Of a stretch of DNA of 64,000 nt, positions 1 through 64,000 are shown piece by piece. Positions within the stretch are counted from its first letter, which is position 1. Each line of letters begins with the position of its first letter. This DNA is from Gammaproteobacteria bacterium (GTDB taxonomy: Bacteria; Pseudomonadota; Gammaproteobacteria; JABABF01), in assembly GCA_965237805.1 (NCBI GenBank), contig OZ250153.1, positions 1,588,382 to 1,652,381 on the forward strand, written 5' to 3'. The notes under the pieces are model-generated. The model ran no database searches, had not been told where the DNA came from, and worked only from the letters and a program-made list of their open reading frames with translations. The position numbers were made by a program, and so were the translations under genes.

Positions 1-585
1 TGGGCCGCCGCGCTGGCCGGGGATGAGCGCAGCCGCGAGGCCTTGGCGGCTTTCCTCAGCCGCCCGGACAGCTTCGCTCTCGGTGTCTGCAACGGCTGCC
101 AGCTGCTCTGTGATCCGCTGTGGCGCGAGTGGATCCCAGGCAGCGAGGACTGGCCGCGCTTTGCCGTCAACAGCTCGCGGCGCTTCGAGTCGCGCTGGGT
201 GATGGTCGAGATTCCCCCCTCGCCCTCACTGTTGCTGGATGGCATGGCTGGCAGTCGGCTGCCGGTGCCAGTCGCTCACGCCGAGGGCCGCGCCGATTTC
301 AGTGCTGCCGCCGACGGCGCGCTGGCTCGGCTCAAACTCGCCTCAGCGGTGGCCTTGCGCTATGTCGATCACTGCGGGCAAATCGCCGAGCGCTATCCGG
401 CCAACCCGGCCGGTGCCCCCGCTGGCCTCGCTGGCCTGTGCTCCAGCGATGGCCGAGTGACGATTATGATGCCGCACCCAGAGCGCGCCTTCCGCACCGT
501 ACAGTATTCCTATGCGCCTGCGGATTGGGGCGAGAGCGCGCCTTGGCTGCGCTTGTTCCGCAACGCCCGCAGGCAGCTCGGCTAG
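1..585 (+). CDS. purL: FGAM synthase PurL, C-terminal glutamine-amidotransferase domain; 5'-partial (runs off the window start)
   Basis: Frame is open from nt 1 to the stop at 583-585 (ORF track 43..585). Nucleophile motif GVCNGCQLL and MMPHPER motif are typical of the large-PurL GATase domain. Confidence 0.85.
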
Positions 586-610
586 AATTTGCCAGCGATC
601 GGAAATAGCG

Positions 611-2542
611 ATGCCAGTCAAACAGTCACCACAGCGCCTCAATTACTACGCTTGGTGGCAGAATGTCCTCATCCTGCTGGTGGTGAGCTTGGGCATTCTC
701 TATTCGATGCCGAATCTGTTCCGGCCTCAGGCGGCTATCCAAGTGCGCACTGAGAGCAGCCGTGGGCAGTTGGGGGCCACCGAGCTGGCCGGTGTCCAGC
801 GGGCGCTGAGTGCGGCTGACATCGCCTTCGGCATGGTTGAGTGGGATGACGGTGGCTTCCTGCTGCGGCTATCGCGTGACGAAGACCAGCTGCGCGCCCG
901 CGATCTGGCCGAGCAGGCGCTAGGTGCTGGCCATGTGGTGGCCCTGAACCGCGCCGACACCACCCCCGACTGGCTGTCCGCCATCGGTGGCAAGCCGATG
1001 AACTTGGGCTTGGATCTGAGCGGTGGCGTCCACTTCCTGTTGCAGGTGGACACCCGCGGTTATCTCAGCGGGCTGATGAAGAACCGCGCCGACGAGCTGC
1101 GCCGCGCCCTGCGCGAGCGCCGCCTGCGCGCCGTCGTCGATCTCTCTCCGCCAGCGGACAGCGGCGGCCACATCCTGTTGCGTGCTGGCGACCCCGAGCT
1201 CCTGCGCACCCTGCGTGAACTGCTGGTCGAGGACTTCGCCGATCTGCGCATCACCCGCGAAGAAGACGACAGCGGCTTCTCGCTGCTGCTGGACTTCGCC
1301 TCGGCGCAGCGTCAAGAGTTCATCACCTACGCCGTCGAGCAGAACCTCGGCATCCTGCGCAACCGCGTCAACGAACTCGGCGTAGCCGAGCCGCTGGTGC
1401 AGCGCCAAGGGCGCACGCGCGTCGTGGTCGAGCTGCCCGGTGTGCAGGATACCGCTCAGGCCAAGCGTGTGCTGGGAAAATTTGCCAACTTGGAGTTTCG
1501 CCTCGAGGCCTTGTCCACCACGCCGCCGCTGGAGCGCGAGTTCTTTCGCTTTCGCGATGCCGCTACCGGTGCCGAGGGCGCTTGGCTACTGCGCCGTACC
1601 ATCGTCAAGGGCGAGAGCGTGACCGGTGCATCGCCGGGCTACGATGAGAACAGCCAGCCAGCGGCGGTCATCTCGCTGGACAGCCCTGGCGGTGCGTCGA
1701 TGAATCAGGCCTCGCGCGACAATGTGGGGCGGCGTATGGGGGTGCTGTTTATCGAGCGGCGCACGCGCACCGCCGCCACCACGGAGCTGGCGGCAGCGCT
1801 GGTCGGCATCGGCGAGAAATACCAGAGCCGGGAGTTGATCAGCTTGGCTGTGATCCGCAGTGCGCTGGGCTCACGCTTCCAGATTACTGGTCTCGACTCA
1901 TCGGCAGAGGCATCCGAGTTGGCGCTGTTATTGCGCGCTGGTGCGCTGTCCGCGCCGCTGGAATTCATTGAGGAGCGCACGGTCGGCCCCTCGCTGGGAG
2001 CCGAGAATGTGTCGCTGGGTCTGCGTGCGGTACAAATGGGCCTGCTGATGGTGTTGCTGTTCATGGTTGCCTGGTACCGGCTCTTCGGCCTTGCCGCCGC
2101 CGTGGCACTGATCGCCAATTTGTCGCTGTTGGTAGCGCTGATGTCGCTGTTGTCGGCGACGCTGACATTGCCCGGCATCGCTGGCATCGTGCTGACAGTG
2201 GGCATGGCCGTGGACGCCAATGTGCTGATCTTCTCGCGCATCCGCGAGGAATTGCAGGACGGCCTGTCGCCGCAGCGCGCCATCCACGCTGGCTACTCGC
2301 GCGCCCTGACCACCATCCTAGATGCCAATCTGACCACATTGCTGGTGGCGTTGATCCTCTACATCGTCGGTACCGGGCCGGTGCGCGGCTTCGCCGTCAC
2401 GCTCTCGCTGGGCATCATCAGCTCGCTGTTCTGCTCCATCCTGCTGACCCGCGCCCTCGTCAACTGGGTCTATGGGGGACGCCGCCTCAAGCAGCTGCGG
2501 CTGGGTTGGTCGGGGCAGGACAGCAAGGTGCTGCCATCGTGA
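611..2542 (+). CDS. secD: Protein translocase subunit SecD
   Basis: ATG at 611 inside ORF 512..2542. N-terminal TM segment (WWQNVLILLVVSLGILY), large periplasmic domain, and a C-terminal 6-TM block with GIAGIVLTVGMAVDANVLIFSRIREE. Followed by secF with a GTGA overlap. Confidence 0.9.
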   Translation: MPVKQSPQRLNYYAWWQNVLILLVVSLGILYSMPNLFRPQAAIQVRTESSRGQLGATELAGVQRALSAADIAFGMVEWDDGGFLLRLSRDEDQLRARDLAEQALGAGHVVALNRADTTPDWLSAIGGKPMNLGLDLSGGVHFLLQVDTRGYLSGLMKNRADELRRALRERRLRAVVDLSPPADSGGHILLRAGDPELLRTLRELLVEDFADLRITREEDDSGFSLLLDFASAQRQEFITYAVEQNLGILRNRVNELGVAEPLVQRQGRTRVVVELPGVQDTAQAKRVLGKFANLEFRLEALSTTPPLEREFFRFRDAATGAEGAWLLRRTIVKGESVTGASPGYDENSQPAAVISLDSPGGASMNQASRDNVGRRMGVLFIERRTRTAATTELAAALVGIGEKYQSRELISLAVIRSALGSRFQITGLDSSAEASELALLLRAGALSAPLEFIEERTVGPSLGAENVSLGLRAVQMGLLMVLLFMVAWYRLFGLAAAVALIANLSLLVALMSLLSATLTLPGIAGIVLTVGMAVDANVLIFSRIREELQDGLSPQRAIHAGYSRALTTILDANLTTLLVALILYIVGTGPVRGFAVTLSLGIISSLFCSILLTRALVNWVYGGRRLKQLRLGWSGQDSKVLPS

Positions 2543-3459
2543 GCAACCGCCGCCGCCTTGTCGCGCTGGACTTCATGGCGCTGGTACCGGCGGCGGCGCT
2601 GTGCTCGGTGGCGCTGTTGCTGGCCTCGCTGGCCTCGCTGAGCCTGCAGGGCTTGGCGCTGGGCTTGGACTTCACCGGCGGCACCTTGGTCGAATACGGC
2701 TATTCGTCGGCGGTGGATTTGGACCCGCTACGCGAGCGCTTGTCCGCGGGCGGCTACGCGGGTGCCCGCACGGTACACTTCGGCTCCGAGCGCGAGTTGC
2801 TGGTGCGCCTGCCCGGCAACTCGGTGCACGATGACGGCAGCGAGCTGGTGGAGCTGTTGTCGGGAGCGGCTCCGGGCGGCACCCTGCGCCGCCTCGAGTT
2901 TGTCGGTCCGCAGGTTGGCTCCGAGTTGCGAGAGAGTGGTGGTTTGGCCTTATTGGCCGCTCTGGCGCTGGTGCTGATCTATGTTGCTTTACGCTTTCAG
3001 CTGAAGTTTGCCGTCGGCGCCGTCCTCGCCCTGTTCCACGATGTGCTGCTCACCCTTGGGCTGTTCTCGCTGTTGCGCTGGGACTTCGACCTCACTGTGC
3101 TGGCGGCGCTGTTGGCGGTGATCGGCTATTCCCTCAACGACAGCTTGGTGATCTCCGACCGCATCCGCGAGAATTTCCGCCGTCGGCGCCGCGCCAAGCC
3201 GCGCGAGGTCATCAACCTGTCGCTGACGCAGACGCTGGGGCGCACCTTGATCACCTCCCTGACCACGCTGTTGGTCTTGATGGCGCTGTTGCTGGCGGGC
3301 GGCGAGCTGATTCGCGGCTTCGCGCTGGCGCTCAGCATCGGTGTTGTGATCGGCACCTACTCGTCGATTTATGTGACCGCCTCGACGCTACTATGGTTGC
3401 GGCTCAGCTCCGTCGATTTGGCTCCGCCCGAAAGCGAGGGTGGCGATGGCGGCAGCTGA
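2539..3459 (+). CDS. secF: Protein translocase subunit SecF
   Basis: GTG at 2539 overlaps the secD stop (2540-2542); the ORF track extends to 2506. SecF motifs LDFTGGT and GYSLNDSLVISDRIRE, with multiple TM helices. Confidence 0.85.
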   Translation: MSNRRRLVALDFMALVPAAALCSVALLLASLASLSLQGLALGLDFTGGTLVEYGYSSAVDLDPLRERLSAGGYAGARTVHFGSERELLVRLPGNSVHDDGSELVELLSGAAPGGTLRRLEFVGPQVGSELRESGGLALLAALALVLIYVALRFQLKFAVGAVLALFHDVLLTLGLFSLLRWDFDLTVLAALLAVIGYSLNDSLVISDRIRENFRRRRRAKPREVINLSLTQTLGRTLITSLTTLLVLMALLLAGGELIRGFALALSIGVVIGTYSSIYVTASTLLWLRLSSVDLAPPESEGGDGGS

Positions 3460-3480
3460 GCGCGGCGCTGCCGCCTCGGT

Positions 3481-6400
3481 CTAGTTCGCCAAGAATTGGC
3501 TGATCGCCGCTGCTACCGCCGCCGTATCGCGTCCGGCCAGTGATGCGCCGGAGCCGCCGAGCAGCTCCGGCGGCGCGCCGCTCAGCTGAGCCAACACCAA
3601 CAGCAGATCGTCGCGGTCTTGGTTGCCGTCGCCGTTGACATCCAGTGCGCTGTCGGCGAGCAGGGAGCGGCTCAGCGCCAGCACGGTGGCGGGGTTGGCG
3701 CTGTCTGGCAGCGCGATGTTGTATACCATATCTACCGCCTCAAAGCCGCTCAGCATACGCAGTGCGATGACAAAGTCATCGGCGTCCCAAGCATCGTTCA
3801 TATTGGGGGTCAGCGGTGCGGCCTGCACCTGTTGCAATAGCCGATGCGCGTTGAGCCGCCGCCCGCTGGCCACATACTGCTGTGCGATGGGTGCGCCGAC
3901 GCCGATCTCGTAGAGTCGCAGGGCGGGCGTTTGGGCCTCGTTGTCGAAATTTCCCGGCAGGCTGAGGCTGAACACCAAGCGCAGGCCAGCGCTCAGCTGG
4001 CCGCTGGGGATGGCGCCAGTCAGCTGGCGTGATATCGCGGTGGTCGTGCTGATCGTCGTTGTGCTGAGCACGGTTTCATTGCCGCCGCTATCCAAGAGCG
4101 AAATGACCAGCCCATCGGCGATGGGAGCCGCTAATGGCCAGCCTGAGAACACGACGGTTACGCCAAACTGCGCCGCGCTGAGCCCGGACAGATCGAAGGG
4201 GGTGGAGACCAGTCGCAGGGTGCTGCTGCTGTGGTTGCCGCCAGCGGGGGCCAGCTGCCAGAAATAGTGCTTGCGTCCTCCCGCTGGCGGCAAGTCGCTG
4301 GCGCTGGCGATGTGCCAGCCAATCGCATCACTGCCCAGATCGCTCAGTGCGGCATCCCACGCCCCCGCATCGCTGCGCATATTGTCGTAGAAAGCATCGC
4401 CCACTTGCGGCAGGTAGTAGTCGCTACTGCCCGTGACCGTCGCCGCCAAGCTGGCGACACCATCGGCGCTCTGTAGCAAGCGGTGGCGCAGCTCGGCCGC
4501 CGCCATCGTCGGGCGCAGGCTCAGTGCTAGTGCGGCGGCACCAGCCACTTGCGGGGCGGCCATTGAGGTGCCGGTCCTGAGCTCGATAGCCACGGCGCTG
4601 GTAGCAGCGGTGGCCGCACCAAATTTGATAAATTGGATAAAGATATCGTCGGCACTATCTGTGTGACCGAAGATTCCCAGCTGCGCCCCCGTGGTGAAAA
4701 ATGTCGAGGGGACGGTCAAATACAAATTTATAAAGTTGCCTTTCTCCCACCAATTGAACACATCGTCCATCAGAATGATAGAAGCGTCTCCAAAATCGGC
4801 GGCTATGGAGTTGGCACCGGAGCGGGTCAGGCCGGAGTTGCTGTCCCCATCAGTGTCTGCGCTGAGCACGATAGTGAGCTCGTCATCGCTGTTGAACTCG
4901 AGGCGTCGCATAAAGAAGTGCAGTGCCACATGCTCTTCACCGACAAATTGGCTGAGATCAAAAGTCGGGCTGTGCAGATAGAAAGTGCCGGTGCTGGTCT
5001 TGCTGAGATTTCTGCCGTCGAAGGTGGTGATTGCATCGAAACCCTGATGTTCCCAGCCATTCAGCGAGCTGATGCTGCCGATATCCGCCGCGGCACTCAG
5101 CGCTGGATTTTGCCGTTCCAAACTGAGGATCAAGCTGCCGGGCGCGGCGATTGGCACGGCGCTGCTGCCGAAACTGCTGCTGCCGGCGAGCTGGTCTCTG
5201 AAGTTGCTGTTAGCGACCGCCAGCACATTGCGCAGTGGCTCCACCAGCGGGTAATTGCTGCCGTCGCCGTAGCTGGCGAGATAAGCCGCATCGCCCAACA
5301 GGCTGACATTGCTAGCGCTGTTGCCGGCGGAGGTGACGAATAGCACACCGCGCTGCTCCAGCGCAGCGATGGCATCGTACAGCGCCTGGCTGTAGCTGCC
5401 GCCGCCCCAGCTATTGTTGATCACGCGCAACGGGACCCCGCTGTCGACCATTGCCGCCGCATAGTTCAGGCAGGCTATCGCATCGCTGGTGAAGCCTCTG
5501 TTGACGGTGATGAAGCGCAGTATCATCAGGCTGAGCCGATGGTTGACGCCGACCACGCTCTTTTGATTGTCGCCGATGGCACCGGCGATGCCCGCCACAT
5601 GGCTGCCGTGGCCGTCATCGTCCCACGGCGTGCCGCTGGCGGCGGCGCTGCGGCGAGCGTTGGTGCCAACGCAGTCCGCGCCGTGCACATCGTCCACATA
5701 GCCGTTGCCGTCGTTGTCCACCCCGTCGTAGCTATTGTCCAACGGGTTGACCCACAGATTGGCGCGCAGCTCCTCGTGATCCAGCTGCGCGCCGCTGTCG
5801 AGTACGGCCATCACCACCGAGCTGCTACCGGTGCTGATAGCCCAAGCCTCCACGCTATCTATATCGGCAGCTGCGACGGTTAGACCAGCGATTGCGGCAC
5901 CGATGGAGCTGCTGCCGTCAGAGTTTTGGGTGACTATGATTGGGATCGATTGACCGGTGTTGTTGTGTCCCCAGAGGTAGCGGAAGTGGGCATCGTCAGG
6001 ACTTGCATGGTGCTGGACGATATAGTCCGGCTCGGCGTACTCCACCAGCCCGGCACGCTCCAGCACACGCGCCATCTCCGCTGCGTTGTGCCCCGCTGGC
6101 AGTCGCAGCACCGTCAGTTCGGTCGCCCCGTGCAGCTGGTTCAAAATGCCGATGCCGAAGCGCTGGTACAGCTCCTCAGCCCGCGCCTGCGCCCCGCTCG
6201 CGCCACCGGCAAAGCGCGCCAGCAACACGCCGGGGCGGTGTGCGGCTTGGTCGTTGATGGCGTGCTGCCGCGTGGCGGTCATACGCATCGGGATGGCCTC
6301 CCCACGTGGTGTCGGTGTCACCACTGCCGCCGCCCGCCCGCTCGCCGCCGCGGCTGGCCGCGGCTGGCCGGTGTCGTGGCTGGTGCTTTGAGCTTGGGGC

Positions 6401-6495
6401 TCGGGGGCGGGCAACGGCGCTCGCCATGCCACCACCGCAGCGATGACGAGGCCGACCAGCACGAACAGTGCCGCCAGTCGCCACTGCCCGCTCAT
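3481..6495 (-). CDS. Secreted subtilisin-like serine protease (peptidase S8) with propeptide, long C-terminal extension and a dockerin/EF-hand-like C-terminal module
   Basis: 1004-aa ORF. Subtilase triad motifs VLDSGAQLDH (Asp), HGSHVAGIAGA (His) and GTSMAAPQVAGAAAL (Ser). N-terminal hydrophobic anchor/signal (LAALFVLVGLVIAAVVA). C-terminal DVNGDGNQDRDDLLLVLAQL at nt 3583-3642, preceded by a weaker first segment NDAWDADDFVIALRML. Confidence 0.9.
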   Translation of the reverse strand: MSGQWRLAALFVLVGLVIAAVVAWRAPLPAPEPQAQSTSHDTGQPRPAAAASGRAAAVVTPTPRGEAIPMRMTATRQHAINDQAAHRPGVLLARFAGGASGAQARAEELYQRFGIGILNQLHGATELTVLRLPAGHNAAEMARVLERAGLVEYAEPDYIVQHHASPDDAHFRYLWGHNNTGQSIPIIVTQNSDGSSSIGAAIAGLTVAAADIDSVEAWAISTGSSSVVMAVLDSGAQLDHEELRANLWVNPLDNSYDGVDNDGNGYVDDVHGADCVGTNARRSAAASGTPWDDDGHGSHVAGIAGAIGDNQKSVVGVNHRLSLMILRFITVNRGFTSDAIACLNYAAAMVDSGVPLRVINNSWGGGSYSQALYDAIAALEQRGVLFVTSAGNSASNVSLLGDAAYLASYGDGSNYPLVEPLRNVLAVANSNFRDQLAGSSSFGSSAVPIAAPGSLILSLERQNPALSAAADIGSISSLNGWEHQGFDAITTFDGRNLSKTSTGTFYLHSPTFDLSQFVGEEHVALHFFMRRLEFNSDDELTIVLSADTDGDSNSGLTRSGANSIAADFGDASIILMDDVFNWWEKGNFINLYLTVPSTFFTTGAQLGIFGHTDSADDIFIQFIKFGAATAATSAVAIELRTGTSMAAPQVAGAAALALSLRPTMAAAELRHRLLQSADGVASLAATVTGSSDYYLPQVGDAFYDNMRSDAGAWDAALSDLGSDAIGWHIASASDLPPAGGRKHYFWQLAPAGGNHSSSTLRLVSTPFDLSGLSAAQFGVTVVFSGWPLAAPIADGLVISLLDSGGNETVLSTTTISTTTAISRQLTGAIPSGQLSAGLRLVFSLSLPGNFDNEAQTPALRLYEIGVGAPIAQQYVASGRRLNAHRLLQQVQAAPLTPNMNDAWDADDFVIALRMLSGFEAVDMVYNIALPDSANPATVLALSRSLLADSALDVNGDGNQDRDDLLLVLAQLSGAPPELLGGSGASLAGRDTAAVAAAISQFLAN

Positions 6496-7328
6496 GTCGT
6501 CGTCGAGGCTCGCTGCGAGTCGGGTCGATCGGTGCCGTAGACGGATTGCAGTAGCGGCAGCAGCTGGCTGTAGCAGGCCGGTGCGCCGCAGACGATCGCA
6601 TCGATCCCCAGCGGCTCATCGCTTCCCCACTGCCCGCGGATCAGTCCGCCAGCCTCCTGCACCAGCAAGGCACCGGCGGCCATATCCCAAGTTTTGAGCC
6701 CTACATCCCACATCGCGTCCAGCCGTCCGGCCGCCACATAGGCCAAGTCCAGTGCCGCCGAGCCACTGCGCCTCAGGGTCGCGCCGCGCTCGCCAGCGCG
6801 CAGCATGCAGCGTGCAGTTTCCTCGCTGTGATCGGCGCTGCGCTCACTGTCCAGCGAGCAGCTGCTGATCAGCGACGCGGCCAAGCCCTGCTGTTCGCTG
6901 ACCCGGATGCGGCGACCATCGAGCATTGCGCCGCCGCCGCGGCTAGCGCTGAATTCTTCATCCCGCATCACATCGAGTACGACCGCATGCTCTGTCTGGC
7001 CGTGGTGTAAACAGGCGATGGAGACGGCAAAATGGGGTAGCCCGTGCACAAAGTTGCCAGTGCCGTCCAGCGGGTCGATGACCCACTGCCAGGCAGTATC
7101 CTTGGGCAAAGAGCCGCGCTCCTCGCTGAGGATACTGTGTTGTGGGTAGCTCTCTTGCAGCTGCTCGATGATCTGATGCTCGGCCTCTATATCCACTGAG
7201 GTGACATAGTCGGCGGGGGATTTCTCGTAGACCGCCACCCGATCCAAATTGCGGAAAGAGCGCATGATCATGCGGGCGGCGTTGCGGGCGATGCGGCGTG
7301 CTATGACGAGTGTCGGTGCTACAGCCAT
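6492..7328 (-). CDS. suhB: Inositol monophosphatase family protein (SuhB)
   Basis: Motifs WVIDPLDGTGNFVHG and AAGALLVQEAGG. ATG at 7328 gives 278 aa; the upstream extension of ORF 6492..7703 looks non-coding. Divergent to trmJ as in E. coli. The stop overlaps the S8 protease start (ATGA at 6492-6495). Confidence 0.85.
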   Translation of the reverse strand: MAVAPTLVIARRIARNAARMIMRSFRNLDRVAVYEKSPADYVTSVDIEAEHQIIEQLQESYPQHSILSEERGSLPKDTAWQWVIDPLDGTGNFVHGLPHFAVSIACLHHGQTEHAVVLDVMRDEEFSASRGGGAMLDGRRIRVSEQQGLAASLISSCSLDSERSADHSEETARCMLRAGERGATLRRSGSAALDLAYVAAGRLDAMWDVGLKTWDMAAGALLVQEAGGLIRGQWGSDEPLGIDAIVCGAPACYSQLLPLLQSVYGTDRPDSQRASTTT

Positions 7329-7528
7329 CGCATATTCATCTGTTGTGCGCCAGTGGACATCTGCTGATCCCACTGCCTTTGCGCACCTGACCACCTGGTC
7401 GGTAGACGCGGGCGAAGAGGGCGGTAGTTTGGTGCTTCCCGCAAGCCGCTCCGCATTGTTGCTCGCCCCTTTCAGCGTGGCTAATGATAGCATTTTCAGC
7501 TGTGCAACCAAATATGGAGCCCAGAGCC

Positions 7529-8293
7529 ATGTCGATGTCGCCCCTCTCGCACTTGCGTGTTGTGCTGATCGAGCCCTCCCACCCGGGCAATATCGGCGCA
7601 GCAGCCCGCGCACTGGCCAATATGGGCCTTGAGCATTTGGTGTTGGTCGCGCCGCGCTGCGCCGTCGACGACGAGGCGCGCGCACGTGCGGCGGGTGGCG
7701 CATCCTTGCTGGAGCGGGCGCGCTTGGTCCCCAGCCTAGATGAGGCGCTGAGCGGTTGCCGGCTGTTGATCGGTGTCAGCGCACGGCAGCGCAGTCTGGC
7801 GTGGCCACGGTGGTCGCCGCGCGAAGCCGCTGGCCATGCCATCGCCGCGGCCACTGGCGCTGAGGTAGCGCTGCTGTTCGGGCGCGAGGACTGCGGCCTG
7901 AACAACGCGGAATTGCAGCGCTGCCACGCTCAACTCCAGATTCCCAGCGATCCCGACTGCCCCTCGTTGAATTTGGCGATGGCGGTGTTGTTGGTCAGCT
8001 ACGAGTTGCGGCTGGCGGTGCTGGCTGCCACCGGGTCGCCGCCGCCCGCCCCACTGCTGGAAGATGCGGCTACCGCCGAGCAGATTGCTGGCTTCCACCG
8101 CCACTTGGAGCAGACTTTGGTGCAGCTCGGCTGCTTGAATCCCGCTGCGCCGCGCCAGCTGCTGGCTCGCATCAAACGGCTCTTCGCCCGCACTGGGCTG
8201 GACTGCACAGAAGTCGGCATCCTCCGCGGCCTGCTGAGCGCCGTGCAACGCAGCGCTGGCGGCGGTTCCTCGCCAGAGCGGCTGGGGCGATAG
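7529..8293 (+). CDS. trmJ: tRNA (cytidine/uridine-2'-O)-methyltransferase TrmJ (SpoU/TrmH family)
   Basis: N-terminus LRVVLIEPSHPGNIGAAARALANMG is typical of TrmJ. ATG at 7529 lies within ORF 7484..8293. Conserved divergent pairing with suhB. Confidence 0.8.
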   Translation: MSMSPLSHLRVVLIEPSHPGNIGAAARALANMGLEHLVLVAPRCAVDDEARARAAGGASLLERARLVPSLDEALSGCRLLIGVSARQRSLAWPRWSPREAAGHAIAAATGAEVALLFGREDCGLNNAELQRCHAQLQIPSDPDCPSLNLAMAVLLVSYELRLAVLAATGSPPPAPLLEDAATAEQIAGFHRHLEQTLVQLGCLNPAAPRQLLARIKRLFARTGLDCTEVGILRGLLSAVQRSAGGGSSPERLGR

Positions 8294-8639
8294 GCCACAG
8301 CTGATTTGGGGTGCCTGTGCGCACTGCCTCGCCGCCCCAGCGCTTGCCCCATAAATGGCCATCTGTTAGACTAGAGCAATGTATGCTTACGATGCGTAGT
8401 GTGGCCACGAGCGATGTTTCTCGCGTGCTCCGCTCTCTGCAACAGCCGAGTTGATCGCGATGCGAACGGCAGCTGCTTTGTCTTTTGTTGTGGCGCTCAG
8501 GTGGCGAGTGGGTCGCTGTGGCATAAATCAACAATTATTTGCGCATTGCATACATGACAGCTAGCAGGTTACGAGGCTCCCCTTTGGCTTTTGCAGCTGG
8601 GCGGGAGCCACGGCACAGATTGGTTTTGGAGAATGGACC

Positions 8640-11132
8640 ATGAGATTGAAGCAGTTTGCTAAGCCGAAGTGGGTGGGGGTCAGTTCGCATTCGCAACTGA
8701 GTGCGGCTTCCCCGCGACGCGCCCGCGTCGGTCTGAGTTTGTTGTGGCGCTGCTGTTCGTCACCAAAGCGAGTGTTTTTCAGCGGCCTGTTATTGCTGGC
8801 AGCGCTGTATTCCGCTGTGGTTGCGCCCATCGCCGATGCCGCGACGACCGCGTCCTATCAAGGCGTGGTGTTGCCCTATGCGGATACGCCGGACTTCGAG
8901 GGAGCGGACGGGCTCATTGGCCAGACTTCCAATGCCCAGTCCGTGACGCTGCCCAGCGGCACCGCTGCCAGCTACCAAGTGGCCGAGAACAGCAGCTTTT
9001 CGCTGACCATTGGCTTTCGCATGACAGCCATCTCCCCCGAACCCACGACGATGACTGGCGAGATCAGATCTCTGACTTTCGAGCTGGTCTATTCCTCCGA
9101 CAGCCGCTTCGTGTTTGAGGGCCATGAAATCCTTGACAGCGCTGCCGTCAATACTGGTGATAGCTGGGAGGACTACAGTGATCTCACTGTCTCTGAAGAG
9201 ACTGGTAACGGCGGTAGCACTAGCGGGATTACCATCTCGGCCGCGGTGACTGGCAGTGACGAGACCAGCATCCTCTGCGGTAAATTTTGCCTGTGGCCTG
9301 CTTTGGTGCGGCTCAACTTCTCCGTCGGTGCGCTCGACAGTGCGTCTGAGGAGCTGGATTTTGATTTACAGAGCCGCGTGCTATCTGTCGTCCACACCTA
9401 CGGCGACTCCCCCGAGATCAGCTATCTCAGCAGCACCGCTGCCTTGGTGGTCACGCGGCCGACCGTTCTGCGTCTGCGCGATCTGTCCGACCCCTTGCTG
9501 GTGTCTGCTGAGGAGTTTGTTCGCGTCGAGGCAGCACTGGACAGCGACGGGGATGCACTCTACGGCGCCCCCAGCATTGGCGACTTTACTGTCTCTTTGA
9601 CTGCGACATCGACCGTTTCACTTGCTCCCAGCACCGCCAGCGGCGACAGCTTCAGCTTGGAGGTGCTGACAGCGACTGACGGCGAGCAGGCTTTGTTGAC
9701 ATTCACCGACAACGATCGTGCTCTCAGCGCCACGGCGACGGTGACACTGGATGTGGTGGCGACGGCGCTGACGGTATCGGCGCCGTCGACGGTGACATCG
9801 GGCGTGATCTTTGCGCTGACGGTGACGGGGATGGACAGCAATAGCAATGAGGACACGGCCTACAGCCGGTCGGCGGCGACGACGGTGACGGCTTCGGCGG
9901 GGACGCTGGTGGTGGAGTCGAGCACGGCGAGCAGTATTGATCTGCGTTTGAGCGAGGTGACGGACGGCGATACGGTAACGCTGACGGTGACGGATGGCAG
10001 CGTGTCGGGCACGGCTGATGTGGCGGTGAATGTGGTGGCGACAGCGCTGACGGTGAGTGCTTCACCGGATCCGGTGGTGTCGGGTCAGTCCTTCACGCTG
10101 ACGGTGACGGGAGTCGATGCTGATGGCGCGACGGACACGGGCTACAGCCGGTCGGCGGCGACGACGGTGACGGCTTCGGTGGGGACGCTGGTGGAGGAGT
10201 CGAGTACAGCGACCAGTATTGATCTGCGTTTGAGCGAGGTGGCGGACGGCGCTGATGTGACGCTGACGGTGACGGATGGCAGCGTGTCGGGCACGGCAGC
10301 TGTGACGGTGAATGTGGTGGCGACAGCGCTGACGGTGAGTGCTTCACCGGATCCGGTGGTGTCGGGTCAGTCCTTCACGCTGACGGTGACGGGAGTCGAT
10401 GCCGATGGCGCGACGGACACGGGCTACAGCCGGTCGGCGGCGACGACGGTGACGGCTTCGGTGGGGACGCTGGTGGAGGAGTCGAGTACAGCGACCAGTA
10501 TTGATCTGCGTTTGAGCGAGGTGGCGGACGGCGCTGATGTGACGCTGACGGTGACGGATGGCAGCGTGTCGGGCACGGCAGCTGTGACGGTGAATGTGGT
10601 GGCGACAGCGCTGACGGTGAGTGCTTCACCGGATCCGGTGGTGTCGGGTCAGTCCTTCACGCTGACGGTGACGGGAGTCGATGCTGATGGCGCGACGGAC
10701 ACGGGCTACAGCCGGTCGGCGGCGACGACGGTGACGGCTTCGGTGGGGACGCTGGTGGAGGAGTCGAGTACAGCGACCAGTATTGATCTGCGTTTGAGCG
10801 AGGTGGCGGACGGCGCTGATGTGACGCTGACGGTGACGGATGGCAGCGTGTCGGGCACGGCAGCTGTGACGGTGAATGTGGTGGCGACAGCGCTGACGGT
10901 GAGTGCTTCACCGGATCCGGTGGTGTCGGGTCAGTCCTTCACGCTGACGGTGACGGGAGTCGATGCCGATGGCGCGACGGACACGGGCTACAGCCGGTCG
11001 GCGGCGACGACGGTGACGGCTTCGGTGGGGACGCTGGTGGAGGAGTCGAGCACGGCGACCAGTATTGATCTGCGTTTGAGCGAGGTGGCGGACGGCGCTG
11101 ATGTGACGCTGACGGATGGCAGTGAGCTGTGA
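8640..11132 (+). CDS. Giant repeat protein, N-terminal fragment: signal-like peptide, ~360-aa unique region, first ~5 Ig-like units
   Basis: RBS-like GGAGAA 7 nt upstream of ATG 8640. Hydrophobic segment FFSGLLLLAALYSAVVAPIADA followed by ATT. The unique region ends at ~9720 where the 282-bp units begin. Confidence 0.8.
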   Translation: MRLKQFAKPKWVGVSSHSQLSAASPRRARVGLSLLWRCCSSPKRVFFSGLLLLAALYSAVVAPIADAATTASYQGVVLPYADTPDFEGADGLIGQTSNAQSVTLPSGTAASYQVAENSSFSLTIGFRMTAISPEPTTMTGEIRSLTFELVYSSDSRFVFEGHEILDSAAVNTGDSWEDYSDLTVSEETGNGGSTSGITISAAVTGSDETSILCGKFCLWPALVRLNFSVGALDSASEELDFDLQSRVLSVVHTYGDSPEISYLSSTAALVVTRPTVLRLRDLSDPLLVSAEEFVRVEAALDSDGDALYGAPSIGDFTVSLTATSTVSLAPSTASGDSFSLEVLTATDGEQALLTFTDNDRALSATATVTLDVVATALTVSAPSTVTSGVIFALTVTGMDSNSNEDTAYSRSAATTVTASAGTLVVESSTASSIDLRLSEVTDGDTVTLTVTDGSVSGTADVAVNVVATALTVSASPDPVVSGQSFTLTVTGVDADGATDTGYSRSAATTVTASVGTLVEESSTATSIDLRLSEVADGADVTLTVTDGSVSGTAAVTVNVVATALTVSASPDPVVSGQSFTLTVTGVDADGATDTGYSRSAATTVTASVGTLVEESSTATSIDLRLSEVADGADVTLTVTDGSVSGTAAVTVNVVATALTVSASPDPVVSGQSFTLTVTGVDADGATDTGYSRSAATTVTASVGTLVEESSTATSIDLRLSEVADGADVTLTVTDGSVSGTAAVTVNVVATALTVSASPDPVVSGQSFTLTVTGVDADGATDTGYSRSAATTVTASVGTLVEESSTATSIDLRLSEVADGADVTLTDGSEL

Positions 11133-11623
11133 CGGTGAATGTGGTGGCGACAGCGCTGACGGTGAGTGCTTCACCGGATCCGGTGGTGTCGGGTCACGGA
11201 CGGTGACGGGAGTCGATGCCGATGGCGCGACGGACACGGGCTACAGCCGGTCGGCGTGGCTTCGGTGGGGACGCTGGTGGAGGAGTCGAGCACGGCGACC
11301 AGTATTGATCTGCGTTTGAGCGAGGTGGCGGACGGCGCTGATGTGACGCTGACGGTGACAGATGGCAGCGTGTCGGGCACGGCAGCTGTGACGGTGAATG
11401 TGGTGGCGACAGCGCTGACGGTGAGTGCTTCACCGGATCCGGTGGTGTCGGGTCAGTCCTTCACGCTGACGGTGACGGGAGTCGATGCCGATGGCGCGAC
11501 GGACACGGGCTACAGCCGGTCGGCGGCGACGACGGTGACGGCTTCGGTGGGGACGCTGGTGGAGGAGTCGAGTACAGCGACCAGTATTGATCTGCGTTTG
11601 AGCGAGGTGGCGGACGCGCTGAT

Positions 11624-14600
11624 GTGACGCTGACGGTGACGGATGGCAGCGTGTCGGGCACGGCAGCTGTGACGGTGAATGTGGTGGCGACAGCGCTGAC
11701 GGTGAGTGCTTCACCGGATCCGGTGGTGTCGGGTCAGTCCTTCACGCTGACGGTGACGGGAGTCGATGCTGATGGCGCGACGGACACGGGCTACAGCCGG
11801 TCGGCGGCGACGACGGTGACGGCTTCGGTGGGGACGCTGGTGGAGGAGTCGAGCACGGCGACCAGTATTGATCTGCGTTTGAGCGAGGTGGCGGACGGCG
11901 CTGATGTGACGCTGACGGTGACGGATGGCAGCGTGTCGGGCACGGCAGCTGTGACGGTGAATGTGGTGGCGACAGCGCTGACGGTGAGTGCTTCACCGGA
12001 TCCGGTGGTGTCGGGTCAGTCCTTCACGCTGACGGTGACGGGAGTCGATGCCGATGGCGCGACGGACACGGGCTACAGCCGGTCGGCGGCGACGACGGTG
12101 ACGGCTTCGGTGGGGACGCTGGTGGAGGAGTCGAGTACAGCGACCAGTATTGATCTGCGTTTGAGCGAGGTGGCGGACGGCGCTGATGTGACGCTGACGG
12201 TGACGGATGGCAGCGTGTCGGGCACGGCAGCTGTGACGGTGAATGTGGTGGCGACAGCGCTGACGGTGAGTGCTTCACCGGATCCGGTGGTGTCGGGTCA
12301 GTCCTTCACGCTGACGGTGACGGGAGTCGATGCTGATGGCGCGACGGACACGGGCTACAGCCGGTCGGCGGCGACGACGGTGACGGCTTCGGTGGGGACG
12401 CTGGTGGAGGAGTCGAGCACGGCGACCAGTATTGATCTGCGTTTGAGCGAGGTGGCGGACGGCGCTGATGTGACGCTGACGGTGACGGATGGCAGCGTGT
12501 CGGGCACGGCAGCTGTGACGGTGAATGTGGTGGCGACAGCGCTGACGGTGAGTGCTTCACCGGATCCGGTGGTGTCGGGTCAGTCCTTCACGCTGACGGT
12601 GACGGGAGTCGATGCCGATGGCGCGACGGACACGGGCTACAGCCGGTCGGCGGCGACGACGGTGACGGCTTCGGCGGGGACGCTGGTGGAGGAGTCGAGC
12701 ACGGCGACCAGTATTGATCTGCGTTTGAGCGAGGTGGCGGACGGCGCTGATGTGACGCTGACGGTGACGGATGGCAGCGTGTCGGGCACGGCAGCTGTGA
12801 CGGTGAATGTGGTGGCGACAGCGCTGACGGTGAGTGCTTCACCGGATCCGGTGGTGTCGGGTCAGTCCTTCACGCTGACGGTGACGGGAGTCGATGCCGA
12901 TGGCGCGACGGACACGGGCTACAGCCGGTCGGCGGCGACGACGGTGACGGCTTCGGTGGGGACGCTGGTGGAGGAGTCGAGCACGGCGACCAGTATTGAT
13001 CTGCGTTTGAGCGAGGTGGCGGACGGCGCTGATGTGACGCTGACGGTGACAGATGGCAGCGTGTCGGGCACGGCAGCTGTGACGGTGAATGTGGTGGCGA
13101 CGGCGCTGTCGCTGAGCGCCTCAGTGGAGCCGGTGTTATCTGATCGCAGCTTCCTGCTGACGGTTGCTGGGGTGGATGCGGATGGCGCGACGGACACGGG
13201 CTACAGCCTGTCGGCGATGGCCACGGTGACGGCGTCGGCGGGGACGCTGGTAGAGGATTCGCGCGCGGGGCAGGTCATTGGCCTGAGTTTGAGTGGCTTG
13301 GCCGCTGGCTCGACGGCACTGCTGACGGTGATCGACGATGGCTTGGAGGGTCAGCTCGAGCTGACAGTGGCGGCGGTGGCGGTGGTCTCCTTGGATGTGG
13401 CTGCACCTGAGACGGTGGTGTCTGGGGCGGCGTTCACGGTGACAGTGACGGCCCGCGATGCCAATGCTGTGGTGATTTCGGATGCGGATCTGTCGGCGGC
13501 GACGGCGGCCGTGTCGGTCGGGACGCTGTCGGCGTTCTCGCTGAGCGGGAACAACACACTGAGTATGGAGTTGCGAGCTGTGCCGGATGACACGACATCG
13601 ACGCTGACGGTGAGCTTGGGCTCAGTCAGCAGTACGGACACGGTGACGGTGGATGTGGTGGCGACGGTGCTGACGGTCTCGGCACCGGAGACGGTGGTCT
13701 CTAGTCAGACCTTCACGCTGACGGTGACGGGAGTCGATGCCGATAGCGCGACGGACACGGGCTACAGCCGGTCGGTGACGGCAATGGTGACGGCTTCGGC
13801 GGGGACGCTGGTGGAGGAGTCGAGTACAGCGACCAGTATTGATCTGCGTTTGAGCGAGGTGGCGGACGGCGCTGATGTGACGCTGACGGTGACAGATGGC
13901 AGCGTGTCTGGCACGGCAGCTGTGACGGTGAATGTGGTGGCGACAGCGCTGACGGTGAGTGCTTCACCGGATCCGGTGGTGTCGGGTCAGTCCTTCACGC
14001 TGACGGTGACGGGAGTCGATGCCGATGGCGCGACGGACACGGGCTACAGCCGGTCGGCGGCGACGACGGTGACGGCTTCGGCGGGGACGCTGGTGGAGGA
14101 GTCGAGCACGGCGACCAGTATTGATCTGCGTTTGAGCGAGGTGGCGGACGGCGCTGATGTGACGCTGACGGTGACAGATGGCAGCGTGTCGGGCACGGCA
14201 GCTGTGACGGTGAATGTGGTGGCGACAGCGCTGACGGTGAGTGCTTCACCGGATCCGGTGGTGTCGGGTCAGTCCTTCACGCTGACGGTGACGGGAGTCG
14301 ATGCCGATGGCGCGACGGACACGGGCTACAGCCGGTCGGCGGCGACGACGGTGACGGCTTCGGTGGGGACGCTGGTGGAGGAGTCGAGTACAGCGACCAG
14401 TATTGATCTGCGTTTGAGCGAGGTGGCGGACGGCGCTGATGTGACGCTGACGGTGACGGATGGCAGCGTGTCGGGCACGGCAGCTGTGACGGTGAATGTG
14501 GTGGCGACGGCGCTGGCGCTGAGCGCCTCAGTGGAGCCGGTGTTATCTGATCGCAGCTTCCTGCTGACGGTTGCTGGGGTCGATGCGGATGGCGCGACTG

Positions 14601-17600
14601 ATACGGCCTACAGCCTGTCGGCGACGGCAATGGTGACGGCGTCGGCGGGGACGCTGGTAGAGGATTCGCGCGCGGGGCAGGTCATTGGCCTGAGTTTGAG
14701 TGGCTTGGCCGCTGGCTCGACGGTACTGCTGACGGTGATCGACGATGGCTTGGAGGGTGAGCTCGAGCTGACAGTGGCGGCGGTGGCGGTGGTCTCCTTG
14801 GATGTGGCTGCACCTGAGACGGTGGTGTCTGGGGCGGCGTTCACGGTGACAGTGACGGCCCGCGATGCCAATGCTGTGGTGATTTCGGATGCGGATCTGT
14901 CGGCGGCGACGGCGGCTGTGTCGGTCGGGACGCTGTCGGCGTTCTCGCTGAGCGGGAACAACACACTGAGTATGGAGTTGCGAGCTGTGCCGGACGACAC
15001 GACATCGACGCTGACGGTGAGCTTGGGCTCAGTCAGCAGTACGGACACGGTGACGGTGGATGTGGTGGCGACGGTGCTGACGGTCTCGGCACCGGAGACG
15101 GTGGTCTCTAGTCAGACCTTCACGCTGACGGTGACGGGAGTCGATGCCGATAGCGCGACGGACACGGGCTACAGCCGGTCGGTGACGGCAATGGTGACGG
15201 CTTCGGCGGGGACGCTGGTGGAGGAGTCGAGTACAGCGACCAGTATTGATCTGCGTTTGAGCGAGGTGGCGGACGGCGCTGATGTGACGCTGACGGTGAC
15301 AGATGGCAGCGTGTCTGGCACGGCAGCTGTGACGGTGAATGTGGTGGCGACAGCGCTGACGGTGAGTGCTTCACCGGATCCGGTGGTGTCGGGTCAGTCC
15401 TTCACGCTGACGGTGACGGGAGTCGATGCCGATGGCGCGACGGACACGGGCTACAGCCGGTCGGCGGCGACGACGGTGACGGCTTCGGCGGGGACGCTGG
15501 TGGAGGAGTCGAGCACGGCGACCAGTATTGATCTGCGTTTGAGCGAGGTGGCGGACGGCGCTGATGTGACGCTGACGGTGACAGATGGCAGCGTGTCGGG
15601 CACGGCAGCTGTGACGGTGAATGTGGTGGCGACAGCGCTGACGGTGAGTGCTTCACCGGATCCGGTGGTGTCGGGTCAGTCCTTCACGCTGACGGTGACG
15701 GGAGTCGATGCCGATGGCGCGACGGACACGGGCTACAGCCGGTCGGCGGCGACGACGGTGACGGCTTCGGTGGGGACGCTGGTGGAGGAGTCGAGTACAG
15801 CGACCAGTATTGATCTGCGTTTGAGCGAGGTGGCGGACGGCGCTGATGTGACGCTGACGGTGACGGATGGCAGCGTGTCGGGCACGGCAGCTGTGACGGT
15901 GAATGTGGTGGCGACGGCGCTGTCGCTGAGCGCCTCAGTGGAGCCGGTGTTATCTGATCGCAGCTTCCTGCTGACGGTTGCTGGGGTGGATGCGGATGGC
16001 GCGACGGACACGGGCTACAGCCTGTCGGCGATGGCCACGGTGACGGCGTCGGCGGGGACGCTGGTAGAGGATTCGCGCGCGGGGCAGGTCATTGGCCTGA
16101 GTTTGAGTGGCTTGGCCGCTGGCTCGACGGCACTGCTGACGGTGATCGACGATGGCTTGGAGGGTCAGCTCGAGCTGACAGTGGCGGCGGTGGCGGTGGT
16201 CTCCTTGGATGTGGCTGCACCTGAGACGGTGGTGTCTGGGGCGGCGTTCACGGTGACAGTGACGGCCCGTGATGCCAATGCTGTGGTGATTTCGGATGCG
16301 GATCTGTCGGCGGCGACGGCGGCTGTGTCGGTCGGGACGCTGTCGGCGTTCTCGCTGAGCGGGAACAACACACTGAGTATGGAGTTGCGAGCTGTGCCGG
16401 ATGACACGACATCGACGCTGACGGTGAGCTTGGGCTCAGTCAGCAGTACGGACACGGTGACGGTGGATGTGGTGGCGACGGTGCTGACGGTCTCGGCACC
16501 GGAGACGGTGGTCTCTAGTCAGACCTTCACGCTGACGGTGACGGGAGTCGATGCCGATAGCGCGACGGACACGGGCTACAGCCGGTCGGTGACGGCAATG
16601 GTGACGGCTTCGGCGGGGACGCTGGTGGAGGAGTCGAGTACAGCGACCAGTATTGATCTGCGTTTGAGCGAGGTGGCGGACGGCGCTGATGTGACGCTGA
16701 CGGTGACAGATGGCAGCGTGTCTGGCACGGCAGCTGTGACGGTGAATGTGGTGGCGACAGCGCTGACGGTGAGTGCTTCACCGGATCCGGTGGTGTCGGG
16801 TCAGTCCTTCACGCTGACGGTGACGGGAGTCGATGCTGATGGCGCGACGGACACGGGCTACAGCCGGTCGGCGGCGACGACGGTGACGGCTTCGGTGGGG
16901 ACGCTGGTGGAGGAGTCGAGCACGGCGACCAGTATTGATCTGCGTTTGAGCGAGGTGGCGGACGGCGCTGATGTGACGCTGACGGTGACGGATGGCAGCG
17001 TGTCTGGCACGGCAGCTGTGACGGTGAATGTGGTGGCGACAGCGCTGACGGTGAGTGCTTCACCGGATCCGGTGGTGTCGGGTCAGTCCTTCACGCTGAC
17101 GGTGACGGGAGTCGATGCCGATGGCGCGACGGACACGGGCTACAGCCGGTCGGCGGCGACGACGGTGACGGCTTCGGTGGGGACGCTGGTGGAGGAGTCG
17201 AGTACAGCGACCAGTATTGATCTGCGTTTGAGCGAGGTGGCGGACGGCGCTGATGTGACGCTGACGGTGACGGATGGCAGCGTGTCGGGCACGGCAGCTG
17301 TGACGGTGAATGTGGTGGCGACAGCGCTGACGGTGAGTGCTTCACCGGATCCGGTGGTGTCGGGTCAGTCCTTCACGCTGACGGTGACGGGAGTCGATGC
17401 TGATGGCGCGACGGACACGGGCTACAGCCGGTCGGCGGCGACGACGGTGACGGCTTCGGTGGGGACGCTGGTGGAGGAGTCGAGCACGGCGACCAGTATT
17501 GATCTGCGTTTGAGCGAGGTGGCGGACGGCGCTGATGTGACGCTGACGGTGACGGATGGCAGCGTGTCGGGCACGGCAGCTGTGACGGTGAATGTGGTGG

Positions 17601-20600
17601 CGACGGTGCTGACGGTCTCGGCACCGGAGACGGTGGTCTCTAGTCAGACCTTCACGCTGACGGTGACGGGAGTCGATGCCGATGGCGCGACGGACACGGG
17701 CTACAGCCGGTCGGCGGCGACGACGGTGACGGCTTCGGTGGGGACGCTGGTGGAGGAGTCGAGCACGGCGACCAGTATTGATCTGCGTTTGAGCGAGGTG
17801 GCGGACGGCGCTGATGTGACGCTGACGGTGACGGATGGCAGCGTGTCGGGCACGGCAGCTGTGACGGTGAATGTGGTGGCGACAGCGCTGACGGTGAGTG
17901 CTTCACCGGATCCGGTGGTGTCGGGTCAGTCCTTCACGCTGACGGTGACGGGAGTCGATGCCGATGGCGCGACGGACACGGGCTACAGCCGGTCGGCGGC
18001 GACGACGGTGACGGCTTCGGTGGGGACGCTGGTGGAGGAGTCGAGCACGGCGACCAGTATTGATCTGCGTTTGAGCGAGGTGGCGGACGGCGCTGATGTG
18101 ACGCTGACGGTGACAGATGGCAGCGTGTCGGGCACGGCAGCTGTGACGGTGAATGTGGTGGCGACAGCGCTGACGGTGAGTGCTTCACCGGATCCGGTGG
18201 TGTTGGGTCAGTCCTTCACGCTGACGGTGACGGGAGTCGATGCCGATGGCGCGACGGACACGGGCTACAGCCGGTCGGCGGCGACGACGGTGACGGCTTC
18301 GGTGGGGACGCTGGTGGAGGAGTCGAGTACAGCGACCAGTATTGATCTGCGTTTGAGCGAGGTGGCGGACGGCGCTGATGTGACGCTGACGGTGACGGAT
18401 GGCAGCGTGTCGGGCACGGCAGCTGTGACGGTGAATGTGGTGGCGACGGCGCTGGCGCTGAGCGCCTCAGTGGAGCCGGTGTTATCTGATCGCAGCTTCC
18501 TGCTGACGGTTGCTGGGGTGGATGCGGATGGCGCGACTGATACGGCCTACAGCCTGTCGGCGACGGCAATGGTGACGGCGTCGGCGGGGACGCTGGTAGA
18601 GGATTCGCGCGCGGGGCAGGTCATTGGCCTGAGTTTGAGTGGCTTGGCCGCTGGCTCGACGGCGCTGCTGACGGTGATCGACGATGGCTTGGAGGGTCAG
18701 CTCGAGCTGACAGTGGCGGCGGTGGCGGTGGTCTCCTTGGATGTGGCTGCACCTGAGACGGTGGTGTCTGGGGTGGCGTTCACGGTGACAGTGACGGCCC
18801 GCGATGCCAATGCTGTGGTGATTTCGGATGCGGATCTGTCGGCGGCGACGGCGACTGTGTCGGTCGGGACGCTGTCGGAGTTCTCGCTGAGCGGGAACAA
18901 CACACTGAGTATGGAGTTGCGAGCTGTGCCGGACGACACGACAGCGATGCTGACGGTGAGTTTGGGCTCAGTCAGCAGTGCGGACACGGTGACGGTGAAT
19001 GTGGTGGCGACGGTGCTGACGGTCTCGGCACCGGAGACGGTGGTCTCTAGTCAGACCTTCACGCTGACGGTGACGGGAGTCGATGCCGATAGCGCGACGG
19101 ACACGGGCTACAGCCGGTCGGTGACGGCAATGGTGACGGCTTCGGCGGGGACGCTGGTGGAGGAGTCGAGTACAGCGACCAGTATTGATCTGCGTTTGAG
19201 CGAGGTGGCGGACGGCGCTGATGTGACGCTGACGGTGACGGATGGCAGCGTGTCTGGCACGGCAGCTGTGACGGTGAATGTGGTGGCGACAGCGCTGACG
19301 GTGAGTGCTTCACCGGATCCGGTGGTGTCGGGTCAGTCCTTCACGCTGACGGTGACGGGAGTCGATGCCGATGGCGCGACGGACACGGGCTACAGCCGGT
19401 CGGCGGCGACGACGGTGACGGCTTCGGCGGGGACGCTGGTGGAGGAGTCGAGCACGGCGACCAGTATTGATCTGCGTTTGAGCGAGGTGGCGGACGGCGC
19501 TGATGTGACGCTGACGGTGACGGATGGCAGCGTGTCTGGCACGGCAGCTGTGACGGTGAATGTGGTGGCGACAGCGCTGACGGTGAGTGCTTCACCGGAT
19601 CCGGTGGTGTCGGGTCAGTCCTTCACGGTGACGGTGATGGGAGTCGATGCAGATGGGGCGGAGGACACGGACTACAGCCTGTCGGCGGGGGCAACGGTGG
19701 TGGCTTCGGCGGGGACGCTGGAGGAGGATTCGCGGACGACGGATGTCTTTACTCTGCGTTTGAACGAGGTGGCGGACGGCACGATGGTGACGCTGACGGT
19801 GACGGATGGCAGCGTGTCGGGCACGGCTGATGTGGCGGTGAATGTGGTGGCGACGGCGCTGGCGCTGAGCGCCTCAGTGGAGCCGGTGTTATCTGATCGC
19901 AGCTTCCTGCTGACGGTTGCTGGGGTGGATGCGGATGGCGCGACTGATACGGACTACAGCCTGTCGGCGACGGCCACGGTGACGGCGTCGGCGGGGACGC
20001 TGGTAGAGGATTCGCGCGCGGGGCAGGTCATTGGCCTGAGTTTGAGTGGCTTGGCCGCTGGCTCGACGGCACTGCTGACGGTGATCGACGATGGCTTGGA
20101 GGGTCAGCTCGAGCTGACAGTGGCGGCGGTGGCGGTGGTCTCCTTGGATGTGGCTGCACCTGAGACGGTGGTGTCTGGGGCGGCGTTCACGGTGACAGTG
20201 ACGGCCCGTGATGCCAATGCTGTGGTGATTTCGGATGCGGATCTGTCGGCGGCGACGGCGGCTGTGTCGGTCGGGACGCTGTCGGCGTTCTCGCTGAGCG
20301 GGAACAACACACTGAGTATGGAGTTGCGAGCTGTGCCGGACGACACGACATCGACGCTGACGGTGAGCTTGGGCTCAGTCAGCAGTACGGACACGGTGAC
20401 GGTGGATGTGGTGGCGACAGCGCTGTCGGTAGCGGCACCGGCGACGGTGGTGTCGGGTCAGCTCTTCACGCTGACGGTGACGGGAGTCGATGAGGATGAC
20501 GCGACGGACACGGGCCACAGCCTGTCGACGGCGACGGTGTCGGCTGCGCCGGGGGAGATCGCGGATCTGAGTCAGACGGGCAACGAGTTGAGTGTGAGTG

Positions 20601-23600
20601 TGAGCAGGGCGACGGATGCTGAGACAGTGACGCTGACGGTGGCGGCCGGTGGCTTGTCGGGCACGGCAGCTGTGGTGGTAGATGTGGTGGCGACGGTGCT
20701 GACGGTCGCGGCACCGGAGACGGTGGTGGCGGGCGCGAGCTTTGCGCTGACGGTGATGGGAGTCGATGCCGATAGCGCGACGGACACGGACTACAGCCTG
20801 TCGTCGACGGCCACGGTGACGGCTGCGGCGGGGACGCTATTGCCCGTGACGCGCACGCCGACAGGCAACGGCTTCGGCGGTCTGAGTCTGAGCGTGGTGA
20901 GCGACGGCGATGTGGTGACGCTGACGGTGACGGATGGCGTGCTGTCGTCTGCAGGCACGGCTGATGTGGAGGTGGATGTGGTGGCGACGGAGCTGACGGT
21001 CGCGGCACCGGCGATGGTGGTGGCGGGCGCGAGCTTTGCGCTGACGGTGACGGGAGTCGATGCCGATAGCGCGACGGACACGGACTACAGCCTGTCGTCG
21101 ACGGCCACGGTGACGGCTTCGGCGGGGACGCTATTGCCCGTGACGCGCACGCCGACAGGCAACGGCTTCGTCGGTCTGAGTCTGAGCGTGGTGAGCGATG
21201 GCGATGTGGTGACGCTGACGGTGACGGATGGCGTGCTGTCGTCTGCAGACACGGCTGATGTGGAGGTGGATGTGGTGGCGACGGTGCTGGCGCTGAGCGC
21301 CTCAGTGGAGCCGGTGTTATCTGATCGCAGCTTCCTGCTGACGGTTGCTGGGGTGGATGCGGATGGCGCGACTGATACGGGCTACAGCCTGTCGGCGACG
21401 GCCACGGTGACGGCGTCGGCGGGGACGCTGGTAGAGGCTTCGCGCGCGGGGCAGGTCATTGGCCTGAGTTTGAGTGGCTTGGCCGCTGGCTCGACGGCAC
21501 TGCTGACGGTGATCGACGATGGCTTGGAGGGTCAGCTCGAGCTGACAGTGGCGGCGGTGGCGGTGGTCTCCTTGGATGTGGCTGCACCTGAGACGGTGGT
21601 GTCTGGGGCGGCGTTCACGGTGACAGTGACGGCCCGTGATGCCAATGCTGTGGTGATTTCGGATGCGGATCTGTCGGCGGCGACGGCGGCTGTGTCGGTC
21701 GGGACGCTGTCGGAGTTCTCGCTGAGCGGGAACAACACACTGAGTATGGAGTTGCGAGCTGTGCCGGACGACACGACATCGACGCTGACGGTGAGTTTGG
21801 GCTCAGTCAGCAGTGCGGACACGGTGACGGTGAATGTGGTGGCGACGGCGCTGTCGGTAGCGGCACCGGCGACGGTGGTGTCGGGTCAGCTCTTCATGCT
21901 GACGGTGACGGGAGTCGATGCGGATGACGCGACGGACACGGGCCACAGCCTGTCGACGGCGACGGTGTCGGCTGCGCCGGGGGCGATCGCGGATCTGAGT
22001 CAGAGGGGCAACGAGTTGAGTGTGAGTGTGAGCGGGGCGACGGATGCTGAGACAGTGACGCTGACGGTGGCGGCCGGTGGCTTGTCGGGCACGGCAGCTG
22101 TGGTGGTAGATGTGGTGGCGACGGTGCTGAGGCTGGAGCCCTCGCAGGATCCGGTCAATGGGGGCTCGCCCTTCACGCTGACGGTGACGGGAGTCGATGC
22201 GGATGACGCGACGGACACGGACTACAGCCTGTCGGCGACGGCCACGGTGACGGCTTCGGCGGGGACGCTGGTGGAGGATTCGCGGACGACGGCGGGCTTT
22301 GAGCTGAATTTGAGCGGGGTGGGCGATGGCACGCTAGTGACGCTGACGGTGACGGATGGCGCTTTGTCGAACACGCTGGATGTGACGGTGCAGGCGGCGG
22401 CGGCATCCTTGCTGGTGGCTGCACCGGCGACGGTGGTGTCTGGCGCTGACTTCACGGTGCAGTTGACGGCTTTGGACGCTGGGGACAACGTCATTCCAAA
22501 CCACAATCTATCGGCGGCGCAGGCCACCGCCTCGGTGGGGAATCTGATCTTGGTCTCGCAGACGACGGACACGCTGACTCTACAGTTGCGCGGTGTGTCG
22601 GATAGTGCATCGGCGGTTTTGACAGTGATGGAGGGGTCCGCCAGCGGCACTGACACGGTGGCGGTGGATGTGGTGGCGACGGCGCTGTCGGTCTCGGCAC
22701 CGGAGACGGTGGTGTCGGGCGCGAGCTTTGCGCTGACGGTGACGGGAGTCGATGCGGATGACGCGACGGACACGGGCTACAGCCTGTCGACGGCGACGGT
22801 GTCGGCTGCGCCGGGGGCGATCGCGGATCTGAGTCAGATGGGCAACGAGTTGAGTGTGAGTGTGAGCGGGGTGACGGACGGTGCGACAGCGACGCTGACG
22901 GTGGCGGCCGATGGCTTGTCGGGTACGGCAGCTGTGGCGGTGAATGTGGAGGCGACGGCGCTGACGGTCTCGGCACCAGAGACGGTGGTGTCGGGCACGT
23001 CCTTCACGCTGACGGTGACGGGAGTCAATTCAGCTGACGAGACGGACACGGACTACAGCCTGTCGAATGTGACGGTGACGGCCTCGACAGGGATGCTGAC
23101 GACGGTGCAGACCAGCACCGGCTTCGAGCTGAGACTGAGCGGGTTGGCGGACGGCACGATGGTGACGCTGACGGCGACGGATAGCGTGCTGTCGTCTGCA
23201 GACACGGCTGATGTGGTGGTGAATGTGGAGGCGACGGCGCTGACGGTCTCGGCACCGGAGACGGTGGTGTCGGGCACGTCCTTCACGCTGACGGTGACGG
23301 GAGTCAATTCAGCTGACGAGACGGACACGGACTACAGCCTGTCGAATGTGACGGTGACGGCCTCGACAGGGATGCTGACGACGGTGCAGACCAGCACCGG
23401 CTTCGAGCTGAGACTGAGCGGGTTGGCGGACGGCACGATGGTGACGCTGACGGCGACGGATAGCGTGCTGTCGTCTGCAGACACGGCTGCTGTGGCGGTG
23501 AATGTGGTGGCGACGGCGCTGACGGTATCGGCACCGGCGACGGTGGTGTCGGGTGCGAGCTTTGCGCTGACGGTGATGGGAGTCGATGCAGCTGGCGCGA

Positions 23601-26600
23601 CGGACACGGGCTACAGCCTGTCGAATGTGACGGTGACGGCCTCGTCGGGGACGATCTCGGGTCAAAGTCAGACCAGCACCGGCTTCGAGCTGAGTCTGAG
23701 CGGGGTGGCGGACGGCACGATGGTGACACTGACGGCGACGGATAGCGTGCTGTCGTCTGCAGACACGGTGGCTGTGGCGGTGAATGTGGTGGCGACGGCG
23801 CTGACGGTATCGGCACTGGCGACGGTGGTGTCGGGCGCGAGCTTTGCGCTGACGGTGACGGGAGTCGATGCAGCTGGCGCGACGGACACGGGCTACAGCC
23901 TGTCGAATGTGACGGTGACGGCCTCGACCGGGACGCTGACGACGGCGCAGACCAGCACTGGCTTCGAGCTGAGTCTGAGCGGGTTGGCTGACGGCACGAT
24001 GGTGACACTGACGGCGACGGATAGCGTGCTGTCGTCTGCAGACACGGCTGATGTGACGGTGGATGTGGTGGCGACGGCGCTGACGGTGTCGGCACCGGCG
24101 ACGGTGGTGTCGGGTGCGAGCTTTGCGCTGACAGTGACGGGAGTCGATGCAGCTGGCGCGACGGACACGGGCTACAGCCTGTCGAATGTGACGGTGACGG
24201 CCTCGTCGGGGACGATTTCGGGTCAAAGTCAGACCAGCACTGGCTTCGAGCTGAGTCTGAGCGGGGTGGCGGACGGCACGATGGTGACACTGACAGCGAC
24301 GGATAGCGTGCTGTCGTCTGCAGACACGGTGGCTGTGGCGGTGAATGTGGTGGCGACGGCGCTGACGGTATCGGCACTGGCGACGGTGGTGTCGGGCGCG
24401 AGCTTTGCGCTGACGGTGACGGGAGTCGATGCAGCTGGCGCGACGGACACGGGCTACAGCCTGTCGAATGTGACGGTGACGGCCTCGACCGGGACGCTGA
24501 CGACGGCGCAGACCAGCACTGGCTTCGAGCTGAGTCTGAGCGGGTTGGCTGACGGCACGATGGTGACACTGACGGCGACGGATAGTGTGCTGTCGTCTGC
24601 AGACACGGCTGATGTGACGGTGGATGTGGTGGCGACGGCGCTGACGGTGTCGGCACCGGCGACGGTGATGTCGGGTGCGAGCTTTGCGCTGACGGTGACG
24701 GGCGTCGATGCAGCTGGCGCGACGGACACGGGCTACAGCCTGTCGAATGTGACGGTGACGGCCTCGTCGGGGACGATTTCGGGTCAAAGTCAGACCAGCA
24801 CCGGCTTCGAGCTGAGACTGAGCGGGTTGGCGGACGGCACGATGGTGACACTGACGGCGACGGATAGCGTGCTGTCGTCTGCAGACACGGCTGATGTGAC
24901 GGTGGATGTGGTGGCGACGGCGCTGACGGTATCGGCACCGGCGACGGTGGTGTCGGGCGCGAGCTTTGCGCTGACGGTGACGGGCGTCGATGCAGCTGGC
25001 GCGACGGACACGGGCTACAGCCTGTCGAATGTGACGGTGACGGCCTCGTCGGGGACGATCTCGGGTCAAAGTCAGACCAGCACCGGCTTCGAGCTGAGTC
25101 TGAGCGGGGTGGCGGACGGCACGATGGTGACACTGACGGCGACGGATAGCGTGCTGTCGTCTGCAGACACGGTGGATGTGGCGGTGAATGTGGTGGCGAC
25201 GGCGCTGACGGTCTCGGCACCGGCGACGGTGGTGTCGGGTGCGAGCTTTGCGCTGACGGTGACGGGAGTCGATGCAGCTGGCGCGACTGACACGGGCTAC
25301 AGCCTGTCGAATGTGACGGTGACGGCCTCGACCGGGATGCTGACGACGGCGCAGACCAGCACTGGCTTCGAGCTGAGTCTGAGCGGGTTGGCTGACGGCA
25401 CGATGGTGACACTGACGGCGACGGATAGTGTGCTGTCGTCTGCAGACACGGCAGCTGTGACGGTGGATGTGGTGGCGACGGCGCTGACGGTATCGGCACC
25501 GGCGACGGTGGTGTCGGGTGCGAGCTTTGCGCTGACGGTGACGGGCGTCGATGCAGCTGGCGCGACGGACACGGGCTACAGCCTGTCGAATGTGACGGTG
25601 ACGGCCTCGTCGGGGACGATTTCGGGTCAAAGTCAGACCAGCACCGGCTTCGAGCTGAGTCTGAGCGGGGTGACTGATGGCACGATGGTGACACTGACGG
25701 CGACGGATAGCGTGCTGTCGGCTGCAGACACGGTGGATGTGGCGGTGAATGTGGTGGCGACGGCGCTGACGGTATCGGCACCGGCGACGGTGGTGTCGGG
25801 CGCGAGCTTTGCGCTGACGGTGACGGGCGTCGATGCAGCTGGCGCGACGGACACGGGCTACAGCCTGTCGAATGTGACGGTGACGGCCTCGACCGGGACG
25901 CTGACGACGGCGCAGACCAGCACTGGCTTCGAGCTGAGTCTGAGCGGGTTGGCTGACGGCACGATGGTGACACTGACGGCGACGGATAGTGTGCTGTCGT
26001 CTGCAGACACGGCTGATGTGACGGTGGATGTGGTGGCGACGGCGCTGACGGTCTCGGCACCGGCGACGGTGGTGTCGGGTGCGAGCTTTGCGCTGACAGT
26101 GACGGGAGTCGATGCAGCTGGCGCGACGGACACGGGCTACAGCCTGTCGAATGTGACGGTGACGGCCTCGTCGGGGACGATTTCGGGTCAAAGTCAGACC
26201 AGCACCGGCTTCGAGCTGAGTCTGAGCGGGTTGGCGGACGGCACGATGGTGACACTGACGGCGACGGATAGCGTGCTGTCGTCTGCAGACACGGCTGATG
26301 TGACGGTGGATGTGGTGGCGACGGCGCTGACGGTGTCGGCACCGGCGACGGTGGTGTCGGGTGCGAGCTTTGCGCTGACAGTGACGGGAGTCGATGCAGC
26401 TGGCGCGACGGACACGGGCTACAGCCTGTCGAATGTGACGGTGACGGCCTCGTCGGGGACGATTTCGGGTCAAAGTCAGACCAGCACCGGCTTCGAGCTG
26501 AGTCTGAGCGGGTTGGCGGACGGCACGATGGTGACACTGACGGCGACGGATAGCGTGCTGTCGTCTGCAGACACGGCTGATGTGACGGTGGATGTGGTGG

Positions 26601-29600
26601 CGACGGCGCTGACGGTGTCGGCACCGGCGACGGTGGTGTCGGGTGCGAGCTTTGCGCTGACAGTGACGGGCGTCGATGCAGCTGGCGCGACGGACACGGG
26701 CTACAGCCTGTCGAATGTGACGGTGACGGCCTCGTCGGGGACGATCTCGGGTCAAAGTCAGACCAGCACCGGCTTCGAGCTGAGTCTGAGCGGGGTGACG
26801 GACGGCACGATGGTGACGCTGACGGCGACGGATAGTGTGCTGTCGTCCGCAGACACGGCTGATGTGGTGGTGAATGTGGAGGCGACGGCGCTGACGGTCT
26901 CGGCACCGGCGACGGTGGTGTCGGGCACGTCCTTCACGCTGACGGTGACGGGAGTCAATTCAGCTGACGAGACGGACACGGACTACAGCCTGTCGAATGT
27001 GACGGTGACGGCCTCGACCGGGATGCTGACGACGGCGCAGACCAGCACCGGCTTCGAGCTGAGACTGAGCGGGTTGGCGGACGGCACGATGGTGACGCTG
27101 ACGGCGACGGATAGCGTGCTGTCGTCTGCAGACACGGCAGCTGTGACGGTGGATGTGGTGGCGACAGCGCTGACGGTCTCGGCACCGGCGACGGTGACGT
27201 CGGGCGTGATCTTTGCGCTGACGGTGACGGGCGTCGATGCAGCTGGCGAGACGGACACGGACTACAGCCTGTCGAATGTGACGGTGACGGCCTCGACAGG
27301 GATGCTGACGACGGCGCAGACAAGCACCGGCTTCGAGCTGAGACTGAGCGGGTTGGCGGACGGCACGATGGTGACGCTGACGGCGACGGATAGCGTGCTG
27401 GTGTCTACAGACATGGTGGATGTGACGGTGCAGGCGGCGGCGGCATCCTTGCTGGTGGATGCACCGGCGACGGTGGTGTCTGGCGCTGACTTCACGGTGC
27501 AGTTGACGGCTTTGGACGCTGGGGACAACGTCATTCCAAGCCATGATCTATCAGCGGCGACGGCCACCGTCTCGGTGGGGACTCTGAGCTTGGTCTCGCG
27601 GACGGCGGACACGCTGACTCTACAGTTGCGCGGTGTGTCAGATAGTGAATCGGCGATTTTGACAGTGATGGAGGGTGACGCCATCGGCACTGACACGGTG
27701 ACGGTGAATGTGGTCGCCACGGCGCTGTCACTGGTGAGCAATGTGGCAGAGATAACGGCAGGGGCGCAGACAGGCGTCACCGTCACTGGCATCGACGCTG
27801 ATGGCGCGATGGACACGGGCTACAGCCTGTCATTGGCACCCCAGATCACGGCCTCGATGGGCGTGACGGTCACTGGTATTACGGTATTCCCCACCGGTAG
27901 TGGTAGCCACCTCGTGCAATTCACCCTGTCGGGTGCGCCAGATGGCAGCGAATTGTTGCTGACGATGACGGCTACCCCTCAGAATGGTGGGCTGGTCGGC
28001 AGTACATCCGTGACTTTGAATGTGGTGGCGACGGCGCTGAGGCTATCGGCACCGGCGACGGTGGTGTCGGGCACGACAGCCACGCTGACGGTGACGGGAG
28101 TCGATGCAGCTGGCGCGACGGACACGGGCTACAGCCTGTCGAATGTGACGGTGACGGCCTCGACCGGGACGCTGACGACGGCGCAGACAAGCACTGGCTT
28201 CGAGCTGCGTCTGAGCGGCTTGGCGGATGGCACGATGGTGACGCTGACGGCGACGGATAGTGTGCTGCTGTCTGCAGACACGGTGGCTGTGACGGTGGAT
28301 GTGGTGGCGACGGCGCTGACGGTATCGGCACCGGCGACGGTGGTGTCGGGCCAGCTCTTCACGCTGACGGTGACGGGAGTCGATGCCGATGGCGCGACGG
28401 ACACGGACTACAGCCTGTCGACGGCCACGGTGACGGCTTCGGCGGGGGCGCTGGTGGAAGAGTCGAGCACGGCGAGCAGTATTGATCTGCGTTTGAGCGA
28501 GGTGTCCGACGGCGCTGATGTGACGCTGACGGTGACGGATGGCAGCGTGTCGGGCACGGCTGAGGTGGCGGTGGATGTGGTGGCGACGGCGCTGTCGCTG
28601 AGTGCCTCAGTGGATCCGGTAGTTTCCGGCCAGCTCTTCACGCTGACGGTGACGGGAGTCGATGCCGATGGCGCGACGGACACGGGCCACAGCCTGTCGT
28701 CGACGGCAACGGTGACGGTTTCGGCGGGGACGATCGCGGATTTCAGTCAGACGGGCAACGAGTTGAGCTTGAGTCTGAGCGGTGTGACGGACGGTGCGAC
28801 AGCGACGCTGACGGTGGCGGCCGATGGCTTGTCGGGCACGGTGGCTGTGACGGTAGATGTGGTGGCGACGGCGCTGAGGCTGAGCGCCTCAGTGGAGCCG
28901 GTGTTATCTGATCGCAGCTTCCTGCTGACGGTTGCTGGGGTCGATGCGGATGACGCGACGGACACGGGCTACAGCCTGTCGGCGTCGGCCACGGTGACGG
29001 CGTCGGCGGGGACGCTGGTAGAGGCTTCGCGCGCGGGGCAGGTCATTGGCCTGAGTTTGAGTGGCTTGGCCGCTGGCTCGACGGCAACGGTGACGGTGAT
29101 CGACGATGGCTTGGAGGGTGAGCTCGAGCTGACAGTGGCGGCGGTGGCGGTGGTCTCCTTGGATGTGGCTGCACCTGAGACGGTGGTGTCTGGGGCGGCG
29201 TTCACGGTGACAGTGACGGCCCGCGATGCCAATGCTGTGGTGATTTCGGATGCGGATCTGTCGGCGGTGACGGCGGCTGTGTCGGTCGGGACGCTGTCGG
29301 CGTTCTCGCTGAGCGGGAACAACACACTGAGTATGGAGTTGCGAGCTGTGCCGGACGACACGACATCGACGCTGACGGTGAGTTTGGGCTCAGTCAGCAG
29401 TGCGGACACGGTGACGGTGGATGTGGTGGCGACAGCGCTGACGGTAGCGGCACCGGCGACAGTGGTGTCGGGCCAGTCCTTCACGCTGACGGTGACGGGA
29501 GTCGATGCGGATGGCGCGACGGACACGGGCTACAGCCTGTCGACGGCCACGGTGACGGCTTCGGCGGGGACGCTGGTGGAGGAGTCGAGCACGGCGACCA

Positions 29601-30046
29601 GTATTGATCTGCGTTTGAGCGGGGTGTCCGACGGCGCTGTGGTGACGGTGACGGTGACGGCCGATGGCTTGTCGGGCACGGCTGATGTGGCGGTGGATGT
29701 GGTGGCGACGGCGCTGTCGGTCTCGGCACCGGCGACGGTGGTGTCGGGCGCGAGCTTTGCGCTGACGGTGACGGGAGTCGATGCGAATGACGCGACGGAC
29801 ACGGGCTACAGCCTGTCGACGGCGGCGGTGTCGGCTTCGCCGGGGACGATCGCGGATCTGAGTCAGACGGGCAACGAGTTGAGTGTGAGTGTGAGCGGGG
29901 TGACGGACGGTGCGACAGCGACGCTGACGGTGGCGGCCGATGGCTTGTCGGGCACGGCAGTTGTGGCGGTGGATGTGGTGGCGACGGCGCTGTCGGTGAG
30001 CGCCTGCACCGGAGCCGGTGGTGTCGGGTCAGTCTCTTCACGCTGA
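11624..30046 (+). CDS. Giant repeat protein, main fragment (6140 aa, ~65 Ig-like units of at least 8 subtypes)
   Basis: 18.4-kb uninterrupted frame. It consists entirely of 93-97-aa units such as VVATALTVSASPDPVVSGQSFTLTVTGVDADGATDTGYSRSAATTVTASVGTLVEESSTATSIDLRLSEVADGADVTLTVTDGSVSGTAAVTVN. Confidence 0.85.
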   Translation: MTLTVTDGSVSGTAAVTVNVVATALTVSASPDPVVSGQSFTLTVTGVDADGATDTGYSRSAATTVTASVGTLVEESSTATSIDLRLSEVADGADVTLTVTDGSVSGTAAVTVNVVATALTVSASPDPVVSGQSFTLTVTGVDADGATDTGYSRSAATTVTASVGTLVEESSTATSIDLRLSEVADGADVTLTVTDGSVSGTAAVTVNVVATALTVSASPDPVVSGQSFTLTVTGVDADGATDTGYSRSAATTVTASVGTLVEESSTATSIDLRLSEVADGADVTLTVTDGSVSGTAAVTVNVVATALTVSASPDPVVSGQSFTLTVTGVDADGATDTGYSRSAATTVTASAGTLVEESSTATSIDLRLSEVADGADVTLTVTDGSVSGTAAVTVNVVATALTVSASPDPVVSGQSFTLTVTGVDADGATDTGYSRSAATTVTASVGTLVEESSTATSIDLRLSEVADGADVTLTVTDGSVSGTAAVTVNVVATALSLSASVEPVLSDRSFLLTVAGVDADGATDTGYSLSAMATVTASAGTLVEDSRAGQVIGLSLSGLAAGSTALLTVIDDGLEGQLELTVAAVAVVSLDVAAPETVVSGAAFTVTVTARDANAVVISDADLSAATAAVSVGTLSAFSLSGNNTLSMELRAVPDDTTSTLTVSLGSVSSTDTVTVDVVATVLTVSAPETVVSSQTFTLTVTGVDADSATDTGYSRSVTAMVTASAGTLVEESSTATSIDLRLSEVADGADVTLTVTDGSVSGTAAVTVNVVATALTVSASPDPVVSGQSFTLTVTGVDADGATDTGYSRSAATTVTASAGTLVEESSTATSIDLRLSEVADGADVTLTVTDGSVSGTAAVTVNVVATALTVSASPDPVVSGQSFTLTVTGVDADGATDTGYSRSAATTVTASVGTLVEESSTATSIDLRLSEVADGADVTLTVTDGSVSGTAAVTVNVVATALALSASVEPVLSDRSFLLTVAGVDADGATDTAYSLSATAMVTASAGTLVEDSRAGQVIGLSLSGLAAGSTVLLTVIDDGLEGELELTVAAVAVVSLDVAAPETVVSGAAFTVTVTARDANAVVISDADLSAATAAVSVGTLSAFSLSGNNTLSMELRAVPDDTTSTLTVSLGSVSSTDTVTVDVVATVLTVSAPETVVSSQTFTLTVTGVDADSATDTGYSRSVTAMVTASAGTLVEESSTATSIDLRLSEVADGADVTLTVTDGSVSGTAAVTVNVVATALTVSASPDPVVSGQSFTLTVTGVDADGATDTGYSRSAATTVTASAGTLVEESSTATSIDLRLSEVADGADVTLTVTDGSVSGTAAVTVNVVATALTVSASPDPVVSGQSFTLTVTGVDADGATDTGYSRSAATTVTASVGTLVEESSTATSIDLRLSEVADGADVTLTVTDGSVSGTAAVTVNVVATALSLSASVEPVLSDRSFLLTVAGVDADGATDTGYSLSAMATVTASAGTLVEDSRAGQVIGLSLSGLAAGSTALLTVIDDGLEGQLELTVAAVAVVSLDVAAPETVVSGAAFTVTVTARDANAVVISDADLSAATAAVSVGTLSAFSLSGNNTLSMELRAVPDDTTSTLTVSLGSVSSTDTVTVDVVATVLTVSAPETVVSSQTFTLTVTGVDADSATDTGYSRSVTAMVTASAGTLVEESSTATSIDLRLSEVADGADVTLTVTDGSVSGTAAVTVNVVATALTVSASPDPVVSGQSFTLTVTGVDADGATDTGYSRSAATTVTASVGTLVEESSTATSIDLRLSEVADGADVTLTVTDGSVSGTAAVTVNVVATALTVSASPDPVVSGQSFTLTVTGVDADGATDTGYSRSAATTVTASVGTLVEESSTATSIDLRLSEVADGADVTLTVTDGSVSGTAAVTVNVVATALTVSASPDPVVSGQSFTLTVTGVDADGATDTGYSRSAATTVTASVGTLVEESSTATSIDLRLSEVADGADVTLTVTDGSVSGTAAVTVNVVATVLTVSAPETVVSSQTFTLTVTGVDADGATDTGYSRSAATTVTASVGTLVEESSTATSIDLRLSEVADGADVTLTVTDGSVSGTAAVTVNVVATALTVSASPDPVVSGQSFTLTVTGVDADGATDTGYSRSAATTVTASVGTLVEESSTATSIDLRLSEVADGADVTLTVTDGSVSGTAAVTVNVVATALTVSASPDPVVLGQSFTLTVTGVDADGATDTGYSRSAATTVTASVGTLVEESSTATSIDLRLSEVADGADVTLTVTDGSVSGTAAVTVNVVATALALSASVEPVLSDRSFLLTVAGVDADGATDTAYSLSATAMVTASAGTLVEDSRAGQVIGLSLSGLAAGSTALLTVIDDGLEGQLELTVAAVAVVSLDVAAPETVVSGVAFTVTVTARDANAVVISDADLSAATATVSVGTLSEFSLSGNNTLSMELRAVPDDTTAMLTVSLGSVSSADTVTVNVVATVLTVSAPETVVSSQTFTLTVTGVDADSATDTGYSRSVTAMVTASAGTLVEESSTATSIDLRLSEVADGADVTLTVTDGSVSGTAAVTVNVVATALTVSASPDPVVSGQSFTLTVTGVDADGATDTGYSRSAATTVTASAGTLVEESSTATSIDLRLSEVADGADVTLTVTDGSVSGTAAVTVNVVATALTVSASPDPVVSGQSFTVTVMGVDADGAEDTDYSLSAGATVVASAGTLEEDSRTTDVFTLRLNEVADGTMVTLTVTDGSVSGTADVAVNVVATALALSASVEPVLSDRSFLLTVAGVDADGATDTDYSLSATATVTASAGTLVEDSRAGQVIGLSLSGLAAGSTALLTVIDDGLEGQLELTVAAVAVVSLDVAAPETVVSGAAFTVTVTARDANAVVISDADLSAATAAVSVGTLSAFSLSGNNTLSMELRAVPDDTTSTLTVSLGSVSSTDTVTVDVVATALSVAAPATVVSGQLFTLTVTGVDEDDATDTGHSLSTATVSAAPGEIADLSQTGNELSVSVSRATDAETVTLTVAAGGLSGTAAVVVDVVATVLTVAAPETVVAGASFALTVMGVDADSATDTDYSLSSTATVTAAAGTLLPVTRTPTGNGFGGLSLSVVSDGDVVTLTVTDGVLSSAGTADVEVDVVATELTVAAPAMVVAGASFALTVTGVDADSATDTDYSLSSTATVTASAGTLLPVTRTPTGNGFVGLSLSVVSDGDVVTLTVTDGVLSSADTADVEVDVVATVLALSASVEPVLSDRSFLLTVAGVDADGATDTGYSLSATATVTASAGTLVEASRAGQVIGLSLSGLAAGSTALLTVIDDGLEGQLELTVAAVAVVSLDVAAPETVVSGAAFTVTVTARDANAVVISDADLSAATAAVSVGTLSEFSLSGNNTLSMELRAVPDDTTSTLTVSLGSVSSADTVTVNVVATALSVAAPATVVSGQLFMLTVTGVDADDATDTGHSLSTATVSAAPGAIADLSQRGNELSVSVSGATDAETVTLTVAAGGLSGTAAVVVDVVATVLRLEPSQDPVNGGSPFTLTVTGVDADDATDTDYSLSATATVTASAGTLVEDSRTTAGFELNLSGVGDGTLVTLTVTDGALSNTLDVTVQAAAASLLVAAPATVVSGADFTVQLTALDAGDNVIPNHNLSAAQATASVGNLILVSQTTDTLTLQLRGVSDSASAVLTVMEGSASGTDTVAVDVVATALSVSAPETVVSGASFALTVTGVDADDATDTGYSLSTATVSAAPGAIADLSQMGNELSVSVSGVTDGATATLTVAADGLSGTAAVAVNVEATALTVSAPETVVSGTSFTLTVTGVNSADETDTDYSLSNVTVTASTGMLTTVQTSTGFELRLSGLADGTMVTLTATDSVLSSADTADVVVNVEATALTVSAPETVVSGTSFTLTVTGVNSADETDTDYSLSNVTVTASTGMLTTVQTSTGFELRLSGLADGTMVTLTATDSVLSSADTAAVAVNVVATALTVSAPATVVSGASFALTVMGVDAAGATDTGYSLSNVTVTASSGTISGQSQTSTGFELSLSGVADGTMVTLTATDSVLSSADTVAVAVNVVATALTVSALATVVSGASFALTVTGVDAAGATDTGYSLSNVTVTASTGTLTTAQTSTGFELSLSGLADGTMVTLTATDSVLSSADTADVTVDVVATALTVSAPATVVSGASFALTVTGVDAAGATDTGYSLSNVTVTASSGTISGQSQTSTGFELSLSGVADGTMVTLTATDSVLSSADTVAVAVNVVATALTVSALATVVSGASFALTVTGVDAAGATDTGYSLSNVTVTASTGTLTTAQTSTGFELSLSGLADGTMVTLTATDSVLSSADTADVTVDVVATALTVSAPATVMSGASFALTVTGVDAAGATDTGYSLSNVTVTASSGTISGQSQTSTGFELRLSGLADGTMVTLTATDSVLSSADTADVTVDVVATALTVSAPATVVSGASFALTVTGVDAAGATDTGYSLSNVTVTASSGTISGQSQTSTGFELSLSGVADGTMVTLTATDSVLSSADTVDVAVNVVATALTVSAPATVVSGASFALTVTGVDAAGATDTGYSLSNVTVTASTGMLTTAQTSTGFELSLSGLADGTMVTLTATDSVLSSADTAAVTVDVVATALTVSAPATVVSGASFALTVTGVDAAGATDTGYSLSNVTVTASSGTISGQSQTSTGFELSLSGVTDGTMVTLTATDSVLSAADTVDVAVNVVATALTVSAPATVVSGASFALTVTGVDAAGATDTGYSLSNVTVTASTGTLTTAQTSTGFELSLSGLADGTMVTLTATDSVLSSADTADVTVDVVATALTVSAPATVVSGASFALTVTGVDAAGATDTGYSLSNVTVTASSGTISGQSQTSTGFELSLSGLADGTMVTLTATDSVLSSADTADVTVDVVATALTVSAPATVVSGASFALTVTGVDAAGATDTGYSLSNVTVTASSGTISGQSQTSTGFELSLSGLADGTMVTLTATDSVLSSADTADVTVDVVATALTVSAPATVVSGASFALTVTGVDAAGATDTGYSLSNVTVTASSGTISGQSQTSTGFELSLSGVTDGTMVTLTATDSVLSSADTADVVVNVEATALTVSAPATVVSGTSFTLTVTGVNSADETDTDYSLSNVTVTASTGMLTTAQTSTGFELRLSGLADGTMVTLTATDSVLSSADTAAVTVDVVATALTVSAPATVTSGVIFALTVTGVDAAGETDTDYSLSNVTVTASTGMLTTAQTSTGFELRLSGLADGTMVTLTATDSVLVSTDMVDVTVQAAAASLLVDAPATVVSGADFTVQLTALDAGDNVIPSHDLSAATATVSVGTLSLVSRTADTLTLQLRGVSDSESAILTVMEGDAIGTDTVTVNVVATALSLVSNVAEITAGAQTGVTVTGIDADGAMDTGYSLSLAPQITASMGVTVTGITVFPTGSGSHLVQFTLSGAPDGSELLLTMTATPQNGGLVGSTSVTLNVVATALRLSAPATVVSGTTATLTVTGVDAAGATDTGYSLSNVTVTASTGTLTTAQTSTGFELRLSGLADGTMVTLTATDSVLLSADTVAVTVDVVATALTVSAPATVVSGQLFTLTVTGVDADGATDTDYSLSTATVTASAGALVEESSTASSIDLRLSEVSDGADVTLTVTDGSVSGTAEVAVDVVATALSLSASVDPVVSGQLFTLTVTGVDADGATDTGHSLSSTATVTVSAGTIADFSQTGNELSLSLSGVTDGATATLTVAADGLSGTVAVTVDVVATALRLSASVEPVLSDRSFLLTVAGVDADDATDTGYSLSASATVTASAGTLVEASRAGQVIGLSLSGLAAGSTATVTVIDDGLEGELELTVAAVAVVSLDVAAPETVVSGAAFTVTVTARDANAVVISDADLSAVTAAVSVGTLSAFSLSGNNTLSMELRAVPDDTTSTLTVSLGSVSSADTVTVDVVATALTVAAPATVVSGQSFTLTVTGVDADGATDTGYSLSTATVTASAGTLVEESSTATSIDLRLSGVSDGAVVTVTVTADGLSGTADVAVDVVATALSVSAPATVVSGASFALTVTGVDANDATDTGYSLSTAAVSASPGTIADLSQTGNELSVSVSGVTDGATATLTVAADGLSGTAVVAVDVVATALSVSACTGAGGVGSVSSR
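13088..17308 (+). repeat. Higher-order repeat: three copies of a 1407-bp (5-domain, B-C-D-A-A) super-unit
   Basis: Boundaries at 13088, 14495, 15902 and 17309 are exactly 1407 bp apart. Copies 1 and 3 give identical antisense ORF translations (13351..13641 = 16165..16455). Confidence 0.9.
22943..27430 (+). repeat. Block of 16 consecutive units of the YSLSNVTVTAS subfamily, partly organised as a 561-bp (2-domain) super-unit
   Basis: Unit starts at 23501, 24062 and 24623 (561-bp spacing). Antisense ORF ladder at 23332/23893/24454 and 23668/24229/24790. Confidence 0.9.
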
Positions 30047-30048
30047 CG

Positions 30049-30952
30049 GTGACGGGAGTCGATGCGGATGACGCGACGGACACGGGCTACAGCCTGTCGA
30101 CGGCGGCAACGGTGACGGCTTCGGCGGGGACGATCGCGGATCAGAGTCAGACGGGCGACGAGTTGAGCTTGAGTCTGAGCGGGGTGACGGACGGCGCTGT
30201 GGCGACGCTGACGGTGGCGGCCGATGGCTTGTCGGGCACGGTTGATGTGACGGTAGATGTGGTGGCGACGGCACTGAGGCTGGTGGCCTCGCAGGATCCG
30301 GTCAATAGGGACACATCCTTCACGCTGACGGTGACGGCAGTCGATGCAGCTGGCGCGACGGACACGGGCTACAGCCTGTCGGCGTCGGCCACGGTGACGG
30401 CTTCGGCGGGGACGCTGGTGGAGGATTCGCGCGCGGCGACCAGTATTGAGCTGCGTTTGAGCGGGGTGTCCGACGGCGATGTGGTGACGCTGACGCTGAC
30501 GGATGGCGTGCTGTCGAGCACGCTGGCTGTGACGGTAACTGCGCGCAATCAGCTCGATATCGATCTCGACGGACGATGTCGACCAAACGGATGCCTTGAT
30601 GATGTTCCGCACGCTGGGCTTTACGGTGTCCTTCCGCACCTTGATCAAGGACGGCACCTTGTCGGGTTTCGTGGTGGCTGGCAGCCCGGCCCTGCTCGAC
30701 GAAGAGCTCAATATCATCGAGCGTATTGAGGCTCTTGAGGCCAGCTCCAACAGTGTCTTGGACATTGATCTCGACGGCGATGTCGACCAAACGGATGCCT
30801 TGATGATGTTCCGCACACTGGGCTTTACGGCGTCCTTCCGCACCTTGATCAAGGACGGCACCTTTTCTGGTGTCGTGGTGGCTGGCATTCCGGCCCTGAT
30901 CGACGAAGAGCTCAATATCATCGTGCGCATCGAGCAGCGCGCCGGCCTCTGA
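30049..30952 (+). CDS. Giant repeat protein, C-terminal fragment: last 2 Ig-like units plus two 68-aa dockerin/EF-hand-like modules (1-nt indel near 30572 splits it into ORFs 30049..30729 and 30596..30952)
   Basis: Continues the repeat consensus (LTVTGVDADDATDTGYSLS...). LDIDLDGDVDQTDALMMFRTLGF occurs twice. The first copy reads gacggAcgatgtc against gacggcgatgtc in the second copy. Confidence 0.65.
30553..30949 (+). repeat. Two tandem ~204-bp (68-aa) C-terminal modules, each starting with an EF-hand/dockerin-like loop
   Basis: LDIDLDGDVDQTDALMMFRTLGFT(V/A)SFRTLIKDGT... starts at 30553 and 30758. Confidence 0.85.
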
Positions 30953-30993
30953 GCTAGCGCCGCGCCGTAGCCTCCTCGCGAGCTGGTGGGCGC

Positions 30994-31845
30994 TTGGGCA
31001 AAGCCTTGTGCCGCTCGGCACCGCCCGCTGTGGAATTGCTGGCGCTGGGTCGCGCTGACTTGGATATCGCCGACGGCCCGCGCGTGATGCAGCGCTTGCG
31101 CGAGCTGCGCCCGGCGGCGATCATCAACGCCGCCGCCTTCAGTGATGTCGGTGCCGCCGAATGCGATGATGCCGCCGCCCACCGGGTCAACTGCGAGGGG
31201 GTGCGCCAGCTGGCGCTGGGCGCGGCGGCGCATGCGCTGCGGCTGATCCACATCTCCACCGACTATGTCTTCGACGGTGATTTCGGTGCCGCGGTGGCGC
31301 GACCCTATGTGCCGGGAGATTTGCCGCGCCCGCTGTCGGCCTATGGGCGCGGCAAATTGGCCGGCGAGCGTGCGGCCTTGGCCGCGCACCCACAGGGGAC
31401 ATTGGTGCTGCGCAGCGCGTGGCTCTACGATGGCCACAGCCACAACTTCGCCACCGCTCTGCTCGCGCGCATGGCTGCTGGCGAGTCGGTGGCGGTGGCC
31501 ACCGATCAGGTCGCTTCGCCGACTTGGAGCGCCAATCTGGTGCGCGCGATTTGGTCGGCACTGCGTCGCCCGGAGGTGATCGGGCTACTGCATTTCTGCG
31601 ACGACGGCGCGGTGACGCGCCATGTTTGGGCGGCGGCGCTGGCAGAGCTCGCCACGGCGAGTGCGGTATTGCCGGCGGCGGTGACGGTGTCCACGGCGCG
31701 GATGGCGGATTTTCCGGTGCTCGCGACGCGGCCGCGCTACTCGGCCTTGGATTCCAGCCGCGCCGCACAGCTGCTGGCGGTGCCGGTGATGCCATGGCGC
31801 GAGGCCACGGCGCTGATGCTGCGGGAGTATCGCCAGTCGAGCTGA
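30994..31845 (+). CDS. rmlD: dTDP-4-dehydrorhamnose reductase (RmlD/RfbD), apparently 5'-truncated
   Basis: RmlD-like sequence: LRPAAIINAAAF, HISTDYVFDG, PLSAYGRGKLAGE. Between the in-frame TAG at 30955-30957 and a TTG at 30994 there is no ATG, GTG or TTG, yet the frame already encodes the Rossmann glycine loop (RAGGRLGKAL). Confidence 0.7.
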   Translation: MGKALCRSAPPAVELLALGRADLDIADGPRVMQRLRELRPAAIINAAAFSDVGAAECDDAAAHRVNCEGVRQLALGAAAHALRLIHISTDYVFDGDFGAAVARPYVPGDLPRPLSAYGRGKLAGERAALAAHPQGTLVLRSAWLYDGHSHNFATALLARMAAGESVAVATDQVASPTWSANLVRAIWSALRRPEVIGLLHFCDDGAVTRHVWAAALAELATASAVLPAAVTVSTARMADFPVLATRPRYSALDSSRAAQLLAVPVMPWREATALMLREYRQSS

Positions 31846-33186
31846 CTAAGCCTCCACGCGCTCTACGCGGCACAGCAGCTGTCCGCTGCCGAGGCGTGCG
31901 CGCAGCTTGTTGGCGGGGGTGGTGTCCGCAGCGCGGCGCAGGATCTGGCCGCTGTCGGCATCCTGCACGATGGCATAACCCCGCCGTAGCGTTGCCAGTG
32001 GTCCCACCGCTTCCAAGCGTGCACCCTGTGTCTGCAGCTGCGTCGCTGCCCGCTCCAGCGCTCGCTCCAGCGCTCGCTCCAGTCGCTGCGCCAGCTCGCG
32101 CACAGCCGGGCTCAGCTGTTGCAGTTGCCTGCCGCCGCCGCTGTGCAGCTGCCGCTCCAGCTGCTCCAGCCGCTGCCGCTGTCTGGCCAGCCGCTGTGCC
32201 GGGTCACCGAGGCGATGCCGCAGCGTCGCGAGCCGCAGCCCGCTCGCAGCCAAGTGGCGTCGGATGCGGCTGTCGAGCAGACTGGCCAGCGCATCCAGTC
32301 GAGCTCGCAGCTGTACTTGATCCGCGCTCAGCAGCTCGGCTGCCGCCGATGGTGTCGGCGCGCGCAGGTCGGCGGCGAAGTCGGCGATGCTGAAATCGAT
32401 CTCGTGGCCGACCGCGCAGATCACTGGCAGGCGGCTGGCGACGATCGCCCGCGCCAGCCGCTCGTCGTTGAAGGCCTGTAGGTCTTCGACATCGCCGCCG
32501 CCGCGACACAGCAACAGCACATCGGGGGCGGGCCAGTCGTCACCCCTCAGCGCGTTGGCGCGGGCGATGGCTGCCACCAGCTGCTGCGGTGCCCGTGCTC
32601 CCTGCACTAGGCTGGGCACGATGCTGACGGCGGTGGCCGGGAAGCGGCGCCTGAGCACGCTGAGCACATCGTGCAGGGCGGCACCGCTGGGCGAGGTGAT
32701 GACGGCGATGTGGCGCGCTTGGCGCGGCACTGGTTGTTTGCGCGCCTCGTCGAATAGCCCCTCAGCCTGCAGTCGACGGCGCAGCTGCTCGAAGCGCAGC
32801 AGTAGCTCGCCGCGCCCGGCCAGCCGCATCTGCGTGGCTAACAGCTGAAAGCGCCCCTGTGCTGCGAAGATATTCAGCCGCCCGCGCAGCGCCACCAGCT
32901 GTCCGGGTTGTGGCTCGAAGTCGACGGCACCGGTATGTCCTTTGAAGATCACGCAGTCCAGCTGCGCGGCTTGGTCCCTGTCCTTGTCCTTGAGACGCAG
33001 ATACCAGTGTCCAGAGCGCGGCCGACTCAGTTCGCCGATTTCGCCCTCGACCCAGAGCGAGGGAAATTTGCTCTCCAGCAATGAGCTGGCCTGCGCGCAC
33101 AGCTCGCTGACGCTGAGCGCTGGCTCTGGGGCTGTTCGGGGCGGTGGCATGATGCGGCGAGATTGGGGGTGGGGGGTTTTGGGCAT
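31846..33186 (-). CDS. xseA: Exodeoxyribonuclease VII large subunit
   Basis: N-terminal OB-fold signature LSVSELCAQASSLLESKFPSLWVEGEIGELSRPRSGHWYLRLKD. Catalytic core followed by a C-terminal coiled-coil region (QRLERALERALERA). Confidence 0.9.
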   Translation of the reverse strand: MPKTPHPQSRRIMPPPRTAPEPALSVSELCAQASSLLESKFPSLWVEGEIGELSRPRSGHWYLRLKDKDRDQAAQLDCVIFKGHTGAVDFEPQPGQLVALRGRLNIFAAQGRFQLLATQMRLAGRGELLLRFEQLRRRLQAEGLFDEARKQPVPRQARHIAVITSPSGAALHDVLSVLRRRFPATAVSIVPSLVQGARAPQQLVAAIARANALRGDDWPAPDVLLLCRGGGDVEDLQAFNDERLARAIVASRLPVICAVGHEIDFSIADFAADLRAPTPSAAAELLSADQVQLRARLDALASLLDSRIRRHLAASGLRLATLRHRLGDPAQRLARQRQRLEQLERQLHSGGGRQLQQLSPAVRELAQRLERALERALERAATQLQTQGARLEAVGPLATLRRGYAIVQDADSGQILRRAADTTPANKLRARLGSGQLLCRVERVEA

Positions 33187-33276
33187 GGTGCTCGCCAGCT
33201 ATAATAACGATTGCTGTTCAGCGGACAGCCATCCGGCCACTGGTGAGTGGTGCGGACAACATGGCGCGAGGAAATC

Positions 33277-34833
33277 ATGATGGCCGATCTAGGCTTGTGG
33301 AAGTTTGCAGAGCAAGATCCCGGTGCGCTGGCGATCGCCGCACCGGACGGGCGCGAGTGGACGCGCGGAGAATTGGCCGCCCAGAGCTATCAGCTGGTGC
33401 ATGGCCTGCGCCGCGAGGGGCTCCAAGTCGGCGATGTGGTCGCGGCCATCCTGCCCAATCAGGCGGAGTTTTTGGCGCTGAACTTGGCCGTCACGCAGGC
33501 GGGATTTTATTTGGTGCCGATGAACTGGCACTTGGCTGGTGCCGAGGTGGCCTATATCCTGCAGGATAGCGGTGCCAAGGTTTTTGTCTCCCACGAGCGC
33601 GTGCGAGAAGAGGCCGTGGCGGCGGTGAAAGAGGCCGGCTTCCCGGCCGCCAAAGCCTTTGCCTTGGGCGAGATTCCCGGCTTTCGGCCCTATGCGGAGC
33701 TCTATGCTGAGGAATCTGCCGAGCAGCCCGCAGATCGCACTGCCGGGGCGGTGATGAACTACACCTCCGGTACCACTGGCAAGCCCAAGGGGGTTCGCCG
33801 CTCGCTGACTGGCCTGCCCGCCGACGATGCCGCCGAGCTGTTCACTTGGTCCTTGCAGATGTTCGGTATTGCGCCGGAGGATGGCAATGTACACATCGTC
33901 GGCTCGCCGCTCTACCACACGGCGGTGATGGTCTGGGCCACCTCCTCACTGCATATGGGGCACCCGGTAGTGCTGATGGACAAATGGGATGCCGAGCAAA
34001 TGTTGCGCCTGACGCAGCAGTACCGCGTCACCCATAGCCATATGGTGCCAACGCAGTTCAACCGTCTGTTGCAGCTGCCCGAGGAGCTGCGCAATCGCTA
34101 CGATATTTCCTCCTACCGCTACATGATTCACGCCGCCGCCCCCTGTCCGGTGTCGGTCAAGCACAAGATGTTGGATTGGTGGGGGCCGGTGGTCTACGAA
34201 TACTATGCCGCCACCGAGGGCGGTGGCACGGTCGCACCGCCTAAAGAATGGTTGGAAAATCCGGGCACGGTGGGCTGCGCTTGGCCCGGCGCAGAAATCA
34301 AGATTCTCGACGATGACGGCAATGCGGTGCCGACTGGCGAGCGGGGCACCGTCTATATGTTGACCAATCAGGCGATGGATTTCCGCTACAAGGGTGACGA
34401 GGATAAGACGCGCAAGAACCGCGTCGGTGACTTCTTCACTGTCGGCGATATCGGTTATCTGAACGAGCGGGGCTACCTGTTTCTGTGTGACCGCAAGATC
34501 GATATGATCATCTCAGGTGGTGCCAACATCTACCCAGCCGAGATCGAGAATGTGCTGATCCAGCACCCTCGGGTGGTCGATGTGGCGGTGTTCGGTATCC
34601 CCAATGATGACTGGGGCGAGGAGGTGAAGGCGGTGGTGCAGCTGGACGACGGCAGTGATGGCGGCGCGGCCTTCGCTGATGATCTGTTGGCTTTTTGCGA
34701 AGGCAAGCTGGCGCGTATGAAGCAACCGCGCTCTGTCGACTGCGTGGCGGAGTTGCCGCGCGACCCCAACGGCAAGCTGTACAAGCGCCGTCTGCGCGAT
34801 CCGTATTGGGAGGGTCACGAGCGCCAAGTCTAG
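33277..34833 (+). CDS. AMP-forming acyl-CoA synthetase (FadD-like)
   Basis: AMP-binding motif MNYTSGTTGKPKGV, YYAATEGG, GDIGYLNERGYLFLCDRKIDMIISGGANIYP. GAGGAA RBS upstream of ATG 33277 (ORF track starts at 33247). Confidence 0.85.
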   Translation: MMADLGLWKFAEQDPGALAIAAPDGREWTRGELAAQSYQLVHGLRREGLQVGDVVAAILPNQAEFLALNLAVTQAGFYLVPMNWHLAGAEVAYILQDSGAKVFVSHERVREEAVAAVKEAGFPAAKAFALGEIPGFRPYAELYAEESAEQPADRTAGAVMNYTSGTTGKPKGVRRSLTGLPADDAAELFTWSLQMFGIAPEDGNVHIVGSPLYHTAVMVWATSSLHMGHPVVLMDKWDAEQMLRLTQQYRVTHSHMVPTQFNRLLQLPEELRNRYDISSYRYMIHAAAPCPVSVKHKMLDWWGPVVYEYYAATEGGGTVAPPKEWLENPGTVGCAWPGAEIKILDDDGNAVPTGERGTVYMLTNQAMDFRYKGDEDKTRKNRVGDFFTVGDIGYLNERGYLFLCDRKIDMIISGGANIYPAEIENVLIQHPRVVDVAVFGIPNDDWGEEVKAVVQLDDGSDGGAAFADDLLAFCEGKLARMKQPRSVDCVAELPRDPNGKLYKRRLRDPYWEGHERQV

Positions 34834-34846
34834 CGCCACGTGTGGG

Positions 34847-35203
34847 TTGATGACAGAGCCTCCCAAAGATCCATCGATCCACCCCGATGCGCGTCAAGGC
34901 GACTATATGCAGCGCGGCCTGAGCCAGCTGCGCTGGCTGCGACCCGCCTACTTCTATCTCAAGCGCCGTGAGTTATACCCCAAGAATGTTTTGGAGCTCG
35001 CACGGCTGGGGCTGTATCTGTCGCTGGCCGCCGCCTTGCCCCTCGGCCTGTGGCAGCTCTATCTGGTGGTGTTCGAGCCGATGCTCCACAGCGGCATCCA
35101 TTTTTTGACCAAGCTGGTACTGTGGCTGTCGTTGGGCTACACGGTCTATGCCGTGCTGTTGCTCTGGCAGCACCTCTGGCTGGCTTGGATCAGGAATCGT
35201 TGA
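34847..35203 (+). CDS. Hypothetical small membrane protein
   Basis: 118-aa ORF with 2-3 hydrophobic helices (LGLYLSLAAALPLGLWQLYLVVF; LVLWLSLGYTVYAVLLLW). No recognisable family. Confidence 0.4.
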   Translation: MMTEPPKDPSIHPDARQGDYMQRGLSQLRWLRPAYFYLKRRELYPKNVLELARLGLYLSLAAALPLGLWQLYLVVFEPMLHSGIHFLTKLVLWLSLGYTVYAVLLLWQHLWLAWIRNR

Positions 35204-35247
35204 GCGGGTCTCGCCGCGCTTGCTAGCGCACAGCATGTGGCCGCGCC

Positions 35248-36057
35248 TCATTGGGCTTGGCGCTCTTCCTCTTCAGCTTTGATGGCCGATTTTTCGATGA
35301 ATGACCACAGTATCCCCGGTGCCAAGCGACGCGCCCAGTCCAGCACCTTGGCCTCGCGCCCCGGCCTGAGGATGAATTCGCCTTTTTCCATCGCCTCTTC
35401 GATGGCATCGACGATGAAATTTGGATCGGCATAGCGCCCATCGTCGCGGCCGCGACGCAGCAGTACCGGATCCGAGCTCTGCACGGCTTGTTCGATCAGC
35501 GGCGTGTTCACCGCCGGTGGCTGCACCAGCAGGATGCGCAGCCCCGAACCCCGGTTCTCGCGGATCAGCTGCTCGCCAAAGATGTTGACAGCGGCCTTGC
35601 TGGCCGAATAGGCCCCCATATGCGGGGTCAGCACATGGCCGGCGATGGAGCCGAATATGATGATGTCGCCGCGACCTCGTGCCAGCATCGTGTCCAGCAC
35701 CGACTTCACCATGTACACGGTGCCGTGGTAGTTGATGCGCATGATGTGCAGGATCTCGTCGGCCGGCATCTTCGCCAGCAATTGCGTCGGCATGATGCCG
35801 GCAGCATGGGTCAGTCGATCCACCGGCCCCAGCTCCTCGACAACTTTGGCCATGGTCGTGGCGATGGCTTCGGGGTCGAGTATGTCGCAGCAGTACGGAT
35901 GCAGTTGCGCCGCTTCGCCAGCCACTTTTTGTAGCGCTTCTTCATTGCGGTCGAGGATCGCCACCTGTGCGCCGACACCAGTCAAGCGCAGTGCAGAGAC
36001 GCGTCCCATGCCGCTCGCGCCCCCGGTAACCACTGCCACTTTGCCCGTGAATGCCAT
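35248..36057 (-). CDS. Short-chain dehydrogenase/reductase (SDR)
   Basis: VAVVTGGASGMGR cofactor motif and YSASKAAV catalytic motif. Confidence 0.85.
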   Translation of the reverse strand: MAFTGKVAVVTGGASGMGRVSALRLTGVGAQVAILDRNEEALQKVAGEAAQLHPYCCDILDPEAIATTMAKVVEELGPVDRLTHAAGIMPTQLLAKMPADEILHIMRINYHGTVYMVKSVLDTMLARGRGDIIIFGSIAGHVLTPHMGAYSASKAAVNIFGEQLIRENRGSGLRILLVQPPAVNTPLIEQAVQSSDPVLLRRGRDDGRYADPNFIVDAIEEAMEKGEFILRPGREAKVLDWARRLAPGILWSFIEKSAIKAEEEERQAQ

Positions 36058-36203
36058 CGGCTAAAATCCTGTTGTTGCTATCGCTTGTCGATGCCCGAGC
36101 ATCATGCCACGGGCGATTGCGCTCTATAATAACCGTGTGGTCATCGCGATGCCGTGTGCTGGTACCGTTGCTCGCCACCCCCAGCATGAGGTACACACAA
36201 TCC

Positions 36204-36686
36204 ATGGCAGCGCGGGAAATCATCCGGATGACAGCGGGGCAGGAACGTTTCGGAAAATTCATGATCCGCTATCTCTGTCGTCTGCAGATTGTGATCTACC
36301 GTCTGAGTGGCGGGCGTGTGTGGAATACATTTCTGGGCGGCAAGGTCGGGCTACTCGGGGTGGTCGGGTGCCGCAGCGGCACGATGCGCACCGTGCCGGT
36401 GGTCTTCGCCGAAGACAGCGCTGGACGCATTGTGCTGGCCGCCTCTCAAGGCGGTATGTCGACCCACCCGGCTTGGTACTTCAATCTGCGCAATAGCGAG
36501 ACAGCCACTTTCCAAATCGGTGCAAAGCGTCGTCATATGGCGGTGCATATGGCGGGCGAGGACGAAGAGAAACCGCTGTGGGAGCTGCTGCAACAAGCCT
36601 ACCCTGACTTCGCCGACTACCGCGAGCGCGCTGCCTTGGCGCATCGTCGCATCGCTGTCTTTGTGTTGACACCCACCAGTGGCTGA
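36204..36686 (+). CDS. Nitroreductase-family deazaflavin-dependent oxidoreductase-like protein (DUF385/Ddn-like)
   Basis: FGKFMIRY...IYRLSGGR...GLLGVVGCRSGTMRTVPVVF...ASQGGMSTHPAWYFNLRN... pattern of the DUF385 split beta-barrel family. Start is uncertain (ATG at 36186 or 36204 inside ORF 36051..36686). Confidence 0.6.
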   Translation: MAAREIIRMTAGQERFGKFMIRYLCRLQIVIYRLSGGRVWNTFLGGKVGLLGVVGCRSGTMRTVPVVFAEDSAGRIVLAASQGGMSTHPAWYFNLRNSETATFQIGAKRRHMAVHMAGEDEEKPLWELLQQAYPDFADYRERAALAHRRIAVFVLTPTSG

Positions 36687-36690
36687 GGGC

Positions 36691-37809
36691 ATGCACACCA
36701 GCTCCAGCCCGCCGTCTCGGCGACGTTTGCCATCCGCTCCCAGGCACTGCTCGCAGTGGCTGTTATTGCTGGCAGTCTGCTATTGCCTCGCCCCCGTCGC
36801 AGCGCTTGCGACCACGCCGGATGAGACCAACACCATCGCGGTATTTCGCGCGGCGAGCCCGAGCGTGGTCACGGTCAGCAGTCGCCAGTACCGCCGCTCA
36901 CGCCTGTTCAGTCAGTCCCCACAGAGTGCAGGCGGATCGGGCAGCGGCTTTATTTGGGATCGGGATGGGTATATCGTCACCAACCACCATGTGATCCACA
37001 GTGCCGATATGTTGCGGGTGACCTTGGAGGGCGGTGAGAGCTACGCCGCAGAGGTGGTCGGCTCTGCCCCAGAGCAGGATTTGGCTGTGTTGCGCATCAC
37101 CGAGCCCAAACGCCGCCTGCTGTCGCCGTTGCCAGTCGGCGATTCCGACCGCCTGCAGGTCGGACACAAGGTGCTTGCTATCGGTCACCCATTCGGTTTG
37201 GGGCACTCGCTCAGCGTCGGGGTCGTCAGCGCCTTGGGGCGCGAATTGCGGACCTCTGGCGGTCGCCGGGCGCGCGGTGTCATCCAGACTGATGCCGCCA
37301 TCAATCCGGGCAATTCGGGCGGCCCGTTACTCAATTCCCGTGGTGAACTGGTCGGCGTTAACAGCCAGATCTACACCACCACCGGCGGCAGTCTCGGCAT
37401 CGGGTTTGCCATCCCGGTCAACACGGTGCGCACAGTCGTCCCGCAGCTGATCGCGCATGGTTATGTCATCCGCCCGCGTCTTGGGGTGGAATTGCTCAAC
37501 GATTTTTGGCGGCGCTCACTCGGTGTGCAACGCGGTGTGGTGGTGGCGGGGGTGGTGCCCGGTTCACCGGCCGCCCAAGCGGGCATTGTCGGCCTGCGCT
37601 CGCAAGGCGATTCGCGGCCGACGGTGGGTGATATCATCCTCGAAGTAGATGGCGTGGAGGTCGACAACTTTGACGATGTGAACACCGCGATTGAGCAGCA
37701 CAAGGTCGGCGATACCGTCAACTTGGTGCTGTTGCGCGGCACCAAGCGCAAGCGCCTCAAATTGCGGCTCTACAATCTGCCGCCGCATAATCTGCGGGAG
37801 CGGCGCTGA
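36691..37809 (+). CDS. Periplasmic trypsin-like serine protease, HtrA/DegP family (S1C) with PDZ domain
   Basis: Signal-like N-terminus (WLLLLAVCYCLAPVAALA), GSGFIWDRDGYIVTNHHV (His), DLAVLRI (Asp), GNSGGPLLN (Ser), and a C-terminal PDZ-like region. Confidence 0.85.
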   Translation: MHTSSSPPSRRRLPSAPRHCSQWLLLLAVCYCLAPVAALATTPDETNTIAVFRAASPSVVTVSSRQYRRSRLFSQSPQSAGGSGSGFIWDRDGYIVTNHHVIHSADMLRVTLEGGESYAAEVVGSAPEQDLAVLRITEPKRRLLSPLPVGDSDRLQVGHKVLAIGHPFGLGHSLSVGVVSALGRELRTSGGRRARGVIQTDAAINPGNSGGPLLNSRGELVGVNSQIYTTTGGSLGIGFAIPVNTVRTVVPQLIAHGYVIRPRLGVELLNDFWRRSLGVQRGVVVAGVVPGSPAAQAGIVGLRSQGDSRPTVGDIILEVDGVEVDNFDDVNTAIEQHKVGDTVNLVLLRGTKRKRLKLRLYNLPPHNLRERR

Positions 37810-37828
37810 GGGCTGCGCGGCACTTAGC

Positions 37829-38611
37829 TCAGGCCAGCGCGCCACCGTCGACGCGCACGAACTCGCCGTTGATATAAGAGGCATCGTCAGAGGCCAGCAT
37901 GGCCACCACTGCGGCCACCTCCGCCGGTTCGCCGAAGATCGGCTGACCGCTCTCGGTATAGAGATAGCCGGTTGAGTTGCCTCCCATCAGTGAGCGCGAC
38001 ATGCCTTTCTCGGGCTGGACGTTAGTCATCTCGGTGTTGACCCCAGCCGGGCACACGCAGTTGCAACGCAGCTTCTGGCTTTTGACATATTCGATGGCGA
38101 TGCTGCGGGTCATCGCCAGTACCCCACCCTTGCTGGCGCTGTAGGCGGCACCGTAAGGCAAGGCCGCCAAACTGGCCGAGGAAGCGGTATTGACGATGGC
38201 ACCGCCATCGCCGTCGAGCAGATGGGGCAGGGCGTAGCGGATCATCAAGAAGGTGCCGGTCAGGTTGACATCCAGCACCTTTTGCCAGCGCTCTAGCACG
38301 CTTTGATCACTGTGCTCGAAGAGCAGGATGCCGGCCATATTGCACAGCACATCGAGCCTTTGCCAGTGCTCCATGCACTCGGCGACGCTGCGCTCGCACT
38401 CGCTTGCATCGCTGATATCGAAGCTGCCGCCGACGGCGGTGCCGCCAGACTCTTGCACCATGCTGACGGTTTCTTCGACGCCCGTTCGGTTGACATCAAT
38501 GAGGAAGACGCTGGCACCCTCGTCGGCCAAGCGCAGGGCAGTGGCGCGACCGATGCCGCGAGCCGCGCCAGTGACGATGGCCACTTTGTTGCTAAAACGC
38601 TGTTTGCTCAT
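37829..38611 (-). CDS. SDR family oxidoreductase
   Basis: VAIVTGAARGIGRA and YSASKGGV motifs. Confidence 0.85.
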   Translation of the reverse strand: MSKQRFSNKVAIVTGAARGIGRATALRLADEGASVFLIDVNRTGVEETVSMVQESGGTAVGGSFDISDASECERSVAECMEHWQRLDVLCNMAGILLFEHSDQSVLERWQKVLDVNLTGTFLMIRYALPHLLDGDGGAIVNTASSASLAALPYGAAYSASKGGVLAMTRSIAIEYVKSQKLRCNCVCPAGVNTEMTNVQPEKGMSRSLMGGNSTGYLYTESGQPIFGEPAEVAAVVAMLASDDASYINGEFVRVDGGALA

Positions 38612-38794
38612 GAATCTTGAGTCGCCTGTAGGGAATGCTTGGTTCGTTGCCGCCCGCCGTATTTCACATGGGAGCCCAGCTGAGGTGGTTTGCTATTATA
38701 GATACTGGACATGGGCTGTGAATGCAGCGTTGCACTGGGGGGCAGATGCCGTTTCGTTTAGGGGGTTGCCCTGCTGTTTGATTTTGATGGCAAG

Positions 38795-39508
38795 GTGGTG
38801 CTGATCACTGGTGCTGGCCGTGGCATTGGCTTGGGCATCGCGCAGGTTTTGGCGGGTCGCGGTGCGCGCTTGGCCATCAACGACTACTTCGCCGAACGGG
38901 CTTTAGAGGCGGCGCGCTCATTGCGCGACGATAGCGGTGCCGAGGCCATCGCCGTGCCGGCGGATATCTGCTCCGAGACGGCGGTGGCTACCATGGTGGA
39001 GGCTGCGGTGGCTGCCCTCGGTCCGGTGGACATCATCGTCAACAATGCTGGCATCCCGCCTGGCGGCATGGAACCCAAGCGCTTTGTCGAGACCACGCCC
39101 CAAGAATGGGACGAATATTTGGACATCAACCTGCGCGGTGTCATGCTGTGCACCCATGCGGTACTGAGCGGCATGTGTGAGCGGGGCTGGGGTCGCGTGA
39201 TCAGCATTGTCTCTGAGGGGTGGCGCGCCGGTACCGGTATGGGCATCAGCGCCTATGCCGCTGGCAAGGGCGGTGCCGTCGGGCTGAGCCGACAGCTCAG
39301 CTCGGAGGTGGCTCGCGCCGGGGTCACGGTCAACTGCGTCTCCCTCGGCCCGATGGACAATATCGACATGAAGCCCACCCATATTCCGGTGGGGCGGCTC
39401 GGCTCGCCCGCCGATGTCGCCGCCGCCATCGTCTACTTGGCCTCCGACGAAGCCGCTTGGGTCACCGGGCAGGTGCTGCCGGTGAACGGCGGTCTCATCA
39501 CGGCCTGA
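38795..39508 (+). CDS. SDR family oxidoreductase (FabG-like)
   Basis: LITGAGRGIGLG and YAAGKGGAVG motifs. GTG start at 38795. The frame is open from 38762 and encodes FDFDGKV upstream, so the true start may be non-canonical. Confidence 0.8.
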   Translation: MVLITGAGRGIGLGIAQVLAGRGARLAINDYFAERALEAARSLRDDSGAEAIAVPADICSETAVATMVEAAVAALGPVDIIVNNAGIPPGGMEPKRFVETTPQEWDEYLDINLRGVMLCTHAVLSGMCERGWGRVISIVSEGWRAGTGMGISAYAAGKGGAVGLSRQLSSEVARAGVTVNCVSLGPMDNIDMKPTHIPVGRLGSPADVAAAIVYLASDEAAWVTGQVLPVNGGLITA

Positions 39509-39602
39509 GCGGTGCTGGCGTGGAGTTGCCGAAGCAGGCGGGGAGTATAGCGATGCAGTGGAGTATTCAGACCACAGCGATCTCGACGGCGGTGCCTCGG
39601 CG

Positions 39603-40757
39603 ATGAGCGCTGCCCCGGCAGTCGCAGCCGTGCTGTTCAGTGAAGAGCAGAACCTGCTGCGCGATTCGGCGCGCGAGTTCATCGCCGCCGAGGCTCCGCT
39701 ATCCGCACTGCGCAGCTTGCGCGACAGCGCTGAGTGTGGCTACTCCGAGCCGCTGTGGCAGGGCATGGTGGCGCTGGGTTGGTCGGGTATTTTGCTACCG
39801 GAGTCGGTCGGCGGCACAGATTTTGATTGCACTGGCCTCGGTGTGGTGCTGGAGCAGTCCGGTCGCTGGTTAGCCGCCTCGCCGCTGCTCAGCACGGCGG
39901 GTCTGTGCGCCCCGTTGCTGTGTGCGGCTGGTGTACAGCAGTGGGCGCAGCAACTGGCGGCGGTGGCCCGCGGCGAGCTGACGCTGGCCTTGGCGCTGGA
40001 AGAGAGTCCGCGCCACGCGCCGTTACAGACGGCGCTGGCTGCCCGCGGTGCCGATGGCGGCTATCGCCTCAGCGGTCGCAAGCTCTTTGTGATTGATGGC
40101 CACAGCGCTCGGCAGCTGCTCGTGGTGGTGCGCGAGTCCGGCGCGCCGGGCGATGAGTCGGGTCTGACTCTGTTGTTGCTGGATGCCGAAACCGATGGTA
40201 TTGAGCGCCGAGCCAGCACCATGATCGACAGCCGCGATGCCATCGACATCGTTTTCGACAGTGTTGCGGTGCCGAGCTCTGCTGTGGTCGGTGAGCCGGG
40301 GGCGGCGTGGGAACTGCTCGCCCCGGCCTTGGATCGCGGCCGCGCCCTGTTGGCGGCGGAGATGCTGGGCGGTGCCCGCGCTGTCTTTGAGCGCACGGTA
40401 GCCTACACCAAAGAGCGCCGCCAATTCGGTGCGTTGATCGGCAGCTTCCAAGCGTTGCAGCATCGCCTCGCTCATCTCTTTGTGGAGTTGGAAATCACCC
40501 AGTCCGGAATCTACACCGCGTTGCGTGCGCTCGACAGTGGTGCCGTCGATAGTGCCGCTTTGGTCAGTGCCGCCAAAGTTCGCGCCAACGACAGCTTCCT
40601 CGAGGTGGCGGGCGAGGCGATTCAACTGCACGGAGGCATCGGCATGACCGACGAGTTGGACATCGGTTTCTATTTCAAACGCGCCCAAGCATCGTCCCAG
40701 ACATGGGGCGACAGCGCTTTCCATAATGCGCGCTATGCGGAGCTGGTGGGCTTCTGA
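39603..40757 (+). CDS. Acyl-CoA dehydrogenase family protein
   Basis: ACAD layout (N-terminal alpha, middle beta, C-terminal alpha domains). RRQFGALIGSFQALQHRLA and HGGIGMTDELDIGFYFKRA motifs. ATG at 39603 inside ORF 39558..40757. Confidence 0.85.
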   Translation: MSAAPAVAAVLFSEEQNLLRDSAREFIAAEAPLSALRSLRDSAECGYSEPLWQGMVALGWSGILLPESVGGTDFDCTGLGVVLEQSGRWLAASPLLSTAGLCAPLLCAAGVQQWAQQLAAVARGELTLALALEESPRHAPLQTALAARGADGGYRLSGRKLFVIDGHSARQLLVVVRESGAPGDESGLTLLLLDAETDGIERRASTMIDSRDAIDIVFDSVAVPSSAVVGEPGAAWELLAPALDRGRALLAAEMLGGARAVFERTVAYTKERRQFGALIGSFQALQHRLAHLFVELEITQSGIYTALRALDSGAVDSAALVSAAKVRANDSFLEVAGEAIQLHGGIGMTDELDIGFYFKRAQASSQTWGDSAFHNARYAELVGF

Positions 40758-41015
40758 GTTGGACTGTGCCCATTGCGGTGCACGCCACGCCAGCTGGCAT
40801 GACTTGATGCGCGTCACATTTTGGCGCATCCTTGTGCGACACACGCCGCTATATTGATATTTAATGCCGCCTGCGGCATGCTGGTTGCGCATATAGTGAC
40901 ATAGCGAGCTGGCATTGCGTTGCTCTGCCATCGGGGCTGGCGGGCTTGGCACCACACGACAGTGGCTTTGGTGCAATGGGGCATATTGGGGAGTGCGGTG
41001 ATATAATCGACACCC

Positions 41016-42677
41016 ATGGATACAAGCGACCAGTCGGAGCTGGACACAGCTGTTATGACCACGACGAAGGCCTCAGATATCTTCGTCCGCTGCTTGGAAA
41101 ACGAGGGTGTCGAGCATGTCTTCGCGGTGCCGGGTGAAGAGAACCTCGACCTGCTCGAGTCCTTGCGCCAATCTAAAATTCGCCTGATTTTGACGCGCCA
41201 CGAGCAGGGGGCGGCTTTTATGGCCGCCACTTATGGGCGCATGACCGGCCACGCTGGGGTCTGTATGGCGACACTGGGACCTGGGGCGACCAATTTGGTC
41301 ACCGCCGCTGCCTACGCACACCTCGGTGCCATGCCGCTGGTCATGGTGACTGGGCAGAAGCCGATACGCACCTCCAAACAGGGGCGTTTCCAGATCATTG
41401 ATGTGGTGCAGATGATGCAGCCGATCACCAAATCGGCCCGCCAGATTGTCGATGCCGATATGGTGGCACCGCTAGTGCGCGATGCTTTCCGCCTCGCCGA
41501 GGAGGAGCGCCCCGGTGCGGTGCATTTGGAGCTGCCAGAGGATATTGCCGCCGAGACCACCGAGGATTGGCACCTCTACGACCCGAGTCCGGTACTGCGC
41601 CCACAAGCGGCAGAGGAGGCGGTGGAGCGGGCGGCAGAAATGATTCGCGAGGCGCATTGTCCGCTGTTGCTGGTGGGGGCAGCCGCCAACCGCCATTGGG
41701 TTTTCGAGCCCCTGACGCGCTTTGTCACCGCCTTGCAGCTGCCCTTCCTCAACACACAGATGGGCAAGGGGGTCATCAGTTGCGAGGTGGATGGTTTTCT
41801 CGGCACGGCGGCGCTGTCGGACAAAGATCTCATCCACGAAGCCTTCGAACTGAGCGATCTGGTCATCAATGTCGGTCACGATGTGATCGAAAAACCACCT
41901 TTTCTCATGCGTCGCGACAGCGCTTTCAAAGTCATCCACCTCAATTTCCAGAGTGCGGATGTCGATCCGGTCTACTTCCCGCACCATCAAGTAGTCGGCG
42001 ATATCGGCAACGCCATTGAGCGCCTCGGTGCAAAACTGTCGATGGCACCCTTGCGCAGCGACCACAGCGCCCTATTGCGTCTGCGCGAGCGCATCGGCGA
42101 TGCGATCCACGCCGATGACGATGCCGCTGGCTGTCCGGTCAAGCCGCAGCGCGTGGTAGCCGAGGTGCGCAAGGGGATGGCGCAGGACGGTGTCATCGCC
42201 TTGGACAACGGCGTCTACAAGATATGGTTTGCACGCAATTATCCGACTTATCGTCCCAACACGGTGTTGCTCGACAACGCCTTGGCGACGATGGGTGCCG
42301 GACTGCCGCAGGCCATGGGGGTGGCGCTGATGTACCCGAAGCTGCAGGTGGCAGCGGTGTGCGGCGACGGTGGTTTCATGATGAACAGCCAAGAGCTGGA
42401 GACGGCCATCCGCCTCGAGTTGAATCTCTGTGTGCTGGTGTTGCGCGATGATTCTTATGGCATGATCCGTTGGAAGCAAGCGGATGCTGGCTTCCCTGAT
42501 TGGGGGCTGGAATTTGGCAATCCGGACTTCCTGCGCTACGCCGAGAGTTACGGTGCGCATGGCCACCGCGTCGAGGCTCCAGAAGACATCTCGCGCCTGT
42601 TGCGCCACGCGGCCGAGTGTGGCGGGGTCCATTTGATCGAAGTGCCTGTGGACTACAGTGAGAACGACAAAATCTAG
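41016..42677 (+). CDS. Thiamine-diphosphate enzyme, acetolactate-synthase-like
   Basis: N-terminal PYR domain FVRCLENEGVEHVFAVPGEENL and the ThDP-binding motif GDGGFMMNSQELET...N. Alternative start ATG at 41055 (MTTTKASD). Confidence 0.8.
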   Translation: MDTSDQSELDTAVMTTTKASDIFVRCLENEGVEHVFAVPGEENLDLLESLRQSKIRLILTRHEQGAAFMAATYGRMTGHAGVCMATLGPGATNLVTAAAYAHLGAMPLVMVTGQKPIRTSKQGRFQIIDVVQMMQPITKSARQIVDADMVAPLVRDAFRLAEEERPGAVHLELPEDIAAETTEDWHLYDPSPVLRPQAAEEAVERAAEMIREAHCPLLLVGAAANRHWVFEPLTRFVTALQLPFLNTQMGKGVISCEVDGFLGTAALSDKDLIHEAFELSDLVINVGHDVIEKPPFLMRRDSAFKVIHLNFQSADVDPVYFPHHQVVGDIGNAIERLGAKLSMAPLRSDHSALLRLRERIGDAIHADDDAAGCPVKPQRVVAEVRKGMAQDGVIALDNGVYKIWFARNYPTYRPNTVLLDNALATMGAGLPQAMGVALMYPKLQVAAVCGDGGFMMNSQELETAIRLELNLCVLVLRDDSYGMIRWKQADAGFPDWGLEFGNPDFLRYAESYGAHGHRVEAPEDISRLLRHAAECGGVHLIEVPVDYSENDKI

Positions 42678-42732
42678 TTGGCTGAAGCGGGCGCTGTTCG
42701 CGTCGGTTTGGGTCGCTCTAGAGGCGATGTAG

Positions 42733-44113
42733 ATGTCAGAATTGGAAATCGTCAACGCCTATAGTCGCGCAGTTTTGCGGCGCTTGCCGCTGCTTAGTGC
42801 CGCAGAGATTGAGGCGATGTTGGAGCGCGCATCAGCGTTGCACCGGAGTGCCGATGCGCCGTTGCCACCGTGGCGGCGCTTGGAGATCTTGGAGCGCCTT
42901 GCCACTCTGATGGCCGAGCGTGCCGAGTCCTTGGCGCAGCTGATCGCCACCGAGGGGGGCAAGCCCCTGCGCGATGCCCGCGTCGAGGCCGAGCGCGCCG
43001 TCGGCGGGGTGCGCGATGCCAGCGCCGCATTGCGCAAGCTGGCAGGGGAGGAGATCCCGATGGGGCTCAGCGCCGCCAGCGTCGGACGGCTCGCCTTCAC
43101 CACCCGCGAGCCGTGCGGAGTGGTGGTGGCGGTCAGCGCCTTCAATCATCCGCTCAACCTGATCGTGCACCAAGTGGTGCCGGCCATTGCCGTGGGCTGT
43201 CCGGTGATCGTCAAGCCAGCTCCGCAGGTGCCGCTGTGCTGTTTGGAGTTTGCCGAGCTCTGCGCTCAGGCTGGTCTGCCCGAGGGCTGGTTACAGCTGG
43301 CCTATTGTGGCAATGAGGAGGCCGAGCGCTTGGTGACCGACCAGCGCGTGGCTTTTTTCAGTTTTATTGGCTCATCGCGCGTCGGCTGGATGCTGCGCTC
43401 GCGCTTGGCCCCCGGCACGCGCTGCGCATTGGAGCATGGTGGGGCTGCGCCGGTCATCATGCTCGACGATGCTGACTGCGCGGCGGCGGTGCCACTACTC
43501 GCCAAGGGCGGCTATTACCATGCTGGCCAAGTGTGTGTCTCGGTGCAGCGTGTCTTTGCCACAGCTGCGCGTGCGGGCGATTTGGCGCGGCAGCTGGCCG
43601 ATTGCGCACGCGGCCTGCGTGTCGGCGACCCGCTGTTGGAAGAGACCGACATCGGCCCGCTGATCAGCCCTGCAGAGGTGGCACGCGTGGACGAATGGGT
43701 GCGCGAGGCGGTGGCCGGTGGCGGCGAGCTGCTGTGTGGTGGCGAGCGGCTCACTGAGACCAGCTACGCCGCCACCGTGGTCTTGGACCCACCTGCCGAC
43801 AGCCGGCTGGCCTGCGCTGAGATCTTCGGCCCGGTCATCTCAGTGTTCAGCTGCGCCGACCGAGCAGAGGCCATCGCCCGTGCCAACAGCCTCGATGGCC
43901 TTCCAAGCGGCGGTCTTCGGGCGCGTCGGCACCTTGCTGGACACGGCGCGGCGGCTGGATGCCTCTGCGGTGATGGTCAACGACCACACCGCCTTCCGCG
44001 TCGACTGGATGCCCTTTGCCGGACGGCGCAGCTCTGGTCTCGGGGTCGGCGGCATCGGCCACACGATGGCCGATATGTCGCAGGAGAAGCTGCTGGTGAT
44101 GCGCTTGGACTGA
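42733..44113 (+). pseudogene. Aldehyde dehydrogenase family gene with a frameshift near 43893
   Basis: ALDH core lies in frame 1 (ORF 42733..44193) up to ...ARANSLD. The conserved C-terminus (AFQAAVFGR...VMVNDHTAFRVDWMPFAGRRSSGLGVGG...MRLD*) lies in frame 2 (ORF 43718..44113). The duplicated copy at 47061 has two extra nt (gatGTggcc) that would restore the frame. Confidence 0.75.
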
Positions 44114-44134
44114 GACCCGGCAGGGCGGTGGCGC
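43850..44134 (+). repeat. Left direct repeat (3' end of the ALDH gene plus 21 nt downstream)
   Basis: gctgcgccgaccgagcagaggccatcgccc...gcgcttggactgagacccggcagggcggtggcgc recurs at 47061..47324. Confidence 0.9.
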
Positions 44135-44218
44135 ATCCCCGTTCTCCCCATCCTCTAGCTACCGGATGGCTTCATCTTAGCACGGCCAGCTGATTGATCA
44201 GAGCTTCCTTAAGTGGTT

Positions 44219-45079
44219 TTATCCGCTTGAATAATTAACTTTCACAAGTTTAGAGTCAATGTAATGGCCATGCGGATCAGAATCTAATTTATTCTCATCT
44301 TGCAGAAAATCAGCAGAATAGTTTTCGTTTGACACATAAATATGCGCCTTGTTCTCGCTACAATCAAAAGCTATATTTTTTGCGGTATTCTGGGTGATTG
44401 TGTTATAGCCTGCGTAATAGTTGATATTTTCTGATGGAGCTTCTCCAATTACAATAATCTTAGGGTCGATGCTCTCTAACCAGTCAGTTGGGCTTTGCCG
44501 CTATCTCTTCCATGGTGTGGGGCATGTCGGCTTTACCTGGAGCCTATTTTCCATGAAGTCTGATTCAAGATCTCCCATCCAGAGAAATTCCGCTCCATCT
44601 TTTAAACTATATTTAACTACACATGAAATGTTATTAGGGCTTTCACCATCCTTTACTTTCCGAGCGATTTAAAATATTCATTTGATGTGATTGGCCATAG
44701 ATGCCAATGCCAGAAGATCCTCTCCCATTTAGCTTGATTCAGCAGCATCTTTTGCAGCACTCTTTTTTGAATGATCTCTCAGTTCGCAATAGCGCTTGAA
44801 ATCGACTGTCTCGGATTCCTTGGTGGCTGTTGTTGCGCAATAGAAATTTTTAATTTGCATTTTTTTATCCAACGCCACTAGATTTCTTATATGGCACCGT
44901 CTGGATGCGTTGAAATAAAGCGTTCAATTCCTTTGGCTGAAGATTGCCGTTCAATCTCGATTAGAATCCATTCTTTATTTTCATCTGACATGCAACGCAA
45001 TCATAGTGAAATTATCACTTTCATGCTTGATATAGAACATGTCGCCATCACCTACGGCTAGTGACTTGACGGTGCTCAT
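44219..45079 (-). pseudogene. MBL-fold metallo-hydrolase-like gene remnant (several frameshifts and in-frame stops)
   Basis: Manual minus-strand translation gives MSTVKSLAVGDGDMFYIKHESDNFTM..., SDENKEWILIEIERQSSAKGIERFISTHPD..., HIRNLVALDKKMQIKNFYCATTATKESETVDFKRYCELRD..., and IDPKIIVIGEAPSENINYYAGYNTITQNTAKNIAFDCSENKAHIYVSNENY... These are spread over three frames with stops (for example PWKR*RQSP). Confidence 0.55.
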
Positions 45080-46010
45080 GAGGCTTTCTCCTGCCGCGCT
45101 ATTTCGATTCGTTGCCATAGGAAGTCTGTTTATGATAAGCAGCAAGGAAAAGGATGGTAACCATTATTACAGACCAAAGGTGATGCTGGTTTCAATGAGA
45201 ACGACAAAATCTAGTTGGCTGCGGGCCAAATTGTTTCGGTTTGTTCATAGATTCTGGCTATTAAGAGAACTATAAACAAAGCAACAAAAGTGCGGTACAT
45301 ATTATTCACCTCAGAGAGGAGTTCGATCTTTTCATCTTTTTTTGATGCTGAAATAAAATCCCCGTAATTTTCGTGGCTAGGTAATAGGAATTTTTTCGGC
45401 GAGTATTAGAGCCCCCACTCTACTGATGATTGCCAATAAAGTAGTAGAAGAATACACCGGTGAGGAGGCTGTCTTGTATAAACGAGCGTTGCAGGAAAGC
45501 CTCCGCCAAGATGCAAAGACCGTCCCTGTCAACAGATAGTTGAAGATGTCGTACGATGAGAATTTATCAGATATTTCATTTGTTATCTATTTTCCTATGG
45601 TTTCCTGTTGGTGATTGTCTGCTACCCGGTCATTACCGTATACGGTTTGGCACTATACCATTATTTTAGGGAATTACATACTTGCTTGCCGCGCAAGTCA
45701 AGATCCGCATAGTCGTGGCTAGGCATGGTTTTATGGATTCGGCTCCAGCCTTGATTCGTAACAAAAAAAGCCGCTCTCGCTTGGCCTGTATCCTTATTGA
45801 GGATGAAAATGACATTTTTGTGGCCACCACGCATCATGCTATACGGCATTTTGTCAACCATGGCCACTAGCGAAGTAAGACTGCGTCACGACTGCCACAA
45901 ACCGGCAATTGGGGCAGTTTGGTGGATTGGGACATGCTGAAGCCTTGGTTCGTCTAGGCCAAGCGATGGATGCACTCTTTCATGCGCTTGTTAGCGGGCC
46001 AGTCTCATCA

Positions 46011-46800
46011 TCAAAATGAACCGCAGCGCGTAGCTATTGGTAAGAATCGATCTAGTGTTATCCGGAATTCTTGCCATGTCCTGCGCTTGCATCCAAGCCA
46101 AGACCTTCCCCAGGTGGACTTGTAGGCACGAGTGAGCCAATAGTCGTGCCACGGTCGACGGCCTTCCTCATCTGCTGGATTTCGTTTCTCCAGTAGGCGA
46201 AGAAGTCCGGGCGGATTGAGCCTAGCGTAGATCACATCTTTGCTAATGGAGCTACCCACGCGGGGTTTGCGGTTTTCTACCCGGATTGCTGTGGCCAGCA
46301 TTTCTTCCCACTCATCCACGCGCAGCGGTATATATGTTCATAAAATTCTAATGGGAACTGGTGACCGAGCTTAATGTATTCATGAGCCAAGATGGCTTCA
46401 AATGTCTCGCGTAGTGTGCGTTTGCCGAGTCTTCATAGCCAATAGCCCATGGCAACTGGCCACACCCATTAGTGCCCTGCCCAGCATCTCTGCAGCGGCA
46501 ATGCGCACACTGTGGCTTAGTCAGCGCCCCATCTTGCTTGGCGCTAAGCCAGACCTGTATCAGGTTGGGTAGCAAGAGGGCGTCAAATCCGCGTGCTCGG
46601 CCACCACGCCTCAATGTATACGGAATTGGGCGAAAAGTAGGAAGCGATTTATCCTTTGCTATATATGCCGACTTATGCTCTCGATTCGCATGGCAAAAAG
46701 TAGGAATCGGCTCCCAATGCGGATTGAGAGTGTGGTGCGCCCAATACGTCCTCAAGAGCGCCTGATTACCCGCGCCACAGCGCAGGCAATCTCCGCACAT
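46011..46800 (-). pseudogene. P63C-domain (phage-type) gene remnant, frameshifted
   Basis: ORF 46348..46800 has PIPYTLRRGGRARGFDALLLPNLIQVWLSAKQDGALTKPQ...AIGYEDS. An alternative frame gives KRTLRETFEAILAHEYIKLGHQFPLEFYEHIYR. ORF 46011..46319 has DEWEEM...VIYARLNPPGLLRLLEKRNP...TWQEFRITLDRFLP. Together these follow the P63C domain order. Confidence 0.5.
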
Positions 46801-46854
46801 GCCGTCCCTAACCGCTTTGAATGATTGCGTCGGCCTTCATCTAATTTGCTTTTA

Positions 46855-47042
46855 TTATCTTTCATGCCGCGGATAGGTGAGCCGCTTGCCAACCGCCGTA
46901 GCGAGGCGATGCGCTCCATCGTGTGGCGCGCACATTGCCAGCTCACATGGCAGTGCTTCTGGCTCCAATTGTGGTAAACGCCATTGTAGCCGCGCTTCAG
47001 CACCGCCCAGCTCTCTATTCCATTGGTGCTGCCATGCCATTC
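46855..47042 (-). mobile_element. C-terminal fragment of an IS1595-family (ISXO2-like) transposase, frameshifted and 5'-truncated
   Basis: HGSTNGIESWAVLKRGYNGVYHNWSQKHCH matches the HTNxIExFWxxLKRGxxGxYHxxSxKHL signature. A second frame gives ...RLATAVGKRLTYPRHER*. The N-terminal part is absent because the sequence abuts the right direct repeat. Confidence 0.55.
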
Positions 47043-47060
47043 ACATACTCCCTGCCGATG

Positions 47061-47324
47061 GCTGCGCCGACCGAGCAGAGGCCATCGCCCGCGCCAACAG
47101 CCTCGATGTGGCCTTCCAAGCGCGGTTTTCGGGCGCGATATCGGCACCTTGCTGGACACGGCGCGGCGGCTAGACGGCGCGCCTTCCGCGTCGACTGGAT
47201 GCCCTTTGCCGGACGGCGCAGCTCCGGTCTCGGGGTCGGCGGCATCGGCCACACGATGGCCGATATGTCGCAGGAGAAGCTGCTGGTGATGCGCTTGGAC
47301 TGAGACCCGGCAGGGCGGTGGCGC
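47061..47324 (+). repeat. Right direct repeat: displaced, decayed copy of the ALDH 3' end
   Basis: Collinear with 43850..44134, apart from a ~25-nt internal deletion and small indels (gatgtggcc vs gatggcc; gcgcggtttt vs gcggcggtctt; gcgatatcggc vs gcgtcggc). Confidence 0.9.
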
Positions 47325-47332
47325 GCCGTCAG

Positions 47333-48058
47333 CTAGGTCACCGTGGCCGAGCCGAGTAACCACCAAGCGGCGAGCGCGAGCAATATCAGTGCCGTGGACA
47401 GCGCCATCAGTGCGCGCCAGTTCCCCATCAGTCGGCGCAGCTGTTCTTCGCTCAGGCGTGATGCCACGCCGCTGATGATGGCGAAGCGCGCGCCGCGCCC
47501 GCAGCCCGACGCGATGATGAAGCCCAGCAAGGGCTGCGCCATCACACCTGCGGTGAAGGTGAACAGCTTGAAGGGCAGCGGCGTGAAGCCGACGATCAGC
47601 AGCGCCCACACCCCCCAGCGGTGGAACCAGGAGCGTGCGGTGTCGAAGTGCGCGGCGTAGCTGGGGTGCCGGTAAAGCCACGGCTCCAGCCACTCGAAGA
47701 AGAAGCTGCCGATGGCGTAGCAGCACAGCCCGCCCAGCACTGAGCACAGCGTCGCCAGCAATGCCAGCTGCCACCAGCGCCTGGGCTGCGCCAAAGCCAT
47801 CGGTGCCAAGATGGCATCGGGCGGCACCGGCAGGATGATCGCCTCGCTCCAACTGACAAATACCAGCGTCCAGACGGCGTAGCGGTGGCGGGCTGCGGAC
47901 AGCGCCCAAGTCATCATCGCCGAGCTCCAAGCCTTCCAGTCCGAGCTCAGTGCCTGATCGGCGGCGGTAGTTGCCCTTGCCGCCACAGCTGGCTCGCTCT
48001 CCGCATTGCTCGTCTGAGCCAGAGCTGGTTGCAGCTCCGGAGAAGATGACTCTGCCAT
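47333..48058 (-). CDS. DedA/YqaA-family (SNARE-associated) inner-membrane protein
   Basis: SEAIILPVPPDAILAPMAL...GFTPLPFKLFTFTAGVM pattern with 4-5 TM helices. ATG at 48058 inside ORF 47333..48181. Confidence 0.7.
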   Translation of the reverse strand: MAESSSPELQPALAQTSNAESEPAVAARATTAADQALSSDWKAWSSAMMTWALSAARHRYAVWTLVFVSWSEAIILPVPPDAILAPMALAQPRRWWQLALLATLCSVLGGLCCYAIGSFFFEWLEPWLYRHPSYAAHFDTARSWFHRWGVWALLIVGFTPLPFKLFTFTAGVMAQPLLGFIIASGCGRGARFAIISGVASRLSEEQLRRLMGNWRALMALSTALILLALAAWWLLGSATVT

Positions 48059-48129
48059 GGTAGTCTGCCCCTCATGTTGCAGCATCCGCAACGAGTCAGC
48101 TATGATGCATTCTAGCACTGGGGGCGGCC

Positions 48130-48159
48130 TTGCTAAGGCTCCAAAACATGGGCTATAAT
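48130..48159 (+). promoter_or_regulatory. Candidate sigma-70 promoter for the 23S-5S operon
   Basis: TTGCTA (48130-48135), 18-nt spacer, TATAAT (48154-48159). The -10 box is embedded in the palindrome GGCTATAATAGCC, ~310 nt upstream of 23S. Confidence 0.3.
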
Positions 48160-48468
48160 AGCCGTCTAATCTCCTGCCCAAGTGGTTGGAGACTGCTATT
48201 TGTCAACTGGTAGAGCCAAGGTGCGTGGCTGCCCGCAAGGGTACGCCGCGCAAATAAATCGCTTATATAGAAGCGAATTTTTAGCTGATAGATAATTAGT
48301 TAATGGGTTTTATTAAGGGCATGTGCCCTATTAATGCGCATGTCCGGCGAAATAAGATCGCGGGTGCCAGCAAGTAGCTCGGCAACCCGCCTCTGTGATC
48401 TCAACGCCCCATAGAGTGGGCGTTTACCCAGTCTGGTGACACTTCGGTGCCGCTGTTCCGGGTGATAG

Positions 48469-51406
<2,938 letters not shown>

Positions 51407-51508
51407 ATCACCCGGGCCAGTGGCCCGGACCGGATATGCGTTGTAGCGCGCATCCCTTGATAGCCCATGCGCCGCTTTTGCGGCGGCCTCGGCTCTACCA
51501 ACCTTTTA

Positions 51509-51628
51509 TGCCTGATGAACACAGAGCGCTGGTCCCACCCGATCCCATTCCGAACTCGGCAGTGAAATGGCGTATCGCCGATGGTAGTGCGGGGTCTCCC
51601 CGTGTGAGAGTAGGACATCGTCAGGCAC
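51509..51628 (+). rRNA. rrf: 5S ribosomal RNA
   Basis: TGCCTGATGAACACAGAGCGCTGGTCCCACCCGATCCCATTCCGAACTCGGCAGTGAAATGGCGTATCGCCGATGGTAGTGCGGGGTCTCCCCGTGTGAGAGTAGGACATCGTCAGGCAC aligns position-for-position with the E. coli 5S rRNA. Confidence 0.95.
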
Positions 51629-51640
51629 CCTTGGCGCGCC

Positions 51641-51673
51641 GCCGCCCCAGACCAGGGGCGGCAGCCTTTTTTT
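51641..51673 (+). terminator. Rho-independent terminator of the rRNA operon
   Basis: GCCGCCCC / AGACCA / GGGGCGGC hairpin followed by AGCC and a T7 run. Confidence 0.6.
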
Positions 51674-51806
51674 GTGGCCTCCCTGTCGCGGAAGTCACTG
51701 CAATCCGGCTCTGAGGATCGGCTGGCGTTGCAGCTGTAATTCGCTGTTGTACGCCGCCTCTACGGACTGCGCCACCGTCTCCGAGCGGAGCGTTGCGAAG
51801 ACACCC

Positions 51807-52705
51807 ATGGCAAAAAACAGGCGCGACTTCGTAACGCGGGCAAGGAACTGGTTGCAGAACAACAAACACCACTTTGAGGATCTGCCTATCTTTGTGGTCG
51901 GCATGGGCCATTCGGGCACAAGCGCACTTTGCCAAGCCTTGCAACGGCATTCCCAAGTGAGGATGCTAGCCAAGAGGCCCCGCTATTTGGAGATCTGGGG
52001 CAGATGGCTTTCCGCTACGGTTGCGAGCCCTCAGTATTAGGCAATCCTTATGTGCCGGGTTCGGTGAAGATCAGTGCGGAACAGTTTGGCAAGATGCTCA
52101 GGGATTTATGCTACCGTTGCGCTTTCGGCACCACCTCCCCGGGTTTGAAAGGCTTGCTGGTTTGGCGCAACCGACATCCGCAGTACCGCGGTCACGGCCC
52201 CAAAAAATACTGGGGCATCAAAACCTTCCCTAATGAGCAGCAGGCTGCAGGCTTGCGGTGGCTCTATCCGCAGGCTAAATTCCTGCTCATCGTCAGAAAC
52301 GGCATGGATGTCGTGCAATCGATGTCGGGCTATGGTTATTACTCGCAACAGTCCTTCGAAGAGCGTTGCCGCACTTGGAATACGGTGATGATGAGCTATC
52401 GCTTCCTCGGAGACCGTGCCGAGGCGCTGACCTTGGGCTTCGAGGATTTGCTGGGGGACCCTGCAGCGGTTTTGGCACGCGTTTGGGGTCATTTAGAGCT
52501 GGCTGCGGATCCCGCGCCAGCACATTTCCTATCCTCCACTTTTGTCCACACCCAAAACAACCCGGTAATAAAGGAAAGCGACCCGCTGGTACAGCTGCGC
52601 AATCGCTCAGCGGCTTATCAGGATTGGAGTAGCGAAGAAAAAGCTGTTTTCAAGGAGCTGTGCGCAGAATCCATGGCCGAGCTCCGTTACGACATACCGT
52701 TTTGA
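51807..52705 (+). pseudogene. Sulfotransferase-family gene with a frameshift near 51960-51970
   Basis: The PAPS-binding P-loop FVVGMGHSGTSAL is in frame 3 (ORF 51672..52040, ATG at 51807). The rest (LLIVRNGMDVVQS..., 258 aa) is in frame 2 (ORF 51929..52705), which has only a TTG start. Confidence 0.6.
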
Positions 52706-52758
52706 GCGGTGATCGAAAAAGCAAGGCTGATCATTGCACGAAGCCACAGCCCGCCGCT

Positions 52759-53226
52759 TTAATCCACCACTTCGTGCTTTGAGGGCAGATACCGTTGCAG
52801 TGGGTATTTATTCTCGGTGCATTTCATGCGCTGGATGGCGCTGCTATGCACTTTGGCACCGTCAGGGAGTTTGCGCCGTTTGGGTTGGAGTCTACGCCAG
52901 GGCAGCTTCTTCGCTTCGTCATGCGGCTTGTCATGGGAATCAGCTCGATAGGACTGTTGGCGCAATGCTTGGCGGTTGATTGTTAGACCACGTGCCAGTG
53001 CTTTGTGCGCCATCCACTGCAATGCGCAGTTCGAGAGCCCGCACTCAGCGTAGCCGCCGCCCACATCCGAATGTGATCCGGCAAACCACAGCTGTTCTAT
53101 AGTCTGCTTCGGTGTTTGTCGGCTTTCATCCCACAGGGAGGGCTTAAAAGCCGTGCGCCTTTCGTCGATGGCCAGTGCATGGTAGGCAAAGGGGATATCA
53201 GGGTTCAGCCGGGCATCGTGAAAGCG
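52759..53226 (-). pseudogene. Truncated DUF2235 (Tle1-like alpha/beta hydrolase) paralog: C-terminal half only, with no start codon
   Basis: The last 155 codons of ORF 52759..54450 (RFHDARLNPDIPFAYHALAIDERR...WFAGSHSDVGGGY...EVVD*) align with the C-terminal half of the intact gene 55087..56055. The remainder of that ORF is antisense to the P450 gene. Confidence 0.7.
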
Positions 53227-53400
53227 GTGGCGCAGCCGCAGCGGCTCGCAGCGTCCCCCGGCTTGCGGCGCCAGCGTCGCGCCGCTGCGCGTGGGCGGAC
53301 TATTTGGCCCACCGCCGCCGAGCGCATCGCCAGCCTGTTGCCTATTCTTAGGTTGATCTGATATGATGAAAATCTTGCGAGACCAGCTGGAGCCAAGTCG

Positions 53401-54729
53401 ATGAAAGCTATTCCACAGGTGAGCGGTGCCCAGGGCGAAATGGGTCATTTCGCGGAGTTCTGTGCCAACCCGGCACTGTTTCTCAAACGTGCGCACAAGG
53501 AAAACGGCGAGCTGTGCGAGTTCGACTTGGCTGGCCTTAAAACGGTGCTGATGGTTTCTGCCCAAGCGCAGGAACTGGTTTTCCGGGCACCGGATGAGCA
53601 GCTCAATGCCGCCGCGGCCTACCAGCTGATGGTGCCGGTTTTTGGTGAGGGCATCCAGTACGGGGCACCTCCGGAGATCGAGCGCCAGCAGCTCAAAATG
53701 CAGGCACGGGGTCTGCGGCAGGACCGCATGAAAACCTATGCCGCGATCATCGCCCAGGAAGTGGAAGACTGGATCGGCAGCTGGGGAGATGAGGGCGAGC
53801 TCAATATTTATGAGGCCTTTACCCGGCTGACCCTGAAGACCTCCACTCACTGCCTGATGGGGGCGGATTTTCGCTCGACCATGACCGAAGAATTCGCCGA
53901 GCTCTACCACGACTTGGAATCGGCGGTCAGTCCCGAGGCCCTGCGCGACCCCGACGACGCACAGGATGCTGTCTTTGTACAGCGCGATAAGGCGCGGGCT
54001 AGGCTCGGTGAACTGATCAGCGAGCGTGTCGCCCAGCGCCGGGCCAGTGGCGTAGTCCACGAGGATATGTTGCAGATCTATATTGATGCGACTTATCAGG
54101 ATGGCCGCCCGCTCAGCGACCATGAAATTACCGGCATGGTGATCTGGTTCATGTTTGCCGGTCATCACACCAGTGGCAATACCTCCAGCTGGACGGCGGT
54201 GGAGCTGGCCAAGAACCCAGCACTGGCCGCCGAGATCACCGCCGAGATCAAAGCGCTCTACCGCCAAACCAGTGAGCTGAGTCGCACCGCCCTCAAGACG
54301 ATCCCCAAGCTGGAGGCGTTCATCATGGAAACCCTGCGCCTGCACCCGCCCTTGGTGACGCTGACCCGGCGGGTGATGCAGGACTTTGAGTACAAGGGCT
54401 ATCCCATCACGGTTGGCAAGAATGTCATGGTCTCGCCCTATGTGGCGCACCGGCTACCGGAGCATTTCCCTGATCCGGAGCGCTTCGATCCCTCCCGCCA
54501 GGAGCCGGACAATGTGTTTGCGTTTATCCCCTTTGGCGGTGGCCACCGCAAATGTGTCGGCAATGCCTTTGCCATTCTGCAGGTCAAGGCCATCTTTTGT
54601 GCGCTGCTGCATCACTACCGCTTTGAGCTGGTGGATGCGCCGGAGACTTACACCGATGTCATGCCCTCGCTGATCCTGCGCCCCAGCGACCCCTGTCTAC
54701 TGCGTTATCGGCGTCAAGAGGCCGCCTGA
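53401..54729 (+). CDS. cyp51: Cytochrome P450, CYP51 (sterol 14-alpha-demethylase) family
   Basis: Heme motif FIPFGGGHRKCVGNAFA. CYP51 signatures AYQLMVPVFGEGIQYGAPPE (B'-C loop) and ITGMVIWFMFAGHHTSGNTSSW (helix I). Recognisably collinear end to end with M. tuberculosis CYP51. Confidence 0.85.
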   Translation: MKAIPQVSGAQGEMGHFAEFCANPALFLKRAHKENGELCEFDLAGLKTVLMVSAQAQELVFRAPDEQLNAAAAYQLMVPVFGEGIQYGAPPEIERQQLKMQARGLRQDRMKTYAAIIAQEVEDWIGSWGDEGELNIYEAFTRLTLKTSTHCLMGADFRSTMTEEFAELYHDLESAVSPEALRDPDDAQDAVFVQRDKARARLGELISERVAQRRASGVVHEDMLQIYIDATYQDGRPLSDHEITGMVIWFMFAGHHTSGNTSSWTAVELAKNPALAAEITAEIKALYRQTSELSRTALKTIPKLEAFIMETLRLHPPLVTLTRRVMQDFEYKGYPITVGKNVMVSPYVAHRLPEHFPDPERFDPSRQEPDNVFAFIPFGGGHRKCVGNAFAILQVKAIFCALLHHYRFELVDAPETYTDVMPSLILRPSDPCLLRYRRQEAA

Positions 54730-54732
54730 GCT

Positions 54733-55005
54733 ATGGGCTGTTACCGCATCAAGCTCGATATGCAGCTGTGCCAAGGGCACGGCGAGTGCGCCGAAGAGGC
54801 ACCGGAGGTCTTCTCGGTGGATTATGAGCGGGGCGGCTACCCCAAGGTCAGGGTGTCGCAGGCCATGCCCGCTGAGCGTTTTCGTGAACAGGTCGAGGCC
54901 GCCGCCAAGTATTGCCCGAACCGGGTCATACAGGTGATTGACCTAGACGATGAGCAGCAGCAATGCACCGATCAGGTCGATCAATCCGGCACCGGCCCTG
55001 GTTGA
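54733..55005 (+). CDS. Small ferredoxin (3Fe-4S type, CxxHxxC...CP), probable P450 redox partner
   Basis: CQGHGEC(31 aa)CP cluster motif, 90 aa. Starts 3 nt after the P450 stop and in the same frame. Confidence 0.8.
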   Translation: MGCYRIKLDMQLCQGHGECAEEAPEVFSVDYERGGYPKVRVSQAMPAERFREQVEAAAKYCPNRVIQVIDLDDEQQQCTDQVDQSGTGPG

Positions 55006-55086
55006 AGCTTGTGGCGATCCCGAGGCGATGATGGAGTGGCATCGCAGCTGGACACGATCTGTCTGTTCTGCGCCGCCAGCTCTGTT

Positions 55087-56055
55087 TTAGTCCACCACCT
55101 CGTAGTCCGCGGGCAGCTGGGGGCGGTAGTGATGCTCGCTCCGCTCCATGCGCTCGCTGACGCTGCGGTGCAACTTGGCACTCTCCGGGATGCGCCGCCG
55201 TCGGCTGCCGCGCGCACGCCACAGGGCTTTGCGCGACTCGTCGTGCTGCTCACAGTGCGGGTTGGCACGATGTTGTCGCATCAATGTCCGGCGATCCAAT
55301 CGCACCCCGCAGGCCAGCGCTTTGCGCGCCATCCATTGCAGCGCCCCGTCGGCCAGCCCACAGGCTTCGTAGCCGCCTCCCACATCCGAATGCGCCCCCG
55401 GGAACCACAGCTGCTCGATAGTCTGTGCGGGCGTTTTGCCGCTCTCATCCCATAGGCAGGGCGGAAAGTCCTTGCGTTTTTCATCGATCGACACGGCGTG
55501 ATAGCCGAAGCACACTGCGGGGTTCAGCGCGTGGTCGTGGAAGCGGTCGCCAGCATTTGCCCGCAGCGATGCCACGGTATCCCAGACGCCGATGAAATAC
55601 ACCGGGCAGGGGCGCGCAAACACCGTCTTGAAGCTGGCCGCGATCGCCGCGTTGTCGGCGGTGTTGTAGAGCTTGCCAGCGTACTCCACCATATTGTCCA
55701 GATCGTCTCGCAACAGCCCTACCTTGTGCAACATGCCAGCCAGTGAGCGCGCGGTGAACGCGCCGCGAGAAAAGCCGAAAAGATAGATGCGATCGTCCGC
55801 CCGATAGTGCCGCATCAAATAGCGGTAGGCATCTTGCACATTTTTTTGCACACCGGCACCGCTGGCTTTGTCCCATGCGCCGCGCAGATTTTGCGTGCTG
55901 TATTCCCAGCCCCCGGTGCCCACGCCCGGATCGTAAAAAGCTAATTGATTGGCATCTTTTTGTAGCAACGAGTACAGCTTGACCACATTGCTGTTGATCG
56001 CGCCGTACTCATTGCCGGTGCCGTCACAACATAGAACGATATTGCGCACGGTCAC
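55087..56055 (-). CDS. DUF2235-domain alpha/beta hydrolase (T6SS Tle1-phospholipase-like fold)
   Basis: N-terminus IVLCCDGTGNEYG...NSNVVKLY, FYDPGVGT, nucleophile elbow FGFSRGAFTARSLAGM, and WFPGAHSDVGGGY. Confidence 0.85.
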   Translation of the reverse strand: MTVRNIVLCCDGTGNEYGAINSNVVKLYSLLQKDANQLAFYDPGVGTGGWEYSTQNLRGAWDKASGAGVQKNVQDAYRYLMRHYRADDRIYLFGFSRGAFTARSLAGMLHKVGLLRDDLDNMVEYAGKLYNTADNAAIAASFKTVFARPCPVYFIGVWDTVASLRANAGDRFHDHALNPAVCFGYHAVSIDEKRKDFPPCLWDESGKTPAQTIEQLWFPGAHSDVGGGYEACGLADGALQWMARKALACGVRLDRRTLMRQHRANPHCEQHDESRKALWRARGSRRRRIPESAKLHRSVSERMERSEHHYRPQLPADYEVVD

Positions 56056-56100
56056 CCTCAGCGTAGCAGTCGGTGGGACGACAGTGCCGACACATCCCCG

Positions 56101-56640
56101 CTAGATGCGGTGCCTGGGGCCACAGCAGTGGCGTGGTTCGCGCAGCTCCTGAGGTGCCTGTGGGCGGCGCAGCTGCAAAGGCTCGCAGCGCCCCCCAGCC
56201 TGTGGGATCAGGATGGCCTCGCTGCGTTCGTGCGGCGTCAATTCCATCAGCGCACCGCTGATCTTGTCTATCCCGGCCATGATAAAGCCGCCGATCATCA
56301 CCATATTGAAGGCGGTGAAGCTCTTGCCGCGGGGGCTGAGCTGGGTGCCGATCTCAAGCTCGACTGGCTCGTGGCAGTCTTTGTAGAGTCGCACGTGCAG
56401 CGCTTGTTTGCGCTTCAGGCGCAGCTGACATGGGGTGGTGCAGCGCTTGCCGTTGGAGAGCAGTGCGGTGGCACCCGCTGGCGCGCTGGTGATGACATAG
56501 TCCTGCCGCGTGCCCAGCGCCAGTGTGCCACAACCGCTGAGCGTCAGCACCGCAACCACAGCCGCCATCGCCATGCGGCGGTGGCCGCCGCTAGGACGCT
56601 GCGGGCGACGGGAGACCGAGACGAATTGCAAGCGCAGCAT
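56101..56640 (-). CDS. Putative lipoprotein with a PEGA-like domain
   Basis: Lipobox AVLTLSGC. YVITSAPAGATALLSNGKRCTTPCQLRL beta-rich domain. Start could instead be ATG at 56574. The C-terminal tail overlaps a 45-nt motif also found at 53225-53275. Confidence 0.55.
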   Translation of the reverse strand: MLRLQFVSVSRRPQRPSGGHRRMAMAAVVAVLTLSGCGTLALGTRQDYVITSAPAGATALLSNGKRCTTPCQLRLKRKQALHVRLYKDCHEPVELEIGTQLSPRGKSFTAFNMVMIGGFIMAGIDKISGALMELTPHERSEAILIPQAGGRCEPLQLRRPQAPQELREPRHCCGPRHRI

Positions 56641-56741
56641 GGCGCAAGATTATAGGCGCAGCGCAGCGCCCCGCGCCGTCAGTCCCCGGGGGCGCCATAG
56701 TAAAATGATTGTTCTGCGTTTTTGTCGCCATCCAGTCCTCC

Positions 56742-57629
56742 ATGCCCGCAGACAAAACCATGAGTGCTGCCGATGTCGTCGCCGAGCTGCGTGACAGCAT
56801 GACCATCGGCATCGGTGGTTGGGGTGGACGGCGCAAGCCGATGGCGCTGGTGCGCGAGATCTTGCGCTCACCACTGCGCGATTTGGAAGTGATCAGCTAT
56901 GGTGGCCCGGAAGTCGGCATGCTGTGCGCGTCCGGCAAGCTGCGCCGGCTGGTCTACGGCTTTGTCTCGCTGGATGTGATCCCACTGGAAGCACATTTCC
57001 GCCGTGCTCGCCAAGCTGGCAAGCTGGCTGTGATGGAGCTCGACGAGGGTCTGGTGCAATGGGGTCTGCGGGCGGCCGCCATGCGCCTGCCCTTCCTGCC
57101 AGCCCGCACCGGCTTGGGCAGTGATCTGATGCGCGTCAACCCGCAGCTGAGCACGGTGCGCTCTCCTTACAGCGATGGCGAGGAGCTGTTGGCCATGCCA
57201 GCGCTGACGCTGGATGTGGCGCTGTTGCATGTCAATCGCGCCGATCGCCGCGGCTCCAGCCAACTGCTCGGCCCCGACCCCTTCTTCGACGAACTCTTCG
57301 CCCGCGCCGCAGCGCGTTGTTATATCAGTTGCGAGTCGCTGGTCGAGACCGGCGATTTCGACAATGCCGAGCAGGCCCGCATCGCGATGCCCATCGAACG
57401 CTCCTTGGTCAACGGTGTCGTCGAGGCACCGTGGGGGGCGCATCCGACTTCCTGCGCACCGCACTATGGCATCGATGTCGCCCATCTCAAGGAGTATTCG
57501 GCCACCGCTGGCGATGACGGGGCTTGGGCGGCGTGGCGACAGCGGTGGATCGACTGCTCGCCAGCGGACTATTTGGCGGCGGCCGGCGGGGCGGAACACA
57601 TCTCCAGCCTGCCGCTGCCGGTGTTTTGA
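56742..57629 (+). CDS. CoA-transferase alpha subunit, IpdA-like
   Basis: DSMTIGIGGWGGRRKPMALVREILRS...LEVISYGGPEVGMLCASGKLRRLVYGFVSLD pattern of IpdA-type class I CoA transferases. Alternative start at 56760. TGATG overlap with the beta subunit. Confidence 0.75.
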   Translation: MPADKTMSAADVVAELRDSMTIGIGGWGGRRKPMALVREILRSPLRDLEVISYGGPEVGMLCASGKLRRLVYGFVSLDVIPLEAHFRRARQAGKLAVMELDEGLVQWGLRAAAMRLPFLPARTGLGSDLMRVNPQLSTVRSPYSDGEELLAMPALTLDVALLHVNRADRRGSSQLLGPDPFFDELFARAAARCYISCESLVETGDFDNAEQARIAMPIERSLVNGVVEAPWGAHPTSCAPHYGIDVAHLKEYSATAGDDGAWAAWRQRWIDCSPADYLAAAGGAEHISSLPLPVF

Positions 57630-58441
57630 TGAACGCCTCCGCACCGCAGGAGCCAGCCCAGAGCAGCCTCAGCGAGCTGTGCATCGCCGCCGCCGCCGAG
57701 GCCTGGCGCGACGATGGCGAGGTGCTGGCCACCGGCATCGGCTTGGTGCCGCGCCTCGCCGCCAGCTTGGCGATGGCCAGCTTCAATCCCGATCTGATGA
57801 TGACCGACGGCGAGGCCTATTTGGTGTCCGAGCCGGTGCCTGTTGGCCCGCGCGGCGACTACCGCCCGCGCATCGAGGGCTGGATGCCCTACGCCCGTGT
57901 CTTCGATAACCTCTGGGGCGGTCGCCGCCACGCCATGGTGATGCCGGTGCAGCTCGACCGCTACGGGCAGAGCAATATCAGCTGCATCGGCGACGACTTC
58001 CAGCGTCCCAAGGCACAGTTGCTGGGCTGTCGCGGCTTTCCCGGCAACACCGTCCACCACGCCAACTCGATGTTCATCCAGCAGCACAACCGGCGCGCCT
58101 TCGTCGCGGGCGAGGTCGATATGGTGGCCGGCATCGGCTACCGGCCCGAGCGCCTGGGCGCAGGCCAGCGCACCTTTGTCGATCTGCGCTTGGTGGTCAG
58201 CAATCTCTGTGTGCTGGATTTTGGCGGTGTCGACCACGCCATGCGTTTGTGCTCGCTCCATCCCGGGGTGGACTTGGCCGAAGTGCTGGACAACACCGGC
58301 TTTGCGCTAGAATGCCCAGAACAGTTGCCGACCACGCCGCTGCCGTCGCCGGAGCAGCTCGAGCTGATTGCCCAGCTCGACCCACACGGCTTGCGCGCAC
58401 GGGTGTGGCCGGATGACCCGCCCGCCGTGCGCGACGACTGA
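57629..58441 (+). CDS. CoA-transferase beta subunit, IpdB-like
   Basis: ATG at 57629 inside ORF 57524..58441, coupled to the alpha subunit. Typical ~270-aa beta subunit. Confidence 0.75.
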   Translation: MNASAPQEPAQSSLSELCIAAAAEAWRDDGEVLATGIGLVPRLAASLAMASFNPDLMMTDGEAYLVSEPVPVGPRGDYRPRIEGWMPYARVFDNLWGGRRHAMVMPVQLDRYGQSNISCIGDDFQRPKAQLLGCRGFPGNTVHHANSMFIQQHNRRAFVAGEVDMVAGIGYRPERLGAGQRTFVDLRLVVSNLCVLDFGGVDHAMRLCSLHPGVDLAEVLDNTGFALECPEQLPTTPLPSPEQLELIAQLDPHGLRARVWPDDPPAVRDD

Positions 58442-58513
58442 AGCGGTGTGCGGCGAGTGCGGTGACGATCAAACAACAACAGCGCCGTGGTGGCGACGCA
58501 GGATAGCAACATC

Positions 58514-59365
58514 ATGACTGACAGTACAACAGAGCAAGGACATCCCTCTTTGGCTGCTCGCACGGCGCTGGTCACCGGCGGCGGCGATGGCATCGGCGGT
58601 GCCATCTCACGGCGCTTGGCAGCTGCCGGTGCCCGCGTGGTCATCGCCGAGATCGACCGCGAGCGCGGCCAGCGAGCGCTGGCTGAGATCGAGGCCAGCG
58701 GCGGCCAAGCGCTGCTCTGTGAGGGCGACATCCGCGATCGCGACACGGTCGCATCCGTCACCCGCCAAGCGCTGGAATACGGCGATGGGGTGGTCGATAT
58801 CTTGATCAACAATGTCGGCCACTACAAGCCCTACAAAGTGTTCGCGCTGTCCGACGAGGACGATTGGGAGACGCAGTACCAGATCAGCTTCCTGCATGTA
58901 TTGCGTTGCACCCGCGCCCTGTTGCCGGCCATGCTGGAGCGCGGTCGGGGTGCTATCGTCAATGTCTCCACCGTCGAGGCCTTCCGCGGCATCCCCGGCA
59001 ATGCCGTCTACTCGGCGCTCAAGGCGGGCTTGGTCAATTTCACCCGCAGCTTGGCGGTCGAGGTCGGCGGCCAAGGGGTGCGGGTCAACGCCGTTGCCCC
59101 CGATCTGACGCACACGCCGCAGACGCCGATGCGCGACTGGCATCCCGACCCGGATATGGTCCGCTGTTGGGTGCCGCTGGGGCGCTTCTCCGAGCCCGAG
59201 GAGCAGGCCGACGCGGTGCTCTTCTTGGCCTCCGATCAGGCGCGTTTTATCACCGGCCAGACCCTGTGCGTCGACGGCGGCACCAGTGCTGCCTCCGGCT
59301 GGTACCGCACCGACCCGAGCCAAGACAAATGGAGCAACACGCCCTATTTTGCGCCGGCGGATTAG
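58514..59365 (+). CDS. SDR family oxidoreductase
   Basis: ALVTGGGDGIGGA and YSALKAGL motifs. ATG at 58514 inside ORF 58487..59365. Confidence 0.85.
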   Translation: MTDSTTEQGHPSLAARTALVTGGGDGIGGAISRRLAAAGARVVIAEIDRERGQRALAEIEASGGQALLCEGDIRDRDTVASVTRQALEYGDGVVDILINNVGHYKPYKVFALSDEDDWETQYQISFLHVLRCTRALLPAMLERGRGAIVNVSTVEAFRGIPGNAVYSALKAGLVNFTRSLAVEVGGQGVRVNAVAPDLTHTPQTPMRDWHPDPDMVRCWVPLGRFSEPEEQADAVLFLASDQARFITGQTLCVDGGTSAASGWYRTDPSQDKWSNTPYFAPAD

Positions 59366-59443
59366 GCCATGTCGCCCGCGTGAGGTGGCATGTAGCGTGC
59401 GATAGCCAGCGAGGGCCAAGTGGCGCGTTGCGGGTGGTGATGG

Positions 59444-60535
59444 ATGCCTACTGAGCCCATCGGGCCGCTGGCCACCCGCGGCTCGGCTTTGCTCGGCTGC
59501 CGTTATCCGGTGGTGCAAACAGCCATGGGCTGGGTCGCCGACGCCGGACTGGTCGCGGCCAGCAGCAATGCTGGTGCTTTTGGCTTCCTCGCCGGTGCGA
59601 CGCTGCCGCCAGCCGAGGTGGAGCGCGAGATCCTGCGGGTGCGCGAGCTCAGCGATCACCCCTTCGGCATCAATTTTCATATGTTCCAGCCCAATGCTGC
59701 GGACATCATCGAGCTGGTCTTGCGCCACCAGCTGCGCGCCGTCAGCTACGGCCGCGCACCGGAGCCCAAGGTCATCGAGCGGTTGCGCGCAGCCGATGTG
59801 GTGTGCATGCCCACCGTCGGCGCATTGCGCCACGCCCAGCGGGCGGTAGAGCTCGGTGCCAATGTGCTGACCGTGCAGGGCGGGGAGGGCGGTGGCCACA
59901 CCGGCGCGGTGGCCACCTCCATCCTGTTGCCGCAGGTCTTGGACGCCTTCGGTGGCGAGCTGCCGATCTTCGCCGCTGGCGGTTTTAGCGATGGCCGCGG
60001 TTTGGCCGCCGCGCTGGCCTGGGGGGCCGACGGCATCGCCATGGGCACCCGCTTTCTGCTGACGCGCGAGAGCCCGGTGCCAGAGCAGACCAAGCAACGC
60101 TATCTGGACTGTGCCGACCCGCGCCAGATGGTGGTGTCCAAGGCACTGGATGGCCTGCCGCAGCGCATGTTGAGCAATCGTATGCTGCGACGTCTCGAGC
60201 GCGGCGGGCCGCTCTATCGCCTGCTGACGGCGGCATCCAGCGCGCTGGCCTACCGCCGCTTCACCGGTGCCTCGCTGGGGCAGCTCTTGTCCATTGCCTT
60301 CTCGGCAGCGCGCAGTGGTGGCGCGGAGGGCATGTCGCAGGCACTGATGGCCGCCAATGCGCCGATGATCATCCAAAAGGCGATGGTCGACGGTGAGCCC
60401 GACGCCGGGGTCTTGCCCGGGGGCCAAGTGGCCGGGCTGATCGACGAGTTGCTGAGCTGCGAGGACTTGTTGCGCGGCATCGTCGATGATGCCGAACGAC
60501 GTCTCGCCGCGCTGGGCGGCGGAGGGCGGCCGTGA
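59444..60535 (+). CDS. Nitronate monooxygenase (NMO/2-nitropropane dioxygenase) family flavoenzyme, IpdC/FabK-like enoyl reductase
   Basis: YPVVQTAMGWV, LTVQGGEGGGHTG and FAAGGFSDGRGLAAALAWGADGIAMGTRFL motifs. Confidence 0.85.
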   Translation: MPTEPIGPLATRGSALLGCRYPVVQTAMGWVADAGLVAASSNAGAFGFLAGATLPPAEVEREILRVRELSDHPFGINFHMFQPNAADIIELVLRHQLRAVSYGRAPEPKVIERLRAADVVCMPTVGALRHAQRAVELGANVLTVQGGEGGGHTGAVATSILLPQVLDAFGGELPIFAAGGFSDGRGLAAALAWGADGIAMGTRFLLTRESPVPEQTKQRYLDCADPRQMVVSKALDGLPQRMLSNRMLRRLERGGPLYRLLTAASSALAYRRFTGASLGQLLSIAFSAARSGGAEGMSQALMAANAPMIIQKAMVDGEPDAGVLPGGQVAGLIDELLSCEDLLRGIVDDAERRLAALGGGGRP

Positions 60536-61698
60536 AGCTGGACTACAGCACCGCGCAGCGCGCCTTCCGTGTTGAGGTGCGCGCTTGGCTGGAGCGCGAG
60601 CTGCCAGCCGAGCCGCTGCCCAGCTTCGACACCGCAGAGGGTTTCGCGGCGCATCGGCAGTGGGAGAAGCAGCTGCACGAGGGGCGTTGGGGGATGGTGA
60701 CCTGGCCCGAGGCCTACGGTGGCCGCGGCGCGGACCTGATCGAATGGCTGATCTTCGAGGAAGAGTACTACCGCGCCGGGGCACCGCTGCGCGTCAATCA
60801 AAACGGCATTTTCCTGCTCGGCCCGACGCTGATGGAACACGGCACTGAGGCACAGCGCAAGCGCTTCCTGCCGCCGATGGCGAGCGGCGAGGCGGTCTGG
60901 GCGCAGGGCTGGTCCGAGCCCAATGCCGGCAGCGATATGGCCGCCATCCGCTGCACCGCAGAGCGCCGTGGCGAGTGCTATGTGCTCAACGGACAGAAAA
61001 CTTGGTCCACCCGCGCCGCTTTTGCCGATTGGCTGTTCGGCATGTTCCGCACCGAGCCCGGCTCCGAGCGCCACCGCGGGCTCAGCTTTCTGTTGGTGCC
61101 ACTCGACGCGCCCGGCATCACCGTGCGTCCGGTGCGCCAGCTCAACGGCCTGCCGGGCTTCGCCGAGATCTTTTTCGACAATGTCGAGTGCCCGGTCGAG
61201 AATTTGATCGGCGCAGAGGGCGGCGGCTGGGCGGTGGCGATGGCCACCGCCGGTTTCGAGCGCGGCCTGATGCTGCGCAGCCCGGCGCGCTTTCAAGAGG
61301 CGGCGCGCCGTTTGGTCGCGCTCTATCTGCGCCACCGTGAGCGGGCCGACCGCGACCCCGCCCTGCGCGGGGCGGTGTTGTCGGCGTGGATGCGCGCCGA
61401 GGCCTACACGCTGGCAACCTATGCCACCGCCTCGCGCCTGCTGTCCGGCGGACGCATCGGCAGCGAGTCCAGCACCAACAAAATTTTCTGGTCGGAGTTG
61501 GATCTCGAGCTGCACGATGCCGCGATGTCCATTCTCGGGGTTCAGGCCGAGCTGCAGGGCTCGGCGGAGGATGCCGTTGCCGACGGCGCTTGGCTGGAGG
61601 GCTTCCTCTTTGCCCAAGCCGGGCCGATCTACGCTGGCACCAACGAGATTCAGCGCAACATCATCGCCGACCGCATGCTCGGTCTGCCGCGCTCATGA
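60532..61698 (+). CDS. Acyl-CoA dehydrogenase family protein (first of an adjacent pair)
   Basis: GTG at 60532 overlaps the NMO stop (GTGA). WAQGWSEPNAGSD and GPIYAGTNEIQRNIIADRMLGLPR motifs. Confidence 0.85.
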   Translation: MKLDYSTAQRAFRVEVRAWLERELPAEPLPSFDTAEGFAAHRQWEKQLHEGRWGMVTWPEAYGGRGADLIEWLIFEEEYYRAGAPLRVNQNGIFLLGPTLMEHGTEAQRKRFLPPMASGEAVWAQGWSEPNAGSDMAAIRCTAERRGECYVLNGQKTWSTRAAFADWLFGMFRTEPGSERHRGLSFLLVPLDAPGITVRPVRQLNGLPGFAEIFFDNVECPVENLIGAEGGGWAVAMATAGFERGLMLRSPARFQEAARRLVALYLRHRERADRDPALRGAVLSAWMRAEAYTLATYATASRLLSGGRIGSESSTNKIFWSELDLELHDAAMSILGVQAELQGSAEDAVADGAWLEGFLFAQAGPIYAGTNEIQRNIIADRMLGLPRS

Positions 61699-61779
61699 TG
61701 GCCATCCGCCGCGCTGTGGGGCGCGTTGCCAGCCGCTGCCGCCTCGTTGTTGCGGTGGCCTAGCGGGGGGAGCGGGGCG

Positions 61780-62856
61780 ATGGATTTCCAATTCAGCGAA
61801 GAGCAGCGCATGTTCGAGCGCAGCCTGCGCGACTTCCTCGCCGCCGAGCTGTCGACCGAGCGCATCCGGGAGCTGTGGGACAGCGCTAGCGGTCGCTGTG
61901 ACAAACTGTGGCGCGGCCTCAGCGAACTCGGTGTGATCGGTGCCTTGGTGCCAGAGGCCGACGGCGGCCTCGGCTTGGACGAGCGCGATTTCGTGTTGAT
62001 GGCGGAGGCCTGCGGCCACGCCGCCCTGCCGGAGCCGCTGGTGGACAGCGCCTTGCTCGCGGCTCCGCTGTTGGCGGCGGCGGGTGGTGAGGCGGCGCAG
62101 CGCTGGTTGCCGCCGCTGCTCAGCGGCGAGGCGCGCGTGGCTGTCGCCACCCCGCTGGATTTGTTGGTGCCAGACGCCGATGTCGCCGCTGCCGTGCTGT
62201 TGGCTGGCGGCTGCGCTGGCGACGACGATGGCGAGCTGCGGCTACTGGCGCTGCCGCCCGCCGCTGGCCTGCGTCGCCAGCACAGTGTGGATCCATCGCG
62301 CCGCCTCTTCAGCCGCGCTCCGCTGGGCGGCGGCGAGTTGCTGGCAATGGGAGACTCGGCGCGGCAGCTGTGGGCGCAAGCCTTGAATCGCGGTGCGCTG
62401 GGCGCGGCGGCACAGCAGTTGGGTGCGGCGGCGCGGATCTTGGAATATGCGGTGGCCTACACCTCCGAGCGCAAGCAGTTCGGGCGCGCAATCGGCTCGT
62501 TTCAAGCGGTGCGCAACCAGTTGGCCGATGTCGCGGTGGCCTTGGAGTTCGCCCGCCCGGTGGTCTATCGCGCCGCCGACAGCTTGGCGCGCGGCGTGGC
62601 GACGGCCGCGCGCGATGTCTCACACGCTTGGCTGGCTGCTGGCGAGGCGGCGCGCATGGCGGCGCGGCACGGCATCCAGTCGCACGGGGCGATCGGCTAC
62701 ACCTGGGAGCTGGACTTGCAGATCTGGCTCAAGCGCATCTGGGTCACGGATGCGCTGTGGGGCGGTCGCGCATGGCACAGTGCGCGACTCGAGGCGGCGG
62801 TATTCGCGCCCGATGCCATGCTCGGCGCGGGCCACACTTTTGATGACGGGGGGTGA
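61780..62856 (+). CDS. Acyl-CoA dehydrogenase family protein (second of the pair)
   Basis: MDFQFSEEQRMF N-terminus (ATG at 61780 inside ORF 61726..62856). ERKQFGRAIGSFQAVRNQLA and HGAIGYTWELDLQIWLKR motifs. The stop codon lies inside the MITE terminal repeat. Confidence 0.85.
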   Translation: MDFQFSEEQRMFERSLRDFLAAELSTERIRELWDSASGRCDKLWRGLSELGVIGALVPEADGGLGLDERDFVLMAEACGHAALPEPLVDSALLAAPLLAAAGGEAAQRWLPPLLSGEARVAVATPLDLLVPDADVAAAVLLAGGCAGDDDGELRLLALPPAAGLRRQHSVDPSRRLFSRAPLGGGELLAMGDSARQLWAQALNRGALGAAAQQLGAAARILEYAVAYTSERKQFGRAIGSFQAVRNQLADVAVALEFARPVVYRAADSLARGVATAARDVSHAWLAAGEAARMAARHGIQSHGAIGYTWELDLQIWLKRIWVTDALWGGRAWHSARLEAAVFAPDAMLGAGHTFDDGG

Positions 62857-63129
62857 TGCCAGCAGCTGGTGTGAATTCTGTCTCCTTTTGATGCTACGGA
62901 AACATGATTCAGCATTCTGCCAATCCACTTCGCCATCAGGCATCAGCGAGAGCAAAATGCAGTATTCTTTGAACCTGCCCTTGCTATGGACAGCCTCAGG
63001 ACAAGGGGCGTGGTGGCGACCTACTTTCGTTGCAGCGTGGGCGCACCGCCTCTATCGGCCACCCAGCCCATGCAATGGTATCGCGTCACATCGTACGGGC
63101 ACTAGAACGGATAGCCTGTCGGCATCACC
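62852..63129. mobile_element. 278-bp non-coding MITE-like element with IS1-type terminal inverted repeats
   Basis: Left end GGTGATGCCAGCAG (62852->). Reverse complement of the right end GGTGATGCCGACAG (63129<-). 12 of 14 positions are identical, including the GGTGATGC that begins the E. coli IS1 inverted repeats. No credible ORF inside. Confidence 0.55.
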
Positions 63130-63181
63130 CCTACGGGCTGAACAGGACTATCACCCTACGCACGGGATGGTCGGTAGTGGC

Positions 63182-63850
63182 TCAGTTTAATTTGTCGGCC
63201 AAAGCCGCGATGTCCTCTAGGCTCCAAAGGCGCTTTGACACCCCGGCTTCCATCGCCGGGCTGTACCGCAGGGTGCCGTGGATGCGGGCGAAGTTGTAGT
63301 GCATGTAGTGCAGGCTGATGGCGTGGGCGTGGTTCTCAAGCTTCTTTGAGAAGGCGTTAGTCAGCCGAGCGAAGCGCCGCATGGACATGCGCATCGTGAG
63401 GTTCTGGCGCTCTACATAAGAGGTTGAGACATCCGCCCGCCGTGGACGGCCTGTAACAGCCCGCTTCCTAGCGCCCACGCACTGCGCGGGGCTGTAGCGC
63501 CGCTCTGCAGCCTTGTCCGGTGCTGCTCCATACAACTTGACTAGCTGGGCGTAGTCGATGTCACTCCCAAAGGCTCCGGCCACGGCATCTAGGTAGGCTC
63601 CGTGGCCGTCAGTTGTCAGCTGCACACGCCCCGACAGCCGCTCGGCGAGGTCGTCCATGAAGCGGTTAGCGGCATTTGCGTTGCGCGGCCCAACATGCCA
63701 GCAGGGCACCAGCTTGGTGTCAGCGCAGATGGCTACCCATGTCCAGACATCGCCCAGCCCAAACTCGCCGCGCCTGTCTGGCGGCAGGTTTCGCTGCTTG
63801 GCATAGACGAAGCTCCAAATCTCGTCGCACTCCACGCGCTTGCAAGGCAA
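63182..63850 (-). mobile_element. IS1-family transposase gene remnant (catalytic InsB-like part; N-terminal DNA-binding part missing)
   Basis: DDE-region motifs [22 protein letters not shown] and [27 protein letters not shown]. The frame is closed by TAG at 63863-63865, with only a TTG at 63850. A degenerate IR-like GGGATGGTCGGTAG lies at 63164-63177. Confidence 0.8.
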
Positions 63851-63929
63851 TTCCCGCAGGCGCTATACTCAAGTGTGGTATAGTGATTGACCCGTCTTCT
63901 TCGATGCGCCCACACAGCCTCAACCAGTG

Positions 63930-64000
63930 ATGAAATACGCCATATGGAACAACAAGGGAGGGGTGGGCAAGACTTTCCTTACTTTTGCGCTGGCCACCTT
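63930..64000 (+). CDS. ParA/Soj-like P-loop ATPase, 3'-partial (runs off the window end)
   Basis: MKYAIWNNKGGVGKTFLTFALAT carries the deviant Walker A KGGVGKT at the N-terminus. Confidence 0.5.
   Translation, partial: MKYAIWNNKGGVGKTFLTFALAT

Follow-up and report, generated by a model that had tools for sequence, protein, structure and literature searches.

The locus described here lies in a 64-kb stretch of DNA (the window) and may encode a lineage-specific, Sec-exported giant surface fibre. About 2 kb away is the gene for an S8 subtilase, which bears a diverged copy of the tandem C-terminal pair that closes the fibre. The fibre would begin with a conserved domain of ~200 aa, rich in beta structure, continue with one divergent Ig-like domain and then 74 near-identical ones of 94 aa, and close with a C-terminal pair of Ca2+ modules. 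Judging from sequence comparison, the pairs of the giant protein and of the protease probably represent one docking tag common to both; the explanation as a whole, a surface fibre with a shared calcium-dependent C-terminal tag, is put forward tentatively, at somewhat less than an even chance.

Table 1. Features of the protease and giant-protein genes (positions in the window).
Feature	Position	Strand	Details
S8 subtilase gene (1004 aa)	3481..6495	-	Pfam Peptidase_S8 E 4e-34; Fervidolysin_NPro-like E 3e-4
S8 C-terminal module b (aa 950-1004)	3484..3648	-	Canonical loop and helix LDVNGDGNQDRDDLLLVLAQL, extension, terminal helix AAVAAAISQFLAN; loop HMM 29.0 bits
S8 C-terminal module a (aa 897-949)	3649..3807	-	Degenerate calcium loop TPNMNDAWDADD, then helix FVIALRML
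Giant surface-protein gene	8640..30952	+	~7,430 codons with frame breaks repaired
N-terminal leader	8640..8843	+	Sec-type hydrophobic core FFSGLLLLAALYSAVVAPIADA/A, read from sequence; start codon uncertain
Unique N-terminal beta-rich domain (aa 66-272)	8835..9455	+	Alignment with two homologs
First, divergent Ig-like repeat (aa 270-371)	9447..9752	+	Repeat HMM 46 bits
Tandem repeat array	9751..30536	+	TRF: 74.0 copies of a 282-nt (94-aa) unit
Deletion cluster	11109..11257	+	Seven deletions of 2-11 nt each, 42 nt in total, relative to near-identical neighbouring repeats
Second small-indel group	11615..11650	+	Shifts the reading frame for the following 18 kb
Two single-frame shifts (~30003, ~30036)	30003..30040	+	...SVSA / PAPEPVVSGQS / FTLTVTG...
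Giant-protein C-terminal module 1 (68 aa)	30553..30757	+	LDIDLDGDVDQTDALMMFRTLGF and extension ending in helix EELNIIERIEAL; interrupted at ~30572
Giant-protein C-terminal module 2 (64 aa) and stop codon	30758..30952	+	Loop HMM 38.7 bits

The S8 gene start and the suhB stop share an overlap of 4 nt. The S8 product has at its N-terminus a hydrophobic segment, either signal or anchor, followed by a fervidolysin-type propeptide, the Peptidase_S8 domain and the tandem tag, in this order. The catalytic motifs are intact (VLDSG at aa 231, HGSHVAG at 296, NNSWG at 360 and GTSMAAP at 642), and an active enzyme is predicted from them. As the initial annotation had noted, the protein is closed by DVNGDGNQDRDDLLLVLAQL (aa 952-971, nt 3583-3642, minus strand), with a weaker segment, NDAWDADDFVIALRML, ahead of it at nt 3751-3798; module a aligns with the other modules, but its loop HMM score is below zero. 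The giant gene closes with two copies of LDIDLDGDVDQTDALMMFRTL, at 30553 and 30758, the positions at which LDIDLDG...DVDQTDALMMFRTL begins. Both copies are located where they had first been placed, but the first is readable only after frame correction, since a 1-nt insertion at ~30572 sits within its dockerin-like loop. In the six frames of the window there are two matches to D.[DN].[DN]G.{5}D, at the S8 and giant C-termini only, against a mean of 0.07 expected by chance from codon shuffles.

In a search of the PDB, the profile of the C-terminal modules retrieves 1ohz_B first (E 2e-7 to 4e-7) and the top 14 matches are all dockerins; the double dockerin of a serine protease (8x39) is among the top matches (E 4e-5 to 8e-6), while calmodulin lies far below (E >= 0.04). 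The dockerin match covers only the first 22-24 residues of each module, corresponding to the calcium loop and one helix. Dockerin_1 is the sole Pfam family matching the modules, in four of the eight members and always below threshold (for giant module 2, E 0.0027 and 18.3 bits, the cutoff being 22.9); it has no match on the protease tail. Moreover, the two calcium loops of the giant-protein pair are 68 aa apart, compared with ~33 in a dockerin, and each module has a 40-45-aa extension without dockerin counterpart, which differs strongly between proteins and in which no cryptic second loop was found. The fit of both C-termini to a dockerin repeat, claimed at the outset, holds for loop and helix, which are closest to PDB dockerins, and not for family score, spacing and extension; that the modules of the two proteins are dockerin-like, yet not canonical dockerins, is partly supported. 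Each module would be a dockerin-type 'F-hand' (DxDxDGxxxxxD and an amphipathic helix) followed by the extension, which ends in a second helix, and within a pair they probably pack against each other as one two-calcium domain. Modelling of the tandem pair with AlphaFold reached a pLDDT of 36, too low for the result to be used.

The pair is conserved and portable. In a metagenomic relative, L067, the S8, suhB, trmJ and giant genes are found in the same order as in the window, with 80% identity for TrmJ and 58% for S8; the giant gene of L067 ends in a tandem pair 40% identical to that of the window, and a tandem pair also ends a small protein with two Ig repeats. The same C-terminal pair, 45% identical, is present in an LRR/TSP3 protein (1187/1970 aa) from a marine Pseudomonadales MAG, and every pair found consists of tandem modules placed at the very C-terminal end of the protein. 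At the given divergence, synteny of protease and fibre among housekeeping genes can reflect plain vertical inheritance and is not proof of a functional link. The suhB-trmJ and prfB-lysS synteny at the locus is gammaproteobacterium-like, with a high GC content.

Tandem modules of this kind could also lack any protein partner and be extracellular calcium-binding caps whose folding takes place solely outside the cell, stabilising exported C-termini or aiding export, as RTX blocks do. Conservation with known proteins is indeed limited to a generic calcium loop and helix, the extension being strongly different from protein to protein, and the window, L066 and L067 yielded neither a receptor nor a cohesin; furthermore, the fibre is very acidic and has an Asp-rich loop in each repeat (GVDADGATDTGY, borne by every 94-aa unit), which suggests a general calcium dependence. 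Conversely, the strict extreme-C-terminal pairing on unrelated exoproteins of different lineages points rather to a functional tag, and dockerins outrank all other EF-hand proteins in the PDB profile search; partnerless caps are considered unlikely, although they carry real weight.

The single giant ORF implied by the initial annotation is absent: as assembled, positions 8640-30952 contain five ORFs (8640..11132, 11166..11627, 11624..30046, 30049..30729 and 30596..30952) parted by indels, and the deletions at 11109-11257 bring in stop codons. The breaks fall within otherwise near-identical repeats; errors of the consensus in a repeat-rich assembly are their most likely origin, rather than decay. 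A decaying pseudogene, in an organism making no assembly of any kind, would agree with the presence of at least four separate frame-breaking sites, one of them inside the first calcium loop, and keeps some weight because the assembled gene cannot be translated as one protein. However, indels aside, the 22 kb are open throughout in one of the three frames, seven deletions in 150 nt resemble local consensus failure, the neighbouring genes examined are all intact, and similar breaks are found in the contigs of the giant-gene orthologs, which are low-coverage (3x) long-read assemblies; decay is distinctly unlikely.

The giant product (~7,400 residues) is strongly acidic and rich in Thr, Val, Ser and Ala, with 0.1% Lys; it contains no RTX motifs or GGxGxD repeats, and no type I secretion genes adjoin its gene. 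Signal-peptide-like N-termini, read from the sequence, are present in all three members of the giant-protein family. The ~74 spacers counted initially agree with TRF and with the repeat HMM, which finds ~75 copies in the giant protein; higher-order blocks of five units are evident in the array, and the divergent first repeat aligns to the repeat profile at 95.7% in hhalign (columns 202-298 of the three-member N-terminal alignment). Their description as Ig-like stands less firmly: the best PDB match of the repeat profile is FdeC (4e9l_A, E 0.0055), and the repeat unit has no match among the Pfam Big_ families and weak Ig-type matches only, which weakly suggests invasin/FdeC-like Ig domains.

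FdeC is an inverse autotransporter, and the giant protein might be organized in a similar way, with an N-terminal domain that serves in the outer membrane as anchor or translocator, an exported stalk formed by the Ig array and a distal adhesive tip of calcium modules ~75 domains out; the protease would share the tip module to reach the target of the fibre. The Sec-type leader, the all-beta domain of ~200 aa with ~11 long strands and the long Ig array follow each other as in intimin, invasin and FdeC, whose Big_1 arrays have the same 'F.L.V.A.D..GN' signature, and the absence of RTX and type I secretion features is also in line with this route. The PDB holds intimin and invasin barrels, but nothing in it matches the profile built from the three N-terminal domains at E <= 10, and the Pfam family of inverse-autotransporter barrels is not matched; the AlphaFold model of the domain (all-beta, pLDDT 51, low confidence) finds sandwiches and jelly rolls rather than barrels in Foldseek, and ~200 aa are short for a 12-stranded barrel and a linker. 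In addition, the repeat similarity is marginal and inverse autotransporters have a lectin-like tip, whereas the window protein ends in a calcium-module pair; this architecture appears quite improbable.

The N-terminal domain, which displays the conserved motifs GFRM, ELLD..A.STG..W and LCGxFCxWP...R..F.V.AL, has only two homologs among 1.84 billion representatives and is conserved alongside the fibre in each of the three members of the family. Its strands had been read as cohesin-like, hence the idea of a self-polymerising or protease-recruiting scaffold; the quoted strand motifs are present (nt 8994-9326), but the resemblance was an impression that no test supports. The HMM check set beforehand gave no profile support: Pfam Cohesin has no match at E <= 10 on this domain or its two homologs, and the PDB, where the three-domain profile finds nothing at the same cutoff, includes many cohesins. 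Moreover, hhalign assigns a probability of 0.03% against the verified CipA cohesin-2 and 1.1% against the cohesin-looking domains of the marine tag-bearing protein (hmmsearch E > 2), and Foldseek of the low-confidence model gives no cohesin match (best TM 0.23). By these comparisons the domain is not detectably a cohesin, and N-terminal self-polymerisation or protease recruitment is consequently unsupported. A divergent cohesin binding its own C-terminal pair, in head-to-tail polymers, or that of the protease, in protease-decorated fibres, is very improbable, since the ~205 aa with a conserved CxxxC are larger than and unlike the ~140-150-aa cohesins, even if the domain is all-beta in the model, of about the right order of size and conserved with the fibre, and even if the same tag and cohesin-like modules can co-occur in the marine MAG, where beta domains are part of the tag protein and one such domain, in a neighbouring protein of 171 aa, gives a sub-threshold Pfam Cohesin match (E 0.005).

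Giant RTX adhesins such as LapA, SiiE and MpIBP are type I-secreted and possess multi-thousand-residue acidic stalks of near-identical Ig-like repeats; release of LapA is controlled by a dedicated protease. The window fibre would be comparable as a multi-thousand-residue, acidic, likely calcium-dependent Ig-like stalk of a Gram-negative, and differs in its Sec-type leader and in the secretion features missing from it. Type I dockerins, such as that of C. thermocellum Xyn10B (1OHZ chain B; PF00404), the best PDB match, share with the modules the calcium loop of 12 residues, in which positions 1, 3, 5 and 12 are Asp/Asn, the following amphipathic helix, the two segments per unit and the C-terminal placement on secreted enzymes and a repeat-built scaffold. 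Besides score, spacing and extensions, the differences are that no cognate cohesin was found for the window modules and that their locus looks high-GC gammaproteobacterial and shows no trace of enzymes for polysaccharide degradation. The serine-protease double dockerin (8X39/8X3A) is likewise a case of a protease bearing dockerin-type calcium segments, but it has four canonical ones at normal spacing, while in the window protease a canonical segment is joined by a degenerate one, and both have long extensions. Non-cellulosomal dockerin-like modules, as far as the citation in PMC10066038 describes them (Peer et al. 2009, PMID 19025568), and the Omnitrophota 'dockerin-type' giant proteins, for which an adhesion role was proposed (bioRxiv 10.1101/2023.11.21.568195), similarly place calcium loops on huge, repeat-rich, presumably adhesive surface proteins without a cellulosome. 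Unlike the Omnitrophota giants, whose stalks mix TSP3, discoidin and beta-helix regions, the window protein has a homogeneous Ig array and one tandem pair only, at the extreme C-terminus; this pair is common to the protease and, in L067, to a small protein, and its module has an extension of its own.

In the favoured explanation, the pair would work much as a dockerin does, as a docking tag that can be carried at the C-terminus of different exported proteins. Binding calcium, it would attach the fibre and the protease, as well as the small Ig protein of the relative, to one receptor shared by them on the cell surface or matrix, and may thereby bring protease and fibre to the same place.

Both the giant gene product and the neighbouring S8 protease end in a tandem pair of calcium-loop modules. 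In the protease the terminal motif DVNGDGNQDRDDLLLVLAQL and the preceding NDAWDADDFVIALRML were found where the initial annotation had placed them; the last module (b) is canonical, while module a (TPNMNDAWDADD-FVIALRML) is degenerate. DIDLDGDVDQTD occurs twice and DVNGDGNQDRDD once; the two motif copies claimed for the giant C-terminus are indeed present, but a 1-nt insertion falls within the first dockerin-like loop and copy 1 therefore exists only after frame repair. The two giant modules, 68 and 64 aa long, share one layout: the loop DIDLDGDVDQTD leads into a helix (ALMMFRTLGF), which some 30 aa of extension separate from a further helix (EELNIIxRIE). As in Dockerin_1 loops, Asp or Asn occupies positions 1, 3 and 5 and Asp position 12, with a helix thereafter, module a of the protease being the degenerate case. 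The pattern D.[DN].[DN]G.{5}D has exactly two matches in the six frames of the 64 kb, located in the last 70 codons of both genes, the third copy being the frame-broken one of the giant gene; codon shuffles give an expectation of 0.07 occurrences on average. A loop-plus-helix HMM run over the window detected nothing beyond the C-terminal modules, the next best score being 8.9 bits.

The proposal that these modules are dockerin repeats holds for the loop and its helix, but not for the module as a whole. A profile of eight modules, compared with all PDB sequences, placed dockerins first (1ohz_B, E 2e-7 to 4e-7), followed by other cellulosomal dockerins and the serine-protease double dockerin 8x39, with calmodulin EF-hands appearing only at E >= 0.04. 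All these matches are confined to profile positions 2-24, the stretch formed by a single calcium loop with its helix. The remainder of each module has no counterpart in dockerins, and the module's second half contains no cryptic loop and shows no similarity to the loop HMM. Pfam Dockerin_1 (PF00404) scored the giant C-terminus at 18.3 bits (E 0.0027), under the gathering score of 22.9, reached at best E 0.01 on single modules and gave no match at E <= 1 on the protease tail. In dockerins of this family a short linker connects two segments of 22 residues within ~60-70 aa, whereas each module of the window is a single F-hand plus an extension; accordingly, the loop spacing is about 33 aa in a dockerin, against 68 aa in the giant protein and 52 aa in the protease. 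On sequence grounds the term dockerin-type F-hand is supported and the term dockerin module is not. NCBIfam gave no informative match for the C-terminal pair or for the giant N-terminus, and word-index searches with the pair, with the N-terminal domain and with the alignment of that domain retrieved no homologs. The AlphaFold model of the pair, built on an alignment of the two window sequences, has a pLDDT of 36, too low for fold assignment, and a string search of the literature gave no match for the related motif ALTDGLL or for PDB 8X39.

The giant-fibre family is extremely rare. An exhaustive phmmer search with the N-terminal 308 aa against 1.84 billion representative proteins returned only two relatives, P0001 (40% identity) and P0002 (34%). 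In both, repeats of this kind come after the shared N-terminal domain, and both originate from low-coverage long-read contigs of one ENA metagenome. The locus of P0002 (L067) shows synteny with the window, its gene order being S8 protease, suhB, trmJ, giant gene, with identities of 58% for the protease, whose C-terminus is lost at the contig end, and 80% for TrmJ. The tandem pair also closes the L067 giant gene (LDVDSTGDVETVDATLILRVL and LDLDLNGFTNPVDATLMLRVL) and shares 40% identity with that of the window. Directly 3' of this gene, a small gene codes for a protein in which a leader and two Ig-like repeats precede another tandem dockerin-like pair, with a sub-threshold match to Pfam Dockerin_1 (E 0.0095); the window has no counterpart of it, and rmlD is found there instead.

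A metagenome scan with the tandem pair identified a further carrier, a protein of 1187/1970 aa present in four loci (L068-L071, of which L069 and L070 were examined over their full length). This protein, from a marine Pseudomonadales MAG, comprises a leader, three to four related beta domains, TSP3 and LRR repeats and, at the C-terminus, the same tandem pair, 45% identical. Just upstream of its gene lies that of a secreted 171-aa protein consisting of one such beta domain, which matches Pfam Cohesin below threshold (E 0.005, 17.5 vs 24.1 bits); both proteins are annotated by NCBI as 'hypothetical protein'. The marine beta domains have no PDB match, and a real cohesin was aligned to them by hhalign at only 0.7%, in register. 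Since the tandem pair is shared by the window, L067 and marine proteins, it is, as far as sequence indicates, a portable unit that unrelated exported proteins carry at their very C-terminal end. The putative cohesin likeness of the marine domains, located outside the window, keeps a cohesin-dockerin-type system in Gram-negative bacteria possible.

Within the window, the N-terminal domain of the giant protein (aa 66-272) had been read as a cohesin. The domain is conserved in the three family members, with the motifs GFRM, ELLD..A.STG..W and LCGxFCxWP...R..F.V.AL. Pfam Cohesin (PF00963) did not match any of the three domains at E <= 10, a profile of the three had no sequence match in the PDB at the same threshold, and hhalign against CipA cohesin-2, a query verified to be identical to 1OHZ_A, gave 0.03%. 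The domain showed no similarity to the marine cohesin-looking domains, and scanning metagenomes with its alignment produced no matches. AlphaFold, supplied with the three sequences, modelled an all-beta domain of ~11 strands ahead of the first Ig domain (pLDDT 51, pTM 0.43); Foldseek with this low-confidence model retrieved no PDB entry at E < 0.02, only TM values <= 0.23 and no cohesin. On the terms set by the initial annotation itself, the HMM results refute the cohesin reading, which is also structurally unsupported.

As regards export, all three members of the family start with a signal-peptide-like sequence. The predicted leader of the giant protein is of unusual length, about 45 residues preceding the hydrophobic core, and its start codon is uncertain; the stretch KPKWVGVSS within it bears a faint likeness to the motif of extended signal peptides in type V secretion, is absent from the homologs and is not accompanied by a Pfam ESPR match. 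Type I secretion was rejected on the basis of the Sec-type leader and the lack of RTX motifs: GG.G.D does not occur anywhere in the giant protein, and the C-terminal GGxGxD nonapeptide repeats and leaderless N-terminus typical of RTX adhesins are not found. Two-partner secretion was likewise rejected, no TPS-domain match and no TpsB neighbour being detected.

The giant protein is not encoded by a single ORF but by five, separated by indels (see table). Repair of the frame yields a product of about 7,430 aa, which is very acidic and rich in Thr, Val, Ser and Ala, with 8% Asp and 0.1% Lys. The interruptions could mean that the gene is dead; however, the indels cluster in near-identical repeats, the neighbouring genes are intact and the low-coverage relatives are similarly broken, and for these reasons the breaks point to assembly error rather than decay. 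Antisense ORFs of up to 1200 aa cross the repeat array; they are by-products of its G-rich, stop-poor sequence (GC skew about +0.27), not genes.

Coordinates of the features discussed (window positions unless a locus is named)
Feature	Position	Strand	Details
S8 protease ORF, 1004 aa	3481..6495	minus	Pfam Peptidase_S8, E 4e-34
DVNGDGNQDRDDLLLVLAQL of the S8 protease	3583-3642		
NDAWDADDFVIALRML of the S8 protease	3751-3798		
S8 start codon/suhB stop overlap	6492-6495	minus	4 nt
Giant-gene leader	8640-8700		
Giant-gene ORFs (within 8640-30952)	8640..11132, 11166..11627, 11624..30046, 30049..30729, 30596..30952	plus	
Repeat array	9751-30536		74.0 copies of a 282-nt unit (Tandem Repeats Finder)
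Deletion cluster	11109-11257		seven deletions of 2-11 nt, 42 nt in total, relative to neighbouring, otherwise near-identical repeats
Small indels	about 11615-11650		
Two frame shifts	about 30003 and 30036 (30003-30040)		
1-nt insertion	about 30572		GACGGACGATG vs GACGGCGATG in copy 2
Antisense ORFs in the array	23304-26906	minus	others in 20466-31443
rmlD	30994		after the giant gene
AT-rich island	44100-45900		GC 0.40-0.47 vs about 0.65 in the remaining window
23S and 5S rRNA genes	48469-51626	plus	
Small Ig-plus-pair gene	L067 17846-18931		directly 3' of the giant gene
Marine 171-aa protein	L070 4183-4698; L069 1834-2349		
Marine 1187/1970-aa protein	L070 4785-8348; L069 2436-8348		

The number of spacers originally proposed, about 74, agrees with the tandem-repeat count and with the repeat HMM, which recognizes about 75 domains, with a recurring 5-unit higher-order block; their Ig-like fold is likely, but they were not assigned to a named family, since no Big_* Pfam model matches and Invasin_D3 reaches only E 0.04 in one of 23 repeats. 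A profile of 23 repeat sequences found FdeC (4e9l_A) as first PDB match (E 0.0055), with the signature F.L.V.A.D..GN in register, the remaining matches being antibody domains. By hhalign (95.7%) aa 270-371 represent a divergent first repeat; a second one suggested by the repeat HMM at aa 60-152 (44 bits) was rejected as compositional, hhalign tying only aa 270-371 to the repeat. In the large ORF, the 5-unit block (469 aa) recurs several times in the first half of the array, and a 2-unit alternation is found at aa 3961-5084. Identical units in direct succession point to a recent expansion through unequal recombination, or else to collapse and expansion during assembly. Every 94-aa repeat also contains an Asp-rich loop, GVDADGATDTGY; by analogy with other giant Ig-repeat adhesins, the Ig stalk itself may bind calcium.

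The S8 protease carries a fervidolysin-type propeptide, according to Pfam, and the three catalytic motifs of the peptidase family are all intact (VLDSG at 231, HGSHVAG at 296, GTSMAAP at 642). By eye, a beta-rich insert of ~180 aa (aa 455-640) separates the oxyanion Asn from the catalytic Ser, and a second, similar-looking region follows the catalytic domain (aa ~700-890; YLHSPTFDLSQF vs LVSTPFDLSGL); both are devoid of Pfam matches. A genome scan with the protease recovered only distant relatives of the catalytic domain in other phyla and no close genome, and an exact database look-up of the protein was negative. The overlap between the protease start codon and the suhB stop codon makes co-transcription and translational coupling of the two genes probable. 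On the other strand from S8 and suhB, the giant gene comes after trmJ, with a gap of 346 nt. Elsewhere in the window, the rRNA genes appear to be unlinked: no 16S rRNA gene is found in the 5.4 kb searched upstream and no tRNA gene in the 64 kb. Between an aldehyde dehydrogenase gene and this region lies the AT-rich, ORF-poor island, which has no Rfam match and contains only short, chance-level repeats.

In the fibre, a Sec-type leader and a beta domain are thus followed by about 75 Ig-like domains, with a tandem pair of dockerin-type calcium modules at the end; the pair also occurs on the adjacent active subtilase and, in the relative, on a small Ig protein. EF-hands usually pack together in pairs, so the two F-hands would be expected to do likewise and to bind two calcium ions. 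On the favoured reading, the pair would then act as a docking tag, holding these exoproteins on one receptor at the surface or in the matrix, and a tag shared by the two proteins would place the protease near the fibre. In its fullest form, which we regard as improbable, this proposal makes the pair an unrecognised Gram-negative docking module of a cohesin-dockerin-type surface assembly outside cellulosomes, tying the ~75-Ig fibre, the subtilase and the small Ig protein to one receptor; the latter could be the CxxxC N-terminal domain of the fibre, as a new receptor fold. Alternatively, the same calcium loops may form a cap without any partner. A third possibility is an inverse-autotransporter-like layout, with the pair as distal adhesive tip; the barrel of such type Ve proteins has no Pfam match at E <= 10 and no PDB sequence match here.

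Giant Ig-repeat adhesins with associated proteases are familiar. What is new is the module variant, a single F-hand with a ~45-aa extension, arranged in tandem, strictly C-terminal, unannotated and common to fibre, protease and other exoproteins. Dockerin-like modules have already been described outside cellulosomes (Peer et al. 2009, as cited in PMC10066038) and on giant adhesin-like proteins (bioRxiv 10.1101/2023.11.21.568195). Should the tag be no more than a calcium cap, the locus would be a further example of a giant Ig-repeat adhesin next to a protease, though still one from an extremely rare family. If the docking module is real, Gram-negative bacteria would use dockerin-style, calcium-dependent docking to decorate very long fibres with enzymes, and a module currently missed by Pfam and NCBI annotation would be defined, providing a handle for finding its receptor.

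Follow-up and report, generated by a model that had tools for sequence, protein, structure and literature searches.

A probable gene for a giant secreted Ig-repeat protein with an orphan head domain and a dockerin-like tail in a little-sampled gammaproteobacterial lineage

A tract of tandem repeats in an uncultured marine-type gammaproteobacterium raises the question of whether it constitutes a genuine gene for a giant secreted protein and, if so, how that protein might leave a Gram-negative cell and where it might be held. In the window examined here (the whole stretch of DNA that was analysed, 64,000 nucleotides) a giant gene of ~22 kb encodes a signal, a head domain, Ig-like units and a tail. 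The host is, to judge from its protein sequences, a Gram-negative gammaproteobacterium, because SecF from the window is 60–62% identical to proteins of Halieaceae, SAR86 and other gammaproteobacterial MAGs; GTDB contained no close representative of the organism. Stitching the gene across the frame breaks described below gives a repaired protein of ~7,440 aa and ~722 kDa with a pI of 4.05. We consider that the locus is probably a genuine gene, restricted to its lineage, whose giant product is secreted and combines Ig repeats with a novel head and a dockerin-like tail. In the proposed architecture a Sec signal peptide would be followed by a novel 210-aa head, 75 Ig-like beta-sandwich units and a C-terminal tandem dockerin-like module, laid out as listed here. 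A search of 8200–8900 turned up neither a sigma-70-like promoter nor a terminator.

8628–8631, forward strand: GGAG Shine-Dalgarno-like motif 8 nt 5′ of the ATG at 8640, read from the sequence
8640–8837, forward strand: start codon and predicted signal peptide, residues 1–66, from translation and sequence rules
8838–9467, forward strand: N-terminal (head) domain of ~210 aa, residues 67–276, with an invariant LCGxxCxWP motif
9468–9752, forward strand: first Ig-like unit (unit 0), degenerate, sharing 31% identity with the most frequent unit and aligning with other units over its full length
9753–30540, forward strand: array of 74 tandem Ig-like units of 279–312 bp each, from Tandem Repeats Finder, unit clustering, AF2 and Foldseek
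30541–30757, forward strand: short linker and C-terminal repeat 1 (~68 aa), from Pfam Dockerin_1 and PDB profile search
30758–30952, forward strand: C-terminal repeat 2 (~64 aa, same motifs as repeat 1) and TGA stop at 30950–30952, from translation, repeat alignment and Pfam

A profile of the repeat unit matched 301 of 1.84 billion representative proteins. All seven relatives that we looked up came from one low-coverage ENA metagenome, and the family has so far been seen only in a little-sampled gammaproteobacterial lineage. Two of these entries, P0002 and P0007, together make up one syntenic gene of ~4,530 aa that shares both head and tail with the giant protein and lies between trmJ and rmlD-xseA (TrmJ 81% and RmlD 68% identical); related loci in general sit amid housekeeping genes. 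Small members such as P0018 (401 aa) retain a signal-peptide-like N-terminus, Ig units and the tail, and in P0001, P0003, P0009 and P0018 these three parts are present without the head domain.

The first-pass annotation described a single gene of ~7,400 codons, which is not what the assembled DNA contains. Five small indel sites split 8640–30952 into five ORFs in frames 0/0/2/1/2, at 8640–11132 (830 aa, frame 0), 11166–11627 (153 aa), 11624–30046 (6,140 aa, frame 2, the longest), 30049–30729 (226 aa, frame 1) and 30596–30952 (118 aa, frame 2). The lesions are:

11104–11260, forward strand: cluster of seven deletions (6, 2, 11, 8, 2, 10 and 3 nt; net −42), from alignment to near-identical neighbour units
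11600–11604, forward strand: 1-nt deletion at ~11602, GGACGGCGC to GGAC-GCGC, frame 0 to 2, from sister-unit alignment
30004–30035, forward strand: two 1-nt insertions at ~30006 and ~30033, from alignment to unit 28577 and three-frame translation
30572–30578, forward strand: 1-nt insertion GACGG[A]CGATGTC at ~30573, frame 1 to 2, from DNA alignment of C-terminal repeats 1 and 2 and their translations

The deletion cluster spans two adjacent units, with in-frame stops at 11130, 11136, 11157 and 11163; the insertions at ~30006 and ~30033 take the frame from 2 to 0 to 1, with a frame-2 stop at 30044, and that at ~30573 falls within the first Ca2+-loop codons. Stops and four frame changes of this kind could mean that the gene is a recently inactivated pseudogene, all five indel sites being genuine and the full-length protein not being made in this organism. 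We regard this as the less likely reading. The three 3′-end insertions lie in comparatively unique sequence outside homopolymers, in a less repetitive part of the gene, and fit real mutations as well as errors; two non-repeat genes of the window, at the 3′ end of an aldehyde dehydrogenase and the 5′ end of rmlD, also look indel-damaged, which could reflect general gene decay but equally speaks for assembly errors. Against inactivation, the array is otherwise clean, with 6,151 consecutive codons open in frame 2 as opposed to 677 stops in frame 0 over 8500–31200, and recent unit-to-unit differences are mainly synonymous (pN/pS 0.18 among units at least 97% identical; among divergent subtypes, by contrast, it is ~1, a value that ungapped comparison may inflate). 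The largest lesion falls exactly among B units that are all but identical, the kind of sequence on which assemblers and polishers fail, and the same type of fragmentation recurs in related assemblies: relatives assembled at 2–3x coverage are likewise cut by frameshifts, and on one related contig (L081) even the essential gene lysS is split. Most other genes of the window were full length against their models in a Pfam scan. We therefore judge long-read consensus errors in a near-identical repeat to be a somewhat more likely source of the breaks than true inactivating mutations.

The repeat itself was resolved by Tandem Repeats Finder as a single array at 9751–30536 (period 282, 74.0 copies, 78% matches), in agreement with the ~74 tandem units originally counted. 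Two further early descriptions, of units rich in T, V, S, A and D and of at least eight subtypes, were borne out by the composition (T 17%, V 15%, A 15%, S 13%, D 8%) and by single-linkage clustering of 46 distinct full-length units, which separated 8 subtypes at the 70% identity level and 12 at the 80% level. The size range first given was 279–291 bp or 93–97 aa; the units span 279–312 bp and their translations 92–104 aa. At 80% identity the unit order is A B8 CD B3 CD B3 CD B7 CD BB E CD F GG CD F H I F J16 I K J B L CD B F, with a 1407-bp super-repeat as a higher-order pattern. Thirteen units have the same amino-acid sequence, and exact DNA repeats of 280–927 bp are numerous; given exact repeats as long as 927 bp, the assembly must be based on long reads. 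Such redundancy leaves room for a genuine array in which the number of identical units, especially in the B and J runs, has been inflated or mis-ordered by the assembler, so that its size would be partly artefactual. The ENA sample indeed contains a related array that had been closed into a spurious 19-kb ‘circular’ contig, and the deletion cluster suggests a join with poor support. We nevertheless think such an artefact quite unlikely, since the 46 distinct unit sequences follow an ordered higher-order pattern, units ‘identical’ in protein can be told apart by synonymous differences, ~45 units occupy the same locus in a related genome, and unique sequence flanks the array on both sides.

By structure modelling the units are seven-stranded Ig-like beta-sandwiches of ~90–100 aa. 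An AF2 model of a single unit, built from an alignment of 30 paralogue rows, had seven strands and a pLDDT of 93–98 (57–84 for unit 0), and its Foldseek matches included SbsC, InvD/InvE, LigA, Rib and titin (probability up to 1.00; TM 0.5–0.6 against single-domain targets), the top matches all being Ig-like domains of surface proteins. The Ig-like fold proposed from the pattern of residues was thus upheld by structure prediction. No Pfam or NCBIfam family reached its cut-off for any of seven unit pairs or three segments of ~1,350–1,500 aa, with BatD, MG4 and Ig_GEX2_N as sub-threshold matches; a PDB profile search returned the invasin-like protein FdeC as the best sequence match (E=0.0054). 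The units are distantly related to the Big_1/invasin group; the remote relative P0013 matches both Big_3_5 and Big_1.

The Sec-type N-terminus reported earlier also looks right by the sequence rules for signal peptides. It reads ...KRVFFSGLLLLAALYSAVVAPIADA followed by ATTASYQ, with a positively charged n-region, a hydrophobic core of ~20 residues (h-region VFFSGLLLLAALYSAVVAPI) and an A-x-A site predicted to be cleaved between ADA and ATT. The n-region, at 44 aa, is unusually long; the sequence otherwise fits, and signal-peptide-like N-termini are found in the relatives P0002, P0004, P0001, P0003, P0009 and P0018. The head domain that follows had no match in Pfam, NCBIfam or PDB, its only homologues being in P0004 (47% identity) and P0002 (28%).

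At the other end of the protein, the first-pass annotation saw no recognisable anchoring machinery, a view that has to be revised because Pfam Dockerin_1 exceeds its curated cut-off of 22.9 bits on the final 136 residues, with scores of 28.3 and 27.5. A Dockerin_1 match at E ≤0.1 was obtained for all five family members compared, whose tails share 38 invariant alignment columns. Every match at E <0.5 in a PDB profile search with the tail was a dockerin (1ohz_B, E=0.0031), and Pfam gave no match besides Dockerin_1, and none to a T9SS CTD. On these sequence comparisons the C-terminus is a tandem dockerin-like F-hand module, kept in relatives, with a putative docking role. Repeat 1 consists of LDIDLDGDVDQTDALMMFRTL, an F-hand Ca2+ loop and helix, and then the segment GFVVAGSPALLDEELNIIERIE; the protein ends in ...IVRIEQRAGL, without a hydrophobic tail. 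With type I dockerins (PF00404; PDB 1OHZ chain B) the module shares a duplicated F-hand, DxDxDGxVDxxDAxxxxR, followed by a helix. It differs from them in that the F-hands are 68 aa apart, against ~33 in a canonical dockerin, and each is followed by a conserved segment of ~45 aa (VAGFPAL...EAAIV), so that the Pfam alignment stretches model positions 3–56 across residues 6–93. The tail is thus a non-canonical dockerin and not one compact module of ~60–70 aa holding two 22-residue F-hand segments; an AF2 model, poor at pLDDT 36–70, predicts an extra hairpin and helix between the F-hands. Unlike the bearers of cellulosomal dockerins, the host is Gram-negative and without cellulosome genes, and cohesin binding of the tail is putative. 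Pfam scans detected no cohesin-like partner in the window, and the head domain had no similarity to an approximate cohesin query sequence. Dockerin-like motifs in the absence of a cellulosome are on record for Saccharophagus degradans, a marine gammaproteobacterium (PMC2386152).

How the protein would be exported was called unexplained at first pass, on the grounds that neither export signals beyond the N-terminus nor secretion genes were apparent. Those absences were reproduced. A regular-expression scan of the stitched protein found neither GGxGxD nor LPxTG, nor a GG motif with a hydrophobic C-terminal tail behind it, and the single ‘PEP’, at residue 133, lies away from the C-terminus, in keeping with the reported lack of RTX, LPXTG, PEP-CTERM and GlyGly-CTERM signals; T1SS, T5SS and usher components were found in none of the 30 neighbouring ORFs in a Pfam scan of the 64-kb window, and ABC, MFP and TolC genes neither among these ORFs nor in the flanks of five related loci. 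The puzzle now concerns the outer-membrane step and is weaker than it was made out to be. Sec, T2SS and other general pathways are as a rule encoded apart from the proteins they export, and the related genes, too, lie amid housekeeping genes, so that the lack of secretion genes in 64 kb is of little weight. On our best reading this is a fibre protein, extracellular or on the surface, that is exported by Sec and docks by way of its tail. The putative signal peptide, shared with relatives, suggests that Sec would move the unfolded chain over the inner membrane. From there, we infer, a general pathway encoded elsewhere may take it to the cell exterior, type II secretion being the most plausible candidate. 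The Ig units, folded as modelled, would form a long acidic stalk by analogy with giant adhesins. The C-terminal module, of which the motif is what is observed, may bind Ca2+ and attach the protein, at the cell surface or within a matrix, to a partner that is cohesin-like or of another kind, and the head domain may be the distal binding end. A more speculative version, to which we assign a low probability, is an undescribed Sec-dependent display of giant Ig fibres in which an expanded ‘split dockerin’ tail plugs into some receptor without T1SS or T5SS. That receptor could be the family's own orphan CxxC head, giving head-to-tail polymers or networks, and the neighbouring 1,004-aa subtilase might join the same scaffold; if true, a Gram-negative surface would carry docking machinery that resembles a cellulosome.

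The order of signal peptide, beta-rich N-terminal domain and Ig repeats mirrors intimin and invasin, and FdeC, InvD and InvE, members of that family with Big_1 passengers, are among the closest matches of the unit by sequence and by fold. The likeness extends to the predicted Sec signal peptide and to the long row of Ig-like domains of ~95 aa, and would suit an inverse autotransporter (type Ve), in which the N-terminal domain would be an outer-membrane barrel exporting and anchoring the Ig passenger. The AF2 model of that domain is mainly beta strands, but its pLDDT of only ~30–55 is too low for any fold claim. In line with the first-pass remark that no autotransporter barrel was seen, neither the Pfam inverse-autotransporter barrel (IAT_beta) nor LysM was matched at E ≤10 by three N-domain homologues, and no intimin/invasin barrel appeared in the PDB profile search. 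The domain is, moreover, just ~210 aa long with an invariant CxxC motif, unusual for outer-membrane barrels, and is dispensed with by the four headless relatives that keep the other parts. We consider a type Ve system very unlikely. The giant protein further departs from the intimin/invasin family in having units below the Big_1 threshold, a dockerin-like C-terminus in place of a lectin-like tip and, with 75 units, a far greater length than characterised members. A type I-secreted RTX/Bap-like adhesin with transporter genes elsewhere in the genome would follow the usual route of giant acidic Ig-repeat adhesins in Gammaproteobacteria (LapA, SiiE, MpIBP), but the predicted signal peptide, the absence of GGxGxD nonapeptides, of any retention-module or T1SS-related match in NCBIfam/Pfam and of ABC, MFP or TolC genes near any of the five family loci make it extremely improbable.

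The attachment of bacteria to particles, to hosts and to one another depends largely on giant repeat adhesins, of which the well-understood proteobacterial examples are exported by type I or type V secretion. The giant surface protein is a familiar kind, within which the present family is new, combining a predicted Sec signal, an orphan head, Ig units missed by all curated models and a dockerin-like tail. With the T1SS RTX adhesins (LapA, SiiE, MpIBP, BapA) it has in common a giant acidic stalk of tandem Ig-like domains in a gammaproteobacterium, Ca2+-binding elements (here predicted) and a presumed role in adhesion or biofilm formation; it differs in its predicted signal peptide and its lack of RTX repeats, a retention module and a linked T1SS. 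If the tail docks to a partner, cohesin-dockerin-style assembly would extend to Gram-negative surface fibres, and the 136-aa module would offer a small experimental handle. The fragmentation seen here also carries a practical lesson: long-read metagenome assemblies systematically break genes of this type, which protein catalogues consequently hold as fragments only.

By description, the protein also resembles the ‘Dockerin-type’ giant proteins of Omnitrophota, which are likewise repetitive and extracellular, have beta structure inserted between dockerin-like helices and have a proposed role in attachment (bioRxiv 10.1101/2023.11.21.568195). They differ in carrying many dockerin and TSP3 repeats throughout and in being preceded by a conserved T2SS-like locus. 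The present family belongs to a different phylum and is flanked by no T2SS-like locus. Among S-layer and other Ig-array surface proteins, SbsC, Sap, LigA and Rib gave the top structural matches of the unit; the likeness is in fold only (9–18% identity), and their anchors are SLH, LPxTG or lipobox. The subtilase encoded near the giant gene is lineage-specific and 1,004 aa long, with a weak C-terminal F-hand motif of its own.

The coding sequence of the giant gene (8640-30952, + strand), which the first-pass annotation had read as a single open reading frame, is divided into five pieces as assembled.

Open reading frame pieces of the giant gene
8640-11132, + strand, piece 1, frame 0, 830 aa
11166-11627, + strand, piece 2, frame 0, 153 aa
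11624-30046, + strand, piece 3, frame 2, 6,140 aa
30049-30729, + strand, piece 4, frame 1, 226 aa
30596-30952, + strand, piece 5, frame 2, 118 aa

Lesion sites were placed by aligning the damaged stretches with sister units of the array, which located seven short deletions within 11104-11260 (6, 2, 11, 8, 2, 10 and 3 nt; net -42), a 1-nt deletion at ~11602 and 1-nt insertions at ~30006, ~30033 and ~30573. Repair of these lesions gives ~7,440 codons, and the stitched protein comprises 7,411 aa (722 kDa, pI 4.05), with T, V, A and S together making up 60% of its residues. Frame 2 is open over 6,151 codons (frame 0 holds 677 stops across 8500-31200) and pN/pS among units at least 97% identical is 0.18; the giant gene was thus under purifying selection until very recently. 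GGAG stands 8 nt ahead of the ATG, and scanning of the region before the gene turned up no promoter or terminator.

Tandem Repeats Finder called a single array at 9751-30536 (period 282, 74.0 copies, 78% matches), ahead of which lies an extra, degenerate Ig-like unit (9468-9752). Splitting the translation at a recurrent VVATAL boundary gave units of 92-104 aa, and the 46 distinct full-length unit sequences formed 8 groups at a 70% identity threshold and 12 groups at 80%, bearing out the array, the unit size and the "at least 8 subtypes" of the first-pass annotation. The units follow a higher-order pattern with a 1407-bp super-repeat, and exact internal repeats of the gene reach 927 bp, so that the assembly must be long-read based. 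Antisense ORFs of 1,148-1,200 aa (e.g. 23304-26906, - strand) and other long ones within the array are by-products of a stop-poor, G-rich repeat (GC skew +0.25 to +0.30) and not genes.

No Pfam or NCBIfam model reached its cut-off on any unit subtype. A 30-unit profile compared with the PDB found its best sequence match in the Ig domains of invasin-like FdeC (E=0.0054), while an AlphaFold2 model of a unit, built from the paralogue alignment, was a seven-stranded sandwich of pLDDT 93-98 for which Foldseek returned Ig-like domains of SbsC, InvD/InvE, LigA, Rib, titin and others. P0013, a more distant relative of the units, matches Big_3_5 and Big_1. On these grounds the Ig-like reading is supported by predicted fold, and the family falls outside the curated models now available.

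Relatives were recovered solely when the unit profile was run exhaustively, with HMMER, against 1.84 billion representative proteins (301 at E <=1e-3, 13 at E <=1e-30). Word-indexed protein searches gave no matches for the N-terminal 371 aa, for the C-terminal 136 aa or for a three-sequence N-domain alignment, and no relative was found in GTDB species representatives scanned with ORF A or in JGI metagenomes scanned with the tail and head alignments. The seven relatives that were looked up all come from a single ENA assembly, ERZ25766962, in which their contigs have 2-3x coverage. On one related contig (L081), P0002 (3,088 aa, carrying the N-terminal head domain) and P0007 (1,457 aa, carrying the C-terminal tail) overlap end to end and form one gene of ~4,530 aa, which lies between trmJ and a block ending in rmlD and xseA, a position matching that of the giant gene in the window (identity of RmlD 68% and of XseA 60%).

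Neighbours and further members of the family
Window 7484-8293, + strand, trmJ (SpoU methylase), the real upstream neighbour of the giant gene, product 81% identical to its L081 counterpart
L081, directly downstream of the giant gene, a 361-aa mini-paralogue
P0001 (1,208 aa) and P0018 (401 aa), adjacent genes flanked by the dcw cluster and by rsmI-lpoA
P0004, a further member, with head domain

The L081 giant gene, its mini-paralogue, P0001, P0018 and P0004 are carried by the same organism or bin, and the family is therefore a small multigene one. A putative signal peptide, Ig units and a dockerin-like tail are its constants, the head domain occurring only in large members, and no secretion genes were found next to any of its loci. 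A 208-aa ORF overlapping trmJ (7736-8362, - strand) gives tblastn hits in relatives and is probably a spurious antisense ORF. An ~8.6-kb block (mini-paralogue, prfB, lysS, rmlA/B and rmlC) that separates the giant gene from rmlD on L081 is absent from the window, where rmlD (30953-31845) begins ~40 nt past the giant-gene stop and has neither a start codon in frame nor its first Rossmann strand (AVASSRAGGRLG versus VLLTGADGRLG in L081).

The giant protein opens with a 66-aa leader, a putative signal peptide, that ends in KRVFFSGLLLLAALYSAVVAPIADA followed by ATT; signal-peptide-like segments also open the sequences of its relatives. An ESPR-like extended signal peptide was dropped as a candidate, being without a Pfam match and its extension not being kept in P0004 or P0002. 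The head domain (residues 67-276) had no Pfam, NCBIfam or PDB match; its only two homologues are P0004 (47% identity) and P0002 (28%), and all three share an invariant LCGxxCxWP motif. Its AlphaFold2 model is beta-rich and unreliable (pLDDT ~30-55), and Foldseek of this low-confidence model returned nothing at E <=0.001, the top-ranked Fab fragments being meaningless. The look of the sequence had raised the suspicion of a cohesin-like domain, which was not supported by Pfam (no match) or by hhalign against a CipA cohesin sequence (probability 0.06%).

The first-pass annotation had noted the absence of known sorting tails, and indeed none is present in the stitched protein; it had overlooked a C-terminal dockerin-like module of two 68-aa repeats, each beginning LDIDLDGDVDQTDALMMFRTL. 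Scores of this tail against Pfam Dockerin_1 are 28.3 and 27.5 bits (cut-off 22.9). Dockerin_1 was matched by five of five family members at E <=0.1, and 38 columns are invariant over five tails. Compared with the PDB, a five-member tail profile gave only dockerins at E <0.5 (1ohz_B at E=0.0031, 2ccl_B, 4uyq and 4fl4), together with two serine-protease chains at E ~0.5. In canonical dockerins the F-hands (dockerin-type Ca2+ loop plus helix) are spaced by ~33 aa; here the spacing is 68 aa, and a conserved VAGFPAL...EAAIV segment comes after each F-hand. The tail, whose AlphaFold2 model is of low confidence, scores as a dockerin in Pfam but departs from the compact two-F-hand architecture, and is not a canonical dockerin. 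For the marine gammaproteobacterium Saccharophagus degradans, dockerin-like motifs have been reported in the absence of a cellulosome (PMC2386152), and "dockerin-type" giant proteins of Omnitrophota have beta structure inserted between the dockerin helices (bioRxiv 10.1101/2023.11.21.568195).

An F-hand-like motif, LDVNGDGNQDRDDLLLVLAQL, also ends a 1,004-aa S8 subtilase encoded between secF and suhB (3481-6495, - strand; Dockerin_1 16.2 bits, E=0.013, below cut-off). Homology of this tail to that of the giant protein was rejected, since only the 25 residues of the F-hand are alike (hhalign E=0.014, probability 3%), and the likeness serves as a lead only. A functional link between the subtilase and the giant protein is possible.

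We consider the frame breaks of the giant gene to be probable assembly errors, while their origin in real mutations, by which the gene would recently have been inactivated, is a distinct possibility to which two observations lend weight: the three insertions at the 3' end fall in sequence that is relatively unique, and other genes of the window are mostly full length. In favour of assembly error we count the exact repeats of up to 927 bp, which imply a long-read assembly, the position of the largest lesion within a run of near-identical units of subtype B, and the indel-damaged look of two non-repeat genes of the window (aldehyde dehydrogenase and rmlD). To the same side belong the relatives at 2-3x coverage, which are similarly chopped (P0004 and P0005 show it by their out-of-frame "GGDG...RRC" stretches), the split of the essential lysS on L081, and a further related array that the assembly joined up into a spurious circle. 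As for programmed frameshifting or phase variation, this was rejected because the five sites are unrelated, no simple repeat or slippery context surrounds any of them, and one consists of seven separate deletions in a cluster. On L081 a lone Ig unit (18331-18870) is fused behind the split lysS fragment, and the 19-kb "circular" contig (ctg16026_2x_c) holds repeat ORFs only; both have the look of artefacts that arise when this Ig-repeat family is assembled from long reads at low coverage.

How so large a protein would cross a Gram-negative envelope had been called unexplained; the puzzle stays for the outer-membrane step, although its basis, the lack of linked genes in 64 kb, is weak. Beyond what is evident from the data, namely the architecture of the giant protein, the Ig fold of its units and the conserved dockerin-type Ca2+ loop and helix motifs, a route and a mode of action can be proposed. 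Sec would carry the protein over the inner membrane, and an unlinked general system could take it across the outer membrane, for which T2SS, the default route for Sec-dependent folded exoproteins, would be a candidate. The Ig units would form a long acidic stalk, and the tail may dock Ca2+-dependently to a partner. An inverse autotransporter is an attractive alternative, with which the order of parts and the invasin-like units fit, but every barrel test run came out negative and members without the head domain are left unexplained. T1SS/RTX secretion is very unlikely, given the putative signal peptide and the lack of RTX motifs. The protein is proposed to work like other giant Ig-repeat adhesins, but its tests for T1SS and T5SS membership were negative.

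SecF is at most 60-62% identical to its counterparts in Halieaceae, SAR86 and other gammaproteobacterial MAGs (GTDB scan, used for taxonomy only), and on this comparison the host is a Gram-negative gammaproteobacterium for which no close sequenced representative exists. Local tblastn of gammaproteobacterial secDF loci found suhB and a match to the antisense 7736-8362 ORF (trmJ locus) beside secDF; it gave no match to the S8 protease or to the giant gene.

Elsewhere in the window, the reading frame of an aldehyde dehydrogenase gene shifts at around 43,897. An imperfect second copy of ~285 bp from the 3' end of this gene (43850-44134) lies at 47061-47324, the two copies flanking ~2.9 kb of 44%-GC DNA without a convincing ORF; this arrangement (42733-47324) reflects either a mis-assembly or the insertion of an island with target duplication. 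No tRNA genes were found in the 64-kb window. The rRNA operon appears unlinked, as 23S and 5S rRNA genes (48469-51626) have no 16S gene or tRNA upstream.

Further features of the window
55087-56055, - strand, full-length gene for a T6SS Tle1-like phospholipase effector
~53004-53230, - strand, second, fragmentary Tle1-like copy adjoining a cytochrome P450 gene (53401-54729)
63182-63850, - strand, IS1-family transposase fragment at the window edge
36051-36686, F420H2-dependent quinone reductase-like gene (PF04075)

The PF04075 family is more typical of Actinobacteria than of gammaproteobacteria.
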